DNA of 64,000 bases from Macrostomum lignano (GCA_002269645.1 NIVC01000263.1:186001-250000), one strand, 5' to 3'. Shown: positions 1-64,000, counted from the first letter of the stretch. Notes: generated from the letters alone by a model not told the origin. Numbers and translations: made by a program.

Positions 1-26
1 TGTCTGTCTGTCTGTCTGTCTGTCTA

Positions 27-72
<46 letters not shown>
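1..72. repeat. (TGTC)n microsatellite (truncated by window edge)
   Basis: Direct reading. Confidence 0.95.
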
Positions 73-73
<1 letters not shown>

Positions 74-559
74 CCCTCCCGGTCACCTCATCCTATTTGC
101 ACCCCTGAACTGCTGTATATTTCCCCTTGACCCCACCTGTCGCTATCGTCAGCTGCCGACTGCTGCCGTCAGCTATCGAATGCAGTCTTTGATCGGGTCC
201 ACATTAAGCCGGGGGTGGCGGAGCTGAACTGCCGGCCAAGCAAATAAGCTTGGGAGAATTCAATGGGATGTGACGCGTTTTATCCCGCGGATATATCCTC
301 AGCTCCTTTGTTCTCGATCAGTTTTTGTGTGTCTTTAGCCAAAGCCTGGCCAAGCTTAGTCTAGCAAGACAAATCCCAGCCTCGAATCTCCACAAAAATT
401 CTATTGGACAGATGCTGAACACCCTTCACCCTTTGGTTATTTTTAGTTCCCATAGCTTGGCATGGAAACGGATGTTTATTGAAATGGAGGATTTGGGCCA
501 ACAGACCAAGTCGTGGAAATTTTACTGGCCTTTGTGACTGCTTCATATAGGATAAATGA

Positions 560-1155
560 GAGCGGAGTGGGAGATGGAGAGGTGAAGGAGGAGAGGTGCA
601 AGGGGGGTCGTGAGAAGAAGAGGTGAAGGCGAGGGGTGGGAGAAGGGGAGGTGCGAGAGGGGGCGGGAGAAGGAGTGCGAGAGGGGGCGTGAGAAGTAGA
701 GGTGAAGGAGAGGGGTGGGAGAAGGGGAGGTGCGAGAGGGGGCGGGAGAAGGAGTGTGAGAGGGGGCGTGAGAAGGAGAGGTGAAGGAGAGGGGTGGGAG
801 AAGGGGAGGTGCAAGAGGGGGCGGGAGAAGGAGTGCGAGAGGGGGCGTGAGAAGTAGAGGTGAAGGAGAGGGGTGGGAGAAGGGGAGGTGCGAGAGGGGG
901 CGTGAGAAGTAGAGGTGAAGGAGAGGGGTGGGAGAAGGGGAGGTGCAAGAGGGGGCGTGAGTAGGAGTGCGAGAGGGGGCGTGAGAAGGAGACGTGAAGG
1001 AGAGGAGGCGTGAGAAGGAGAGGTGAAGGAGAGAGGTGGGAGAAGGGGAGGTGCAAGAGGGGGCGGGAGAAGGAGTGCGAAAGGGGCGTGAGTAGGAGTG
1101 CGAGAGGGGGCGTGAGAAGGAGAGGTGAAGGAGAGGGGGCGGGAGAAGGGGAGGT
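560..1155. repeat. Purine-rich minisatellite, ~50-bp unit
   Basis: Recurring GAGAAGGAGAGGTGAAGGAGAGGGGTGGGAGAAGGGGAGGTGCGAGAGGGGGC. Confidence 0.9.
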
Positions 1156-2269
1156 GCAGGAGGTTGATTAGATAAGAGCTAATGATGCGAGAGGTCGATC
1201 TCAAAGCACAATACAACTTTTTTGCTTAAATCTATTTCTTTATCATTAACCTACCTGTCCCAAGCCACCTGCCTCCCCCAAATTAAGCTGCATTTTGTCT
1301 GACGGAGAGGATTTCGCCAGCAACCCTCTCTGCAGCTGGAGAGGATTTGAGTTCGAGCAAAATAACCAGATTATCTTGCCCCCGCCAGTCTCCGATCCGA
1401 ACGAGGGTGGGGGGAGGAGCAGCCGCCCTTCCAGCCGCTTCTCTCTGCCGACAGCACTTAGCCAGCAAATCTTGCTTTTTCAAAGAAGGGCGGAGAAAGA
1501 AGAAGAAGAAAACGAAAAAGAAGCTGAATAAACGCCTTTTTAGCGTCTTCTTGTTTCTCTTCTAGGAGACACGGTCCAGGGCAAGTGGGGGATATGTGTG
1601 TGTGTGGAGAAAGAAGGTCTGGGAGAATCTAGGGGGGGGGGGATTTACGCCCTTTCAGTTATCCCAGTGTTCGCCCAGTGCTGATAGGGTTGCATAATCG
1701 CTGATTAGTGAGGGGAGGGGGTCACTGGCCGATGCCCCCCCCTGTCTCTATCCGCAAAGCCGAGCCCTCGGGGCCGCTTTAATGGACGGCCGGGTCCCGA
1801 GAATCGGCGCTGTTGGTTAAAGCGGCTGGCCGAAGGCCAGATCTGCAGGCCGTGGGGATGAGGAAGCAAAAATGGCTACTGAGATTTCCGCTGGCACGTC
1901 CGACAGAAAGGAAAGTGAAATTCCCCCCCCCCAGAGCCGGCCAGGGAATAATCTGGGATTTCCCGCTGTTTGGCAAAACAGGACCGCCCGCTGGGAGGAC
2001 CCCAAATCGAACTGTTTGATCAAAATATCCCCAATCCGAACCTCTTCCGGTCCCACCCTGGCAACAAAGAGGCAGTTTCCACCAGCTTCCAACCAATCAA
2101 TGGAAAACAAAAAAAACAAAAAGAAAAAGTTTCACAGGCTGTGTCTGGAGTGTTCTTATTGAATCCCGATTGACTCATTTTTGTTGGGATCTGGGGAGAC
2201 CCATTGTTGTCAATTCCAGGAAAACGGAGAACTCGCTGGGAGTGACGATTAGAGAAATAGTGGGACCAC

Positions 2270-2872
2270 GATGGGATCATTCACATGGGATCATTCACAA
2301 GGGATCATTCACATGGGATCATTTACATGGGATCATTTACATGGGATCATTCACATAGGATCATTCACATGGGACCATTCACATGGGATCATTCACATGG
2401 GATCATTCACATGGGATCATTCACATAGGATCATTCGCATATGGGATCATTCACATGGGATCATTCACATGGGATCGTTCACATATGGGATCATTCACAC
2501 ATGGGATCATTCACATGGGATCATTCACATGGGATCATTCACATAGGATCATTCACAGGGGATCATTCACATGGGATCATTCACAAGGGATCATTCACAT
2601 GGGATCATTTACATGGGATCATTTACATGGGATCATTCACATAGGATCATTCACATGGGACCATTCACATGGGATCATTCACATGGGATCATTCACATGG
2701 GATCATTCACATGGGATCGTTCACATATGGGATCATTCACACATGGGATCATTCACATGGGATCATTCACATGTGATCATTCACATAGGATCATTCACAG
2801 GGGATCATTCACAGGGGATCATTCACATATGGGATCATTCACACATGGGATCATTCCCATGGAGTCATTCAG
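2270..2872. repeat. 14-bp minisatellite ATGGGATCATTCAC
   Basis: ~42 copies read directly. Confidence 0.95.
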
Positions 2873-4032
2873 TGGGATATTTTGAAGCCATAGATCTACA
2901 ATTTTCAGAACCAATTTACACACGAGTTGTAGAAATCCCAGGGGGGGGTCGTGACCCCCACCAAACTTGAATGGAACCGCCGGTCACGCAAAAGCAGTTT
3001 TGAATGACGGAATAAAGAGAGGAAGGAAGAGAGGCGAAAGGAAGAGAACAGAACAGAAAAACCAGGTGTTGTAGCGAAAGCAGCAGAGGCTGGAACACGA
3101 TAAAGTAGGTTGCAGAAAAGTGACAAGAAACATTCGTTCGTGGCAATTTTCTTATCGCATTTCCCGCTCCGGGCGAATCCGCTACGCTTCATCCTGCTGA
3201 GGTGGAGGCTGGACTGGTGCGTGCGAGCTCGGAGATCCGATTGCGTCATCGAGAAGTGGACCAACGCTAGCACGCGACTTGGTGGAGAGGGGAACCTGTT
3301 CTTAATGATAGGTGCTAGCGGTCAATCTGAGACCTGCTACTCTTCATTCTCAAATCAACTGCTATCCACTGCACTCGCTTCCTGTGGGATTTTTGAATGG
3401 GACAATTTCTTAATCTGATGCACGGATTTTAATTGTGGATATTTTATCGATGTGAGTAATTTTCCCTGACGATGATGGAGAGAAAGCGATTGTGGTTGAG
3501 ATTAGCAATTCATTGTGCATCCTAATCCGTGTTGGCTAGATTAGCAATCCATTATATTCCTTCATCAATGATGAAGGCTAGATTAGCAATCCTTTCTATT
3601 CCTTCATCAGTGATGTTGGCTAGACTAGCAATCCACTCGTCCCTTCCACAGACCCGCCTACTACACACCAAACCATCAGCCAGGATGCGCCAAGTTCCCA
3701 CGAAAAGGGGATCATTCCAAGAATCAGGAGCAGAAGAAGAAGATAAAAAACTAATAATTTGCCTGCCTCCCAAGAGACTGGCTCTGGCGGTTGATAAGCT
3801 AAAACTTTCCGCAAGTTTAGTTGGCACACAGATAAGTCTGTATGACGCAATGCCAGTTATAACTTCGCTATCACAGTAAAACAGAATCTCATAGGCCTCA
3901 TTAAGGCAATACTGTGTGTTACGCACTGGATGTTATTGAATACAGAATTCCCACGTGCCCATAGAGATGTTCAGGATGCCAGTTGGTTAGTAGATAAGCT
4001 TATAAGATAAACACGGCATTGTTTTAACCCGC

Positions 4033-4105
4033 TGCGATGTAGCTCGGTGGCCTATCGCGTTCCTCCCCGCTCTCGTGCGAAAGGTCCGAGGTTCGATTTC
4101 TTACT
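4033..4105 (+). mobile_element. Degenerate tRNA-like head (SINE fragment or tRNA pseudogene)
   Basis: A-box-like TAGCTCGGTGG at ~4040 and B-box-like GGTTCGATTTC at ~4090. No intact cloverleaf. Confidence 0.35.
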
Positions 4106-4144
4106 TGAGACATTAAATAGAGGCAAGGAGAGAAGGAAGAGGAA

Positions 4145-4437
4145 GACGGAGACGGAGACACTGAGAGAGGAAAGGGAGAGGGAGACAGAGATGGAGACAC
4201 TGAGAGAGGCAAGGGAGAGGGAGACGGAGATGGAGACACTGAGAGAGGCAAGGGAGAGGGAGACGGAGATGGAGACACTGAGAGAGGCAAGGGAGAGGGA
4301 GACGGAGATGGAGACACTGAGAGAGGCAAGGGAGAGGGAGACTGAGATGGAGACACTGAGAGAGGTAAGGGAGAGGGAGACGGAGACGGAGACACTGAGA
4401 GAGGCAAGGGAGAGGGAGACTGAGATGGAGACACTGA
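4145..4437. repeat. 39-bp minisatellite
   Basis: GAGACACTGAGAGAGGCAAGGGAGAGGGAGACGGAGATG, ~7.5 copies; translates as a 13-aa repeat. Confidence 0.9.
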
Positions 4438-4852
4438 TAGGCATCCATCACCCATTTCTCGGGCTATTACTTTTTTCCAACACGAGTCTAACGATTCGAT
4501 CCGAGGTCAAGGTCCACCGGAGTTCCTACTGGCCGAAATCGTTGGCGGTTTCTCGTTTTCGGGCAGCAACACTTTCGAGCTTTGAGGGTGAAAATAAAAT
4601 CAATCCCTAAACCGGACTCGTCAATGAGCTGAGACGGGGGCGGGCACGTGGGGTCAACAGCGCTGGATGGGATGAGGCAGCAGGGATCTCTTGACCAGTT
4701 CGAAACTCGGAGAACTCAATGAAATTCATCAAGGGGTCAAAGTTTGGATGGGGCGAAAGTGGGTGCCCGTTTGAGGAGCTGAAGTGGGTGAATAATTTAT
4801 TCTAGCAGAATCTGGGACTGTCAGGGAAAAGGCAGTTGAGGGATGAGACTGG

Positions 4853-6710
4853 CAGAGAGAGATGACAGACACTGACAGACAGAGATGACAGACACTGACA
4901 GACAGAGATGACAGACACTGACAGACAGAGATGACAGACACTGACAGACAGAGATGACAGACACAGACAGACAGAGATGACAGACACAGACAGACAGAGA
5001 TGACAGACACAGACAGACAGAGATGACAGACACAGACAGACAGAGATGACAGACACTGACAGACAGAGATGACAGACACTGACAGACAGAGATGACAGAC
5101 ACTGACAGACAGAGATGACAGACACAGACAGACAGAGATGACAGACACTGACAGACAGAGATGACAGACACAGACAGACAGAGATGACAGACACTGACAG
5201 ACAGAGATGACAGACACAGACAGACAGAGATGACAGACACTGACAGACAGAGATGACAGACACAGACAGACAGAGATGACAGACACTGACAGACAGAGAT
5301 GACAGACACTGACAGACAGAGATGACAGACACTGACAGACAGAGATGACAGACACTGACAGACAGAGATGACAGACACAGACAGACAGAGATGACAGACA
5401 CAGACAGACAGAGATGACAGACACAGACAGACAGAGATGACAGACACTGACAGACAGAGATGACAGACACTGACAGACAGAGATGACAGACACTGACAGA
5501 CAGAGATGACAGACACTGACAGACAGAGATGACAGACACAGACAGACAGAGATGACAGACACTGACAGACAGAGATGACAGACACAGACAGACAGAGATG
5601 ACAGACACTGACAGACAGAGATGACAGACACTGACAGACAGAGATGACAGACACAGACAGACAGAGATGACAGACACTGACAGACAGAGATGACAGACAC
5701 AGACAGACAGAGATGACAGACACTGACAGACAGAGATGACAGACACTGACAGACAGAGATGACAGACACAGACAGACAGAGATGACAGACACTGACAGAC
5801 AGAGATGACAGACACAGACAGACAGAGATGACAGACACTGACAGACAGAGATGACAGACACTGACAGACAGAGATGACAGACACAGACAGACAGAGATGA
5901 CAGACACTGACAGACAGAGATGACAGACACAGACAGAGATTACAGACACGGACAGACAGACAGAGATGACAGACACAGACAGACAGACAGAGATGACAGA
6001 CACAGACAGACAGAGATGACAGATACTGACAGACAGAGATGACAGACACTGACAGACAGAGATGACAGACACAGACAGACAGACAGAGATGACAGACACA
6101 GACAGACAGAGATGACAGACACAGACAGACAGACAGAGATGACAGACACAGACAGACAGAGATGACAGACACAGACAGACAGACAGAGATGACAGACACA
6201 GACAGACAGACAGAGATGACAGACACAGACAGACAGAGATGACAGACACTGACAGACAGTGATGACAGACACAGACAGACAGAGATGACAGACACTGACA
6301 GACAGAGATGACAGACACTGACAGACAGAGATGACAGACACTGACAGACAGAGATGACAGACACAAGCACAGACAAAGATTACAGACACGGACAGAGATG
6401 ACAGACACAGACAGACAGAGATGACAGACACGGACAGACAGACAGAGATGACAGACACTGACAGACAGATATGACAGACACAGACAGACAGAGATGACAG
6501 ACACAAGCACAGACAAAGATTACAGACACGGACAGACAGACTGAGATGACAGACACAGACAGACAGAGATGACAGACACGGACAGACAGACTGAGATGAC
6601 AGACACAGACAGACAGAGATTACAGACACAGACAGACAGACAGTGATGACAGAGAGACAGAGAGACAGAGATGACAGACACAGACAGAGATTACAGACAC
6701 AAACAGACAG
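4853..6710. repeat. 23-bp GACA-derived minisatellite
   Basis: GATGACAGACAC(T/A)GACAGACAGA, about 80 copies. Confidence 0.95.
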
Positions 6711-7329
6711 ATGACGGACACAGAGGGACAGAGACAGGATGGGCAGAAGTCACCCCATTACGCAGGCGGCAATATTCCTTGCCCCAGCTGACTATCAAAG
6801 CATCTTATCGATTGAATGAAGACAGCAGAAGACAGCAGAAGACAGCAGAAGACAGCAGAAGACAGGCAGACAGTCAGAGATTCGGTTCGGTGGGGGCGGA
6901 GTCGATAAGAACAGAGAGAGAGATGCCGCCATTTGATTTGAAACTTCTTAATAAAAATCCCAGCAACAGCGACAGGCGGACGTTGTGTGGGATCCGGGAT
7001 GGAGGTGGTGGCTAATAACCTTCAGCGCGGGGTGGAAGTTTCGGTCACAGTTATAGCCGGCTTGGCAGTAAATAAAGCACCGCTTATCAGGGTTGAAGCA
7101 TCTCTGATCTTCCCGCTCTCTTCCCAGAAGTCTTCTATCTTTCTATATTCCCATTTCTATGGATACTGTATATACATATATATATGTCAGAGGGTGGGAC
7201 AGTTATGCAATCAGCGCTGCTGCAACAGGGGACAGAGCCAAGGATTCACAATGGGGATTGATTCGATTTGTGTGCGCGTGCGTGCGTGTGTTGGGAATTT
7301 TCTTAGAATGCTTCCTTAAGTAAAATCGG

Positions 7330-7980
7330 GAGAGGGAAATTGAGATAGGGATATTGGGAGAGGAAGATTGGGAGAGGGAGACTGGGAGAGGGAGACTGGG
7401 AGAGGAAGATTGGGAGGGGGAGATTGGGAGAGGGAGATTGGCAGAGGGAGATTGGGAGAGGGAGATTGGGAGAGGGAGACTGGGAGAGGAAGATTGGGAG
7501 GGGGAGATTGGGAGAGGGAGAATGGGAGAGGGAGAATGGGAGAGGGAGATTAGGAGAGGGAGAATGGGAGAGGGAAAATGGGAGAGGGAGATTGGGAGAG
7601 GGAGATTAGGAGAGGGAGAATGGGAGAGGGAAAATGGGAGAGGGAGATTGGGAGAGGGAGATTGGCAGAGGGAGATTGGGAGAGGGAGATTGGGAGAGGG
7701 AGAATGGGAGAGGGAGAATGGGAGAGGGAGAATGGGAGAGGGAGATTAGGAGAGGGAGATTGGGAGAGGGAGATTGGGAGAGGGAGAATGGGAGAGGGAG
7801 AATGGGAGAGGGAGAATGGGAGAGGGAGATTAGGAGAGGGAGAATGGGAGAGGGAAAATGGGAGAGGGAGATTGGGAGAGGGAGATTGGCAGAGGGAGAT
7901 TGGGAGAGGGAGATTGGGAGAGGGAGACTGGGAGAGGGAGATTAGGAGAGGGAGAATGGGAGAGGGAGAATGGGAGAGGG
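7330..7980. repeat. 14-bp G/A-rich minisatellite GGGAGAGGGAGA(T/A)T
   Basis: Direct reading. Confidence 0.95.
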
Positions 7981-8439
7981 ATATTCGGAAAGGGAGAATG
8001 GGAGATCGACAGGGAGATTGGAGCGGAGAGGAAAACGGCGAGAACAGAGGCTGGGAGAAATAAGAGAGGGAGCCAGGATCAACAGAGAACTGCGGCATCC
8101 TGCTTCTCCCAGTGGTCAATGATGCGGCAAGCTTTCGAGTGCAAGTATTTCTAGCAAATTTCAAACTAACTCGTTAGCAAAATTCCCAAAATTTTATTTA
8201 AGTTCTAAGGAATTTTGTAACTCTTTCAACAGGTTACCCAAAATTTTTTCACAGCAGAGTTTTTCAATGAACTTGACGGGTAAAACTTAGTCGATTTGCG
8301 ATGAAAATCTTTTCTTAGAATGGTCAGTATTGGCTACTTAAAGTAGATGAATAGGAAAGTTGCTACTGAAATTGGTTTAGGGCACTTGAAGCAGCAGGTG
8401 TGATTGATTGATGTGTTCGATGATTTCAGAAAATCATAA

Positions 8440-9275
8440 CTGAGTTTATGAGTTTGAGTTCATAAGTGAGCTCATGAATTTATGGATGAGTTCAGGAGTT
8501 TATGAGTGAGTTCATGAGTTTATGGGAGAGCTCATGAGTTTATAGGTGAGTTCAGGAGTTTATGAGTGAGTTCATGAGTTTATGGGAGAGCTCATGAGTT
8601 TATGGATGAGTTCAGGAGTTTATGAGTGAGTTCATGAGTTTATGGGAGAGCTCATGAGTTTATGGGTGAGTTCAGGAGTTTATGAGTGAGTTCATGAGTT
8701 TATGGGAGAGCTCATGAGTTTATGGATGAGTTCAGGAGTTTATGAGTGAGTTCATGAGTTTATGGGAGAGCTCATGAGTTTATGGATGAGTTCAGGAGTT
8801 TATGAGTGAGTTCATGAGTTTATGGGAGAGCTCATGAGTTTATGGGTGAGTTCAGGAGTTTATGAGTGAGTTCATGAGTTTATGGGAGAGCTCATGAGTT
8901 TATGGATGAGTTCAGGAGTTTATGAGTGAGTTCATGAGTTTATGGGAGAGCTCATGAGTTTATGGATGAGTTCAGGAGTTTATGAGTGAGTTCATGAGTT
9001 TATGAGTGAGTTCATGAGTTTATGGGTGAGTTAATGAGTTTATTTATCAGTTAGTTAATTAGTTTATGAGTGAGTTCACAAGTTAATGAGAGATTTCATG
9101 AGTTTTTGTGTGAGCTCATGACTTTATGGATGAGTTCAGGAGTTTATGAGTGAGTTCATGAGTTTATGAGTTTATGAGTAAGTAGTTTATGAGTTTATGA
9201 GTGAGTAGTTCATGAGTTTATGAGTGATTTCATGAGTTTATGAGTTCATGGTTCATTTTATCCTTTCATGAGTTC
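8440..9275. repeat. 20-bp monomer organised as a 60-bp higher-order repeat, with degenerate flanks
   Basis: The 60-nt rows from 8521 to 9000 are near identical and each contains three ATGAGTT-based 20-mers. Confidence 0.9.
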
Positions 9276-10039
9276 ATGAGCGAGATCGTGAGATCAAGAA
9301 CATATGTGAGTGATATGTGAGTGATATATAGCGTGAGAGAATTGAATAAATTCGTATTAAAAATACGGAAATTCTACTACAAGTAGCTTGAAACGGTAAA
9401 TTCAGTATGAGCCAACCCCTGCTCATACTGACCCGCGGACTGACTCTGCATTTTCTTTCCAATAAAACTGAAACAACAATATGCATGTAGAGGAGCGGGA
9501 CACGCCCTCAGTTGCTAAGGAGGGAGCTGAGCATGTCTTACTCTGCTCGAGCTCGGTCTGAGTGCTTCCGGATCGGCCGAGAAACAGTTAGAAACGAGGC
9601 GCTGCATCGCACCTGGGCAGCATCATAATTGCCCCATTGCGCTGCTCAAAAGACGAACAGCAGCTCAATTTTCGCGCAATCAGTCGGCTCAGTAATTATT
9701 GCCAGGGGCTTTGCTTTTTCTGTCTTCCTTCCTTTTCGTTTTCCCAGAAGCTAACCGGCTCAGTTGTGTTTGACTGCCTCCTCCTGTAATTCTGTAAACC
9801 TGCTGCTCCGCAATCAGAGAGAGAGGGGGGGACCGGCAGTGAGACAAAGGAGATAATTAATAGCGGCAATCTTGGGGAAGGGATAATTGTCACCAGAACT
9901 CAGGTGGGAACAGATTGACCACAGAGTTGGCTGCAGATGGGCTGGGGCAGAAAGAGGCTGCTCTGAGGTTTCTCGGGAAATATTCGGCTTTGATTCCACA
10001 TATTGTGCTCATGCAGTTGGCACTGGTCATACAATGACC

Positions 10040-11180
10040 ATAAAATGGCCATATACTGACTAACTATCATGACTAAACAATGACCAACTATCATGACTCA
10101 ACAGTGACCAACTATCATGACTAGACAATGACCAACTACGAGCTATCATGACTAGGCAATGACCAACTATCACGACTAGGCAATGACCAACTATCACGAC
10201 TAGACAATGACCAACTATCATGACTAGGCAATGACCAACTATCACGACTAGGCAATGACCAACTATCACGACTAGGCAATGACCAACTATCACGACTAGG
10301 CAATGACCAACTATCATGACTAGGCAATGACCAACTAGCACGACTAGGCAATGACCAACTATCACGACTAGACAATGACCAACTATCATGACTAGACAAT
10401 GACCAACTATCATGACTCGACAATGACCAACTATCATGACTAAACAATGACCAACTACGAGTATCATGACTAGACAATGACCAACTATCATGACTAGAAA
10501 ATGACCAACTATCATGACTAGACAATGACCAACTATCATGACTAGACAATGACCAACTATCATGACTAGACAATGACCAACTATCACGACTAGGCAATGA
10601 CCAACTATCATGACTAGACAATGACCAACTATCATGACTAGACAATGACCAACTATCATGACTAGAAAATGACCAACTATCATGACTAGACAATGACCAA
10701 CTATCATGACTAGAAAATGACCAACTATCATGACTAGACAATGACCAACTATCATGACTAGACAATGACCAACTATCATTACTAGACAATGACCAACTAT
10801 CATGACTAGACAATGACCAACTATCATGACTAGACAATGACCAACTATCATTACTCGACAATGACTAACTACGAGTATCATGACTAGACAATGACCAGCT
10901 ATCATGACTAGAAAATGACCAACTACGAGTATCTTGACTAGACAATGACCAACTATCCTGACTAGACAATGACCAACTATCCTGACTAGACAATGACCAA
11001 CTATCCTGACTAGACAATGACCAACTATCCTGACTAGACAATGACCAACTATCCTGACTAGACAATGACCAACTATCATGACTAGACAATGACCAACTAT
11101 CATGACTAAACAATGACCAACTATCATGACTAGACAATGACCAACTATTATGACTAGACAATGACCAACTATCATGACTA
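10040..11180. repeat. 24-bp minisatellite ATGACCAACTATCATGACTAGACA
   Basis: Direct reading; 8-aa periodic ORFs. Confidence 0.95.
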
Positions 11181-11934
11181 CGAGCTATAAACAATGACCA
11201 ACAAGCAAATGATTCTCTCCGTCGGAAATAGGATATTTGCACCCAAACGATACGGACAATACAAAGAGTGGAAAGAGGCTGATCATGACCACACGCACAA
11301 TCAATATGAAATCCTACTCTTGTATAAAGCTATGAGTCTATCATTGGCTAAGCCTAACAAACAGTAAATTCCGTTTCTTTGCTTCATAATGCACGTCTCC
11401 AGTTGCCCCAGCGCTCCCCCCCCGAATATTCCCAGAACGCTTCGTTGCAAGTCGAAACTCTACAACTGTTTCCCAACCTCTTTGTGCTCAAAAACGAATA
11501 CATGCTCTGTATTGATCGGATTCACCTATTTCGGCTGCAGCGAGTCAGCAAGGTGGATAAAAGGTAGTGCAGCAGGAGTATAATAACACGGACACACCCA
11601 GTTGAGGGGATTTTTGTTTAGTCGTTCATGCGCTCAACTGGCTTTGGGATTCCTTTGCGCTCAAGCAATGAGAGAAAGGCTTCCCTTGATGCCGCTGAGA
11701 TGCTGAGTAATGACTGCAATATCGAATACACAGTGACTCCACCTTGTCACTGCTTATCACCGCTGACTAATTATCATAATGCATTTCTAGTGGGAGGCTT
11801 TCAAATTAAGACACAGCAGTTGCAAGTGAAAATCTGGACTAATTAGCAGATTAGCTGCGTTGCCCCGCGATTTCAACTCGCTCTAAGTGAGAGTGGCTGA
11901 TCTAAATTGAAGTAGTCCCGTTCTGATATGGTAG

Positions 11935-12797
11935 TACATTGGCTCACACTGCAGACTGAGTTGGCTCAGATGATGCAGACTCAGTTGGGTCACACTGATG
12001 CAGACTGAGTTGGCTCATACTGCAGACTGAGTTGGCTCACACTGCAGGCTGAGTTGGCTCACACTGCAGACTGAGTTGGCTCACACTGCAGACTGAGTTG
12101 GCTCACACTGCAGACTGAGTTGGCTCATACTGCAGGCTGAGTTGGCTCACACTGCAGACTGAGTTGGCTCATACTGCAGACTGAGTTGGGTCACACTGCA
12201 GGCTGAGTTGGGTCACACTGCAGGCTGAGTTGGCTCACACTGCAGACTGAGTTGGGTCACACTGGTGCAGACTGAGTTGGGTCACACTGGTGCAGGCTGA
12301 GTTGGGTCACACTGGTGCAGGCTGAGTTGGGTCACACTGGTGCAGACTGAGCTGGGTCACACTGGTGCAGGCTGAGTTGGGTCACACTGGTGCAGACTGA
12401 GTTGGGTCACACTGGTGCAGGCTGAGTTGGGTCACACTGATGCAGACTGAGTTGGGTCACACTGGTGCAGACTGAGTTGGGTCACACTGATGCAGACTGA
12501 GTTGGGTCACACTGGTGCAGACTGAGTTGGGTCACACTGGTGCAGACTGAGTTGGGTCACACTGGTGCAGACTGAGTTGGGTCACACTGATGCAGACTGA
12601 GTTGGGTCACACTGATGCAGACTGAGTTGGGTCACACTGGTGCAGACTGAGTTGGGTCACACTGGTGCAGACTGAGTTGGGTCACACTCATGCAGACTGA
12701 GTTGGGTCACACTGCAGACTGAGTTGGGTCACACTGGTGCAGACTGAGTTGGGTCACACTGGTGCAGACTGAGTTGGGTCACACTGATGCAGATTGA
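11935..12797. repeat. 22-25-bp minisatellite TGCAGACTGAGTTGG(G/C)TCACAC(TGG)
   Basis: Direct reading; unit length grades from left to right. Confidence 0.95.
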
Positions 12798-13156
12798 GAA
12801 GCACATCTATCTTCTCAGCTCTAAAACTGAAATCCCAAGACTGAAATCCCAGTTTTGATTTTACCTATTGGCTGCACAGTCACTCACTTGTGTAGAATAT
12901 ATACTCCCTATGATTCCACAGCATAGGCATTCACCGATCGCTGATGCTTGATTAAACAATGAATACCCAGTAAGGCCGAGGAGAAGCGGCGCGATTCTGG
13001 CAATTGGAAAACTGCTGATTGACTGCCACTTAATTGAGGATGACTATTTTAGGTAGATGAAGCAGGAGGCTGGGATCTGACTAATGGTGTCTGGGGTATT
13101 TTTAGGGACTGCAGTCCTGACGAAACTAAATGCCATTGAGTGGGGAAATTATCCAT

Positions 13157-13876
<720 letters not shown>

Positions 13877-15094
13877 CACATTGGGCTGAAAGCATTTCAA
13901 GTCATTCCTATTGAATTCGGGCCGAGAATTGATGCGTAAAAACGAATCATTGTCTGCTTCTCTCCTCAGCGTACCTTTGTTTTACTTATCAGGCAAATGG
14001 TTTTGGAAGCTATGAAAATGAAATATGTGCATTGTGAGCAGGCTCAATTGTTTATTGTTATGAGCAGTTAACCTGAGCAGGTTGCGGGGCGATTAGATCT
14101 CTTGTGAGTCCTGTTTCCATTTTGCAATGCATAGTAACTAATTATAATTCTCAGCGAGGGTTATCCTTATCCCGAAATGTGAGTTCAACGCCTTGGCTTA
14201 TAATTCTTGCTTCTTTAAGCGTGAAAAATTAAGAAAATTTGCTCAAGAAATGACAGGATTACGCGCGTAGGTAGGTGTTTCTGGCTGAGCACATGACATT
14301 CGAAATCCAGGGTGCTCCGGTATTTCTATGCTTTTCGTTTTCAATCTTTGGCGCATCTCCCAGTCCTGTTCGGTGTGAGTTTTGCTAACAGCGGAAAATC
14401 TGTCAAATACAAGCTGATGCTGCGCTTTCAGAGGGATGAGGCGCAACTCAGTCAGCTCGACTCTACTCTGTTAGGCCGATTGCGGGGAAGTCGCGCTCAG
14501 CAGGATGAAGGAAATTGGCAATGGGAGAGGCTGGAAAGACAGCTAGTAAAGCCCTCCTCCATCCGTGCTGCTGAGTTCACGTTGGCTAGCATTGCTGCTC
14601 CCTCACCCCGCTGCACTGATTTGCGTATAAAACAGACAGCTCACCTGCCACCGCTCTCCCTCCCTGCTCTCCTCTCTTCCTCACCGACTCTCTTCAGCTC
14701 TCTGCTTTGAGCTTGATTAATTTGTCAGTAATCTGTTTGCCCTGACACTTCAGACAATAATTGTATCTTCAAAGAACAAAAAAACTGGGTAAGATTGAAT
14801 CGCAAAAAAGAATATTGTATTATCCATGATTTATCAATTTACAAAGGCCGACTAACACGCTATTGGTCAACTGCTTAGCTGAGTGCTTGCTTGCAAGCTA
14901 AATTAAATTTTTTCAATGAAATATTTAGCTAATTATAAAGCCAGCCAGCAGTTGCACCACTAGTGCAAGAGTCGCTGCGAGCCGTAAGCAGCTGAGAACC
15001 GCCCAATCCTCTCCACTCTCCTAATGAGCTAATAAATTTTCTGTGTGATTTCCAGCGCCGTTTAAGTCACGCGTTAGCGCTTGCGGGTTTCGTA

Positions 15095-15350
15095 CGGTTT
15101 GATTTCTAGGGTCATAAAAAGTCAAGTATTTGAGGTGGGGGGTTTCTCCAGTTTGATTTCTAGGGTCATAAAAAGTCAAGTATTTCCATGGGGTGGTGGT
15201 GGGGTTCCTCCAGTTTGATTTCTAGGGTCATAAAAGCCAAGTATTTGGGGTGGTGGAGTTTCTCCAGTTTGATTTCTAGGGTCATACATGTAAAAGTCAA
15301 GCATTTAGGGCGGTTGGGGTTTCTCCGCGGTTTGATTTTTAAGGTTATAA
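15095..15350. repeat. ~50-bp tandem repeat, 4-5 copies
   Basis: Recurring GTTTGATTTCTAGGGTCATAAAAAGTCAAGTATTT...GGGG.TTCTCCA. Confidence 0.8.
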
Positions 15351-17020
15351 AAGTCAGGCTTTTAATTGGGTGGTATATAGCAGGGTTCGTTTTTTAATTT
15401 TTGGTATTTTTATTTTATTTTTGCGCGAGTAAATTAGTCAATTTCTGATGATAGTTAAAAATCCGTTTATCTACATCTATATCGTTATCACGCGTCTGGC
15501 CCCATTGACATCTTCAATTTATAAACTACGTGTACATGTAAAAATCCATATGTAAATATATATTTATGGATATATGTATATATTCAGTTGAGACGCTCCT
15601 GCATGGGATTTAATAATTCATTATATGTATATGTACCGTTTAGCATAATTTTTTGGCTACTACATAATGTACATGTAAAGCGATTCAATTTTTTAATTCA
15701 GTCAAAAATGTGGCGAGGCTTGTTGCTTGCATTTCCCTGTGCAAAAATGCTAGTACATGCACATCGATTTTTAATGGTGGACAATATACAGTTCCATGGT
15801 ATCATAGTCGAAGGCAATTAAAACGAGGTGAAATTAATGTGCTTACTATGGTTTTCTCGATCGAAGGAAGAAAAATCCTACCCTAGATATTTTCCTGGCC
15901 GGAAAAATTCATGTATACACACTGTTATACTTTATTCTTCATTAGAGAATTAATTATATTACATGCATTTCGGAAATAATCATATACATGTACTTAAATT
16001 AAGTATAAGTTAAGTTAAGTTAAGTACTTAAATCAACGCAAAACATACACGCGAGTACACAACACGTACATGTCCTTCACGTCATGTCCTTTTCTACATG
16101 TAAATCGAGATTTACATGTATAAAGTTATATGTAATTTACTGATTCTGTTGCAATTCACTTCTACAGCTGCCAAGATCCAAAATGCCCGTCAATATGTCA
16201 CTGCACCATTCCATCGATCATATTTAAGAAGTCTTTGTAAGGTCAAATTCAATCCAAAATTGTACGTCGTCAGTAATTTTTTAATAATAGCGATGTCTCA
16301 GACTCAGATATACGTAAAACCAACCGTTAGGCCATAAACTTTAAGAATCGTGCTGCCCACTGCAAGGTGGGTGACGCGGTACGGGTGTACGTGTCACTGT
16401 TAATTTAATTCGCTCGCCATCTCGTTATTTCGTGCTCCTGGCCTGGCTACAGGCCAATACAGGTCTATACTTACGAGCTAATAATACATAAATACATGTT
16501 ACGTGTCTTATTTCGAAACTGACGAATTGTATTCCACAATGTGTGTTCATTGAATTTTTGAGATAGTGGTTACAACAAAAATGAATACACTATTTATAAG
16601 AACTAAAAATTAAAGCTATCAGAAAGCAATACTAAGGTATTTTTAAATTAAAAATGCTAATGTGGTTTTCTTGGGTGGTGTCTTTGGCTAAGTTTAATTG
16701 TTAACTCTATTTTAAATTGAAATTCATTTGTATGTTACAAGCGTTGCGTTCAGCTTTCAGCGTATATTTGCGATGTTCGGTTCATAGTCATCAGTCATGT
16801 CATGCGAGCTCATGAACGATCATGACGATTCTGGTGCACTCTGCATGCTGGGAGCTGGAGCATTTATTGCTGGATTCATGCCCATGAAAGCAGCGTTTAA
16901 TTCTGCTACTTTGTGACTAATGATTTCAAACTTGACAAAAAACAAAGAATTTCGATTTTTTTGTGGCAATGGCTAGAGTTCCGGCATCGAACCCGTTTTC
17001 TAACGGCTATAATATGTATC

Positions 17021-17215
17021 CAGTAGCGCAACCAGAAATTTTTTGAGGGGGGGGGCGGATTCTGGAGGGTGAAGACTCGGGAGTGGGCGGAGGGGTGGCT
17101 CTGTTTTTTGCAAAAATTCGCTTGGCCCCCCCTCTGATTTTTTTATAGTTACCGCCTAAGTAAGGGGTGGGGCGACCGCCCCCCTCGCCCCTCCCCCCCC
17201 CTGGTTGCGCCACTG
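17021..17215. mobile_element. hAT-type MITE, 195 bp
   Basis: TIR CAGTAGCGCAACCAG / CTGGTTGCGCCACTG. Exact 8-bp TSD TATGTATC at 17013-17020 and 17216-17223. Confidence 0.85.
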
Positions 17216-18350
17216 TATGTATCCGGCATATTGCCGCATATTACACTACTTACCTGCTATAACTTTGCTTGTGTCACTGAGTTTTACTATGAAGAAGATT
17301 AAATGAAAAAATCTAAATTTTAAGCTTTTTTTAATCTTGCTAGAGTCCCTAATTATTATTAGAGGTTTTTAAAGATATGGTAATAATTCCTTGAGCATTC
17401 TATTAAAAAACAAAGGACATGCCTTGAAGATGAATCTAATTAGCCTTAGGCTATGGCTTAACAAAAAAATAGTAGAATACTTTAAAATATATAAATTATT
17501 GTCAAATGCTTTAAATTAGACTATCTAGTACATTATTGTGCATCATAGCTAAATAAAAGAGTGTTTACAACATAAAATCTAGAAAAGTGTAGAAAAATAT
17601 TAATATTATTTATTATGAGATCAATATTTGACTTGTAGCTTTTATATAATTTACAACTTTTTTCAATGTCATTCAAAATTGTCAATTAATTAGAATCAAA
17701 CAAACTTTCTGGGAATTTATTTTTGAATTGTCATTTTATTTATTGAAATTTGTTGAAATTGGTATATATATTAATTATGGTTTTAGAATAACCATACAAT
17801 CCCAGGCTGATTACAAATCTTTTGGCAAAAATGCAATCAAAATTGGTCAAGAATTGCAATCTGTAGAGCATTATGGATATACAAACCTTAGAGATTTAGT
17901 ATATTTAGATTAGAAGAAGATAGAAGATAAAAGATATATAAGAGCCTATTATAAGGTCTATTATCAAAATATGCTCAAAAGTAGAGGAGGCCAGATAGAA
18001 TCCTGATCTCAATCCCAATTTTTTGGGATCCCAAAGAATATTTAATTCCTATAAGCTCTAGATCCTAAACCTTAAAATGGGAATATAGGTCTTTTGATTT
18101 TAAATTTGTAGAAATAATGATTATTTAAATACATATTATTTAAACCTATCCTTGTTGTCCCTATTGGAAAAAGTTACATTTTTATAGATAGTTGCCTGGC
18201 ATATTTTAAAAAGTGTTGGTACACTAGAAAGGCTAAGGAACAGCATACTAGAAGGGCTAAGGGGTGGTATACCAGTGGGGTGACACCAAAGAAGTACCAC
18301 ACACTGGAAAGGTGGCACTCAGAAGTAATGGTGTGTTGAAGGGTAGCAAA

Positions 18351-18490
18351 CTTGTGTTGTCTCTCTGGCTGCATCAAATTGCTAAAGGCTTTCATTATCT
18401 GCATAGCATTGAGAAGCCCATAATTTGTCATGGCAGTTTAGTTTGAGAAAAAACATTTTAATAACAGCTGGTCTGCAGGCCAAGGTGAGG
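18351..18490 (+). pseudogene. Degenerate protein-kinase exon remnant (subdomains VIa-VIb-VII)
   Basis: LWLHQIAKGFHYLHSIEKPIICHGSLV*E, then after a frameshift NILITAGLQAK|gtgagg. This resembles the kinase IAxGxxYLH..PIIHxDL..NIL...AK pattern with an intron donor. In-frame stop at 18444-18446. Confidence 0.5.
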
Positions 18491-19115
18491 GGGTGTGCAA
18501 AGTTCTAAATTTTTGGGAGTTTCTGCTAAGTGAAAAATAGTAAACTGCTTGTTAGCTGAATTAATAAAGCTTACAAGATCATGCAGTAGACAGCTTAGGC
18601 AAGTTGGTCATAGTTAATCCCATCAGTTATTTAATATAACTAGACAAACAGTGCAGGATTAAACTACTTATTAGTTTACAAGGCAACACAGTAGAATTTA
18701 CTCCTGCTGTTTACCCATTTGCCCCTGGAGGATTGGCAATGCTAGGTGCGCAAATGTGTCACACTTGGCATGTGTCCGCAGACTTTGAGAATTTATTCCA
18801 ATAGCCATCATTATTTGTTACTTTGCTGGTTACAAAACTTTGCATATATTCTGTCATGTTTTACCTTTTGATCTTGACATTGTTCAATTTTGTTCAACTC
18901 TGTATTGGTCTACAAACTACAGTACACTAAAAGAACTAATCCCAATTCCCGAGTCCTGATGCCAATCCCAATTCTGAGAAAAAAATCATTCCCGACACTA
19001 ATCCTTCAAATATTTTTATGTCTGCATATTCTATCTGCAAACTGCAAGTTGCTACTAATAGAGAATGAATTTTAGCAAATAAAAGGCAATAAATTGATCT
19101 GGTACAATTTTCCAG

Positions 19116-22100
19116 GAAATTGACGAACCCAACGCTTACCCCAAAGCCTCAATTGACGAGGCAAAGCCGTCAGCTGATGGCCTTGACAACGGGGAAGCCC
19201 AACAGGCGTCAGTTGGCGGCTTCACTCTCGTTCCCGATCGAACACGAAAGCGGCGCCGCGCGCCCCTCGGCGTCGGCTCAGCCGGCAGCGCCTACCGGCC
19301 CGAATGGATGCGCCGGCCGGTTGCTATTGACAACAGCTTAGACGCTTCCGTACCAATTGATTCCATTGACTGCCTGAGCGAGCCAATTCGTTCAGCGCTC
19401 AGATCCACCGGTGTGGAGACCCTGTTCCCTGTGCAGGCCACCTCCGTGCCCCTGGTGCTGGCGTCCCATCGGTACAGCTGGACTCGGCCGAGGGACTTCG
19501 CCGTGTGCGCGGCTACGGGCAGCGGCAAGACTCTGGCCTACCTGCTGCCGGCTCTGCAACTGCTGGCTGCCTGCAAAACTGTGGCTCTGAGGTGCATCAT
19601 TGTGCTGCCCGTGCGGGACCTGGCTATGCAGGTTTGTTTGCCGGCTTTTATTTATAGAAATCTTTTTGATGCCACTGGGGCTTGTCACTAATATAGGAAC
19701 TGCTTCTCCCATATTTGATACCTTTACCGAGCTCCTACTCCTCTGGTGAGATCGCGAGAATGATTACAAACTGTAAGCCATGTAAAAACAATCTAGCTAA
19801 CGGTTCCCCGCTAAAATCACAGTTTGTTGGCCCTTCTATCTAGCCAAAACCGCAATCGGAAGCTCCTAGCTACAATACCAATATCCTGGATCTTATAGCT
19901 TAATTAGAAATCTCATAATCCTTTAGCTAAATCCCAAAATTCCGATCCCCTAGCTATATCCCAATCTCCTGATCCCCCAGCTAAAATCCTAATGTTCTCA
20001 TCTCCCAGCTAAAATCCTAATGTTCTGATCCCCCAGCTAGAATCCCAATCTGCTGATACCCAGCTAAAATCCCAGTCTCCTGATCCACCAGCTAACATCC
20101 CAATCTCCGGATCCCCCAGCTAACATCCCAATCTGATCCCCCAGCTGAAATCCCAATCTCCTGATCCCCCAGCTAAAATCCCAATCTGCTGATCCCCCTG
20201 CTAGAATCCCAATCTCCTGATCCCGAGCTAACATCCCAATCTGCTGATCCCCCTGCTAGAATCCCAATCTCCTGATCCCCCAGCTAACATCCCAATCTCC
20301 TGATCCCCCAGCTAAAATCCCAATCTGCTGATCCCCAGCTAACATCCCAATCTGCTGATCCCCCTGCTAGAATCCCAATCTCCTGATCCCCAGCTAACAT
20401 CCCAATCTGCTGATCCCCCTGCTAGAATCCCAATCTGCTGATCCCCAGCTAACATCCCAATCTGCTGATCCCCCTGCTAGAATCCCAATCTGCTGATCCC
20501 CAGCTAGCATTCCAATCTCCTGATCCCCCAGCTAAAATCCCAATCTGCTGATCCCCCTGCTAGAATCCCAATCTCCTGATCCCCAGCTAACATCCCAATC
20601 TGCTGATCCCCCTGCTAGAATCCCAATCTCCTGATCCCCCAGCTAAAATCCCAATCTGTTGATCCCCCTGCTAGAATCCCAATCTGCTGATCCCCAGCTA
20701 ACATCCCAATCTGCTGATCCCCCTGCTAGAATCCCAATCTGCTGATCCCCAGCTAGCATTCCAATCTCCTGATACCCAGCTAACATTCCAATCTTCTGAT
20801 CCCCAGCTAACATTCCAATCTCCTGATCCCCAGCTAACATTCCAATCTCCTGATCCCCAGCTAACATCCCAATCTGCTGATCCCCCAGCTAGAGTCTCAA
20901 TCTCGTGATCTCCCAGCTAAAATCCCAATCATTCAATTTCCTAACCCTGACTGTCAGGTGCACCAGGTATGCCTCCGGCTGCTGGCCGCTCTGTCCGAGG
21001 GAGCAGCCGACTCGGACGGTTGTCGCCGCCAGATTCGCTGCCAGCTGCTGGTTGGCGAGCGCAGCCTGGAGAAGGAGCGGCACCAGCTGGTCCGCCTCAT
21101 GCCGGATGGCAGCTACCGCCCTCTGGCCGACCTGGTCATTTGCACGCCCGGCCGTCTGGCCGATCACCTGCTCAACTGTCCGGGATTGAGTCTGGCTAGG
21201 CTGCGCATGCTTATCATTGATGAGGCAGATCGGGTCATGGCCGAACAGAAGCAGGATTGGTTCGGACTGCTGGAACGGCTGCTGGACAGGTGAGGCCTGG
21301 GGTTTGGAGATGTTAATTAGCTTTGTGATGATCTGGGACTGGCGTGCTGTTTGAGTTTGGGTGTGGGTTTCTATTTCTCTGTGTTAGAATCTGGGTAGGG
21401 ATGGATTTACACTCGCAGACTGGGAATCCATGATGGGGATTTGGGATGGATATTGTACTTTGGTGCTTGGGATCATGGATAGAGAAGTGAATCGTGATGT
21501 ATTTGGGGCTAAGAATTTCTGGGATCTGGGCCTAGGAATCCCTGGGATCTGATACTAAGAATTCCTGGGATCTAGGCCTAGGAATCCCTGGGATCTGATA
21601 CTAAGAATTCCTGGGATCTGGGATTAGGATTCCCTGGGATCTGGGACTAGGAATCCATGGGATCTGGGACTATAAATTCCCGGTATATGGGACTAGGAAT
21701 TCCTGGGATATGGGACTAGGTCACTAGGAATCCATGAGATTTGGGACTAGGAATCCATGGGATCTGGGACTATAAATTCCCAGTATATGGGACTAGGTCA
21801 CTAGGGATCCATGAGATTTGGGACTAGGAATTCATGGGAGCTGTGACTAGGAATTGTCGGGATCTGGGACTAGGAATTGCCAGGAACTGGGACTAGGCAA
21901 ATGAATCTGGAATGGGGATTTTAAAATTGGTTTTCTTTTTACTAAAAATGCTGGCTGAATACAGACATTTTGACACGCGGGCAAAAAATAGATCATGGGA
22001 TAAATCATGTCAGCTTACAAATCCTCCTTATCTGAGCAGGCCGATGCCGCACCCCAGCATCCACTCGTGGCTGCACTCGAAGCCGCCGCACCTTCAGAAG

Positions 22101-24888
22101 CTGCTGCTGAGCGCCACCCTCACCCACAACCCGGAGCTGCTCCAGCGATTCCGGCTGCACAATCCGCTGCTGCTGACTGCCACGGCGGAGTCCGACAAGG
22201 AGCTGGAGGTGTCCGCCGCGCCCGGCCGTCTGAGCGAGTTCTTCGTGCAGCTCAAGCCGTCTCAGAAGCCGCTGTTTGTCATCCACCTGGTGCTGGGCCT
22301 CGGCCGCAGCCGGGTGCTTTGCTTCACGAACTCGCGCGAGTCGGCGCACCGTCTGGCCTCGCTAATTACACATTTTGCCGATCCGCGAGTCACCTGCGAG
22401 GCCGTGTCTGCCAGGCTGCCTGTGAGTACTGCTAGCAGTGCTGCTGATGTTCCTGGATTTTCCTGCTTCCGCGCTTTTACGGGCTTGAGGCATTTTGAGT
22501 TTTTGGGACTTCGATCGGTTTTTTTTGGATTTCAGTCGATTTTTTGGATTTCGATGAAGTTTTTGGGATTTCGATCGAGCTTTTGGGATTTCGATCGAGT
22601 TTGGGATTTCAATTGATTTTTGGGATTTCGGTCGAGTTTTTAGGATTTCAATCGATTTTTTGGGATTTCGATCGAGTTTTGCGGATTTCAATCGAGTTTC
22701 AGGATTTCAATCGAGTTTTGAGGATTTCAATCGCGTTTCAGGATTTCAATCGAGTTTTGAGGATTTCAATCGAGTTTTTGGGATCTCAAACAAGTTTTGG
22801 GATTTCAATCGAGTTTTTGGGATTTCAAACGAGTTTCGGGATTTCGATCGAGTTTCAGGATTTCAAACGAGTTTTGGGATTTCAATCGAGTTTTTGGGAT
22901 TTCAAACGAGTTTCGGGATTTCGATCGAGTTTTGCGGATTTCAATCGAGTTTCAGGATTTCAATCGAGTTTTGAGGATTTCAATCGAGTTTTGGGGATTT
23001 CAATCGTGTTTTTAGGATTTTAATTGAGTTTTTGGGATCTCAAACGAGTTTTGGGATTTCAATCGAGTTTTTGGGATTTCAAACGAGTTTCGGGATTTCG
23101 ATCGAGTTTTGCGGATTTCAATCGAGTTTCAGGATTTCAATCGAGTTTTGAGGATTTCAATCGAGTTTTGAGGATTTCAGTCGTGTTTTTAGGATTTTAA
23201 TTGAGTTTTTGGGATCTCAAACGAGTTTTGGGATTTCAATCGAGTTTTTGGGATTTCAAACGAGTTTCGGGATTTCGATCGAGTTTCAGGATTTCAAACG
23301 AGTTTTGGGATTTCAATCGAGTTTTTGGGATTTCAAACGAGTTTCGGGATTTCGATCGAGTTTCAGGATTTCAAACGAGTTTTGGGATTTCAATCGAGTT
23401 TTTGGGATTTCAAACGAGTTTCGGGATTTCGATCGAGTTTCAGGATTTCAAACGAGTTTTGGGATTTCAATCGAGTTTTTGGGATTTCAAACGAGTTTCG
23501 GGATTTCGATCGAGTTTTGCGGATTTCAATCGAGTTTTGGGGATTTCAAACGAGTTTCGGGATTTCGATCGAGTTTCAGGATTTCAAACGAGTTTTGGGA
23601 TTTCAATCGAGTTTTTGGGATTTCAAACGAGTTTCGGGATTTCGATCGAGTTTTGCGGATTTCAATCGAGTTTCAGGATTTCAATCGAGTTTTGAGGATT
23701 TCAATCGAGTTTTGGGGATTTCAATCGTGTTTTTAGGATTTTAATTGAGTTTTTGGGATCTCAAACGAGTTTTGGGATTTCAATCGAGTTTTTGGGATTT
23801 CAAACGAGTTTCGGGATTTCGATCGAGTTTTGCGGATTTCAATCGAGTTTTGCGGATTTCAATCGAGTTTTGAGGATTTCAATCGAGTTTTGAGGATTTC
23901 AGTCGTGTTTTTATGATTTTAATTGAGTTTTTGGGATCTCAAACGAGTTTTGGGATTTCAATCGAGTTTTTGGGATTTCAAACGAGTTTCGGGATTTCAA
24001 TCGAGTTTTGAGGATTTCAAAACTAAAACTCGAAACTCGATTGAAATCCTCAAAACTTGATTGAAATCCTGAAACTCGATTGAAATCCCCAAAACTTGAT
24101 TGAAATCCTGAAACTCGATTGAAATCCCCAAAACTCGATCGAAATCCCAAAAATCGATTGAATTTCCAAAAACTCGACCGAAATCCCAAAAATCAATCGA
24201 AATCCCTTCGAAAGCTTCGAATCCCTTCGAAACTCCCTTTGATAGAGTTTTTAAATTTGAGTCAAGTTTTGGGGATTCAGATCAAGTTTTTGGATTTTGA
24301 GTTTAATGATTTCGGGTTTTGGGAATCTCATGTTGACAAGAATTTGTCATGTTTCGCTTAAGTGGGATTTTTTATAGTTTTTACCCATCTCCCTCCCCCA
24401 ATCCGCAGGTGCCCAAGCGAGCCCGCATCCTGCGCCGTTTCTCCACCGGCCAACTGTCCGTACTGGTCTGCTCGGACAGCATGGCCCGCGGCATGGACCT
24501 GCCCAGCGTAGATGCCGTCGTCTGCTACGACCGGCCGGCCTCGCTCCGAACCTACGTGCACCGCGCCGGCCGCACTGCGCGAGCCGGCCGAGCCGGAGCC
24601 GCGTACACCCTGCTGGAGCGGCGCGAGGTTCTGCACTTCCGACGGATGCTGAGCGCTGGCGGGCGTCAAGTACGAGAGGTTCGGCTGCACGGCAGCAAGA
24701 CTAAGCGGTACGAGGCCAGGTACCAGACTGCCCTGAACCGGCTGCACGAGGAGCAGAAGGCGGGCGAGGCGGCGGGCGAGGCTGCGAGCGAAGATCAGTC
24801 GAAAGATCAGAATAAGAAAACTGGCAATAAAAGCAGCACGAAAAAGAGAAAGACAAAAAAAGACAAATCAAAAGAAGTTGACCATTGA
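19116..24888 (+). CDS. DDX51: DEAD-box RNA helicase DDX51/Dbp6; exons 19116-19631, 20958-21289, 22040-22421, 24409-24888 (no genomic ATG found)
   Basis: Q motif LFPVQ, motif I ATGSGKTLAY, Ia LPVRDLA, Ib CTPGRLADH, II IIDEADR, III LSATL, IV LCFTNS, V SDSMARGMD, VI YVHRAGRTARAG. N-terminal GGFTL..PEWM resembles DDX51/Dbp6. GT-AG junctions close in frame (1710 nt). The exon 3 acceptor is ambiguous (21965/21992/22040 are all phase-compatible). Confidence 0.9.
19960..20930. repeat. 27-28-bp minisatellite in DDX51 intron 1
   Basis: CCCCAGCTAACATCCCAATCTGCTGAT and variants. Confidence 0.95.
21510..21900. repeat. ~20-bp degenerate minisatellite in DDX51 intron 2
   Basis: CTGGGACTAGGAATCC(A/C)TGGGAT variants. 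Confidence 0.85.
22500..24240. repeat. ~20-bp minisatellite in DDX51 intron 3, with strand inversion at ~24020
   Basis: GGGATTTCAATCGAGTTTT up to ~24020, then the reverse complement AAACTCGATTGAAATCC. Confidence 0.95.
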
Positions 24889-25267
24889 TTTTAGTTTTTT
24901 GATCTTCCATTTGAAAGGAAACTGTTGGAATTATCTGGTCCCCCCCTGTGAGGCATTTCACTTTAACTAATTATATAACTGAAATTGTCAGCCTAGCCAA
25001 CAATTTTCATATGCATTTTTTGGCTGTACTGTGAGAAATGGCTCGACTTTTTTACTCTTACTCATTGATCGCAAAACCAATTAGAAATGCCAAAAACACC
25101 TAGACATCCCAAAACCAAATTCCCACACTTTCCAGAAATCCCAAAACCACCCAGAAATCCCAAAACTATTCAGGAATCCAGGAATCTCCAAATTATCCAA
25201 AACCGCCCACAAAGAATCCCAACAAACTAATATTTGGAAGCAGCTTAGCAACTCTGGATCCCAATTT

Positions 25268-27147
25268 ATGACCACTAATCCCCAAAGCGGCATGTCAGCA
25301 GACGAAGCAGCCGAGCCTATGGAAGAGGAGCTCAAGGAGGAACTCCCCAAATCCTCAACTGGGAAGTCGCTAAAGCCTGGAATTGTGTATCTGAGCAGCG
25401 TACCGCATGGTATGACGGTGAAACTGGTTCGGGAGCACCTCTCGCCATATGGAAACTTAGGGCGAGTTTTTTTGCAGGTTAGTTTTAAGAGCTGCCTTTT
25501 TTAGTGCTCTGCTCTGATTGGTTGAAATGCTACTCAAATCTGATTGGTTCGAATGGTACTGTAATCTAATTGCTTTACTGTGTTCTGATTGGATGGATTT
25601 TGCTTACTGTGTTCTGATTGGCTGGATTTTTCTTACTGTGTTCTAATTGGCTGGATTTTTCTTGCTGTGTTCTGATTGGCTGGATTTTGCTTGCTGTGTT
25701 CTGATTGGCTGGATTTTTCTTACTGTGTTCTAATTGGCTGGATTTTTCTTGCTGTGTTCTGATTAGCTGGATTTTGCTTGCTGTGTTCTGATTGGCTGGA
25801 TTTTTCTTACTGTGTTCTAATTGGCTGGATTTTTCTTGCTGTGTTCTGATTAGCTGGATTTTGCTTACTGTGTTATGATTGGCTGGATTTTGCTTGCTAT
25901 GTTCTGATTGGCTGGATTTTGCTTGCTATGTTCTGATTGGCTGGATTTTGCTTGCTATGTTCTGATTGGCTGGATTTTGCTTACTGTGTTCTGATTAGCT
26001 GGATTTTGCTTGCTGTGTTCTGATTAGCTGGATTTTGCTTACTGTGTTCTGATTGGCTGGATTTTGCTTGCTATGTTCTGATTGGCTGGATTTTTCTTAC
26101 TGTGTTCTAATTGGCTGGATTATTCTTGCTGTGTTCTGATTGGCTGGATTTTGCTTGCTGTGTTCTGATTGGCTGGATTTTGCTTGCTGTGTTCTGATTA
26201 GCTGGATTTTGCTTGCTGTGTTCTGATTGGCTGGATTTTGCTTGCTGTGTTCTGATTGGCTGGATTTTGCTTGCTGTGTTCTGATTGGCTGGATTTTGCT
26301 TGCTGTGTTCTGATTGGCTGGATTTTGCTTGCTGTGTTCTGATTGGCTGGATTTTGCTTGCTGTGTTCCGATTGGCTGGATTTTGCTTGCTGTGCTCTGA
26401 TTGGCTGGATTTTGCTTGCTGTGTTCTGATTGGCTGGATTTTGCTTGCTGTGTTCTGATTGGCTGGATTTTTCTTGCTGTGCTCTGATTGGCTGGATTTT
26501 GCTTGCTGTGTTCTGATTGGCTGGATTTTTCTTGCTGTGCTCTGATTGGCTGGATTTTGCTTGCTGTGTACTCATTGGGCTGGATTTTGTTAATTTTTTC
26601 TTATTGGCTGGATTGCTTTTTAAAATCAGCACTTCCTTCCCTGCATTTTTACCACGCAAAGGTCGACGAAGCATCGGCCCGCAAGCGCTGGCGGCTGTAC
26701 AGCGAAGGCTGGGCCGAATTCCTTCGCCGATCGGACGCAAAGCGTTGCGTCGCCTCCTTGAACGCCACCGAAGTAGCCGACAAGAAAAAGCCGTGGGCTG
26801 GCCAGCTGTGGAATCTGCGCTACCTGCCCGGTTTTGCCTGGACCGACATCACCTATAGAGAGGCCAACGAGAAAGCCGTTCGAAATAAGCGCCTGGCAAT
26901 GGAGATTCAGCAAGCTAGACGGATCGGCAAGCTCTACAAGGAATCCTTGGAGCAGTCGAAATCTCAGGACCGAGCTAAGCAAGCCAAGGGCGATCAGTTT
27001 CGACCTTTGCCGGAGTTGCAGCGGGTTGAACAGCGGCGTCGACGCGAACGGCGGAGCCGCAAGGGCGGCAACGATCGCGAGTTGCAGGCTGTTAATAATC
27101 CAACATTTTTGGAACAACTGCTAGGAGGCGGGCGAGGGAAATCTTGA
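25268..27147 (+). CDS. ABT1: Activator of basal transcription 1 / Esf2 pre-rRNA processing RRM protein; exons 25268(or 25292)-25477, 26662-27147
   Basis: KPGIVYLSSVP, YGNLGRVFLQ|, YSEGWAEF, KKKPWAGQLWNLRYLPGFAWTDIT and RLAMEIQQARR match ABT1/ESF2 family motifs. Phase-0 intron cag|gttagt ... gcaaag|gtc. Confidence 0.9.
25510..26600. repeat. 29-bp minisatellite in ABT1 intron
   Basis: CTGATTGGCTGGATTTTGCTTGCTGTGTT. Confidence 0.95.
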
Positions 27148-27164
27148 TATTTTGCTGGTCTTTG

Positions 27165-27462
27165 ATTGGCTGGAGCAGCTTAGCGTCAAGCGTTCTGTAA
27201 TTGGCTAGAAAAGTCAGACGTTCTCTAATTGGCTAGAAAAGCTAAGCGTCCTCTGATTGGCTACAAAAGCTAGGAGTTCTCTAATTGCCTAGAAAAGCTA
27301 GATATCCTCTCATTGGCTAGAAAAGCGAGGCATTCTCTAATTGGCTAGAAAAACTAGGAGTTCTCTGATTAGCTAGAAAAGCTAGATGTCCTCTCATTGG
27401 CTAGACAAGTTAGACGTTCTCTAATTGGCTAGAAAAGCGAGGCGTTCTCTAATTGGCTAGAA
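27165..27462. repeat. ~30-bp minisatellite 3' of ABT1
   Basis: TTCTCT(A/G)ATTGGCTAGAAAAGCTAG variants. Confidence 0.85.
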
Positions 27463-27827
27463 TAGGTAGGAATTTGTGACGGCTTATATTATATTACACT
27501 CATGCTGTTGCAACCCAGCTTGTTGGCCTCTCATTCACTCGTAAACGCAGCATTTTGCTAGTGAAAACTTGTACATTTAATAATGCGTATGAAATCTGCA
27601 CTGTCATAATTCATAATTGACTTGCGTATTTATTACGTAATGTTGACAGAAATATCCGGTTGCATTTTCCTTTGTCCGAGGCTCAGTCTGGTAACTAGAA
27701 ATATACTGACAAAGACTATTTTGCGTGCAACCCCAAAAATACAAACATTCTGTCTAGAAATAATTTCTTTGTCCTTGATTATGTTAGTTTGGCTTGACCA
27801 ATTTAAATATAGTGACTGTTAATGCTT

Positions 27828-28310
27828 CTTGTCACCCTCCTCTTTCTGTCACTTTGTTCGTCACTCCTTCCTGTCACTCTCCTCCTGTCACTCTCCTCTT
27901 CCTGTCACTCTGTCCGTCACTCTCTTCCTGTCACTCTGTCCGTCACTCTCCTCTTCCTGTAACTCTGTCCGTCACTTTCCTCTTCCTGTCACTCTGTCCG
28001 TCACTCTCCTCTTCCTGTCACTCTGTCCGTCACTCTCCTCTTCCTGTCACTCCCCTGTTTCTGTCAATCTGTCCGTCACTCTCTTCCTGTCACTCTGTCA
28101 CTCTGTTCGTCACTCTCCTCTTACTGTCACTCTGTTCGTCACTCTACTCTTACTGTCACTCTGTCCGGCACTCTCGTCCTCCTGTCACTCTGTCCGTCAC
28201 TCTCCTCTTCCTGTTACTCTCCTGTTACTGTCACTCTGTTCGTCACTCTCCTCTTACAGTCAATCTGTCCGTCACTCTCCTCTTCCTGTCACTGTCACTC
28301 TGTCTTCTCA
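27828..28310. repeat. Pyrimidine-rich TGTCACTC-based minisatellite upstream of GSS
   Basis: Recurring CTCTTCCTGTCACTCTGTCCGTCACT. Confidence 0.9.
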
Positions 28311-28399
28311 CTCTCCCAAGAATTCTATGGTCGCTACCCTACCCGCCTTGCCATCCCAGCCGTCTCCATAGCAACTAAAACTCATTCGCCCGCCCGCAG

Positions 28400-31135
28400 C
28401 AGCAGCACAGGCGCAACCCTTCTAGCGGGCTGACGGGAAGCCAGCAGGCCCGCCTGTCCAGTCTGGCCAGAGACCTGGCCTGCATGAACGGCCTGCTACT
28501 AAAAGACAATCCGGCATCCTCCTCGTCTGGTTCCGCCGCCCCCGACCGCTGCATGATGGCGCCAATCACCCTGGTGCCGTCCTCCTTCTCCAAGGAGGCG
28601 TTCAACCAAGCAGTTGAGCTGCAGGCCCTGTTCAACTCGCTGTACCACCGGGTGTCCCGGGATCACAACTTCCTGTGCCGGGTGATCCCACCTGCGGCCG
28701 AGTCGGACTCGTTCCTGTCCGCCCTGTGGGACATGTACCAAACTGTCCGGCAGTCTGGCGCTGACCAGCCAATCACTTTGGCTTTGAATCGAGCCGACTA
28801 TATGCTGGATGAAGAGGCCGGGCTTAAACAGGTGCGAGGGTGGTTGAGGGGGTTGGGGTTGCATTGGCATACAAAGTCTGTAGGAAATAAAATATTTGGG
28901 ATAATGTAACTCTGCAGTTTTTACCTATCGTAGCATTTTCTGGTGGCTCCAGGAAAATATTTTAAAGCTCTAAAAATCTTCAAGGTAAGATTTTTAAGCT
29001 AAGATAATCTTTAAAGTGAAATTTTGAAGCCTAGAAAATCTTCAAGGTCAGACTTTAAAGCCTAGAAAATCTTCAAGGTCAGACTTTGAAGCCTAGAAAA
29101 TCTTCAAGGTCAGACTTTGAAGCCTAGAAAATCTTCAAGGTCAGACTTTGAAGCCTAGAAAATCTTCAAGGTCAGACTTTGAAGCCTAGAAAATCTTCAA
29201 GGTCAGACTTTAAAGCCTAGAAAATCTTCAAGGTCAGACTTTGAAGCCTAGAAAATCTTCAAGGTCAGACTTTGAAGCCTAGAAAATCTTCAAGGTCAGA
29301 CTTTGAAGCCTAGAAAATCTTCAAGGTCAGATTTTGAAGCCCAGAAAATCTTCAAGGTCAGACTTTGAAGCCTAGAAAATCTTCAAGGTCAGACTTTGAA
29401 GCTCCAAATATCTCTTAAAGGTGAGATTTTGAATCTCAGAAAGTCTGCAGGGTGAGATTTTGAATTTGGAAGCAATGGATCTGGCATCTCTCCTTTCAAA
29501 ACAATCGCAGGTGGAAATCAACCTGATGGCATCCAGCTTCGGCGGCCTGGCCCAGCGCCTGTCGACTGTGCACCGCCAGGTGATGTCGGCCGCCGGTGTC
29601 AGCGAGCGCCAGCTGGCCCACCGGTTGCCCGACAACCGGCCAGCCGAGACCTTCGGCGAAGCCTTCATCCAGGCCTTCAAGCTGTACGGCCGGCCGGAAG
29701 CCGCCATCCTGTTCGTAGTGTCGCCAGACGAGCGAAATATTTTCGACCAGCGAACACTGGAAGCCGAAATCTACGCCGCCGACGCGTCGTCAGATTCGCC
29801 AGTTCACGTGCCGCAGATTCTGCGTCGGAGCTTCGACCAGATTGCCAGCTCGGCCCGACTGGAGGAGAGCTCCGGCCGGCTGTACCTGGCTGACCAGGAG
29901 GTGGCCATTGTGTACTACCGGCACGGCTACTCGCCCGATCACTTCTCCGACCCGGCCGGCGTGGCCTGGAGCGCCAAGCTGCTGATGGAGCGATCGCGGG
30001 CCATCAAGTGTCCGAGCCTGGCCTACATGCTGGCCAACACCAAGGCTGTACAGGCGGCGCTCTGCGAACCCGGCGCCGTGGCGCGCTATCTGCCGGGGAA
30101 GAGCGCCAAAGTTGAGGCCACGTTTGTTGATCAATGCGTGCTGAGCGACTCGAGGTGAGCTCAGGTTTTAGGTTTAGTTTTTAGGTTTTGGGTTTAGTTT
30201 TCAGGTTTTTAATTTAGTTTTCAGGTTTTGGGTTTAGTTTTCAGGTTTTGGGTTTAGTTTTCAGGTTTTGGATTTAGTTTTTAGGTTTTGGGTTTAGTTT
30301 TCAGGTTTTTAATTTAGTTTTCAGGTTTTGAATTTAGCTTCGGTTTCGGTTTTTGGTTTATTTTGAGTTTTGAATTTATTTTGGTATATCGTGTTATTTT
30401 TCAGTTTCAGTTTTGGGTTTAGTTTCAGTTTCGGTTTCGGGTTTAGTTTCACTTTCGGTTTCAGATTTAGTTTTAGTTTCGGTTTCCGGTTTACATGTAG
30501 TTTCATGCAGTTTCGGTTTCGGGTTTGGTTTTAGTTTCGGGTTTAGTTTCAGTTTCGGTTTCGGGTTTACATGTAGTTTGAGTTTCGGTTTTGGCTTTAG
30601 TTTGAGATTCGGTTTCGGTTTCGTTTGTATCTTCGATTTGAATTTGGTTCATCGTTTCGGTTTCAGTTTCAGTTTGAGCTGCAGCTAATTCTGCTGCATA
30701 TTCCTCCGCACAGCATGCATTTCATTCGATGCCCGCAGAGCGCACCGCTGGCTGCTGGCCGACCCCGAAGACTTCGTACTGAAGCCGCAGCGAGAAGGCG
30801 GCGGCAACAATATCTACGGCCGCGACGTGGTGGACTTCGCCAGCCGCCTGACAACCCGACAGTCGGCCGCGTACATCCTGATGCGGCGCATCCGGCCTCA
30901 GCAGCAGGTGTCGCTGATGCTCAAAGCTGATCAGCGGCTGTCCCGCCGGCCGGAGATGCCGCTGTGCGTGTCTGCGATCTCCGAGCTGGGCATCTACGGC
31001 GCTCTGGTGGCTAAGAACAACTCTGAGCGATTGAACTGCTCGGCTGGTCACGTGTTGAGAACGAAATCAGCGTTCACGGACGAGGGCGGGGTTGCCACGG
31101 GCTTCTCCTGCATAGATACTGTCTACCTGGTCTGA
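28400..31135 (+). CDS. GSS: Eukaryotic glutathione synthetase; exons 28400-28831, 29511-30154, 30739-31135 (start uncertain)
   Basis: APITLVPS, LALNRADYM, LKQ|VEINLMASSFGGL, RNIFDQR, YYRHGYSP, ERSRAIKCP, FVLKPQREGGGNNIYG, AYILMRRI, SELGIYG, GHVLRTK and EGGVATGFSCIDT. Exons total 1473 nt and are in frame. Confidence 0.95.
28960..29405. repeat. 31-bp minisatellite in GSS intron 1
   Basis: GCCTAGAAAATCTTCAAGGTCAGACTTTGAA. Confidence 0.95.
30160..30678. repeat. T/G-rich 20-bp then TTTCGG-type repeats in GSS intron 2
   Basis: GGTTTAGTTTTCAGGTTTTG grading into TTTCGGTTTC. Confidence 0.9.
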
Positions 31136-31244
31136 GCTCTGGGACAGTTGCACTGATATTTGTTTGAATATTTCCTCTTTTTTATTGAGTTAACATCGTC
31201 TGACACTTGTTCCGCGTATCAAAGCTGAAAGACTGAAACGAGAG

Positions 31245-32142
31245 AATCCGAACCTGAACCCTAGCACCTGAGGAATCCGACCCTGAACTAAAACCTGAAC
31301 CCTAGCACCTGAGGAATCCGACCCTGAACTAAAAACTGAACCCTAGCACCTGAGAATTTGACCCTGAACTAAAACCTGAACCCTAGCACCTGAGGATTCT
31401 GACCCTGAACCCTAGCACCTGAGGATTCTGGCCCTGAACCCTAGCACCTGAGGATTCTGACCCTGAACCCTAGCACCTGAGGAATTCGACCCTGTACTAA
31501 AACCTGAACCCTAGCAACTGAGGAATTCGACCCTGAACTAAAACCTGAACCCTAGCACCTGAGGAATTCGACCCTGAACTAAAACCTGAACCCTAGCACC
31601 TGAGGAATTCGACCCTGAACTAAAACCTGAACCCTAGCACCTGAGAATTTGACCCTGAACTAAAACCTGAACCCTAGCACCTGAGGATTCTGACCCTGAA
31701 CCCTAGCACCTGAGAATTTGACCCTGAACCCCAACATCTGAGGATCTGACCCTGAACTAAAACCTGAACCCTAGCACCTGAGGAATCTGACCCTGAACTA
31801 AAACCTGAACCCTAGCACCTGAGGAATCCGACCCTGAACTAAAACCTGAACCCTAGCACCTGAGAATCTGACCCTGAACCCTAGCACCTGAGGAATTTGA
31901 CTCTGAACCCCTACATCTGAGGATTTGACCCTGAACTAAAACCTGAACCCCAACACCTGAGAATCCGGCACTGAACCCCAACACCTGAGAATCCGGCACT
32001 GAACCCCAACACCTGAGAATCCGGCCCTGAACCCCAACATCTGAGAATCCGGCCCTGAACCCCAACACCTGAGAATCCGGCCCTGAACCCCAACACCTGA
32101 GAATCCGGCCCTGAACCCCAACACCTGAGAATCCGGCCCTAT
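31245..32142. repeat. Compound minisatellite between GSS and LPCAT
   Basis: CCCTGAACTAAAACCTGAACCCTAGCACCTGAGGAAT grading into GAGAATCCGGCCCTGAACCCCAACACCT. Confidence 0.93.
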
Positions 32143-32893
32143 CTCACTGGATAGATAGAATTGTGTAATCTGGCCAAGTGTGCCAGATACTGTAGAGTAG
32201 CAGCACAGTTTGTGTGCTTACCTGTAATTTTTTAATATATTTTCCAGATTGCAATGCAGCACCTCTATGTATTGATGCGTAGATTTTCTATAATGCAATA
32301 AATCCTGAATTAATTTTCTGAGTTCGAACCCGGGACCTCTTGTGTGTCCCGCAATTGTTTTTTCTATTTGAACTTCAGTTTAGCAATTCCCGACTGTTGG
32401 AGAATTGGCAAGTTAAAACAAAAATTTAAGCTAAATCACGGCTAATCTATAAACCTATATAGATATATTATGTATTATAATTTACTATCAATTGCATATT
32501 ATTATTCTATGTTATCTGTGGTGCTATCCAGCGCTGATACAAATGCCTTAATTTTATTTATAAAAACCTTTTTGTATTTTCCTTCGTTATTCGTCTGAAT
32601 TTATTCTATCTTAAACACTCCGCTGGCACTTAATCTGAATTTACCTGTGCGTAACTTTTGTTCACTTCTTTTTTATCCCAAGGCGACAGTAATAATGCAA
32701 CCTGAAAATTGCGTGTTGCAATGCTGACGTTTTCTTTGCAAATATATAAGATAACTGCGGATATTAATGTAGCCTCTATAACCAAAGGCTACATCATTTT
32801 ATGATTGATAAATCATTGAAATTACCATATTTCACCGATTGTTTCAGCAATTCAGACTACTGATATTACTTTAGTAGTCAATTGAAATTATCA

Positions 32894-33300
32894 CCCCACC
32901 TCTCCAACGTACACTCCACTCCCGACCAACCCCACTCCCCAATGTACACTCCACTCCAGACCAAATCCACCTTCCCAATGCACACTCCACTCCCGACCAA
33001 CCCCACCCCCAATGTACACTCGCTCCCGACGAACTCACCTCCCCAATGTACACTCCATTCCCGACCAACCCCACCTCCCTAATGTACACTCCACTCCAGA
33101 CCAAATCCACCTCTCCAATGTACACTCCACTCCAGGCCAAATCCACCTCTCCAATGTACACTCCACTCCCGACCAACCCTACTCCCCAATGTACACTCCA
33201 CTCCAGACCAACCCCACCTCCCCAATGTACACTCCATTCCAGACCAAACCCACCTCCCCAATTTACACTCCACTCCCTACCAACCCCACCTCCCCAATGT
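32894..33300 (+). repeat. 36-bp minisatellite upstream of LPCAT exon 1
   Basis: CCAATGTACACTCCACTCCCGACCAACCCCACCTCC. Confidence 0.93.
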
Positions 33301-33452
33301 AAATTCCACTCAGATAACCCTCATTCTAATGTAAAAAGCTGCAGTACTGGACCAGACAAAATCGATTTAAAATATTGTTAGAGAATAATCGTGCTAGACT
33401 ACTCGCATCAGCCACAACAATCTCTGTTGACGCCGCCGCCGCCGTCTTTCAG

Positions 33453-36400
33453 GGGCAGCCGTCGTCCAGCGGTGACTCGGCCGTCACGGCAGACACGGCC
33501 GACGCCTGCGTCTGCTCGCTGCCTCTGCCGCCTCGGCCGTTCAATCCGTTTTACCATCGGGCGGGCTTCTTCTGGTACCACTATCTGACTGTGCCCCTGC
33601 TCGGCTTGCTGCTGTTCCCCGTGCGGCTGCTTCTGCTGATCCTGTCGCTGGCCTTGGCTTTCCTGGTGTCTTTTGTCACCCAGATTGGGGCAAAGCCACC
33701 GCGCCTCTGTCTCCTTGGCGGAGGTGAGGTTTTTGGGGGTGGCCGCAGCAGCCTGGGCCCAGAAAAACCGTGCTTCGAGTTCAATTCTTTGTTATCCGAC
33801 GTGAGCAGAAGGTGCAGGCAGGATGGACACAAAATCCTACCTGTTACATGGAGTGTACATTGAGGAGGTGGGGTTGGTCGGGAGTGGAGTGTACATTGGG
33901 GAGGTGGGGTTGGTCGGGAGTGGAGTGTACATTCGGGAGGTGGGGTTGGTTTGGAGTGGAATGTACATTGGGGAGGTGGGGTTGGTCGGGAATGGAGTGT
34001 ACATTGGGGAGGTGGGGTTGGTCGGGAGTGGAGTGTACATTGGGGAGGTGGGGTTGGTCGGGAGTGGAGTGTACATTGGGGAGGTGGGGTTGGTCGGGAG
34101 TGGAGTGTACATTCGGGAGGTGGGGTTGGTTTGGAGTGGAGTGTACATTGGGGAGGTGGGGTTGGTCGGGAGTGGAGTGTACATTGGGGAGGTGGGGTTG
34201 GTCGGGAGTGGAGTGTACATTCGGGAGGTGGGGTTGGTTTGGAGTGGAATGTACATTGGGGAAGCGGGGTTGGTCGGGAATGGAGTGTACATTGGGGAGG
34301 TCGCTGGAGCTTTGCACAGCTTTGCATAAAAATGCACATTGCAAAGGCTGCTACCTACAGGAAAAAAGAGTACCTTTACACCCCAATATCCAGCTGGGTG
34401 GCGGATCACCTGCTGCTCAACATCGGCCGCATGGGGGCGTTCGTGGGCGGCTACCAGCGAATTCACCTGAAAGGCCGGCGCGCCAGCGTCCGCGAGGCGC
34501 CTCTGCTGGTGGCGGCGCCGCACACCTCCCTGACTGACACGGTGGTGTTCTTCTGCCAGCGCCCGATGCTCGCTCCGGTGACCAAGGCGCCGAAGAATTT
34601 CTTTTATAATGGTGTGCTTATTAATAGTTTTTGCAAGCACGTCCCTATTAGTCACTGTAAACAGTCTTAAATAGGGTCTTTCAACAACACCTCCAGGCAG
34701 TTCACAGCCCCAATAGCCGGCAGTTCACAGCCCCCAATACCTGGCAGTTCACAGCCCCCAATACCTGGCAGTTCACAGCCCCCAATAGCCGGCAGTTCAC
34801 AGCCCCCCATACCTGGCAGTTCACAGCCCCCAATAGCCGGCAGTTCACAGCCCCCCATACCTGGCAGTTCACAGCCCCCAATAGCCGGCAGTTCACAGCC
34901 CCCAATAGCCGGCAGTTCACAGCCCCCAATAGCCGGCAGTTCACAGCCCCCAATAGCCGGCAGTTCACAGCCCCCAATAGCCGGCAGTTCACAGCCCCCA
35001 ATAGCCGGCAGTTCACAGCCCAATACCCGGCAGTTCACAGCCCCCAATAGCCGGCAGTTCACAGCCCCCAATACCCGGAAGTTCACAGCCCAATATCCGG
35101 CAGTTCACAGCTCCCAATAGCCGGCAGTTCACAGCCCAATACCTGGCAGTTCACAGCCCCCAATACCCGGCAGTTCACAGCCCCCAATACCCGGCAGTTC
35201 ACAGCTCCCAATAGCCGGCAGTTCACAGCCCCCAATACCCGGCAGTTCACAGCCCCCAATAGCCGGCAGTTCACAGTCCCCAATACCCGGCAGTTCACAG
35301 CCCCCAATACGCGGCAGTTCACAGCCCAATATCCGGCAGTTCACAGCCCCCAATACCCGGCAGTTCACAGCCCCCAATAGCCGGCAGTACACAGCCCCCA
35401 CTTGCCCTGTCCCGCAGTGATGGTGCCAGCAGGCGAGGCGGTGGTGGTGTACCGGGACAATCGCCGGATGCGCGCCAAAGCGGCCGAGGAAATTGTAGAC
35501 AGGGCGCGCAGCTGCCTGAATGGCGGAGGCTTCCGCCAGCTGCTGGTCTTCCCCGAAGGCACGTGCACCAATGGCGGGGCGCTGATCGGCTTCCGTCTGG
35601 GCGCCTTCGCTCCCGGCGTCCCGGTGCAGCCGGTGCTGGTGCGGCATCGGGATCCCCTGCAGCTGCAGTGCTGGGCTGTTGACGGGCCCTCCATGTGAGT
35701 AGTAGATCGGGGGGGGATATTTATCCCATCGTAAGCCATCATATCCCAATTAAAATGATATCATATCCCGTTATTTGCAGGTTCCATATGATCTTCAGGT
35801 GCGGCTCTCGGGTTTACTCTGAGCTGCACGTTGAGGTTTGTACCGGTATAGACACAGTAATTCGCAACAGTGCAGGTAGCTTAATCTTAATAGCTTAATA
35901 CTAAATGTTCATAAACCCACATCTGAGAACCGGTCCTGAACCCACACCTGAGAACCGGTCCTGAACCCACTCCTGAGAACCGGTCCTGAACCCACACCTG
36001 AGAACCGGTCCTGAACCCACACCTGAGAACCGGTCCTGAACCCACACCTGAGAACCGGTCCTGAACCCACACCTGAGAACCGGTCCTGAACCCACTCCTG
36101 AGAACCGGTCCTGAACCCACACCTGAGAACCGGTCCTGAACCCACACCTGAGAACCGGTCCTGAACCCACACCTGAGAACCGGTCCTGAACCCACACCTG
36201 AGAACCGGTCCTGAACCCACACCTGAGAACCGGTCCTGAACCCACACCTGGAATTCCACCCTTAACCAAACTTGAAACCCGTTTTGTAATGAGGCTTTCC
36301 TGTCCCCAATCTTCATTCCCAATCAACCTGCCGCTGCAGTTCTTACCTGTGTATCATCCGTCGGCTGAAGAGCGCGCCAATCCACAGCTTTACGCCAACA

Positions 36401-36911
36401 ATGTCCGCGATCTCCTGGCTAGGTAAAGAATTTTAAAGACATTGGATGTACTCATTTGCCGTCTTTAATAGTAGTATATTCAGTGAAGTCCCTCATTTTT
36501 AACCCGCGACGCCCACCCCATCCTCCGCGCTCGCTGATTGGCTGTTGTCCTCTCTCATAACGAATCTCCAGGCACGCCGGCCTGCCAGTGAGCGACCATT
36601 CCTACACGGACGTCCTGCTGTTCAAAGCGGCTCGCCGTCGCGGCCTCCGCCACCTCGGCTTCCCGCTGAGCGGTCTGCGTCGCCTGTTCCGACGCCTGCT
36701 ACCAGCCTCAGCGTCTGCAGGCGACCAGAATGACTGCGGCGAAGACAAAGACGGTGGGTACGACCAGGCAGTGCAGCTGTTGAACCGACTGACGCCTGGG
36801 CCGCCCAAGCTGCTGTGTCCGCACGAGCTGGCAGCGGAGGCCGCCCTGCCCGGGCCGCTGGAGTCCTGGATGCGACTCGTGTTTGACATCTTCGACTGGG
36901 TGCGGTTCTGC

Positions 36912-36944
<33 letters not shown>

Positions 36945-37498
36945 GACAGTCATCCCCGCTCTGTTTCAGTCAGGCAGCGGCCGCATCGACCCCCGCTGGC
37001 TGCACATCGCAGCCGCTCTGCTTTGCTGCCCAGACGGTGCCGAAGCAATCCTGGGAGACGCCATGATGGTGAGGATCCCCCAGCCTTGGATTCCGCCCAT
37101 TTGCACTTGCAGACTCGTATCTGATACACAGAAACCAACACTCCTATTCCTAACAGCGCATGTCAAGCAGATCCGACGGCGACTCCCTGATCGATGCCGT
37201 CGCCATGGAAACCGCTTTGCACGGCCTGGTAGGCATGACGCCAGAGTTGAGCCGCGCCGTCATGGCCGCCGCCCCCAGCACGGTGAACTCCGAGGCGGCC
37301 ACGGCTGGTGAGTTGAGGCCTTTTTTACCAGTGACGATTTCTTAGACTCTACTGTTAGTAGTAGCGAGAGGAAAAATCGGCATAATAAATGCAAAAAATC
37401 AAATTTCAGAATCCTGCGCGAGTCACGCGATGCAGTTCAAATCGGTGCGAAATCTCCTGAAGCTGAACAGCGAATTGGCGGCGATTTTTGTCGGCTAG
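33453..37498 (+). CDS. LPCAT: Lysophosphatidylcholine acyltransferase (LPCAT1/2-like, with EF-hand); exons 33453-33811, 34361-34611, 35418-35694, 35781-35835, 36340-36422, 36572-36899, 36970-37068, 37157-37307, 37410-37498
   Basis: N-terminal NPFYH plus TM segment LFPVRLL, HX4D motif [30 protein letters not shown]|[23 protein letters not shown] and EF-hand-like FDIFDW|SGSGRID. Exons total 1692 nt in frame. The exon 1 donor (33812) was chosen on phase and is the least certain junction. Confidence 0.85.
33849..34300 (-). repeat. Same 36-bp minisatellite, inverted, in LPCAT intron 1
   Basis: GGAGTGTACATTGGGGAGGTGGGGTTGGTCGGGAGT, the reverse complement of the 32894-33300 unit. Confidence 0.95.
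34690..35398. repeat. 24-bp minisatellite in LPCAT intron 2
   Basis: GCCGGCAGTTCACAGCCCCCAATA. Confidence 0.95.
35915..36250. repeat. 25-bp minisatellite in LPCAT intron 4
   Basis: GAGAACCGGTCCTGAACCCACACCT. Confidence 0.95.
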
Positions 37499-38315
37499 CG
37501 GGAAGTTTTTGGCTCGGACTTTTTTAATTGATTGTTTTTTCGATTTTTTTATTTTATTCGGCGACAACGAGCAAAGACTTAAAGACTTTTATTTTGTAGG
37601 TGCTAAAAACTGTTACATTATCCATTCGGTTTATTTATACACATGGAATTTTTATCCAATATTGCTTCCACTAAAAATATTACTTATATATACGGTGCCT
37701 TCCTTAGAAATATGTTCTTCCAATATCTTTAATATCTTCCAACTTTTGTGTGTTAAGCAGAGCATGTCAGATTTATTTCCGATCAAATGATGCTCATATT
37801 AATTTTTTAATTTTTTTACCATTTTTGTACAACGAATATATCCGATCCGTCGCCTATATACCAAAAATTCCAAAAAACAGTTAAAGACCTCACGTCTTCT
37901 TCATTTTACTGTAGAAACAAACTGCACTACTTATTCATTGAGTGGTATATGCGCGGTTTCTTCAAATTGTCGAATCATAAATCATAAGTTTAATTGCAGC
38001 AGTTTTGTAATGTCAATGTATTGTATTTTTTATTGTATACTAAAGCGTATACTTTTATTAAATCGAGTAAATGCATCAATCAACATTTTATACTAAAAAA
38101 TTACAATACGTAAATAAAACTAAAATTTGTAATGAGCTTTTGCAGATATACCGGTAAAATCTGTAGAACGGAGTGGGGTGGCTATATGGGGCGATCTGAT
38201 TGGCTGCCGGAGCAGAATGGAGTGGGGTGGCTACATGGGGCGATCTGATTGGCTGCTGGAGCAGAATGGAGTGGGGTGGGTAAAATAATAGTTAAGTATA
38301 AATGTCTGACAACTT

Positions 38316-39506
38316 TTATCGTTTTGTTAACCACGGTGCAACTGAGGCGAACCACTTGGCCACCTTAGCGCCGCCGTAGCGCACGGACTTGAGCACACCA
38401 GCTGTGACGGCGCTCTTCGCCGTTTGGCCGAGGCTGGACCTGGACACGATACGACGAAGTCGACTCCGTAGAATTTTGGCGATGTCACGCGCGCTGGCGC
38501 CGGATTGCAGTGGCGCAGTGAGCTCCGAGGCCAGCGGAGCCGGCAGGCAGGCAATAAGCTCGGCCAGCTGGTCGGGTTCGGCCGTCCAAGTGATGACGTC
38601 ATCGTTGGAATCAGCGGAGTCTTGTTGCTGCCAGGTAAGAAAAGGCAGTCGTTTAGCGGCCAGCGGACGGTAGATGTCTGTCAGCAGCGGCGCCTGCGGC
38701 ACGGCGATGTTCTGGACCTGAGAATTGTATTCGTGAGACCGACAACTAACAAGTAGTAAGAAAAAAGCATATCACTCCGCTCCATTAATTAATTTACTAG
38801 CTGGTAAACTCTACACAAAAGTTGCTACGGCAATTTTTTAGATAACTGCCCGTTTCAAAGAAAAGGTGTCAAAAATATTTGAACCAGAAAACCATCGCAC
38901 CTTGCCGGAGTCCTCAGCAAAGGCCATCCGAACGTCGCCACCGTAGCTGAGCCCGCAGACGGCCGCCAGCAGGCGTCGTCGATCAACCCGACTGTCCGGC
39001 AGCAAAGTCAGCAGACCCGCGGCGAGTGCCGCCGTCCGGTTGGCATCCAAAGCTTCAGATAATCTCGGACAGTCTTGGCCAGTACTGTCCGGCTCAACAA
39101 CCCAGGCAACGGGCTTGTGCAGCCGGCCGGCTAGGTACAGCCAGCGCCACTCGGTCAGATCAGCCAGCAGAGAGTCGACGCTGACCACGCCGTACTTCAC
39201 TGTCCGGCCCTCGGCCGCGGGCACCAGCGTATTGAAATAAACACCGGCTCCGAGACCCTCCTGTATGCGGGCGACCGCGCCAGCACCCAGACTGCCCAAG
39301 CCGGAATAGTGCGACCGGTGTCTGGCCAGGTTGGCCTCGTGCCAAGCTCGACTGTCCGGCACCACGAACACTAGGTCTAGCATGCCACTGCCGCGGACCC
39401 GGCCAGACTGTTCAAACACCGCCGAACCGTAGGCGAAGCAGGCGCTCATTGGCTGAGGAAAAGAGCCGACTATGCGCCGGAGTAGCCGCAGCGTCGGCTC
39501 GCTCAT
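38316..39506 (-). CDS. TAMM41: Mitochondrial phosphatidate cytidylyltransferase Tam41; exons 38901-39506, 38316-38717
   Basis: FAYGSAVF, MLDLVF, GVYFNT, KYGVV, LYLAGRLHKPV, LSYGGDVRM..ED..K|VQNI and C-terminal QTAKSAVTAGVLKSVRYGGAK. 335 aa, phase-0 intron. Confidence 0.92.
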
Positions 39507-39544
39507 TCGGGCCGCTGAAGAGTGGAAGAGTGAAATGTGTGGTG

Positions 39545-39725
39545 GCCGGGTCGGCTGATAGTGGAGTGGGGTGGATGGACGGGTTCGCTGATTGGCTGAT
39601 AGTGGAGTAGGGTGGATGGACGGGTTTCCTGATTGGCTGATAGTGGAGTGGGGTGGATGGACGGGTTCGCTGATTGGCTGATAGTGAAGTGGGGTGAATG
39701 TAGGGGTTTGTTGACTAGCTGATAG
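39545..39725. repeat. 41-bp minisatellite just upstream of TAM41
   Basis: CTGATTGGCTGATAGTGGAGTGGGGTGGATGGACGGGTTCG, ~4 copies. Confidence 0.85.
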
Positions 39726-40410
39726 TGGAAGCAATAGGTAAAAAGTTATTTGATTGATGAATACTGAAGTTTAGTAGCTGGTTTAGCTTCAACTAGTTGT
39801 CAGTTTCAGGGCAGAAAACGGCTCTTTATTACTGGCAACTGACAATTTGCCAGTAATTGATGATAGTAAGTAGCAGTGAAAACTCTGCTGACAAATATAT
39901 TTTAGTTCAACTGTAAACAATAACAACTTTTTTGCTTTACGTTTAAAAGAAATAACAAATAAGACAGAAATTAAAACAAAAAGAATTGATATATGACGGA
40001 TAAAGCAAGGCGGCTCAAGTCGCTCCTTCATGCAGAAGCATGTTCGATTTTATTGTCAAAGAAGCCGCATTTATTCTTTTAAAATTCACTTGCTTTATGA
40101 CAAAAAATCAAATAGTCTCTTTAAATGCATCGAAAATTCCCTCGCGTATTAACGTTCCTCGCGACGTTGCTAATTATAAAAATTGCTACAATAGAGACGC
40201 CGCGGCACATGCATTTAAAGGTACTTCAGATCAAGATGGGCTGCAGCAACAAGAGAGCGCTTTGCTAAGTGTCGATAATGGCGAGCTTAGAAGATAAAAA
40301 AGGAAATTGAGTAAAGACAGTAGATGGATGAGCAGTCACATACAGATTTCACCGCAAACTACACCACATCAAAATCATCATTTAAACAAGAATTGAAGCT
40401 ACCCAACAGG

Positions 40411-40540
40411 GGTTTACTCCCTATTCACCACGAATCCCGATTTGCCGCACTTCCCACCTCGCCGAAGCCGCTCCTTTGCTGGGGAATTCGGCGAAGAGGG
40501 GATTTCGGCAAATCGGGATTCGGTGAATAGGGAGTAAACC
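40411..40540. mobile_element. Palindromic MITE, 130 bp, 8-bp TSD
   Basis: Arms of ~35 bp: GGTTTACTCCCTATTCACC(AC)GAATCCCGATTTGCCG / CGGCAAATCGGGATTCGGTGAATAGGGAGTAAACC. Flanked by CCAACAGG at 40403-40410 and 40541-40548. Confidence 0.8.
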
Positions 40541-40612
40541 CCAACAGGTAAGATAGATGTAATCATAAAGCGAATGTGAATAATAAAATTTGAAACCGAA
40601 TAAATAATAAGA

Positions 40613-40720
40613 GGTTTACTCCCGATTCGCCGAATTCAAAGTTCTATAGCTATTAGTTAGCAATTTCAGCATTAGCCAGGACTTCGTATGTTGTGCAAAT
40701 CAGCAAATCGGGAGTAAACC
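40613..40720. mobile_element. Second MITE of the same GGTTTACTCCC-TIR family
   Basis: TIR GGTTTACTCCCGATTCGC / GCAAATCGGGAGTAAACC. TAAGA on both flanks. Confidence 0.65.
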
Positions 40721-42067
40721 TAAGAGAATTTTCAATTTAGACAGACAGAGAAAGAACAATTTTACCAGACATTGTTAGCGTAGCAAAGCAGACAACACTA
40801 AATAATAAATAATTTCCCAATGAAAATTAGGAGTAACTAAATATAAAAATTGAAGACACGCGCAAATGAGTAAAGAATTTTACAAGCGATGAATGCGAGA
40901 GTAAAGATTTATACAATTTTATTATTATTCGTTTTTCGAAATCCAGTGCCATGAGAGCAGCCGGTCGTAAAAAACAGGACCATTTTAAGAGGCTCGAGCA
41001 TACATGCTAGCACTACAACACGCAAGTACCCACAGTAGCCACACTGTGAGCTGTCCTTGTTCACTCGGGTCTTAGACTCCGGACTCATGAATAGGACATA
41101 GCAAGCAACTCAGGTGAAAAACGCAATAACCAGCTCGATCAGTCCTCTCAAACAAGGGTCAGCAATGCTTTCTGTATACGCTTATAGTCCCGATAAACTT
41201 AATTAATCCGGCAAAAGACACTGGCGTGTGCTAGTTATTTTATAAATTATTATTATTATTGATAATAATAATAATCATAATAATAATTGTAGACCAAACA
41301 CCCGTCTTAGAGAAAGCCGAATTAAATTAAGCCAGCTGCTTGCCAGGCACTAAATTAGTGCAATTTAGATAGCTGAATAACAATAGATGGGTGCAGTTAG
41401 ATGATTTAGAAGATAATTATATATGGATAAAACTCAATCAGCGCCCTCAAGTCAGCCAACCCAGTTTTATTGCTCAGCCAATCCTCAACAAGAATGTACG
41501 CTGCTATACTCGCTCCACATCGCCCAACTCTGACACAATGTACTTTAACAAGCCCAACCGCCGCTTATCAGGTCTAATTAGATGGATAATTATTGTAGCT
41601 GATAAAAGCGGCAGTTGGGCCTATAAAAGTACATTGTGTCAGAGTTGGCCGATCTGGAGCGGGAGTATAACAGAGTACATTTTGCCTTGCAAAGTAGGAG
41701 AGGTGAGTAAAAGGTAGGCTTGGTGTTTTTTCTCAGGAAATTTTGGGTCTCTGATCGAAGGGAAAATCGTGTCAGTGAATCAGGATCTCAAAGGCCAATT
41801 GTTCAGTAGGTCATCACACGAGGTCCAGGGACGTCAAGAAGGGAAAATGGGCCACTCAAACTACTGTAGGTCAGGATTTCAACGCAAGACAATGAGTGAC
41901 CTTGTAAAACAGGCTAGGTGAAGCTAAACAACTACACTAAAAGGCGCCTGGCAAGGGGCAGCTCGAGACAGCAAATGGAAAGCAAAGCCACCCACTCGGC
42001 CCTGAGACCGGGCACGCCAGGCATCCTTGGCCCGGGGCCGGCCGGCGCCGCTCCTCCTATGCCGGCC

Positions 42068-43211
42068 CTACTGGCCCTCGAGCAGGTGCAATTCCTTGGC
42101 CAGGCTGTCCGGCGCGTTGATCTCGGACAGCAGTTTGGCCAGCATAGCCCGGCTGACTCCGTGCGAGCGGCTGCCGGCGGCCAGGCTGATTGACAGGTAG
42201 AGCGGATCGGCGGACAGCTCCAAGAAGCCCGGGTTGGTTTTCAGCTCGGGCACGCATTCTTTTAGCCGGTCCAGAAAGGTGTCGTACAGCTTGAGTTCGC
42301 GCAGCTGGGCGCACAGCTGGGTGCGGGCGCTGGAGTCCAGCTTGTCCAGGTCGTTGGTAGCCGGCCCAGCGGACACAGCGGACACAGTAGCGGCCGAACA
42401 GACGCCCTCCTCGAAGCCGAAATCTTCGTCTGAATCCTCGTTGTAGTCATCGGCGAAGTCTGATAATGCATCGTCATCCTCCTGAGCTGACTGTAATGCG
42501 GATTGGAGCAGGTTGGCGACCTCATCATGCCCGGCTGACTTGGCCATGTCTAATGCCGTCTGGCCGATGTCGGAAGCTCGGATAGTCAACCGAACGCTGC
42601 CGTTGTTCAGCAGCCAGCGGCAGGCGTCTAGGTTGCCGCACTGGGCCGCCAGCATCAGCGGGGTGCGATCGAATGCGCCGCGCCAGTGCCAGTCGAAATC
42701 AATCTGTGGGATTTTTATGGGGCCGTCTGTATATGTCTTAGTGTCTGTGTCTGTCTGTCTGTCTGACAGTCATCCCCGCTCCGTTCCAGTCAGGCAGCGG
42801 CCGCATCGACCCCCGCTGGCTGCACATCTTAGTGTCTTAGTGTCTGTTCAAATAAAAAATATATTCAGGCAAAAAATAGCTCACCTTAACCCCTTTATCC
42901 TTGGCAAATTTTTGAACAGTTTCCAGCATCTCCATACAGCCCTGTTCGGCCATGTAATGCACGGGGGTCCGGCACCGGCCGTCCGGCATTTGCAGAGCGG
43001 CGGCCACACGGGACGGCTCGCACTGGTCAGGATTCTTCGACAGCCAGTTGAATATCGCGGCCAGAGCGTTTGGATTGTTGTCGGCTGCGCAATGATGAAA
43101 CACGTTGCGACCCTCGACGTCGTAGCATTCGTGCACCTGGGTGGGCCTGCGGAGGCGGAAGGGATAAGATAAGTTTTGCGCTCCGGTCAGAAGTTTGGAT
43201 AAGTAACAGAC

Positions 43212-43242
<31 letters not shown>

Positions 43243-44441
43243 CAGACAGACAGACAGTCAAACCAAACTGTCAGTTAAAATATTCTAGTAAAACAAGTTC
43301 AAACACGCACCAACTACTCAGCAGCCGCACAATGAGCTCTGTATTCTTGCTAGGCTCATTCTTCAACAGGTCAACAGCCAGTATAAGCATAGTGTGCCGA
43401 GAAGAATTGCGATGACGCAGTATCGCATCATCAAGCCCGGCTTTCTCCGCTGTTTCTAGAAAGTTCTTAGCCAGACCGGCGTGGCCCCGGAGCAGAGCCT
43501 GTCCTAGCGGGCTCTCCTGGTACAGCTGGTTGTCAACGCTGTGTAGAGTCTGGGGACAGCGTTTTAACAAAAGGTCCATAGCCTTGGCTGGATCGTTGGT
43601 GAAGGCCAGGCAGTGGACAGCGGCGGTAACGGCATTTTTGTAACAGCTAAGCTCGTCAGCTTTTGAGTCTGACATTTCTGCTTTTAATGCAGTCGCCCCG
43701 GCGCCCACAGTCTTTGTAAAAGACTTAACAGAACCGATTGGAGCAAAGCTGTCGATACCTTCATCTAGGCTCTTCTGTGGGACTCTACCAGTCTCAGTGA
43801 CTGGGGACAATTCGGGTTTTGATGATAAGCCTGGCGGTAAGGCTTTGAAGTTGGTTAATGAATCCCTAGTTGATTGGTCGTGGCTGCCCGGACCAGAAAT
43901 TTCTGCTCTTAATGCAGTCGCCTTGGCGTCGACAGTCTTTGCTGCTTGAGTCTTTGTAGGATAATTAACAGAATCGATTTGAGGAATGCTCTCCACAGTG
44001 GCAATACCTTCATCTAGGCTCATCTGTTGGACTCTATTAGTGACAGAGGACAATTCAGGTTTTGATGATAAGCCTGGTTTGGTTAATGAAGCGCTAGCTG
44101 ATTGGTCGCGGCTGCCCGGATCAGACTTTGACGATAACAAAGAAGTGGCTTTGGGAGCAGCCGAGTCAAAATCCACAGCGCCGCCAGCGTTAGCGTCCTT
44201 GGCGTCTCTGACATTCTGGCTCAAGCCAAGATGCTCTTGTTTTGGCCTGATAGGGGAAGAAATGAAAAGGCTCGATTACTATAATTGCTGCTTAACTGGA
44301 AAATCTAGCAATGAAAAATATTTCTACTTACTTTTCCGAAATCGAGTCGAACTGAATGTCCCTTTTTATAGGTTTGGAATCTGAAGGCTTTGCATCCTCG
44401 TACTTCTTGCCGCTGCCACTCTTCTTACCTTGATGGGCCAT
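42068..44441 (-). CDS. Ankyrin-repeat protein (647 aa) with duplicated low-complexity N-terminus and helical C-terminal domain; exons 44332-44441, 43311-44246, 42885-43146, 42068-42703
   Basis: Ankyrin signatures ESPLGQALLRGH, HTMLILAV, GRNVFHHCA, GRCRTPVHYMAEQG, RTPLMLAAQCGNLDACRWLL and GQTALDMAKSAGHDEVANLL. ATG 44441 and junctions (aa|gtaagt, tg|gtgcgt, aag|gtgagc) close in frame (1944 nt). Confidence 0.8.
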
Positions 44442-45363
44442 TGCAATATTGATTCAAATTCTTTTTAAAAAATAGGCAATTAGATCAAAGTAAACCCTGC
44501 AATATGTAGAATAATAAAAATAAAAGTTTCGAAGCTGAAATCCGAACTGGTTTCGATAATTAAACTGTAAATGAATATGAATGTGTAAACAAGTTTTACA
44601 GATTCATATTAATTTACAGCTTGAATCGGTAGAAAAAATCTATGTTGAAGGCTTTTAGTGCCTTGTTTGATGCTAAATGTTAAACAGCACACCTAAAGAG
44701 AATGATTGTGTTCGCATATAAAATGATAAAATACTTGGAACTTATAGGCTTCAAACAATTTCAAACAAAAAATAATGAGATGTGTACGAGCGTACAGCCG
44801 CGAAACGAGAAATTTTACTCGGATTTTCCGAGTGAAGCCCACGCTCCGGCTGAGGCTCTACGTTTACTAAGCCTAGCCTAGAAAGAGCGCACGGCCGCGG
44901 GGCTTCAGTGTACAATACATTCAAACCCTCTCCTACAGTGAGTGTACATTGAATCTCTTACCCACCCCATCCCCCCAAGCGGCAGTTCTTGGAAAAACCA
45001 TGTCAGAACCGGCTGCAATCTGCAAGAGTTCACGTGGCATGGGATGCCCTTACCAATGGGAATTGACAATTGAGGCCCGAGGGCAAGGCCCTACCATTGT
45101 CCATAATCCGTTTCCCTTGGAAATTCTAAGAATTCTTTGAATACACTAAAGCAAACAATTCTGAGGCAAATGAAGGTCAATGAGGGAATATCTCTATTAT
45201 CTCCATGGCAGCCTACAGGCCTAGACTACAATACAGCATCATAAGAATATGGAAATAGATGCAAATTGCAAATTGCAATTTGTCGCCGGTTTTAACTTCC
45301 AGTTTTTTTAGCTTTTCTAGACTTTCGAATTCCAAGTAAAGCAAGCCATGCGTTTCGTTTAAG

Positions 45364-45809
45364 GTGCACTCAAGGACTACTCAAGTTAAGTTTTATTTTT
45401 TTCAGCACAAAGATTTTTGTGCTTTTGCTTTTGATAGCAAGCAGACCCAATGTTCATCTTTTGATGTCTTGCCTTTCTTATAGTTTTATTGATATTAATT
45501 AAGCTTTTTCATTAGAATTATTTTAGAAAATTATAATTATATTCTATAACGTTAATTTTATATCATTCTTAGCTAACTGTGTAATAAAACTTGTAAGTTG
45601 TAACAGAATGATAAAAAGATTTATAAAACCAACGAGTTGAGCTCTGCAATTTTTAAGATTTTTAGACACAGGACATGTACGTAAGAAAAAGAAAGCAATA
45701 ACATTTTATGTGCTGAAAAATGAAGACCTCCATTCTCTATAATGTATTTTTTCGGTGAAACCTGCCTTCTAAAATTTTCCTAGAAATGTAGAGTAGTCCT
45801 TGGGTGCAC
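45364..45809. mobile_element. Probable ~450-bp MITE
   Basis: TIR GTGCACTCAAGGACTACTC / GAGTAGTCCTTGGGTGCAC plus subterminal inverted TTTTTCAGCACA / TGTGCTGAAAAA. TTAA on the left flank only, so no clean TSD. Confidence 0.55.
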
Positions 45810-46906
45810 TCACAGGTTCATAAAGCTACCGTTCAATGAAGCCAGAGTCTATTTCGTCATTTTCACATGCAGCTTGTGAAAGCAATTTCTGTTGATGTTG
45901 CAACACGCAGCTTTTTTCTTCTCTAGATTAGTTTCAACTGAACTGACAAATCTGCATGAGTCACACGCTGAATTTATTCTATATATTTTTATACTACTTA
46001 AAGTAGATGCAAAAAATGCAAGACCTATAATTAATTTGCCATATTTAGCTAGTACTGGTACTACCCTGTTAATAAATTTTCATCATACGCCTAGTTCATA
46101 AATAAAATTTGAAAACGAAATAAATGACGAATGAGAAAAAAGAATATTGATTTTTCATCATTGTTACTAAGGTTTTATTCGAAACCGAAAACTGCAAAGT
46201 TAATAAAAAGCAACTAGCTGATGGCTGAGAAATGCTGACCAATTATTATAGAATAAACTAATAAATTGAAATGATATAAACGCATGTTAATATACTTATA
46301 AGGGCAGCGGGCATACTGTACTAGGAATCAAATTTATCAAGGGATGCAATCAATGTCATACGTACAGTATTAAAAATCACACAAGAAAGCAATCGGATTC
46401 AAGGGCAAGGCCCACTTCATTTACTTTTTATATTAGGAAAATTCGGAATACAGTGGGTACGTACATACTCTGGGGAGCACAGATGAAGGAGAAGCTGCAA
46501 TTTGAATGAAGGAGGCGCGCGCTTTCATTGGGTCCTCCTTACTTTCCACTTCAACCTTGCTTTCACTCCCTACACCCTACAAATAATATCCATACAATCT
46601 CATAAGAGCCTTAGTACAAATATCGCTAAATTTACTACTAATTGTTCTACAATATTCCTATGAATATACCTACAATATTCACACTGATCTCCCTACAATA
46701 TCCCTATAATATCCCTACGAATCTCCTTACGATATCCCTACGAATCTCCCTACGATATCCCTACAATATTCTACGGACCTCCCTACAATATCTCTATAAC
46801 ATCCCTACACTATCCCTACAAATCTTCCTAAAAATATTCGTTGCAATTTTCAATGAGCAGGTACAATAATGATCAGTTATGACTCAGCACACATGACCAA
46901 AGCCAG

Positions 46907-49516
46907 CTACTGCTGAGGCATATGCTTGGGCCGGACCTCCTGGTCGCTAGTGTACCGAATAAACACGCTGTCTTCAACCCGCTGCTGGCCAGTCGCGCTC
47001 TCCTCGCCCTGCTCAAACATATAGGAGGCCGCCACAGCCAGCATGCTGCCGTCGTCAGCGAATGCCAACGCCGAAATTGATGTTGGAAATTTGTGCAGCT
47101 GCATCAGCCGCTTCCGATTGAAGCCGTCCCAGATGTTAACCATGCAGTCGCTGCCGCCGGTCGCGAACGTGTTAAACTGACGGTGAAAAGCCACAGCGTT
47201 CACCGGATGGATTTCCTCCGCGTCCTGGGTCTTCACCCGGTGGCACTTAAAGGCGTACTTTTTCGCTTGAACTTCCGGATTGGTGTCGAAGAATTCTACG
47301 GCCACTCGGCCCTCGATTGAGGACAGGACGTAGCCCTGCAAGGCCAGGCGATTAGGTCATGAACTGCAAGTTCCAAACTGCCTACTTCCAGTACTATGAT
47401 GATATAATCACTAACTTACTCGACCTTTGCTGAACTAAACTACAAGTTCAGCATAATTACTCAGCTTACACTTCCCTGCATATCTCTGCACCCTTGTTCC
47501 TAAATCTTCCTTATTCCTCTCCCTACAAGCTCCTACACCCTGTCCCTTCACTCAACTCCCTACACCCTGTCCCTTCACTTAGCTCCCTACATCCTGTCCC
47601 TTGACTCAGCTCCCTGCACCCTGTCCCTTCACCCAGCTCCCTGCACCCTGTCCCTTCACCCAGCTCCCTGCACCCTGTCATTTCACCCAGCTCCCTGCAC
47701 CCTGTCCCTTCACCCAGCTCCCTGCACCCTGTCCCTTCACCCAGCTCCCTGCACACTGTCCCTTCACCCAGCTCCCTGCACCATGTCCCTTCACCCAGCT
47801 CCCTGCACCATGTCCCTTCACCCAGCTCCCTGCACCATGTCCCTTCACCCAGCTCCCTGCACCCTGTCCCTTCACCCAGCTCCCTGCACCCTGTCCCTTC
47901 ACCCAGCTCCCTGCACCCTGTCCCTTCACCCAGCTCCCTGCACCCTGTCCCTTCACCCAGCTCCCTGCACACTGTCCCTTCACCCAGCTCCCTGCACCAT
48001 GTCCCTTCACCCAGCTCCCTGCACCATGTCCCTTCACCCAGCTCCCTGCACCATGTCCCTTCACCCAGCTCCCTGCACCATGTGCCTTCACCCAGCTCCC
48101 CAGCCAGATTTCCCCAAAAGTCCCCTCCCCAGCACTTGCCTGTTTATTTGGAAAGCAGCGTAAGCAGCGGGTCTGATATTTCAAGCTGGACTCTCTGGTC
48201 TGCTGCGGCTGAGTCATCTGTCTCAAATCCCAGACAAGAACGTGCCGGCCAGCCGTACCAACAACCAGATGGTGCCCGGCAGTATCCAGGGTGTAAACCT
48301 TGTCCGGCTGCTGGTGCATGGAGCTGAATGCGGGCGCCCTGGTGTCCCAAAGCTTTACGGAGCTGTCCCACGAGCCCGTCACCAGCTGATTCGTGTCCGC
48401 GGAGAAGTGAACGCATCTGATTGGTCGGTCGTGATAGCCGACTACGATATCTGCGGGGCGATCGGAGAGTGCGGTTTTGAAGGCCGATTTTTGGGGCGAT
48501 TCGATGGCGAATTTATTAACAATTTTATTAGGTGATATAATACCTATTCTAACGGGTGATATAATGCTGATTCTAATGGGTTACATAATGTCTATTCTAA
48601 TGGGTGATATAAAATTTAAAGCGACAGGAGCTCACAACGTCACCAACCTTTGCCGGCGGTCCAGTCGTAGCCCAGCAGAACGCAGTCCAAGCCGCCACTG
48701 AAGGACCTGGCAGCCTCCTGAGAGGATGAATTTATAATAATTTATATAATAACTATAAAAATTAACAAGCATAAGGGACAACCGACTTTCAGGCTACTAG
48801 CTTGTACACCTGCAGGCTACTACCTTTTACGCCTTCAGGCTAGTACCTTGTACACCCTCAGGCTAGTACCTTGTACGCTTTCGAGCTAGTACCTTTTACG
48901 CCTTCAGGCTACTACCTTGTACACCTTCAGGCTAGTACCCTGTACGCCTTCGGCTACTACTTTATAGAACTTCAGACTACTACTATACACTTCAGGCTAT
49001 TACCTTGTACGCCTTCAGGCTATTACCTTGTACACCTTCAGGCTAGTACCTTGTACGCCTTCAGGCTAGTACCTCGTACACATTTAGGCTACAACCCTAG
49101 TGAACTTTAGGCCTTCAGCTTTGGAGCTTCAGGTTACGAACTCCCCTTCAGGCTACTACCTTATACACCATCAGGCTTTTAGCTCATTAACATTCAAGCT
49201 TCTAAACTTCAGACTAAAAACTCGTTCAGCTTCAGGCACTCATCCGTAAACATTTCCCTAACCCAAGCCAACCCTCAGAGCTCCGCTTGTACCACAAGAA
49301 TCTCACAGAGAAGTCGCAGTCCAACACAGGCTGCTGATGATAGTAGGTGGACCGCAGTGAATTCTTATTCACATCGTACAGCCGCACGGAGCCGTCCCAG
49401 CTGGACACCAGCAGGTGCTGGCAAGAGTTCGGCTGGAATTTCACCGCGCTGATGCCGTCTTCCGGCGGCTCCTTCAGGCGCACCTCAGTTTGCAATCCAC
49501 CGTCACCCGATGACAT
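46907..49516 (-). CDS. BUB3: Mitotic checkpoint WD40 protein BUB3; exons 49307-49516, 48648-48717, 48140-48450, 46907-47335
   Basis: PPEDGISAVKF, LLVSSWDGSVRLYD, TGSWDSSVKLWD, RESSLKYQTRC, FPNKQ|GYVLSSIEGRVAVE, KKYAFKCHR and FATGGSDCMVNIWD. 339 aa. Intron 3 has a GC donor. Confidence 0.96.
47525..48100. repeat. 27-bp minisatellite in BUB3 intron 3
   Basis: CAGCTCCCTGCACCCTGTCCCTTCACC. Confidence 0.95.
48788..49200. repeat. 23-bp minisatellite in BUB3 intron 1
   Basis: CAGGCTAGTACCTTGTACGCCTT. Confidence 0.9.
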
Positions 49517-49555
49517 TGCGGTTGCTGAAGTTGCAGCCGGGTAGAGCGGGGTAAG

Positions 49556-50425
49556 GGCGATTCAAGATGGAGATTAGAGGCGAATCTAGATGGAGATTAG
49601 AGGCGAATCTCGATGGAGATTAGAGGAGATTCTAGATGGAGATTAGAGGCGAATCTGATAGAATCTAGATGGTGATTAGAGGCGAATTTAGATAGAGATT
49701 AGAGGAGATTCTAGATGGTGATTAGAGGCGAATCTAGATGGAGATTAGAGGCGAATCTAGATAGAGATTAGAGGCGAATATAGATGGAGATTAGAGGCGA
49801 ATCTAGATGGAGATTAGAGGCGACTCTAGATGGTGATTAGAGGCGAATCTAGATGGAGATTAGAGGCGACTCTAGATGGAGATTAGAGGCGAATCTAGAT
49901 GGAGTTTAGAGGCGATTCAAGATGGAGATAAGAGGCGGATATAGATGGAGATTAGAAGCGAATCTAGATGGAGATTAGAGGCGACTCTAGATGGAGATTA
50001 TAGGCGAATCTAGATGGAGATTATAGGCGAATCTAGATGGAGATTAGAGACGAATCTAGATGGAGATTATAGGCGAATCTAGATGGAGATTAGAGGCGAA
50101 TCTACATGTAAATGGAAATTATAGGCGAATCTAGATGGAGATTAGAGGCGAATCTAGATGGAGTTTAGAGGCGATTCAAGATGGAGATAAGAGGCGAATA
50201 TAGATGGAGTTTAGAGGCGATTCAAGATGGAGATTAGAGGCGAATCTAGATGGAGATTATAGGCGAATCTAGATGGAGATTATAGGCGAATCTAGATGGA
50301 GATTAGAGACGAATCTAGATGGAGATTATAGGCGAATCTAGATGGAGATTAGAGGCGAATCTACATGTAAATGGAAATTATAGGCGAATCTAGATGGAGA
50401 TTAGAGGCGAATCTATATGGAGATT
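49556..50425. repeat. 23-bp minisatellite immediately upstream of BUB3
   Basis: TCTAGATGGAGATTAGAGGCGAA. Confidence 0.95.
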
Positions 50426-51309
50426 GGGGGAGATTAGAGTATTTGAGGAGATTAATGTTTGATTGGGAATTTGGAGCAATTCTAGATAGAAAATGTTAAC
50501 TATTTTTTCGTTAATTAAAGTAACAAAATAATTAATATTAAATATGATATTAAGTTGAAAACGCGATAATCTCAATTATCAAGACAGTAACACATTTAAC
50601 ATTCCTACTAAATACAAAATAATTATCTGCAAACCAATAGATAGAATTAAATAAATTTTGAAAAGCAATTTTTCAATGACCTTGATTAAAGGTTGTGCAG
50701 TGTAAGTACAACGGAGCACTTTGTATCTTAAATAGAAAGTGAATTATGTTTAATAAATTGCAACAGAAAAAAAAAACAGAATGAAAAAGTTCGGACTGAA
50801 TGCGTTAGTAAAAAAATAGGATTAAGTAGTAATACTTTAGCCTTTAATTATGGTGTTTAATAGTTGGTTTTACAACACAACAGCATTTGCATGCCGATGG
50901 GTGACACTGGAAGTTTACAGGACAAACAGGACATATTAAGTAGGTTGAATTGTGCGGTCATTATGCAATACACTGTCTATGCGAGTAAAAGTGCAAACAT
51001 CCCTAGCACAGATGAGGAATGCGATAATAGAAAATTAAATAATAAGCGGAATCTCTATCACAAAGAAACAATGTCTAATTCCATTGTAAATACCATTTTT
51101 CTAGATTGAAGAAAATAAATAACTCCTAGAATAGGCTAGGTAGGAGAGGTCATGAAACAAGCCAAGTTTAACAAAACAATGTGATGATCTGCGATGCAAT
51201 ATAAGACAAGTAAATTGTAGGGCATTGGGGAACAGAAAATGATGCAGATCGGGGACATGGGCATTGAGTTCGATTTTGCGTTTTGCATGTAGTACATTAA
51301 ATTGCAGGG

Positions 51310-52112
51310 ACCTATAGAGGTAGATGGAGATAGAGAGTGTAGAAGATAGAGAGAGGTAGAGGGAGATAGAGGGTAGAGAGGGGTGGATGGAGATAGAGGG
51401 GTTACAGGGAGATAGAGAGGGCAGAGAGGGGTAGATGGAGATAGAGAGGGTAGAAGAAGATAATGAAAGGTAGAGGGAGATAGAGGGGTAGATGGAGATA
51501 GAGGGGGTAGAGGGAGATAGAGAGGGTAGAGAGGAGTAGATGGAGATAGAGAGGGGTAGAGGGAGATAGAGGGTAGAGAGGGGTAGATGGAGATAGAGGG
51601 GGTAGAGGGAGATAGAGAGGGGTAGATGGAGAGAGAGGGGTAGATGGAGAGAGAGGGGTAGATGGAGAGAGAGGGGTAGATGGAGAGAGAGGGGTAGATG
51701 GAGATAGAGAGGGGTAGAGGGAGATAGAGAGGGTAGAGAGGGGTAGATGGAGATAGAGAGGGGTAGAGGGAGATAGAGAGGGTAGAGAGGGGTAGATGGA
51801 GATAGAGGGGGTAGAGGGAGATAGAGAGGGGTAGATGGAGAGAGAGGGGTAGATGGAGAGAGAGGGGTAGATGGAGAGAGAGGGGTAGATGGAGAGAGAG
51901 GGGTAGATGGAGATAGAGGGGTAGATGGAGATAGAGGGATTAGAGGGGGTAGAGAGGGGTAGATGGAGATAGAGAGGGGTAGAGGGAGATAGAGAGGGTA
52001 GAGAGGGGTAGATGGAGATAGAGAGGGTAGAAGAAGATAGAGAAAGGTAGAGGGAGATAGAGGGGTACTCGTAGATGGAGATAGAGAGGGTAGAGGGAGA
52101 TAGAGAGGGGTA
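51310..52112. repeat. G/A-rich ~20-bp minisatellite
   Basis: GAGGGGTAGATGGAGA(G/T)AGA variants. Confidence 0.93.
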
Positions 52113-52705
52113 GGGAAAGTTAGTGGGAAGCAGTGGGCAGACACTGCATAATCAGCCACAGGGTTCCGCCTGCGATCAAATTCGAATCATAAAAACGGAG
52201 ATGCAATTCGAACCAGCAGGCGGCTGCTACATGCAAAAAATCAATGAGACAAATAAATAAACAAATCTAGCGAAGCGTACATGCAAACGATTTATTAGTA
52301 GAAAATGAAATCGCGATAAACGATACAAATAATAAATTAATAATTAATAATACTCGAGAGTTGTGTGACAAAAAAGTGACTTGGTAATTAAAAAGTGTGG
52401 TGTACAATAAGAGGCGAAAAAAATAGTGTTACACAGATTGGCTTCGACTAGACTATTTGTAAGGGTCAACAATAAATCAATCAGAGAGAGAGTTCAAAAT
52501 GCCATTTAATCAATCAAAGTTGAGTAATTAAGTATCGAAAATACTCGTAGAAATAAAATATTATGACTGGAGCAACTATCTGTTCCCCTTATATCAATAA
52601 ACATTAACAATAGATAACATAATGAAATAATCACATTGGAGTAATACGCTACTGTTAGTAGGAATAAGCGCATGAAATATGCGAATCGGGTCAATTATGT
52701 TTGCC

Positions 52706-55700
52706 TCACTGCTCCTTCGCGTGGCCATTGATGGAACCGGGGCTTAGATCCTTAGCCTCGGCATCGGCGGTCTGGCTCTCGGCGACAACCGAACTTCGAC
52801 AGTCGATGGACCAAACAATGCTACGATAAACGCTAGTCAAGCACTTTCCAAATATGGTCACCAGCAGGGTCTGGTGGAACACCGCCCATTGGCGATAGTG
52901 CAGGCCGCGGAACGGGTCCGAAATTGCTGGGCACATGATGTTGTCCAGATTCACCAGAGTCATCTGCGGAATTGCAGGCCATAACCATCTATGCATGACC
53001 GCATCATATCCGTCATAATCATCTATCTTTGAATGATCGATTCGGGTCATAAACCGCATCAAAATGGGTCATAGTCCTCCATTCCCTAACTGCATCAAAA
53101 TGGGTCATAGCAATTCATTCTGAAAAGACCATATTGGTCATAATCCCTGTTCTGCCATAAAAAATCGGTCATAAACCCCAGTAGCCACAAAAACGGTAAT
53201 AACCCCAATAGCCATAAACAAATCGGTCATAGGCCTAACCCCCAGTAGCCATAAACAAATCGGTCATAACCCCCAGTAGCCACAAAAACGGTCATAACCC
53301 CTAATAGCCATAAACAAATCAGTCATAACCCCCAGTAGCCATAAACAAATCGGTCATAACCCCCAGTAGCCATAAACAAATCGATCATAACCCCCAGTAG
53401 CCATAAATAAATCGGTCATAACCCCAGTAGCCATAAACAAATCAGTCATAACCCCCAGTAGCCACAAAAACGGTCATAACCCCTAATAGCCATAAACAAA
53501 TCAGTCATAACCCCCAGTAGCCATAAACAAATCGATCATAACCCCCAGTAGCCACAAAATCGGTCATAACCCCCAGTAGCCATAAACAAATCGTTCATAA
53601 CCTTCCATTTTCTCTATAATTTTTCAGTTAATAAGGCGCATGAGCACAATATGGTAGCAGAGTTTAAAATCCAGGCTATGACTTAGTCGAGCCTCGCAGC
53701 AGGGCGTATGGCGCCACATTCAATGATAAGCAAAAGTCAAAAGTCAGGCGTTCACGCAGAGTCCACACACTGGCTTATCAAGAGGCGCCGGTAGTTGCAG
53801 ATCAAAGTATATATAATTATAGATAAGTATATTAACGTAAAAGTGAATATAAAAGTATTACACTAACAAAGTACACTCGATATGCCCCACTGCAGTAAGG
53901 GAGAGCGAAGTCGCACTGCACTGCTAGCAGTTTTATTCCAACTTTTATATCATCTTGAACACCTAGCAATTAGAACTTGCAATCAGATTTGAAAGAAGTC
54001 GCAACCAGAATTATGAAACTGGCAAATCAGAATTCAGATAATAATAATAATTGATTACACCTGACAGATGTGCAACCGACAGCTCAGCCGCAGCTATTGA
54101 GCGGCGCATCTGAAGACTGCGTACGGCTGTTCAGTAAAGGGACTGGGGGAGTCGCCACACACACCCTCTCAATTACCCCAGCTAACGCTGGCACCCATTT
54201 TACAGCTGGGTGAACTGAAGCGATGCAGAGTGTCTTGCTCAAGGACAAGGACCTTTCAGTCGTGAGTTTGACGCACTAACCACTAGGCTAGGGGGGGCCG
54301 TAGCCCAGCGGTAGCGCAGCTGCTCTGATGTGCCGCGACCCAGGCTCGATTCTAAGTGCAGTCGCATTAATTTGGGGCTGAATTGGAATCTCGGCTTGGC
54401 TCGCTTGTGCAATTAACGGCCTCGAGAGCCAACCCCCCAAGGCGCAGTGAAGTGTACATGCCTAACAATTGATAAAGTTAGGGCCGCTGTACACTCCTGT
54501 GTGAGTGTGTGCCTGCGTACGTATCCACGCGCTTGTATGCCTGCTCAGGGGAGTCGGCGGAATGGGCAGTAATGCCTCTCGCCGGTTGTGTGCCTATGTC
54601 GCCTAAAGTGCGCCAGGGTGCACACAACCCCCCTGCCTCTAATAAAAAAAACCACTAGGCTACAACCCCGTATAGAGATAATCAAATAAAAAACAAGAGC
54701 AACTCACGCATGAGATCGGTTGCAGCACTACAAAATGATAGATGCTCTGCACCGCCTGGGCCAGTATAACCCAGGAGAAGTCCAGCATCGGCTCCGTAGT
54801 GAATACGCCTGCAATAATTAACGGTTTAAGAGAGCATTGCGCTGCCAATCTACATATATAATCAGTTCACTCTAATAAGTGCCATTAAGTAAGCAGTCTG
54901 TCATATAATAGTATTAAAGGGTTGCAGTTATCACTGGCACTGCTAGTAACAGGACACGGATGGATACTCCACCACCCAGACAGCTCCCAGCAATGGACAA
55001 GTTCTAATTATTTTAAAATAGCACGAGACATGCAACAGTGACAGCAGCAGTGCAAAACAAGTAGAGTATAGGAATGCTTCCGCCCCATCCCCCCTCGTTC
55101 CAGAAGAGCAAGTTCGGAAGGCTTAGAGTTACAGAGGGAGAGATAGGAAAGAGCTCAGGAAATGTGAGAAGTTAGTCCCTAAACATTTTTGTGTACAGAA
55201 AATCCAATATACTAATTTTTTTCTCTATTAACGGGATTGCCGCCCATGTCCTCTATGCTGCCAAGGGAATTTCCTCCCTGACAGGTCTGTCTGGCTGCAC
55301 CCAAACCCAGAAACATAAAAATTTCGCAAGTTGCCCTAAAATTTTGTTCTCTACATTTAAGTCCAGCTGGCCGGATGTGTTTACCCGCTAGCCGGATGTG
55401 TTTGCCAGCTAGCCGGATGTGTTTGCCAGCTAGCCGGATGTGTTTGCCAGCTAGCCAGATGTGTTTGCCAGCTAGCCAGATGTGTTTGCCAGCTAGCCAG
55501 ATGTGTTTGCCAGCTAGCCAGATGTGTTTGCCAGCTAGCCAGATGTGTTTGCCAGCTAGCCAGATGTGTTTGCCAGCTAGCCAGATGTGTTTTCCAGCTA
55601 GCCGGATGTGTTTGCCAGCTAGCCAGATGTGTTTGCCAGCTAGCCGGATGTGTTTGCTAGCCAGCCGGATGTGTTTGCCAGCTAGCCAGATGTGTTTGCC

Positions 55701-57122
55701 AGCTAGCCAGATGTGTTTGCCAGCTAGCCGGATGTGTTTGCCAGCTAGCCGGATGTGTTTGCCAGCTAGCCGGATGTGTTTGCCAGCTAGCCGGATGTGT
55801 TTGCCAGCTAGCCAGATGTGTTTGCCAGCTAGCCGGATGTTTGGATGGATACTAGCTTGATTGTTCCGTATAGTGATTAAAATGAACTTTCAAACAATTT
55901 CGGCACCCGGAAGCCACTGAAGATGAGGAGATTCGAAGGGAAATCTGTACCGGATAAGATGTCATTTTGGATGGAAGCAGAACATGCCGCTAGTACTGTT
56001 GCTGTTAATTGTACAAAAAGTACAAATGGTAATGGCTGCTCCAGAGCTTCACATAACCGCATAGTACGAGTGTAGTATGAATAATTGAGACATGACTTAA
56101 TTGCTCTAATTTTATATATACGAGCACACATATAATACTCGTATAAACTCACCGTCCTTAAAACCGCGCCTGATTAGAAACAGAGGCAGCGCCAAGATGA
56201 GCACGTGCTGAGCATAGTAAACAAATACTTCGCCATTTAACTGAAAATATGCGCGGGTAAATTATTATTTCAATTACATTATGACTTCAGTATTCATTTG
56301 CAATAGATTGAAAATCTTTAAATTAGGGATCTCAGTAGGTGGGAGTCAATGCTGGGGATCTGAGAGTGTTGGGAGTCAATGCTGGGGATCTGAGAGTGTT
56401 GGGAGTCAATGCTGGGGATCTGAGAGGGTTGGGAGTCAATACTGGGATCTGAGAGTTGGGAGTCAATGCTGGGGATCTGAGAGGGTTGGGAGTCAATGCT
56501 TGGGATTTGAGAGGGTTGGGAGTCAATGCTGGGGATCTCAGAGTATTGGGAGTCAATACTGGGATCTGAGAGTTGGGAGTCAATTACTCACCATTCTAGT
56601 GTTAACAACAGGCAGCAACAGAGCGAGCAGAGGCCCATTCAGCAGGTGAATCATCAAACGGAATAAGCCAGTGGTGCACCGACAAGGTGGCATGAGGAGC
56701 AGCACAATCTAAAGTGGTGCGAGACAAAAGGTGAAATAATGAAAAACTTTGACTCAATTTGAAAATAAGAACATGACTATACCCACCTGTATGATAGTGA
56801 TGACATGGCAAGGATTCAGCAGCCAAATAATGCTATTAGTGGACAACTTGAAGCCAATTTCTATGCCAAACACCAGGGCATGCAGAATCCCTAATATCTT
56901 TAAATCAATCTGACTTGGCTGTTGCTGTGCTGTTGCCATGGAAACTGGTGGCAGATGAATAAATTTCCAGGCTAAGCTAAGCTGAAAAGCAGCCAAAGCT
57001 AAACAAGGAATGGTCTCAGCTATCTTTTGCTGCAAACTCAGGTATTGATGGCATTCAATGCCACCAGCTCCATCAACACTGAAGTTGATTCCAGAGTAGG
57101 TCCATCCAAAGAAACTGTGCAT
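52706..57122 (-). CDS. TMEM164: TMEM164-family multipass membrane protein; exons 56787-57122, 56592-56708, 56153-56240, 54708-54808, 52706-52963
   Basis: [58 protein letters not shown] and [26 protein letters not shown]. Exons total 900 nt (299 aa) and all phases match. Confidence 0.92.
53135..53602. repeat. 31-bp minisatellite in TMEM164 intron 4
   Basis: CATAACCCCCAGTAGCCATAAACAAATCGGT. Confidence 0.93.
54038..54669 (-). mobile_element. Older CORE-type tRNA SINE, interrupted in its A box by the 54291-54649 SINE
   Basis: Minus strand reads GGGGTTGTAGCCTAGTGGTTAGTGCG..., then CORE-like CCTTGAGCAAGACACT...CAGTTCACCCAGCTGTAAAATGGGT, ending in a (TTA)n tail. The B box appears deleted. Confidence 0.65.
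54291..54649 (+). mobile_element. Young tRNA-derived SINE with A-rich tail, in TMEM164 intron 4
   Basis: A box TAGCCCAGCGGTAG, B-box-like GGCTCGATTC and tail AATAAAAAAA. Exact 13-bp TSD AACCACTAGGCTA at 54278-54290 and 54650-54662. Confidence 0.85.
55365..55842. repeat. 21-bp minisatellite in TMEM164 intron 3
   Basis: GCCAGCTAGCC(G/A)GATGTGTTT. Confidence 0.96.
56335..56585. repeat. 30-bp minisatellite in TMEM164 intron 2
   Basis: GGGAGTCAATGCTGGGGATCTGAGAGTGTT. Confidence 0.93.
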
Positions 57123-58960
57123 AGTTTGATCAGACCAAATTTAGCTGCTTGTCTGCAGACCTGGGATGGCTAGGAAGTAGCTGATAGAATTTATATTTTT
57201 TAAATAATAATTTTTATCTGGGGTAAATATTGATGAATAGATGACTGCAATAAAGTTTAATATAGCTGAAAATGTGACATTTGTGTTACTTAATTAGTTA
57301 AATTAGCTATGTAAATTTTATGAATAAAATATTATAAAATTTTTTGACTAATTTAACATATCCATTTTTAATACACCAACCTTTTTGTTCAATTATAAAA
57401 CTAACATTGCATTTTGACATGCTTGCAAATCTTGATACTTTGGTATTTTAAAAGTCCAAAGTCAAAATGCCTAAAAACAAACTCAAAATACCTATTTTCC
57501 AATTTAATTTACCAAGATATTTTAAGTAAAAACCTAGTGTACTAATGTATTAAGGTTGCATTGGGCTTGTTTCTTGTAGCATATAAGTATACTCTTATAG
57601 TATATTCTTAGAGTATTTAGAGATACATTAGCCAATATTATTCCAAGACTCAAACCTAATATTATATTGCTAATGCTACCTAGGAAATATTAAGCATGAC
57701 CATTGTTCAGCAATAAGATATTAGATAATACATATATGCATAACCAAAATGATTTACACCATCTATAAAACTTTTTTGACCAGAAATACAATTTAAGTAT
57801 ATAAAAGAAATCTAAGAAAATTAATGTTTTAGGTAAAGAATAAGAATAACTATGATTACATTATTAAGGCTAAATGTCTCATCTATTTTTGGTAGGAATT
57901 CTGCAATTTTCCTTGGTAAGGTAAAGCTAGGGCCTCTTGCCAATTGACCAGATTGGCTTGTTTGGCATTCTGTTGTGTATATATAAGATATTATGTTATA
58001 TAGTTAATTAATTGTCTAAAGGTATTGTTATAATGATGGCAAGTTCAAACATAATAAAGTTTATATATAGCTTGTATATAATAAGATATATTAGAAATCT
58101 CTTAGTTTCTTATATTAAATTATTTTGATGCTAAAATTTAAATAAACAAACAAAATAGTTTACTAAGTATTACTAATCTTCAATATAAAAATAATTAAAT
58201 ATTTTACTAAAGGTAAAGTTTACTATAAAAGATTATGGATTACTATAAGTAGGCCCATAAAGTTTATGTATAAAGTTTACAAGCTAAAATACACCCTTGG
58301 CTTATTCCTTTTAGTCTCTAATGCCAATTCTATCCAAATAAATACTTTGGAAACTACATATAGTCTTGACTAGGTGATCCATTATCATTACTATATTATT
58401 AGGCCTTTCTATATAATATTACTTTTAGTTTTAAGATCTCCATAGTTTAAAGACTTATATATATTATCTATTTTAAGTATCCTTTAGTAGGGGGCCTAAG
58501 CTAGTTCATTTGCTTACAAATTAGTGTCAAAATAATGTAATACAGGAAACTAGGAAACTGCCAACATAATTAATAATAGATTTAATAAATAATAAATATA
58601 AATACTATGAGACAATTAGCAATTTAATAGCTAGGCCTATTACTTAATTATTAATATAGTTAAAGAGTTTAGCTGAATTGACTTAGAACCTTGGCTTAGG
58701 CCTATTAAGATGGGCCTATTTATAGAAGCATAGTAGGCCCTATTTATAGATTTATTTTATATTAGGCCTACAATATTACCCCTTTCAAGGCTTCAAGCAG
58801 CTTTGATTGAGTCTTATATTTTTTAAACATAAATAGTTGCAACTTAAGTTGCCAAATTAGTTTTGCCACACCTTGGCACATAAGTGAACCTAAAAAAACA
58901 AATTTAGGTTGAAAATAGAATGCTAGAATCTAGTCCAACTATTATTAGCTAGGCCTACAA

Positions 58961-59055
58961 TTTTATAAAGGGCAGTGCTTATTCCCACGGTACCGTAGAA
59001 ATAATTTCTGTCCTATTCCAGCGGTACCATGGGGATAAGCACTGCCTTTATAAAG
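58961..59055. mobile_element. Short foldback element / MITE
   Basis: ~35-bp arms TTTTATAAAGGGCAGTGCTTATTCCCACGGTACCG / CGGTACCATGGGGATAAGCACTGCCTTTATAAAA with a ~25-bp spacer. Confidence 0.6.
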
Positions 59056-61269
59056 AACTGATACAACCATGATAAATATGAACAAGCCTAACTAAGCCTT
59101 CCACTTTTGCACAAAGGTATTCTTTCATTCTGAATCTTTCATTCACTGATTCAGAATCCAACTCATTTTCCCGTTGGATAAGCTTGATTGAGTGAAATCA
59201 GATTAAACGAAGCGATGCGCAGGAGAAAAAATGAATATGAAGAATACAAACTTACTTGATTTGCTTTATTTTTTAACAAGATTAAACAACAATTCGCCCT
59301 AATCATTATCTTCAAAAGCACACGAATCATTTTACCTTAAATTTTTTTACCTTGCTATACCTATAACTGATATTGTGGTCACTAGCCCAAGCAGCGTACG
59401 CAAGTTTAAACAAGTCTCGGATTTTTTTACGTTTAAATGATTTTTCTATTCATAAAGCCATGGATAAACAAAAAATGTTCTTTTAACAGTATAAAATTTG
59501 TATATAAAGTTTTGTCATCGCTAAGCATTGCGTCTGCTACACCATTAGGTTTGGTCCATTTTTGACTCTTAGCTTACATGGGTTCCGGCTTTCGTGAAAA
59601 CTGAAATTCATGAGCATTCATTTTTTGAAGAATGTATTTTCTGAGAAATATTAAACTGTCAAATTTTAGAACTTAAACAAGAATTGCGAGCTCTAGAGCG
59701 TTATGGACATTTATTCACTCATTCATTCAATAAAACATACAAACCTTAAGAGATTTAGTATATTTAGATTTTAGTATGGTAAATGAATCACACTGGCTTA
59801 AAAGCATACTTGGACTGACTGTATTAGCTGACCATTTATAGCTGATATTAGCATTTAGCTAATATTTTTAGTATATTAGATAGCAAATTAGCTGATATCC
59901 ATTCCCTATCCCAAAAATCTGCTTTAATGTCTATATGGCTATACCTAACCTAATCTAATGACTGTTGACTATATAATTAATGTAATATTTATTGTAAGAA
60001 GATTAATTGTAAGATACCTCATAAATAATCTTCCTTCACAAATCACAACCAACACGAAAACTTAGACAACACCCCATGTGTACCATGTTGTTGCTACCCA
60101 TCTTATATCAATTGAATCTATTATTGCACCAGACTCCTTAAAACTATATCTTCTTTTTGTATTTTCTTGCCTGTTTTCATTTACAAATGCCAGTGCAATT
60201 GCTACTGCATTACATATATATTCGTATAGGCCTACTGTAAATACTTTAATTGCAAAAATTAATGCTTATCTAAAAATTTTTTTAAATGCCCTCTTTTCAT
60301 TTGTTTCTTCTTTTAAAAATATCCTTTAGTTTTTAATGCCTAATACAAGTAATATTGTTAACTATTTATGCATCTAGATATTTGATATTAACTGAATACA
60401 TAGAAACTTTTTTTTAATTATCTACTAGAAGAATTGTTCTCTTTCAATGATCAAGTTCATATAATACCTGTTTTTCAATTCCTTGTTTAAATACTTTTCA
60501 TTTTGTTAGCTGTTAAACTTAAATTTTGTTCAAAGATTTGTAAAAAATCTTTAGCCACTCTTTTAAGGTTTCAAGGTTAACAGGGGATTTTTTAGATTTT
60601 AAGGCTTTTTGGGGCATCTAAGACTAAGGCATCACTGAGATGTCAAGGAGGGGAGGTTGGTATGTTAAGGCTCGTGGGGGGATTGCTGAGATGTCAGGCT
60701 TATAAAGAATTGCTGGGGTTATCGCAAAGAGATGCTATATGTAGTTTATTTAAATTTTTGTACTGCATTTTTGGCTCCCCAATGAGGGCACTGCTTGCTA
60801 GTTTACTAATTTTAAATCCAACTAAGTATCCGTTAGTACCATAAATACCTATTTTACCATAGTTGGTATAATATCTAATAGGCTATGGCCATAATTATAG
60901 TAAAAGACAAGTGAAGTTTGTGTGCTTAGTTGTAGCTAGCTTACTTAGCTTAGCTGAAGAGGACATCAATGTATCTAGATATAAGATATAGCACAGGCAT
61001 TGCCACCCATTCTATTAACCCTTGGCAATAACTAGAGATCTAGTTTGCAACACAACCTTTTCTAGAGTGTCTAGGAATTGGATAGTAGCTCACCCAGTAG
61101 CCTAAAAAACTTTGTAAAGATCACGTTTGTCCAGGGTAAGCAAGTAAGGCAGGTAGATAAAGTGATTGGCATTCTTAAATCTTTAATAACAATTTATTAA
61201 AATACGAGTTTATTCTCAAAGTCCTACTATAAGTAGTAGACTGAAGTTAGAAAATCGTGTCACTTCCAG

Positions 61270-62468
61270 GAGGGGCCAGACACCAGCGGCTGGCTGCCAG
61301 AGCAGGTCAACGAGCTCGAGCTGCTCAAGCAGCGAAAGCGAACCCTGGAAATTGAGCTGACCGAATTGCGCACCGAGCTGGAGTCGCTTGATCGCGAAAT
61401 TCGCGAGATGGACATCGGCGGTGGTGGCGGCGGTGGCGAAGCTTTTGAAGCGACAAGTCAGCGGGATAAGGTGCGTCTGGCTGTTTGCCAAGTGATCAAC
61501 TTTTTTACTGTTATTTCGATTATAAATATAAATACGAAATATGGCCTGAAAATCTAGGATTCTAGAAAAAAATTGTCATTTTGATTGCCAGTCTGCTAGC
61601 TTAACTAACCAGGCTGCCATTTTGCTTGTCAAAATGCCATTTTGCTTGTCAAAATGCCATTTTGCTTGTCAAAATGCCATTTTGCTTGTCAAAATGCCAT
61701 TTTGCTTGTGAAAAATCCATTTTGCTTGTCGGAAAGCCATTTTGATTGTTAGACTGCCATTTTTACCGCAGACTGCCATTTTGACTGTCAGACTGCCATT
61801 TTTACTGTCATACTGCCATTTTGACTTTCAGACTGCCATTTTTACTGTCAGATTGGAATTTTGACTGTCAGACTGCCATATTTACTGTCAGACTGCCATA
61901 TTTACTGTCAGACTGCCATTTTGACTGTCAGACTGCCATTTTTACTGTCAGACTGCTATTTTCACTGTCAGACTGCCATTTTTACTGTCAGATTGCCATT
62001 TGGACTGTCAGACTGCCATTTTGACTGTCAGACTGCCATTTTGACTGTCAGACTGCCATTTTTACTGTCAGACTGCCATTTTTACTGTCAGACTGGCATA
62101 TTGTTTGTCAGATTGACTGTCAGACTGGCATTATTGCCAGCTTATTGCCATTTCTATACCACTCCACCAACTCAACAATTCAGGCCCTGCTCACAGGCCG
62201 CAACAAGTTCAATTTGAAGCCGGCCACAGGCATCGCCTACCTGGTTGAGCAGGGCCTGCTTGAGAACACTCCAGCCGCCGTGGCCAGCTTTCTATTTCAG
62301 TCCACCAATCTCAGCAGGCGGGCAGTCGGGGACTACTTCGCGCACAGCAAGCCCTTCAACGTGCAGACCCTGGAAGCCTTCGCCGGCCTGTTTAACTTTG
62401 CCGGCAAAAAGTTGATGCAGGCGTTGAGAGAATTTTTGGGCACCTTTGCCCTGGCCGGGGAGAGCCAG
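61270..62468 (+). CDS. CYTH: Cytohesin/ARNO-like ARF guanine-nucleotide exchange factor, 5' part (coiled coil + first half of Sec7); exons 61270-61470, 62184-62468; continues beyond window
   Basis: Coiled coil EQVNELELLKQRKRTLEIELTELRTELESLDREI, then GRNKFNLKPATGIAYLVEQGLL, VASFL, LSRRAVGDY and ALREFLGTFALAGESQ| with the catalytic Glu of the FRLPGEAQ motif. Confidence 0.85.
61575..62150. repeat. 20-bp minisatellite in cytohesin intron 1
   Basis: TGCCATTTTGCTTGTCAAAA grading to TGCCATTTT(G/T)ACTGTCAGAC. Confidence 0.93.
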
Positions 62469-62561
62469 GTGAGTGCGGGCCTGGCTGCATCTAAATATTG
62501 TCTCTGAGTATCTCACTCGCTGGCATCTTACACTATCTTAATTTGACTCTTGATTCTCAAG

Positions 62562-64000
62562 TCTGACTCGTGAGCATCAGGTACATCAGGCTCTTGACTC
62601 ATCTAGATCTGACTCGTGAGCATCAGGTACATCAGGCTCTTGACTCATCTAGATCTGACTCGTGAGCATCACGTAAATCAGGCTCTTGACTCATCTAGAT
62701 CTGACTCGTGAGCATCAGGTACATCAGGCTCTTGACTCATCTAGATCTGACTCGTGAGCCTCAGGTACATCAGGCTCTTGACTCATCTAAATCTGACTCG
62801 TGAGCCTCAGGTACATCAGGCTCTTGACTCATCTAAATCTGACTCGTGAGCCTCAGGTACATCAGGCTCTTGACTCATCTAAATCTGACTCATGTGCCTC
62901 AGGTACATCAGGCTCTTGACTCATCTAGATCTGACTCGTGAGCATCAGGTACATCAGGCTCTTGACTCATCTAAATCTGACTCGTGAGCATCAGGTACAT
63001 CAGGCTCTAATTGACTCATCTAGATCTGACTCATCTGGTACATCAGGCTCTTGACTCATCTAGATCTGACTCGTGTGCATCAGGTACATCAGGCTCTAAT
63101 TGACTCATCTCGATCTGACTCGTGAGCACCAGGTAAATCAGGCTCTAATTGACTCATCTAGATCTGACTCGTGAGCATCAGGTACATCAGGCTCTTGATT
63201 CATCTATATCTGACTCATGTGGTACATCAGGCTCTTGACTCATCTAAATCTGACTCGTGAGCACCAGGTACATCAGGCTCTTGACTCATCTAAATCTGAC
63301 TCGTGAGCACCAGGTACATCAGGCTCTTGGCTCATCTAGATCTGACTTATGTGCCTCAGGTACATCAGGCTCTTGACTCATCTAGATCTGACTCATGTGC
63401 CTCAGGTACATCAGGATCTAATTGACTCATCTAGATCTGACTCATGTGCCTCAGGTACATCAGGATCTAATTGACTCATCTAGATCTGACTCATGAGCAT
63501 CATGTACATCAGGCTCTAATTGACTCATCTAAATCTGACTCGTGAGCATCAGGTACATCAGGCTCTTGATTCATCTAGATCTGACTCATGTGGTACATCA
63601 GGCTCTTGACTCATCTAAATCTGACTCGTGAGCACCAGGTACATCAGGCTCTTGACTCATCTAAATCTGACTCGTGAGCACCAGGTACATCAGGCTCTTG
63701 ACTCATCTAAATCTGACTCGTGAGCACCAGGTAAATCAGGCTCCAAATTGGCTCATCTAGATCTGACTCGTGAGCATCAGGTACATCAGGCTCTTGATTC
63801 ATCTATATCTGACTCATGTGGTACATCAGGCTCTTGACTCATCTAAATCTGACTCGTGAGCACCAGGTACATCAGGCTCTTGACTCATCTAAATCTGACT
63901 CGTGAGCACCAGGTACATCAGGCTCTTGACTCATCTAAATCTGACTCGTGAGCACCAGGTAAATCAGGCTCTAATTGGCTCATCTAGATCTGACTCGTGA
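62562..64000. repeat. 46-bp minisatellite in cytohesin intron 2 (runs off window)
   Basis: GACTCATCTAGATCTGACTCGTGAGCATCAGGTACATCAGGCTCTT. Confidence 0.96.

Follow-up and report, generated by a model that had tools for sequence, protein, structure and literature searches.

The window analysed here is a stretch of 64,000 nucleotides from the flatworm Macrostomum lignano, which matches contig NIVC01000263.1 of the Mlig_3_7 assembly at 100% identity over 22.7 kb and encodes proteins 99-100% identical to M. lignano proteins. Four conserved genes, DDX51, GSS, LPCAT and cytohesin (CYTH), lie on its plus strand together with an ESF2/ABT1-like gene, and Tam41 and a Bub3-like WD40 gene lie on its minus strand. 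M. lignano possesses one spliced leader (SL) of 35 nt, CGGTCTCTTACTGCGAAGACTCAATTTATTGCATG, with the 3' end ...TTGCATG, and about 30% of its genes are trans-spliced at acceptors of the motif [T/C]TNCAG (PMC8629364). The terminal ATG is the sole ATG in the leader sequence given there. A search of the window with up to 3 mismatches returned no SL RNA gene. In the following, a slash marks a splice junction.

The 5' end of DDX51 consists of an in-frame stop (TGA 19095-19097), the end of the putative outron and the acceptor, caattttCCAG (19095..19115, plus strand), followed by exon 1 (19116..19631, plus strand; donor 19631/gt). The acceptor, ttttccag/GAA 19116, is the sole AG in the interval from the stop to the ORF, and GC content there changes from 0.27 upstream to 0.52 downstream. 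Read from an SL AUG, exon 1 would yield M-EIDEPNAYPK..., and the first in-frame genomic ATG is at 19308 (MRRPVAID). The GGFT[LV] and PxW motifs, located upstream of and around this Met, are common to Echinococcus DDX51. One paralogous copy (L002) carries a 1-nt indel by which the frame is broken as assembled.

GSS begins with an in-frame stop (TAA 28376) and a tandem acceptor cluster, cgcag/cag/cag/cacag/ (28376..28410, plus strand). Its four AGs define exon starts at 28400, 28403 and 28406, all in phase 0, and at 28411 in phase 2; the last, absent from the first-pass annotation, is out of frame and gives MAQPF-stop. No difference was found among three copies of the cluster. With an SL AUG, exon 1 (28400..28831, plus strand; donor 28831/gt) would read M-QQHRRNPSSG..., and the first in-frame genomic ATG is 28484 (MNGLL). 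Human GSS residue 16 aligns with residue 17 of the M. lignano protein numbered in this way.

LPCAT shows an in-frame stop (TAA 33327), an ATG-free stretch and the acceptor gccgtcTTTCAG (33327..33452, plus strand). The junction tctttcag/GGG 33453 has a pyrimidine content of 0.75, the highest among the candidate AGs. Exon 1 (33453..33723, plus strand; donor 33723/gt) would read M-GQPSSSGD... and encodes an NPF motif and a transmembrane (TM) helix with zero in-frame ATG; the first Met is located in exon 2 (MGAFVGG), so that the placement of the first Met downstream of the TM anchor, as described in the first-pass annotation, is correct. That annotation missed a 1-nt frameshift 235 nt into exon 1, where the window has a run of four G (33688..33691, plus strand) and both paralogous copies have GGGGG. 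Because of this difference the frame from 33453 breaks, and the ORF spliced to the SL AUG would stop after 116 aa as assembled. The same frameshift accounts for the NCBI LPCAT model on the window contig starting at the exon-2 Met (34431).

Cytohesin, located 24 kb downstream and apart from the DDX51-ESF2-GSS-LPCAT series, has an in-frame stop (TAG 61237) and the acceptor gtgtcacTTCCAG (61237..61269, plus strand), with the junction cttccag/GAG and an exon start at 61270. Exon 1 (61270..61470, plus strand; donor 61470/gt) would read M-EGPDTSGWLPEQVNELELLKQRK... and encodes a coiled coil; its first in-frame genomic ATG is 61408 (MDIGG). Residue 17 of cytohesin-3 aligns with residue 20/21 of the M. 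lignano protein, and the predicted N-termini of both GSS and cytohesin are co-terminal with those of orthologues to within 2-4 residues.

The first-pass annotation had proposed that these four genes lack a genomic start codon and open at phase-0 acceptors where an SL could donate the AUG. The in-frame stops, AG acceptors and reading frames on which this proposal was built are exact to the nucleotide, and G occurs at +4 from three of the four acceptors, as had been claimed. The [T/C]TNCAG motif likewise fits three acceptors (TTCCAG in DDX51, TTTCAG in LPCAT and TTCCAG in CYTH); GSS gives no match. An ATG scan combined with orthologue alignments showed all four genes to be free of in-frame ATGs from the upstream stop to the conserved residues, and comparison with orthologues places the beginning of the conserved protein sequence 5' of the first genomic Met in all four. 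A PDB search returned no DDX51/Dbp6 or LPCAT relatives that would help in aligning the N-termini. The stretches before these ATGs are GC-rich at third codon positions. Substitutions in the acceptor-to-first-ATG segments were counted from alignments of the paralogous copies and the expected synonymous fraction was computed by script; 7 changes were synonymous and 4 non-synonymous, where 26% synonymous would be expected (P=0.01). As judged from these alignments, the segments ahead of the ATGs evolve as coding sequence, which is stronger evidence than acceptor phase.

Public RNA-based models agree with this layout. In all copies and in both annotation series they contain no upstream exon, cis-spliced with its own ATG or otherwise, and no Met start 5' of the internal ATGs. 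The UniRef models begin IFQ/EIDEP (DDX51), QQHRRN (GSS), ...VFQ/GQPSS (LPCAT) and FQ/EGPDT (cytohesin), the GSS models P0002 and P0018 starting exactly at 28400. The NCBI models carry a partial flag and have their starts 0-24 nt behind the acceptors. They start exactly at the acceptor for LPCAT (PAA81356, on paralogous copy L003, GQPSS) and cytohesin (PAA92392, EGPDT), 24 nt inside exon 1 for DDX51 and 15-18 nt inside exon 1 for GSS. The published pipeline may thus not have called an SL site at the latter two genes. The inner starts of DDX51 and GSS, 15-24 nt inside exon 1, were considered as other acceptors and rejected, since no AG precedes them; they look like truncated model ends. The protein clusters of the four genes contain no transcript-assembly members, all members being genome-derived NCBI or UniRef models, and no mention of the gene identifiers of these loci was found in the paper texts or in the supplements of PMC5730564.

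The Mlig_3_7 assembly was polished by Pilon with RNA-seq data (PMC5730564), and this polishing would allow the 3' end of the SL to overwrite acceptors in the assembled sequence. Such SL-like footprints were found at three junctions, with 6 nt at CYTH, a weaker and graded one at ESF2 and 1 nt at DDX51. At the cytohesin junction the window reads TTCCAG/GAGGGG and the paralogous copies L004 and L005 read TGCATG/GAGGGG (cacTGCATG), in which the acceptor is replaced by the SL's final 6 nt; the remaining 360 nt around the junction are 98-99% identical among copies, and the three UniRef cytohesin models all have FQ at the junction, i.e. TTCCAG. Judged from the aligned copies, the TGCATG of L004 and L005 is best read as a position-exact, indirect footprint of SL reads at 61270. 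At DDX51, copy L003 carries an A-to-T change at acceptor position -2, matching the SL base. No RNA footprint was found in the paralogous copies at the acceptors of GSS or LPCAT.

The 5' end of the ESF2/ABT1-like gene (25268..25483, plus strand) has its exon start at 25271 (M-TTNPQSGMSADE...), just after an apparent ATG at 25268-25270. In three copies this junction reads TTTATG, TTCATG and TTTATG, which resemble the SL end GCATG to differing degrees; 25274 is the first position of the NCBI CDS, and the UniRef model P0014, a fused DDX51-ESF2 protein, requires an AG at the position of the ATG. P0014 presumably belongs to the older ML2 assembly. The apparent ATG is probably an SL-derived polishing scar over a TTTCAG acceptor.

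Other occurrences of the SL suffix were examined as footprints and rejected. The window contains about 25 TGCATG sites, a count close to that expected by chance; the one at 56879 belongs to a coding exon of TMEM164 and represents a synonymous CAT/CAC difference, and two in exon 1 of GSS correspond to codon pairs for Cys-Met that the UniRef models also have.

In M. lignano, operons have been defined as same-strand neighbours at a repeat-adjusted distance of <1 kb whose downstream genes are trans-spliced (Ustyantsev & Berezikov). DDX51 and the ESF2-like gene are separated by 382 nt, and the latter and GSS by 1252 nt including 742 nt of tandem repeats; both repeat-adjusted distances are thus <1 kb, and the downstream genes are predicted to be trans-spliced. 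The gap between GSS and LPCAT is 2317 nt with repeats of about 1309 nt, giving a borderline repeat-adjusted value of about 1.0 kb. By their NCBI gene names (Mlig005657 g1/g2/g3), DDX51, ESF2 and GSS belong to a single transcription unit, and no annotated gene occurs within 10 kb upstream of DDX51. These three genes form a same-strand polycistronic unit, to which LPCAT probably also belongs.

Seven SL-type 5' ends were surveyed in the window. Five of the seven are in phase 0 (P=0.045), a figure affected by the acceptors having been partly chosen for phase, and phase 0 alone is weak evidence against chance. Four of the seven are without any nearby genomic ATG. Two genes provide a contrast. Tam41 (39504..39516, minus strand) has the acceptor cttcag (AG 39516-39515), 8 nt and its own ATG at 39506-39504; an SL AUG would miss the frame of the gene and open a short upstream ORF, M-R-P-E-stop, with the stop overlapping the real ATG. 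In the Tam41 models on copies L002 and L003, the first complete codon after the acceptor is the start. The Bub3-like gene (49514..49526, minus strand) has the acceptor acttcag (AG 49526-49525), 8 nt and its own ATG at 49516-49514, and an SL AUG would not be in frame there either. The SL AUG must be bypassed in both genes, which indicates that ribosomes can skip it.

We consider that DDX51, GSS, LPCAT and cytohesin start from an AUG donated by the SL, with a probability of about 0.75; initiation at this codon and the trans-splicing of GSS and LPCAT are the parts that we infer. The pre-mRNAs would be cut at a 3' splice acceptor lying right at the start of the coding sequence and joined to the 35-nt SL, whose last three bases, AUG, would be the first AUG met by a scanning ribosome. 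With phase-0 acceptors and no stop behind them, this AUG would be in frame and supply the initiator Met, the predicted products being M-EIDEP (DDX51), M-QQHRR (GSS), M-GQPSS (LPCAT) and M-EGPDT (cytohesin). These products, which were those anticipated in the first-pass annotation, are supported by the SL end, the acceptor motif, the 5'-partial models and the CYTH footprint. That ribosomes would use the SL AUG follows from the scanning model and from precedent. The further claim of the first-pass annotation, that the genes would be untranslatable without the SL, is too strong; the full-length proteins would need the leader, but internal AUGs could still yield N-terminally truncated products, and only those. 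Gene by gene, the evidence for an SL-donated AUG is strong for cytohesin, good for DDX51 and LPCAT, and weakest for GSS, whose acceptor is ambiguous.

If the true starts were instead the first genomic AUGs (19308, 28484, the LPCAT exon-2 Met and 61408), the open stretches before them would be 5' UTR left open by chance. Some NCBI models do use those Mets (PAA86752 for DDX51; PAA86813 and PAA86749 for LPCAT), and the SL AUG, which has a poor context with a weak base (U) at -3, must be skipped in Tam41 and the Bub3-like gene. However, the internal-Met models occur only in copies with a frame-breaking indel, the N-terminal helix of GSS, the coiled coil of cytohesin, the NPF and TM segments of LPCAT and the GGFT/PxW motifs of DDX51 are conserved in distant orthologues, and both the synonymous excess between paralogous copies and the GC at third codon positions argue that the stretches are translated; we regard internal starts as quite improbable. 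Non-AUG initiation in the first exon of mRNAs that are not trans-spliced is formally compatible with the lack of ATGs, with nothing specific in its favour, and it is hardly credible because an AUG-ending SL on about 30% of mRNAs and an SL footprint at CYTH make it unnecessary.

An unannotated upstream exon with an ATG might belong to at least one gene, GSS and DDX51 being the most plausible, whose acceptor would serve in cis and maybe also in trans. Acceptors of parasitic flatworms often serve both cis- and trans-splicing (PMC12582326), P0014 cis-splices DDX51 onto the ESF2 acceptor, and GSS lacks an SL footprint. A possible ATG micro-exon upstream of GSS (27502-27540), raised in the first-pass annotation, is intact in three copies; it is nevertheless one of 11 ATG...GT phase-0 candidates in the 1.25-kb spacer and thus expected by chance, and it has no model support. 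The consistent lack of any upstream exon in the RNA-based models and the N-termini of GSS and cytohesin already ending level with their orthologues likewise make such an exon unlikely. The missing ATGs could also be artefacts of assembly or annotation, lost through long-read indel errors or polishing, and the assembly does contain 1-nt indels in coding exons as well as RNA-derived overwriting beside splice sites. Against this very improbable explanation stand the ATG-free layout common to three Mlig_3_7 copies and a separate UniRef model series, and the direction of the polishing changes, which create apparent ATGs (CYTH in L004 and L005, ESF2 at 25268) rather than remove them.

Initiation at an SL-donated AUG, the reading preferred here, has been known in flatworms since 2006 from Schistosoma mansoni (Cheng et al. 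2006, cited in PMC9851317 and PMC12582326), and the four genes are therefore new examples and not a new kind. The system of S. mansoni, as far as it is presented in these citing papers (Cheng, Cohen, Ndegwa & Davis 2006, J Biol Chem 281:733), is alike in its AUG-ending SL, in-frame acceptors and lack of a genomic start; the SL AUG lies in frame in 28% of those transcripts that are trans-spliced, and >40 cDNAs need it (Cheng 2006, cited in PMC9851317). M. lignano, by contrast, is a free-living member of the macrostomorphs that has one SL of 35 nt, and use of its AUG is predicted; the share found here, five of seven 5' ends in a small window, is higher than the 28% cited for S. mansoni. These four genes are not known from earlier descriptions of such a role. 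The slORFs of Song et al. (2023; slORFfinder, PMC9851317) similarly take their start codon from the leader and are detectable only after SL joining; slORFfinder requires both SL reads and ribosome footprints and has been used on nematodes, ascidians and euglenozoans, not flatworms.

The series described here resembles published M. lignano operons (Wudarski 2017, PMC5730564; Ustyantsev & Berezikov 2021, PMC8629364) in its same-strand order, its spacers, which are short after subtraction of repeats, its acceptors of the [T/C]TNCAG type and its conserved housekeeping genes. The available text of these two papers contains no analysis of the SL-AUG reading frame and no list of SL-AUG-dependent genes, and the deposited models were simply left 5'-partial. 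For Macrostomum cliftonense and M. hystrix, the final ATG of the SL was regarded as the likely translation start codon and was kept on annotation reads (PMC10468722), as a figure-legend remark without gene-level analysis.

The present genes would add four, perhaps five, cases of conserved housekeeping genes that need trans-splicing to be translated in full, and there is a hint that SL-AUG dependence may be commoner in M. lignano than in Schistosoma. It is tentatively conceivable, though doubtful, that the SL AUG is the usual and not an occasional initiator for the trans-spliced conserved genes of M. lignano. If this were true genome-wide, thousands of genes would be without their own start codon and need trans-splicing for a full-length protein, a sizeable part of the public protein models for M. 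lignano would lack their Met or be truncated in error, and, at highly expressed trans-splice sites of the reference assembly, false genomic ATGs would have been introduced and AG acceptors lost through RNA-seq polishing. M. lignano is the one flatworm with transgenesis available to test such dependence. An SL-donated AUG would account for UniProt and GenBank entries of these genes in which the initiator Met is missing or an internal Met is the start, and both the LPCAT N-terminal TM anchor and the cytohesin coiled coil would be parts of the respective proteins. Two classes of error in Mlig_3_7 are also flagged by these loci, namely 1-nt coding indels and SL-derived overwriting beside trans-splice sites.

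Four genes in the window, DDX51, glutathione synthetase (GSS), LPCAT and cytohesin, lack a genomic start codon ahead of conserved sequence. For DDX51, the last in-frame stop lies at 19095, exon 1 begins in phase 0 at 19116 and ends at donor 19631/gt (slashes mark splice junctions), and the first in-frame ATG is at 19308. The corresponding positions are 28376, 28400 (phase 0), 28831/gt and 28484 for GSS, and 61237, 61270 (phase 0), 61470/gt and 61408 for cytohesin; for LPCAT the stop is at 33327, exon 1 runs in phase 0 from 33453 to 33723/gt, and no in-frame ATG occurs in exon 1. The first-pass annotation had reported these stops and phase-0 acceptors and the lack of an ATG ahead of the conserved N-termini; every coordinate proved right when the window sequence was rechecked, and in all four genes the first genomic Met falls after the start of conserved sequence.

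Sequence comparison makes the identities of the four proteins secure. Their first-exon translations matched M. lignano proteins in UniRef at 91-100% identity, namely an RNA helicase, a glutathione synthetase, a PlsC-domain acyltransferase and a SEC7-domain protein. GSS was matched to human, plant and yeast GSS structures (E 1e-62 to 1e-84), cytohesin to cytohesin-3 (E 1e-69) and the acyltransferase to LPCAT1/2/4 orthologues (E about 1e-50), and the best non-Macrostomum matches of the helicase carry the name DDX51. Window 18418-41135 matches contig NIVC01000263.1 of the Mlig_3_7 assembly (GCA_002269645.1) at 100% identity. Two more copies of the region are present in this assembly, one on NIVC01000266 and NIVC01000052 (loci L002 and L005) and one on NIVC01000536 (loci L003 and L004); around the relevant sites they share 94-99% identity with the window. 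This is consistent with the reported duplication of the large chromosome in DV1, the line that was sequenced (PMC8629364).

Conserved sequence was found ahead of the first genomic Met in each gene. Counted from the acceptor, GSS residue 17 aligns to human GSS residue 16 and the first Met is residue 29, while cytohesin residue 20 (21 with the spliced-leader Met) pairs with residue 17 in an almost complete cytohesin-3 chain and the first Met, residue 47, lies within the coiled coil. Two DDX51 motifs, VGGFTLV and PEWMRRPV, find aligned counterparts (IGGFTV and PFWMSSPV) in Echinococcus DDX51, whose N-terminus is comparably short, and the first Met falls within the second of these motifs. The NPF motif and transmembrane helix (LFPVRLL...) of LPCAT align with animal LPCATs, and in the intact paralogous protein the first Met lies beyond both, in keeping with the earlier remark that it is past the membrane anchor. 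Of the 11 substitutions that separate the paralogous copies within the acceptor-to-first-ATG segments, 7 were synonymous, where a share of 26% would be expected (P=0.01); the segments are thus protein-coding in the frame that the acceptor dictates.

The M. lignano spliced leader (SL), CGGTCTCTTACTGCGAAGACTCAATTTATTGCATG, is added to about 30% of M. lignano genes (PMC8629364). Its only ATG stands at the 3' end and is therefore the first AUG of every trans-spliced mRNA. With a phase-0 acceptor and no stop, this AUG would open the conserved ORF and supply Met-1, and the N-terminal peptides expected from such a start are MEGPDTSGWLPEQVNELELLK, (M) followed by 39 residues not shown here, and MQQHR. 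Every flatworm SL reported has ATG as its last three bases (PMC12582326), and the Macrostomum genome paper regards the final ATG as the likely start codon (PMC10468722). The same mechanism, an in-frame SL AUG used as start, is described in S. mansoni: there, 28% of trans-spliced transcripts carry the SL AUG in frame, and more than 40 cDNAs depend on it (Cheng et al. 2006, as cited in PMC9851317). The four genes add examples to a mechanism already known from flatworms and do not represent a new kind. An SL-donated AUG, as had been proposed, is the best-supported reading of all four, the use of the AUG itself being what we infer; it has a probability of about 0.9 for cytohesin, is likely for LPCAT as a gene family, though not necessarily for the window copy, only slightly less so for DDX51, and is favoured with more reserve for GSS. 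The further claim that these genes are untranslatable without the SL was too strong, as internal AUGs could still yield truncated products.

Every AG from the in-frame stop to the first conserved residue was considered as a candidate acceptor, gene by gene. The AGs originally chosen for DDX51 (TTCCAG), LPCAT (TTTCAG) and cytohesin (TTCCAG) are pyrimidine-rich, lie at the ORF edge and match [T/C]TNCAG, the motif enriched at M. lignano trans-splice acceptors (PMC8629364); at those of DDX51 and cytohesin the GC content also climbs steeply. GSS has four tandem AGs (cgcag/cag/cag/cacag/), none matching the motif, of which the first three are phase 0 and the fourth leads to a short product (MAQPF-stop), and its acceptor case is weaker than the other three. 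A cis-spliced start for GSS in a micro-exon at 27502-27540, raised earlier as possible, is one of 11 chance candidates and without support. The cytohesin acceptor itself is tandem (CAG/GAG/, 61268-61275), and the paralogous NCBI models begin at EGPDT and GPDT, a difference that might come from two in-frame acceptors spaced by 3 nt or only from noise at the model ends.

The Mlig_3_7 annotation was derived from RNA-seq, with transcript ends trimmed at mapped SL sites (PMC5730564). The deposited CDSs on the three copies are flagged partial, and no upstream exon was present in those of the focal genes in the three copies checked. Models start exactly at the acceptor for LPCAT (GQPSS, L003) and cytohesin (EGPDT, L005), 1-3 nt past it for ESF2, a same-strand neighbour between DDX51 and GSS, and for cytohesin in L004, and 15-24 nt past it for GSS and DDX51. 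Models beginning at an internal Met are confined to copies whose frame is broken by an indel. The G run at 33688-33691 in LPCAT exon 1 is one base shorter in the window (G4) than in the two other copies (G5), a difference missed in the first pass; as assembled, the SL-AUG ORF consequently exits the LPCAT frame beyond roughly residue 80 and terminates at 116 aa, and because of this 1-nt frameshift the NCBI model on this contig begins at the exon-2 Met. The G4 may be a long-read homopolymer error or mark a truly broken copy; the L003 copy is intact. Similarly, DDX51 exon 1 in L002 lacks one nucleotide 22 nt from its start (around 1824; window 19138 equivalent), which breaks the frame from the acceptor, so that the NCBI model of this copy begins at an internal Met (MRRPVAID). 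A separate UniRef series (A0A1I8...), which we take to be from the older ML2 assembly, begins IFQ/EIDEP, QQHRRN, ...VFQ/GQPSS and FQ/EGPDT, without Met. The public models of these genes are without their true start.

At some trans-splice sites the assembly itself differs between copies. The cytohesin junction reads gtgtcacTTCCAG/GAGGGG in the window and gtgtcacTGCATG/GAGGGG in both paralogous copies, where TGCATG (L004:5992-5997, L005:5995-6000) replaces the TTCCAG of window 61264-61269. Three changes within four bases convert the acceptor into the last six SL bases, whereas the surrounding 360 nt are 98-99% identical between copies and all three UniRef cytohesin models read FQ, i.e. TTCCAG. 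The simplest reading of these sequences is that SL-bearing RNA reads overwrote the bases immediately 5' of the site, which would place the SL junction exactly at 61270. At the ESF2-like gene, the sequence is AATTTATG/ACC in the window and in L003 and AATTCATG/ACC in L002, and the bases at 25265-25270 (TTTATG or TTCATG) approach the SL end GCATG stepwise. Because of this likeness, because the CDS begins 3 nt further on, and because a fused UniRef DDX51-ESF2 model requires an AG here, the apparent genomic ATG at 25268 is probably the scar of a TTTCAG acceptor. DDX51 in L003 has TTCCTG/GAA for the window's TTCCAG/GAA, position -2 (window 19114 equivalent) having become the SL base, while the UniRef model of the same haplotype has IFQ, i.e. 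CAG. No SL footprint was found at the GSS and LPCAT acceptors when the copies were compared. Mlig_3_7 was polished with Pilon from Illumina DNA reads and RNA-seq reads (PMC5730564), and the RNA-seq polishing is the most likely cause of the overwriting, of which the titles found in our literature search contained no earlier report. In practice, trans-splice sites in the reference assembly have been overwritten with SL bases, with the loss of AG acceptors and the appearance of false genomic ATGs. In GSS exon 1, both internal in-frame ATGs follow TGC (Cys-Met; 28481-28486 and 28550-28555) and so also read TGCATG; as they are present in the UniRef models too, they were taken as genuine and coincidental.

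DDX51, ESF2 and GSS bear ids g1/g2/g3 of one transcription unit. Repeat-adjusted spacers along the DDX51/ESF2/GSS/LPCAT series are 382 nt, about 510 nt and about 1.0 kb, the published M. lignano operon criterion being 1 kb (PMC8629364), and no annotated gene lies within 10 kb upstream of DDX51. Operon gene spacing is inflated by dense, long tandem arrays of 28-41-nt units in introns and intergenic spacers (among many others, 25570-26614, 27191-27469, 27831-28293, 28961-29464, 31251-32140 and 32893-33311), including a 29-mer x36 array in the ESF2-like intron. In three UniRef models (P0001, P0014, P0015) DDX51 is fused in frame to the ESF2-like gene (...KDKSKE/TTNPQSG...) by cis-splicing from a donor at 24875/24876 (GAA/gttgac) to 25271, onto the apparent ESF2 trans-splice acceptor; the fusion may be an isoform made by read-through of an operon precursor, or a prediction artefact.

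In two minus-strand genes, Tam41 (39504-39516) and a Bub3-like WD40 gene (49514-49526), a [T/C]TNCAG acceptor is followed by exactly 8 nt and then by the gene's own ATG. In both, the SL AUG is out of frame and would open a short upstream ORF, the UGA stop of which, in Tam41, overlaps the main AUG (AUGA). It follows that the SL AUG can be passed over, and its weak -3 base, U, is consistent with this. G at +4, counted in three of the four focal genes here as in the first pass, may favour use of the SL AUG. A small minus-strand ORF (39792-40208; CFCMKERLEPP..., with a hydrophobic tail) lies upstream of Tam41, some 280 nt from its acceptor, and may precede Tam41 in an operon; the TGCATG sites at 40029 and 40208 in its region are conserved in all three copies.
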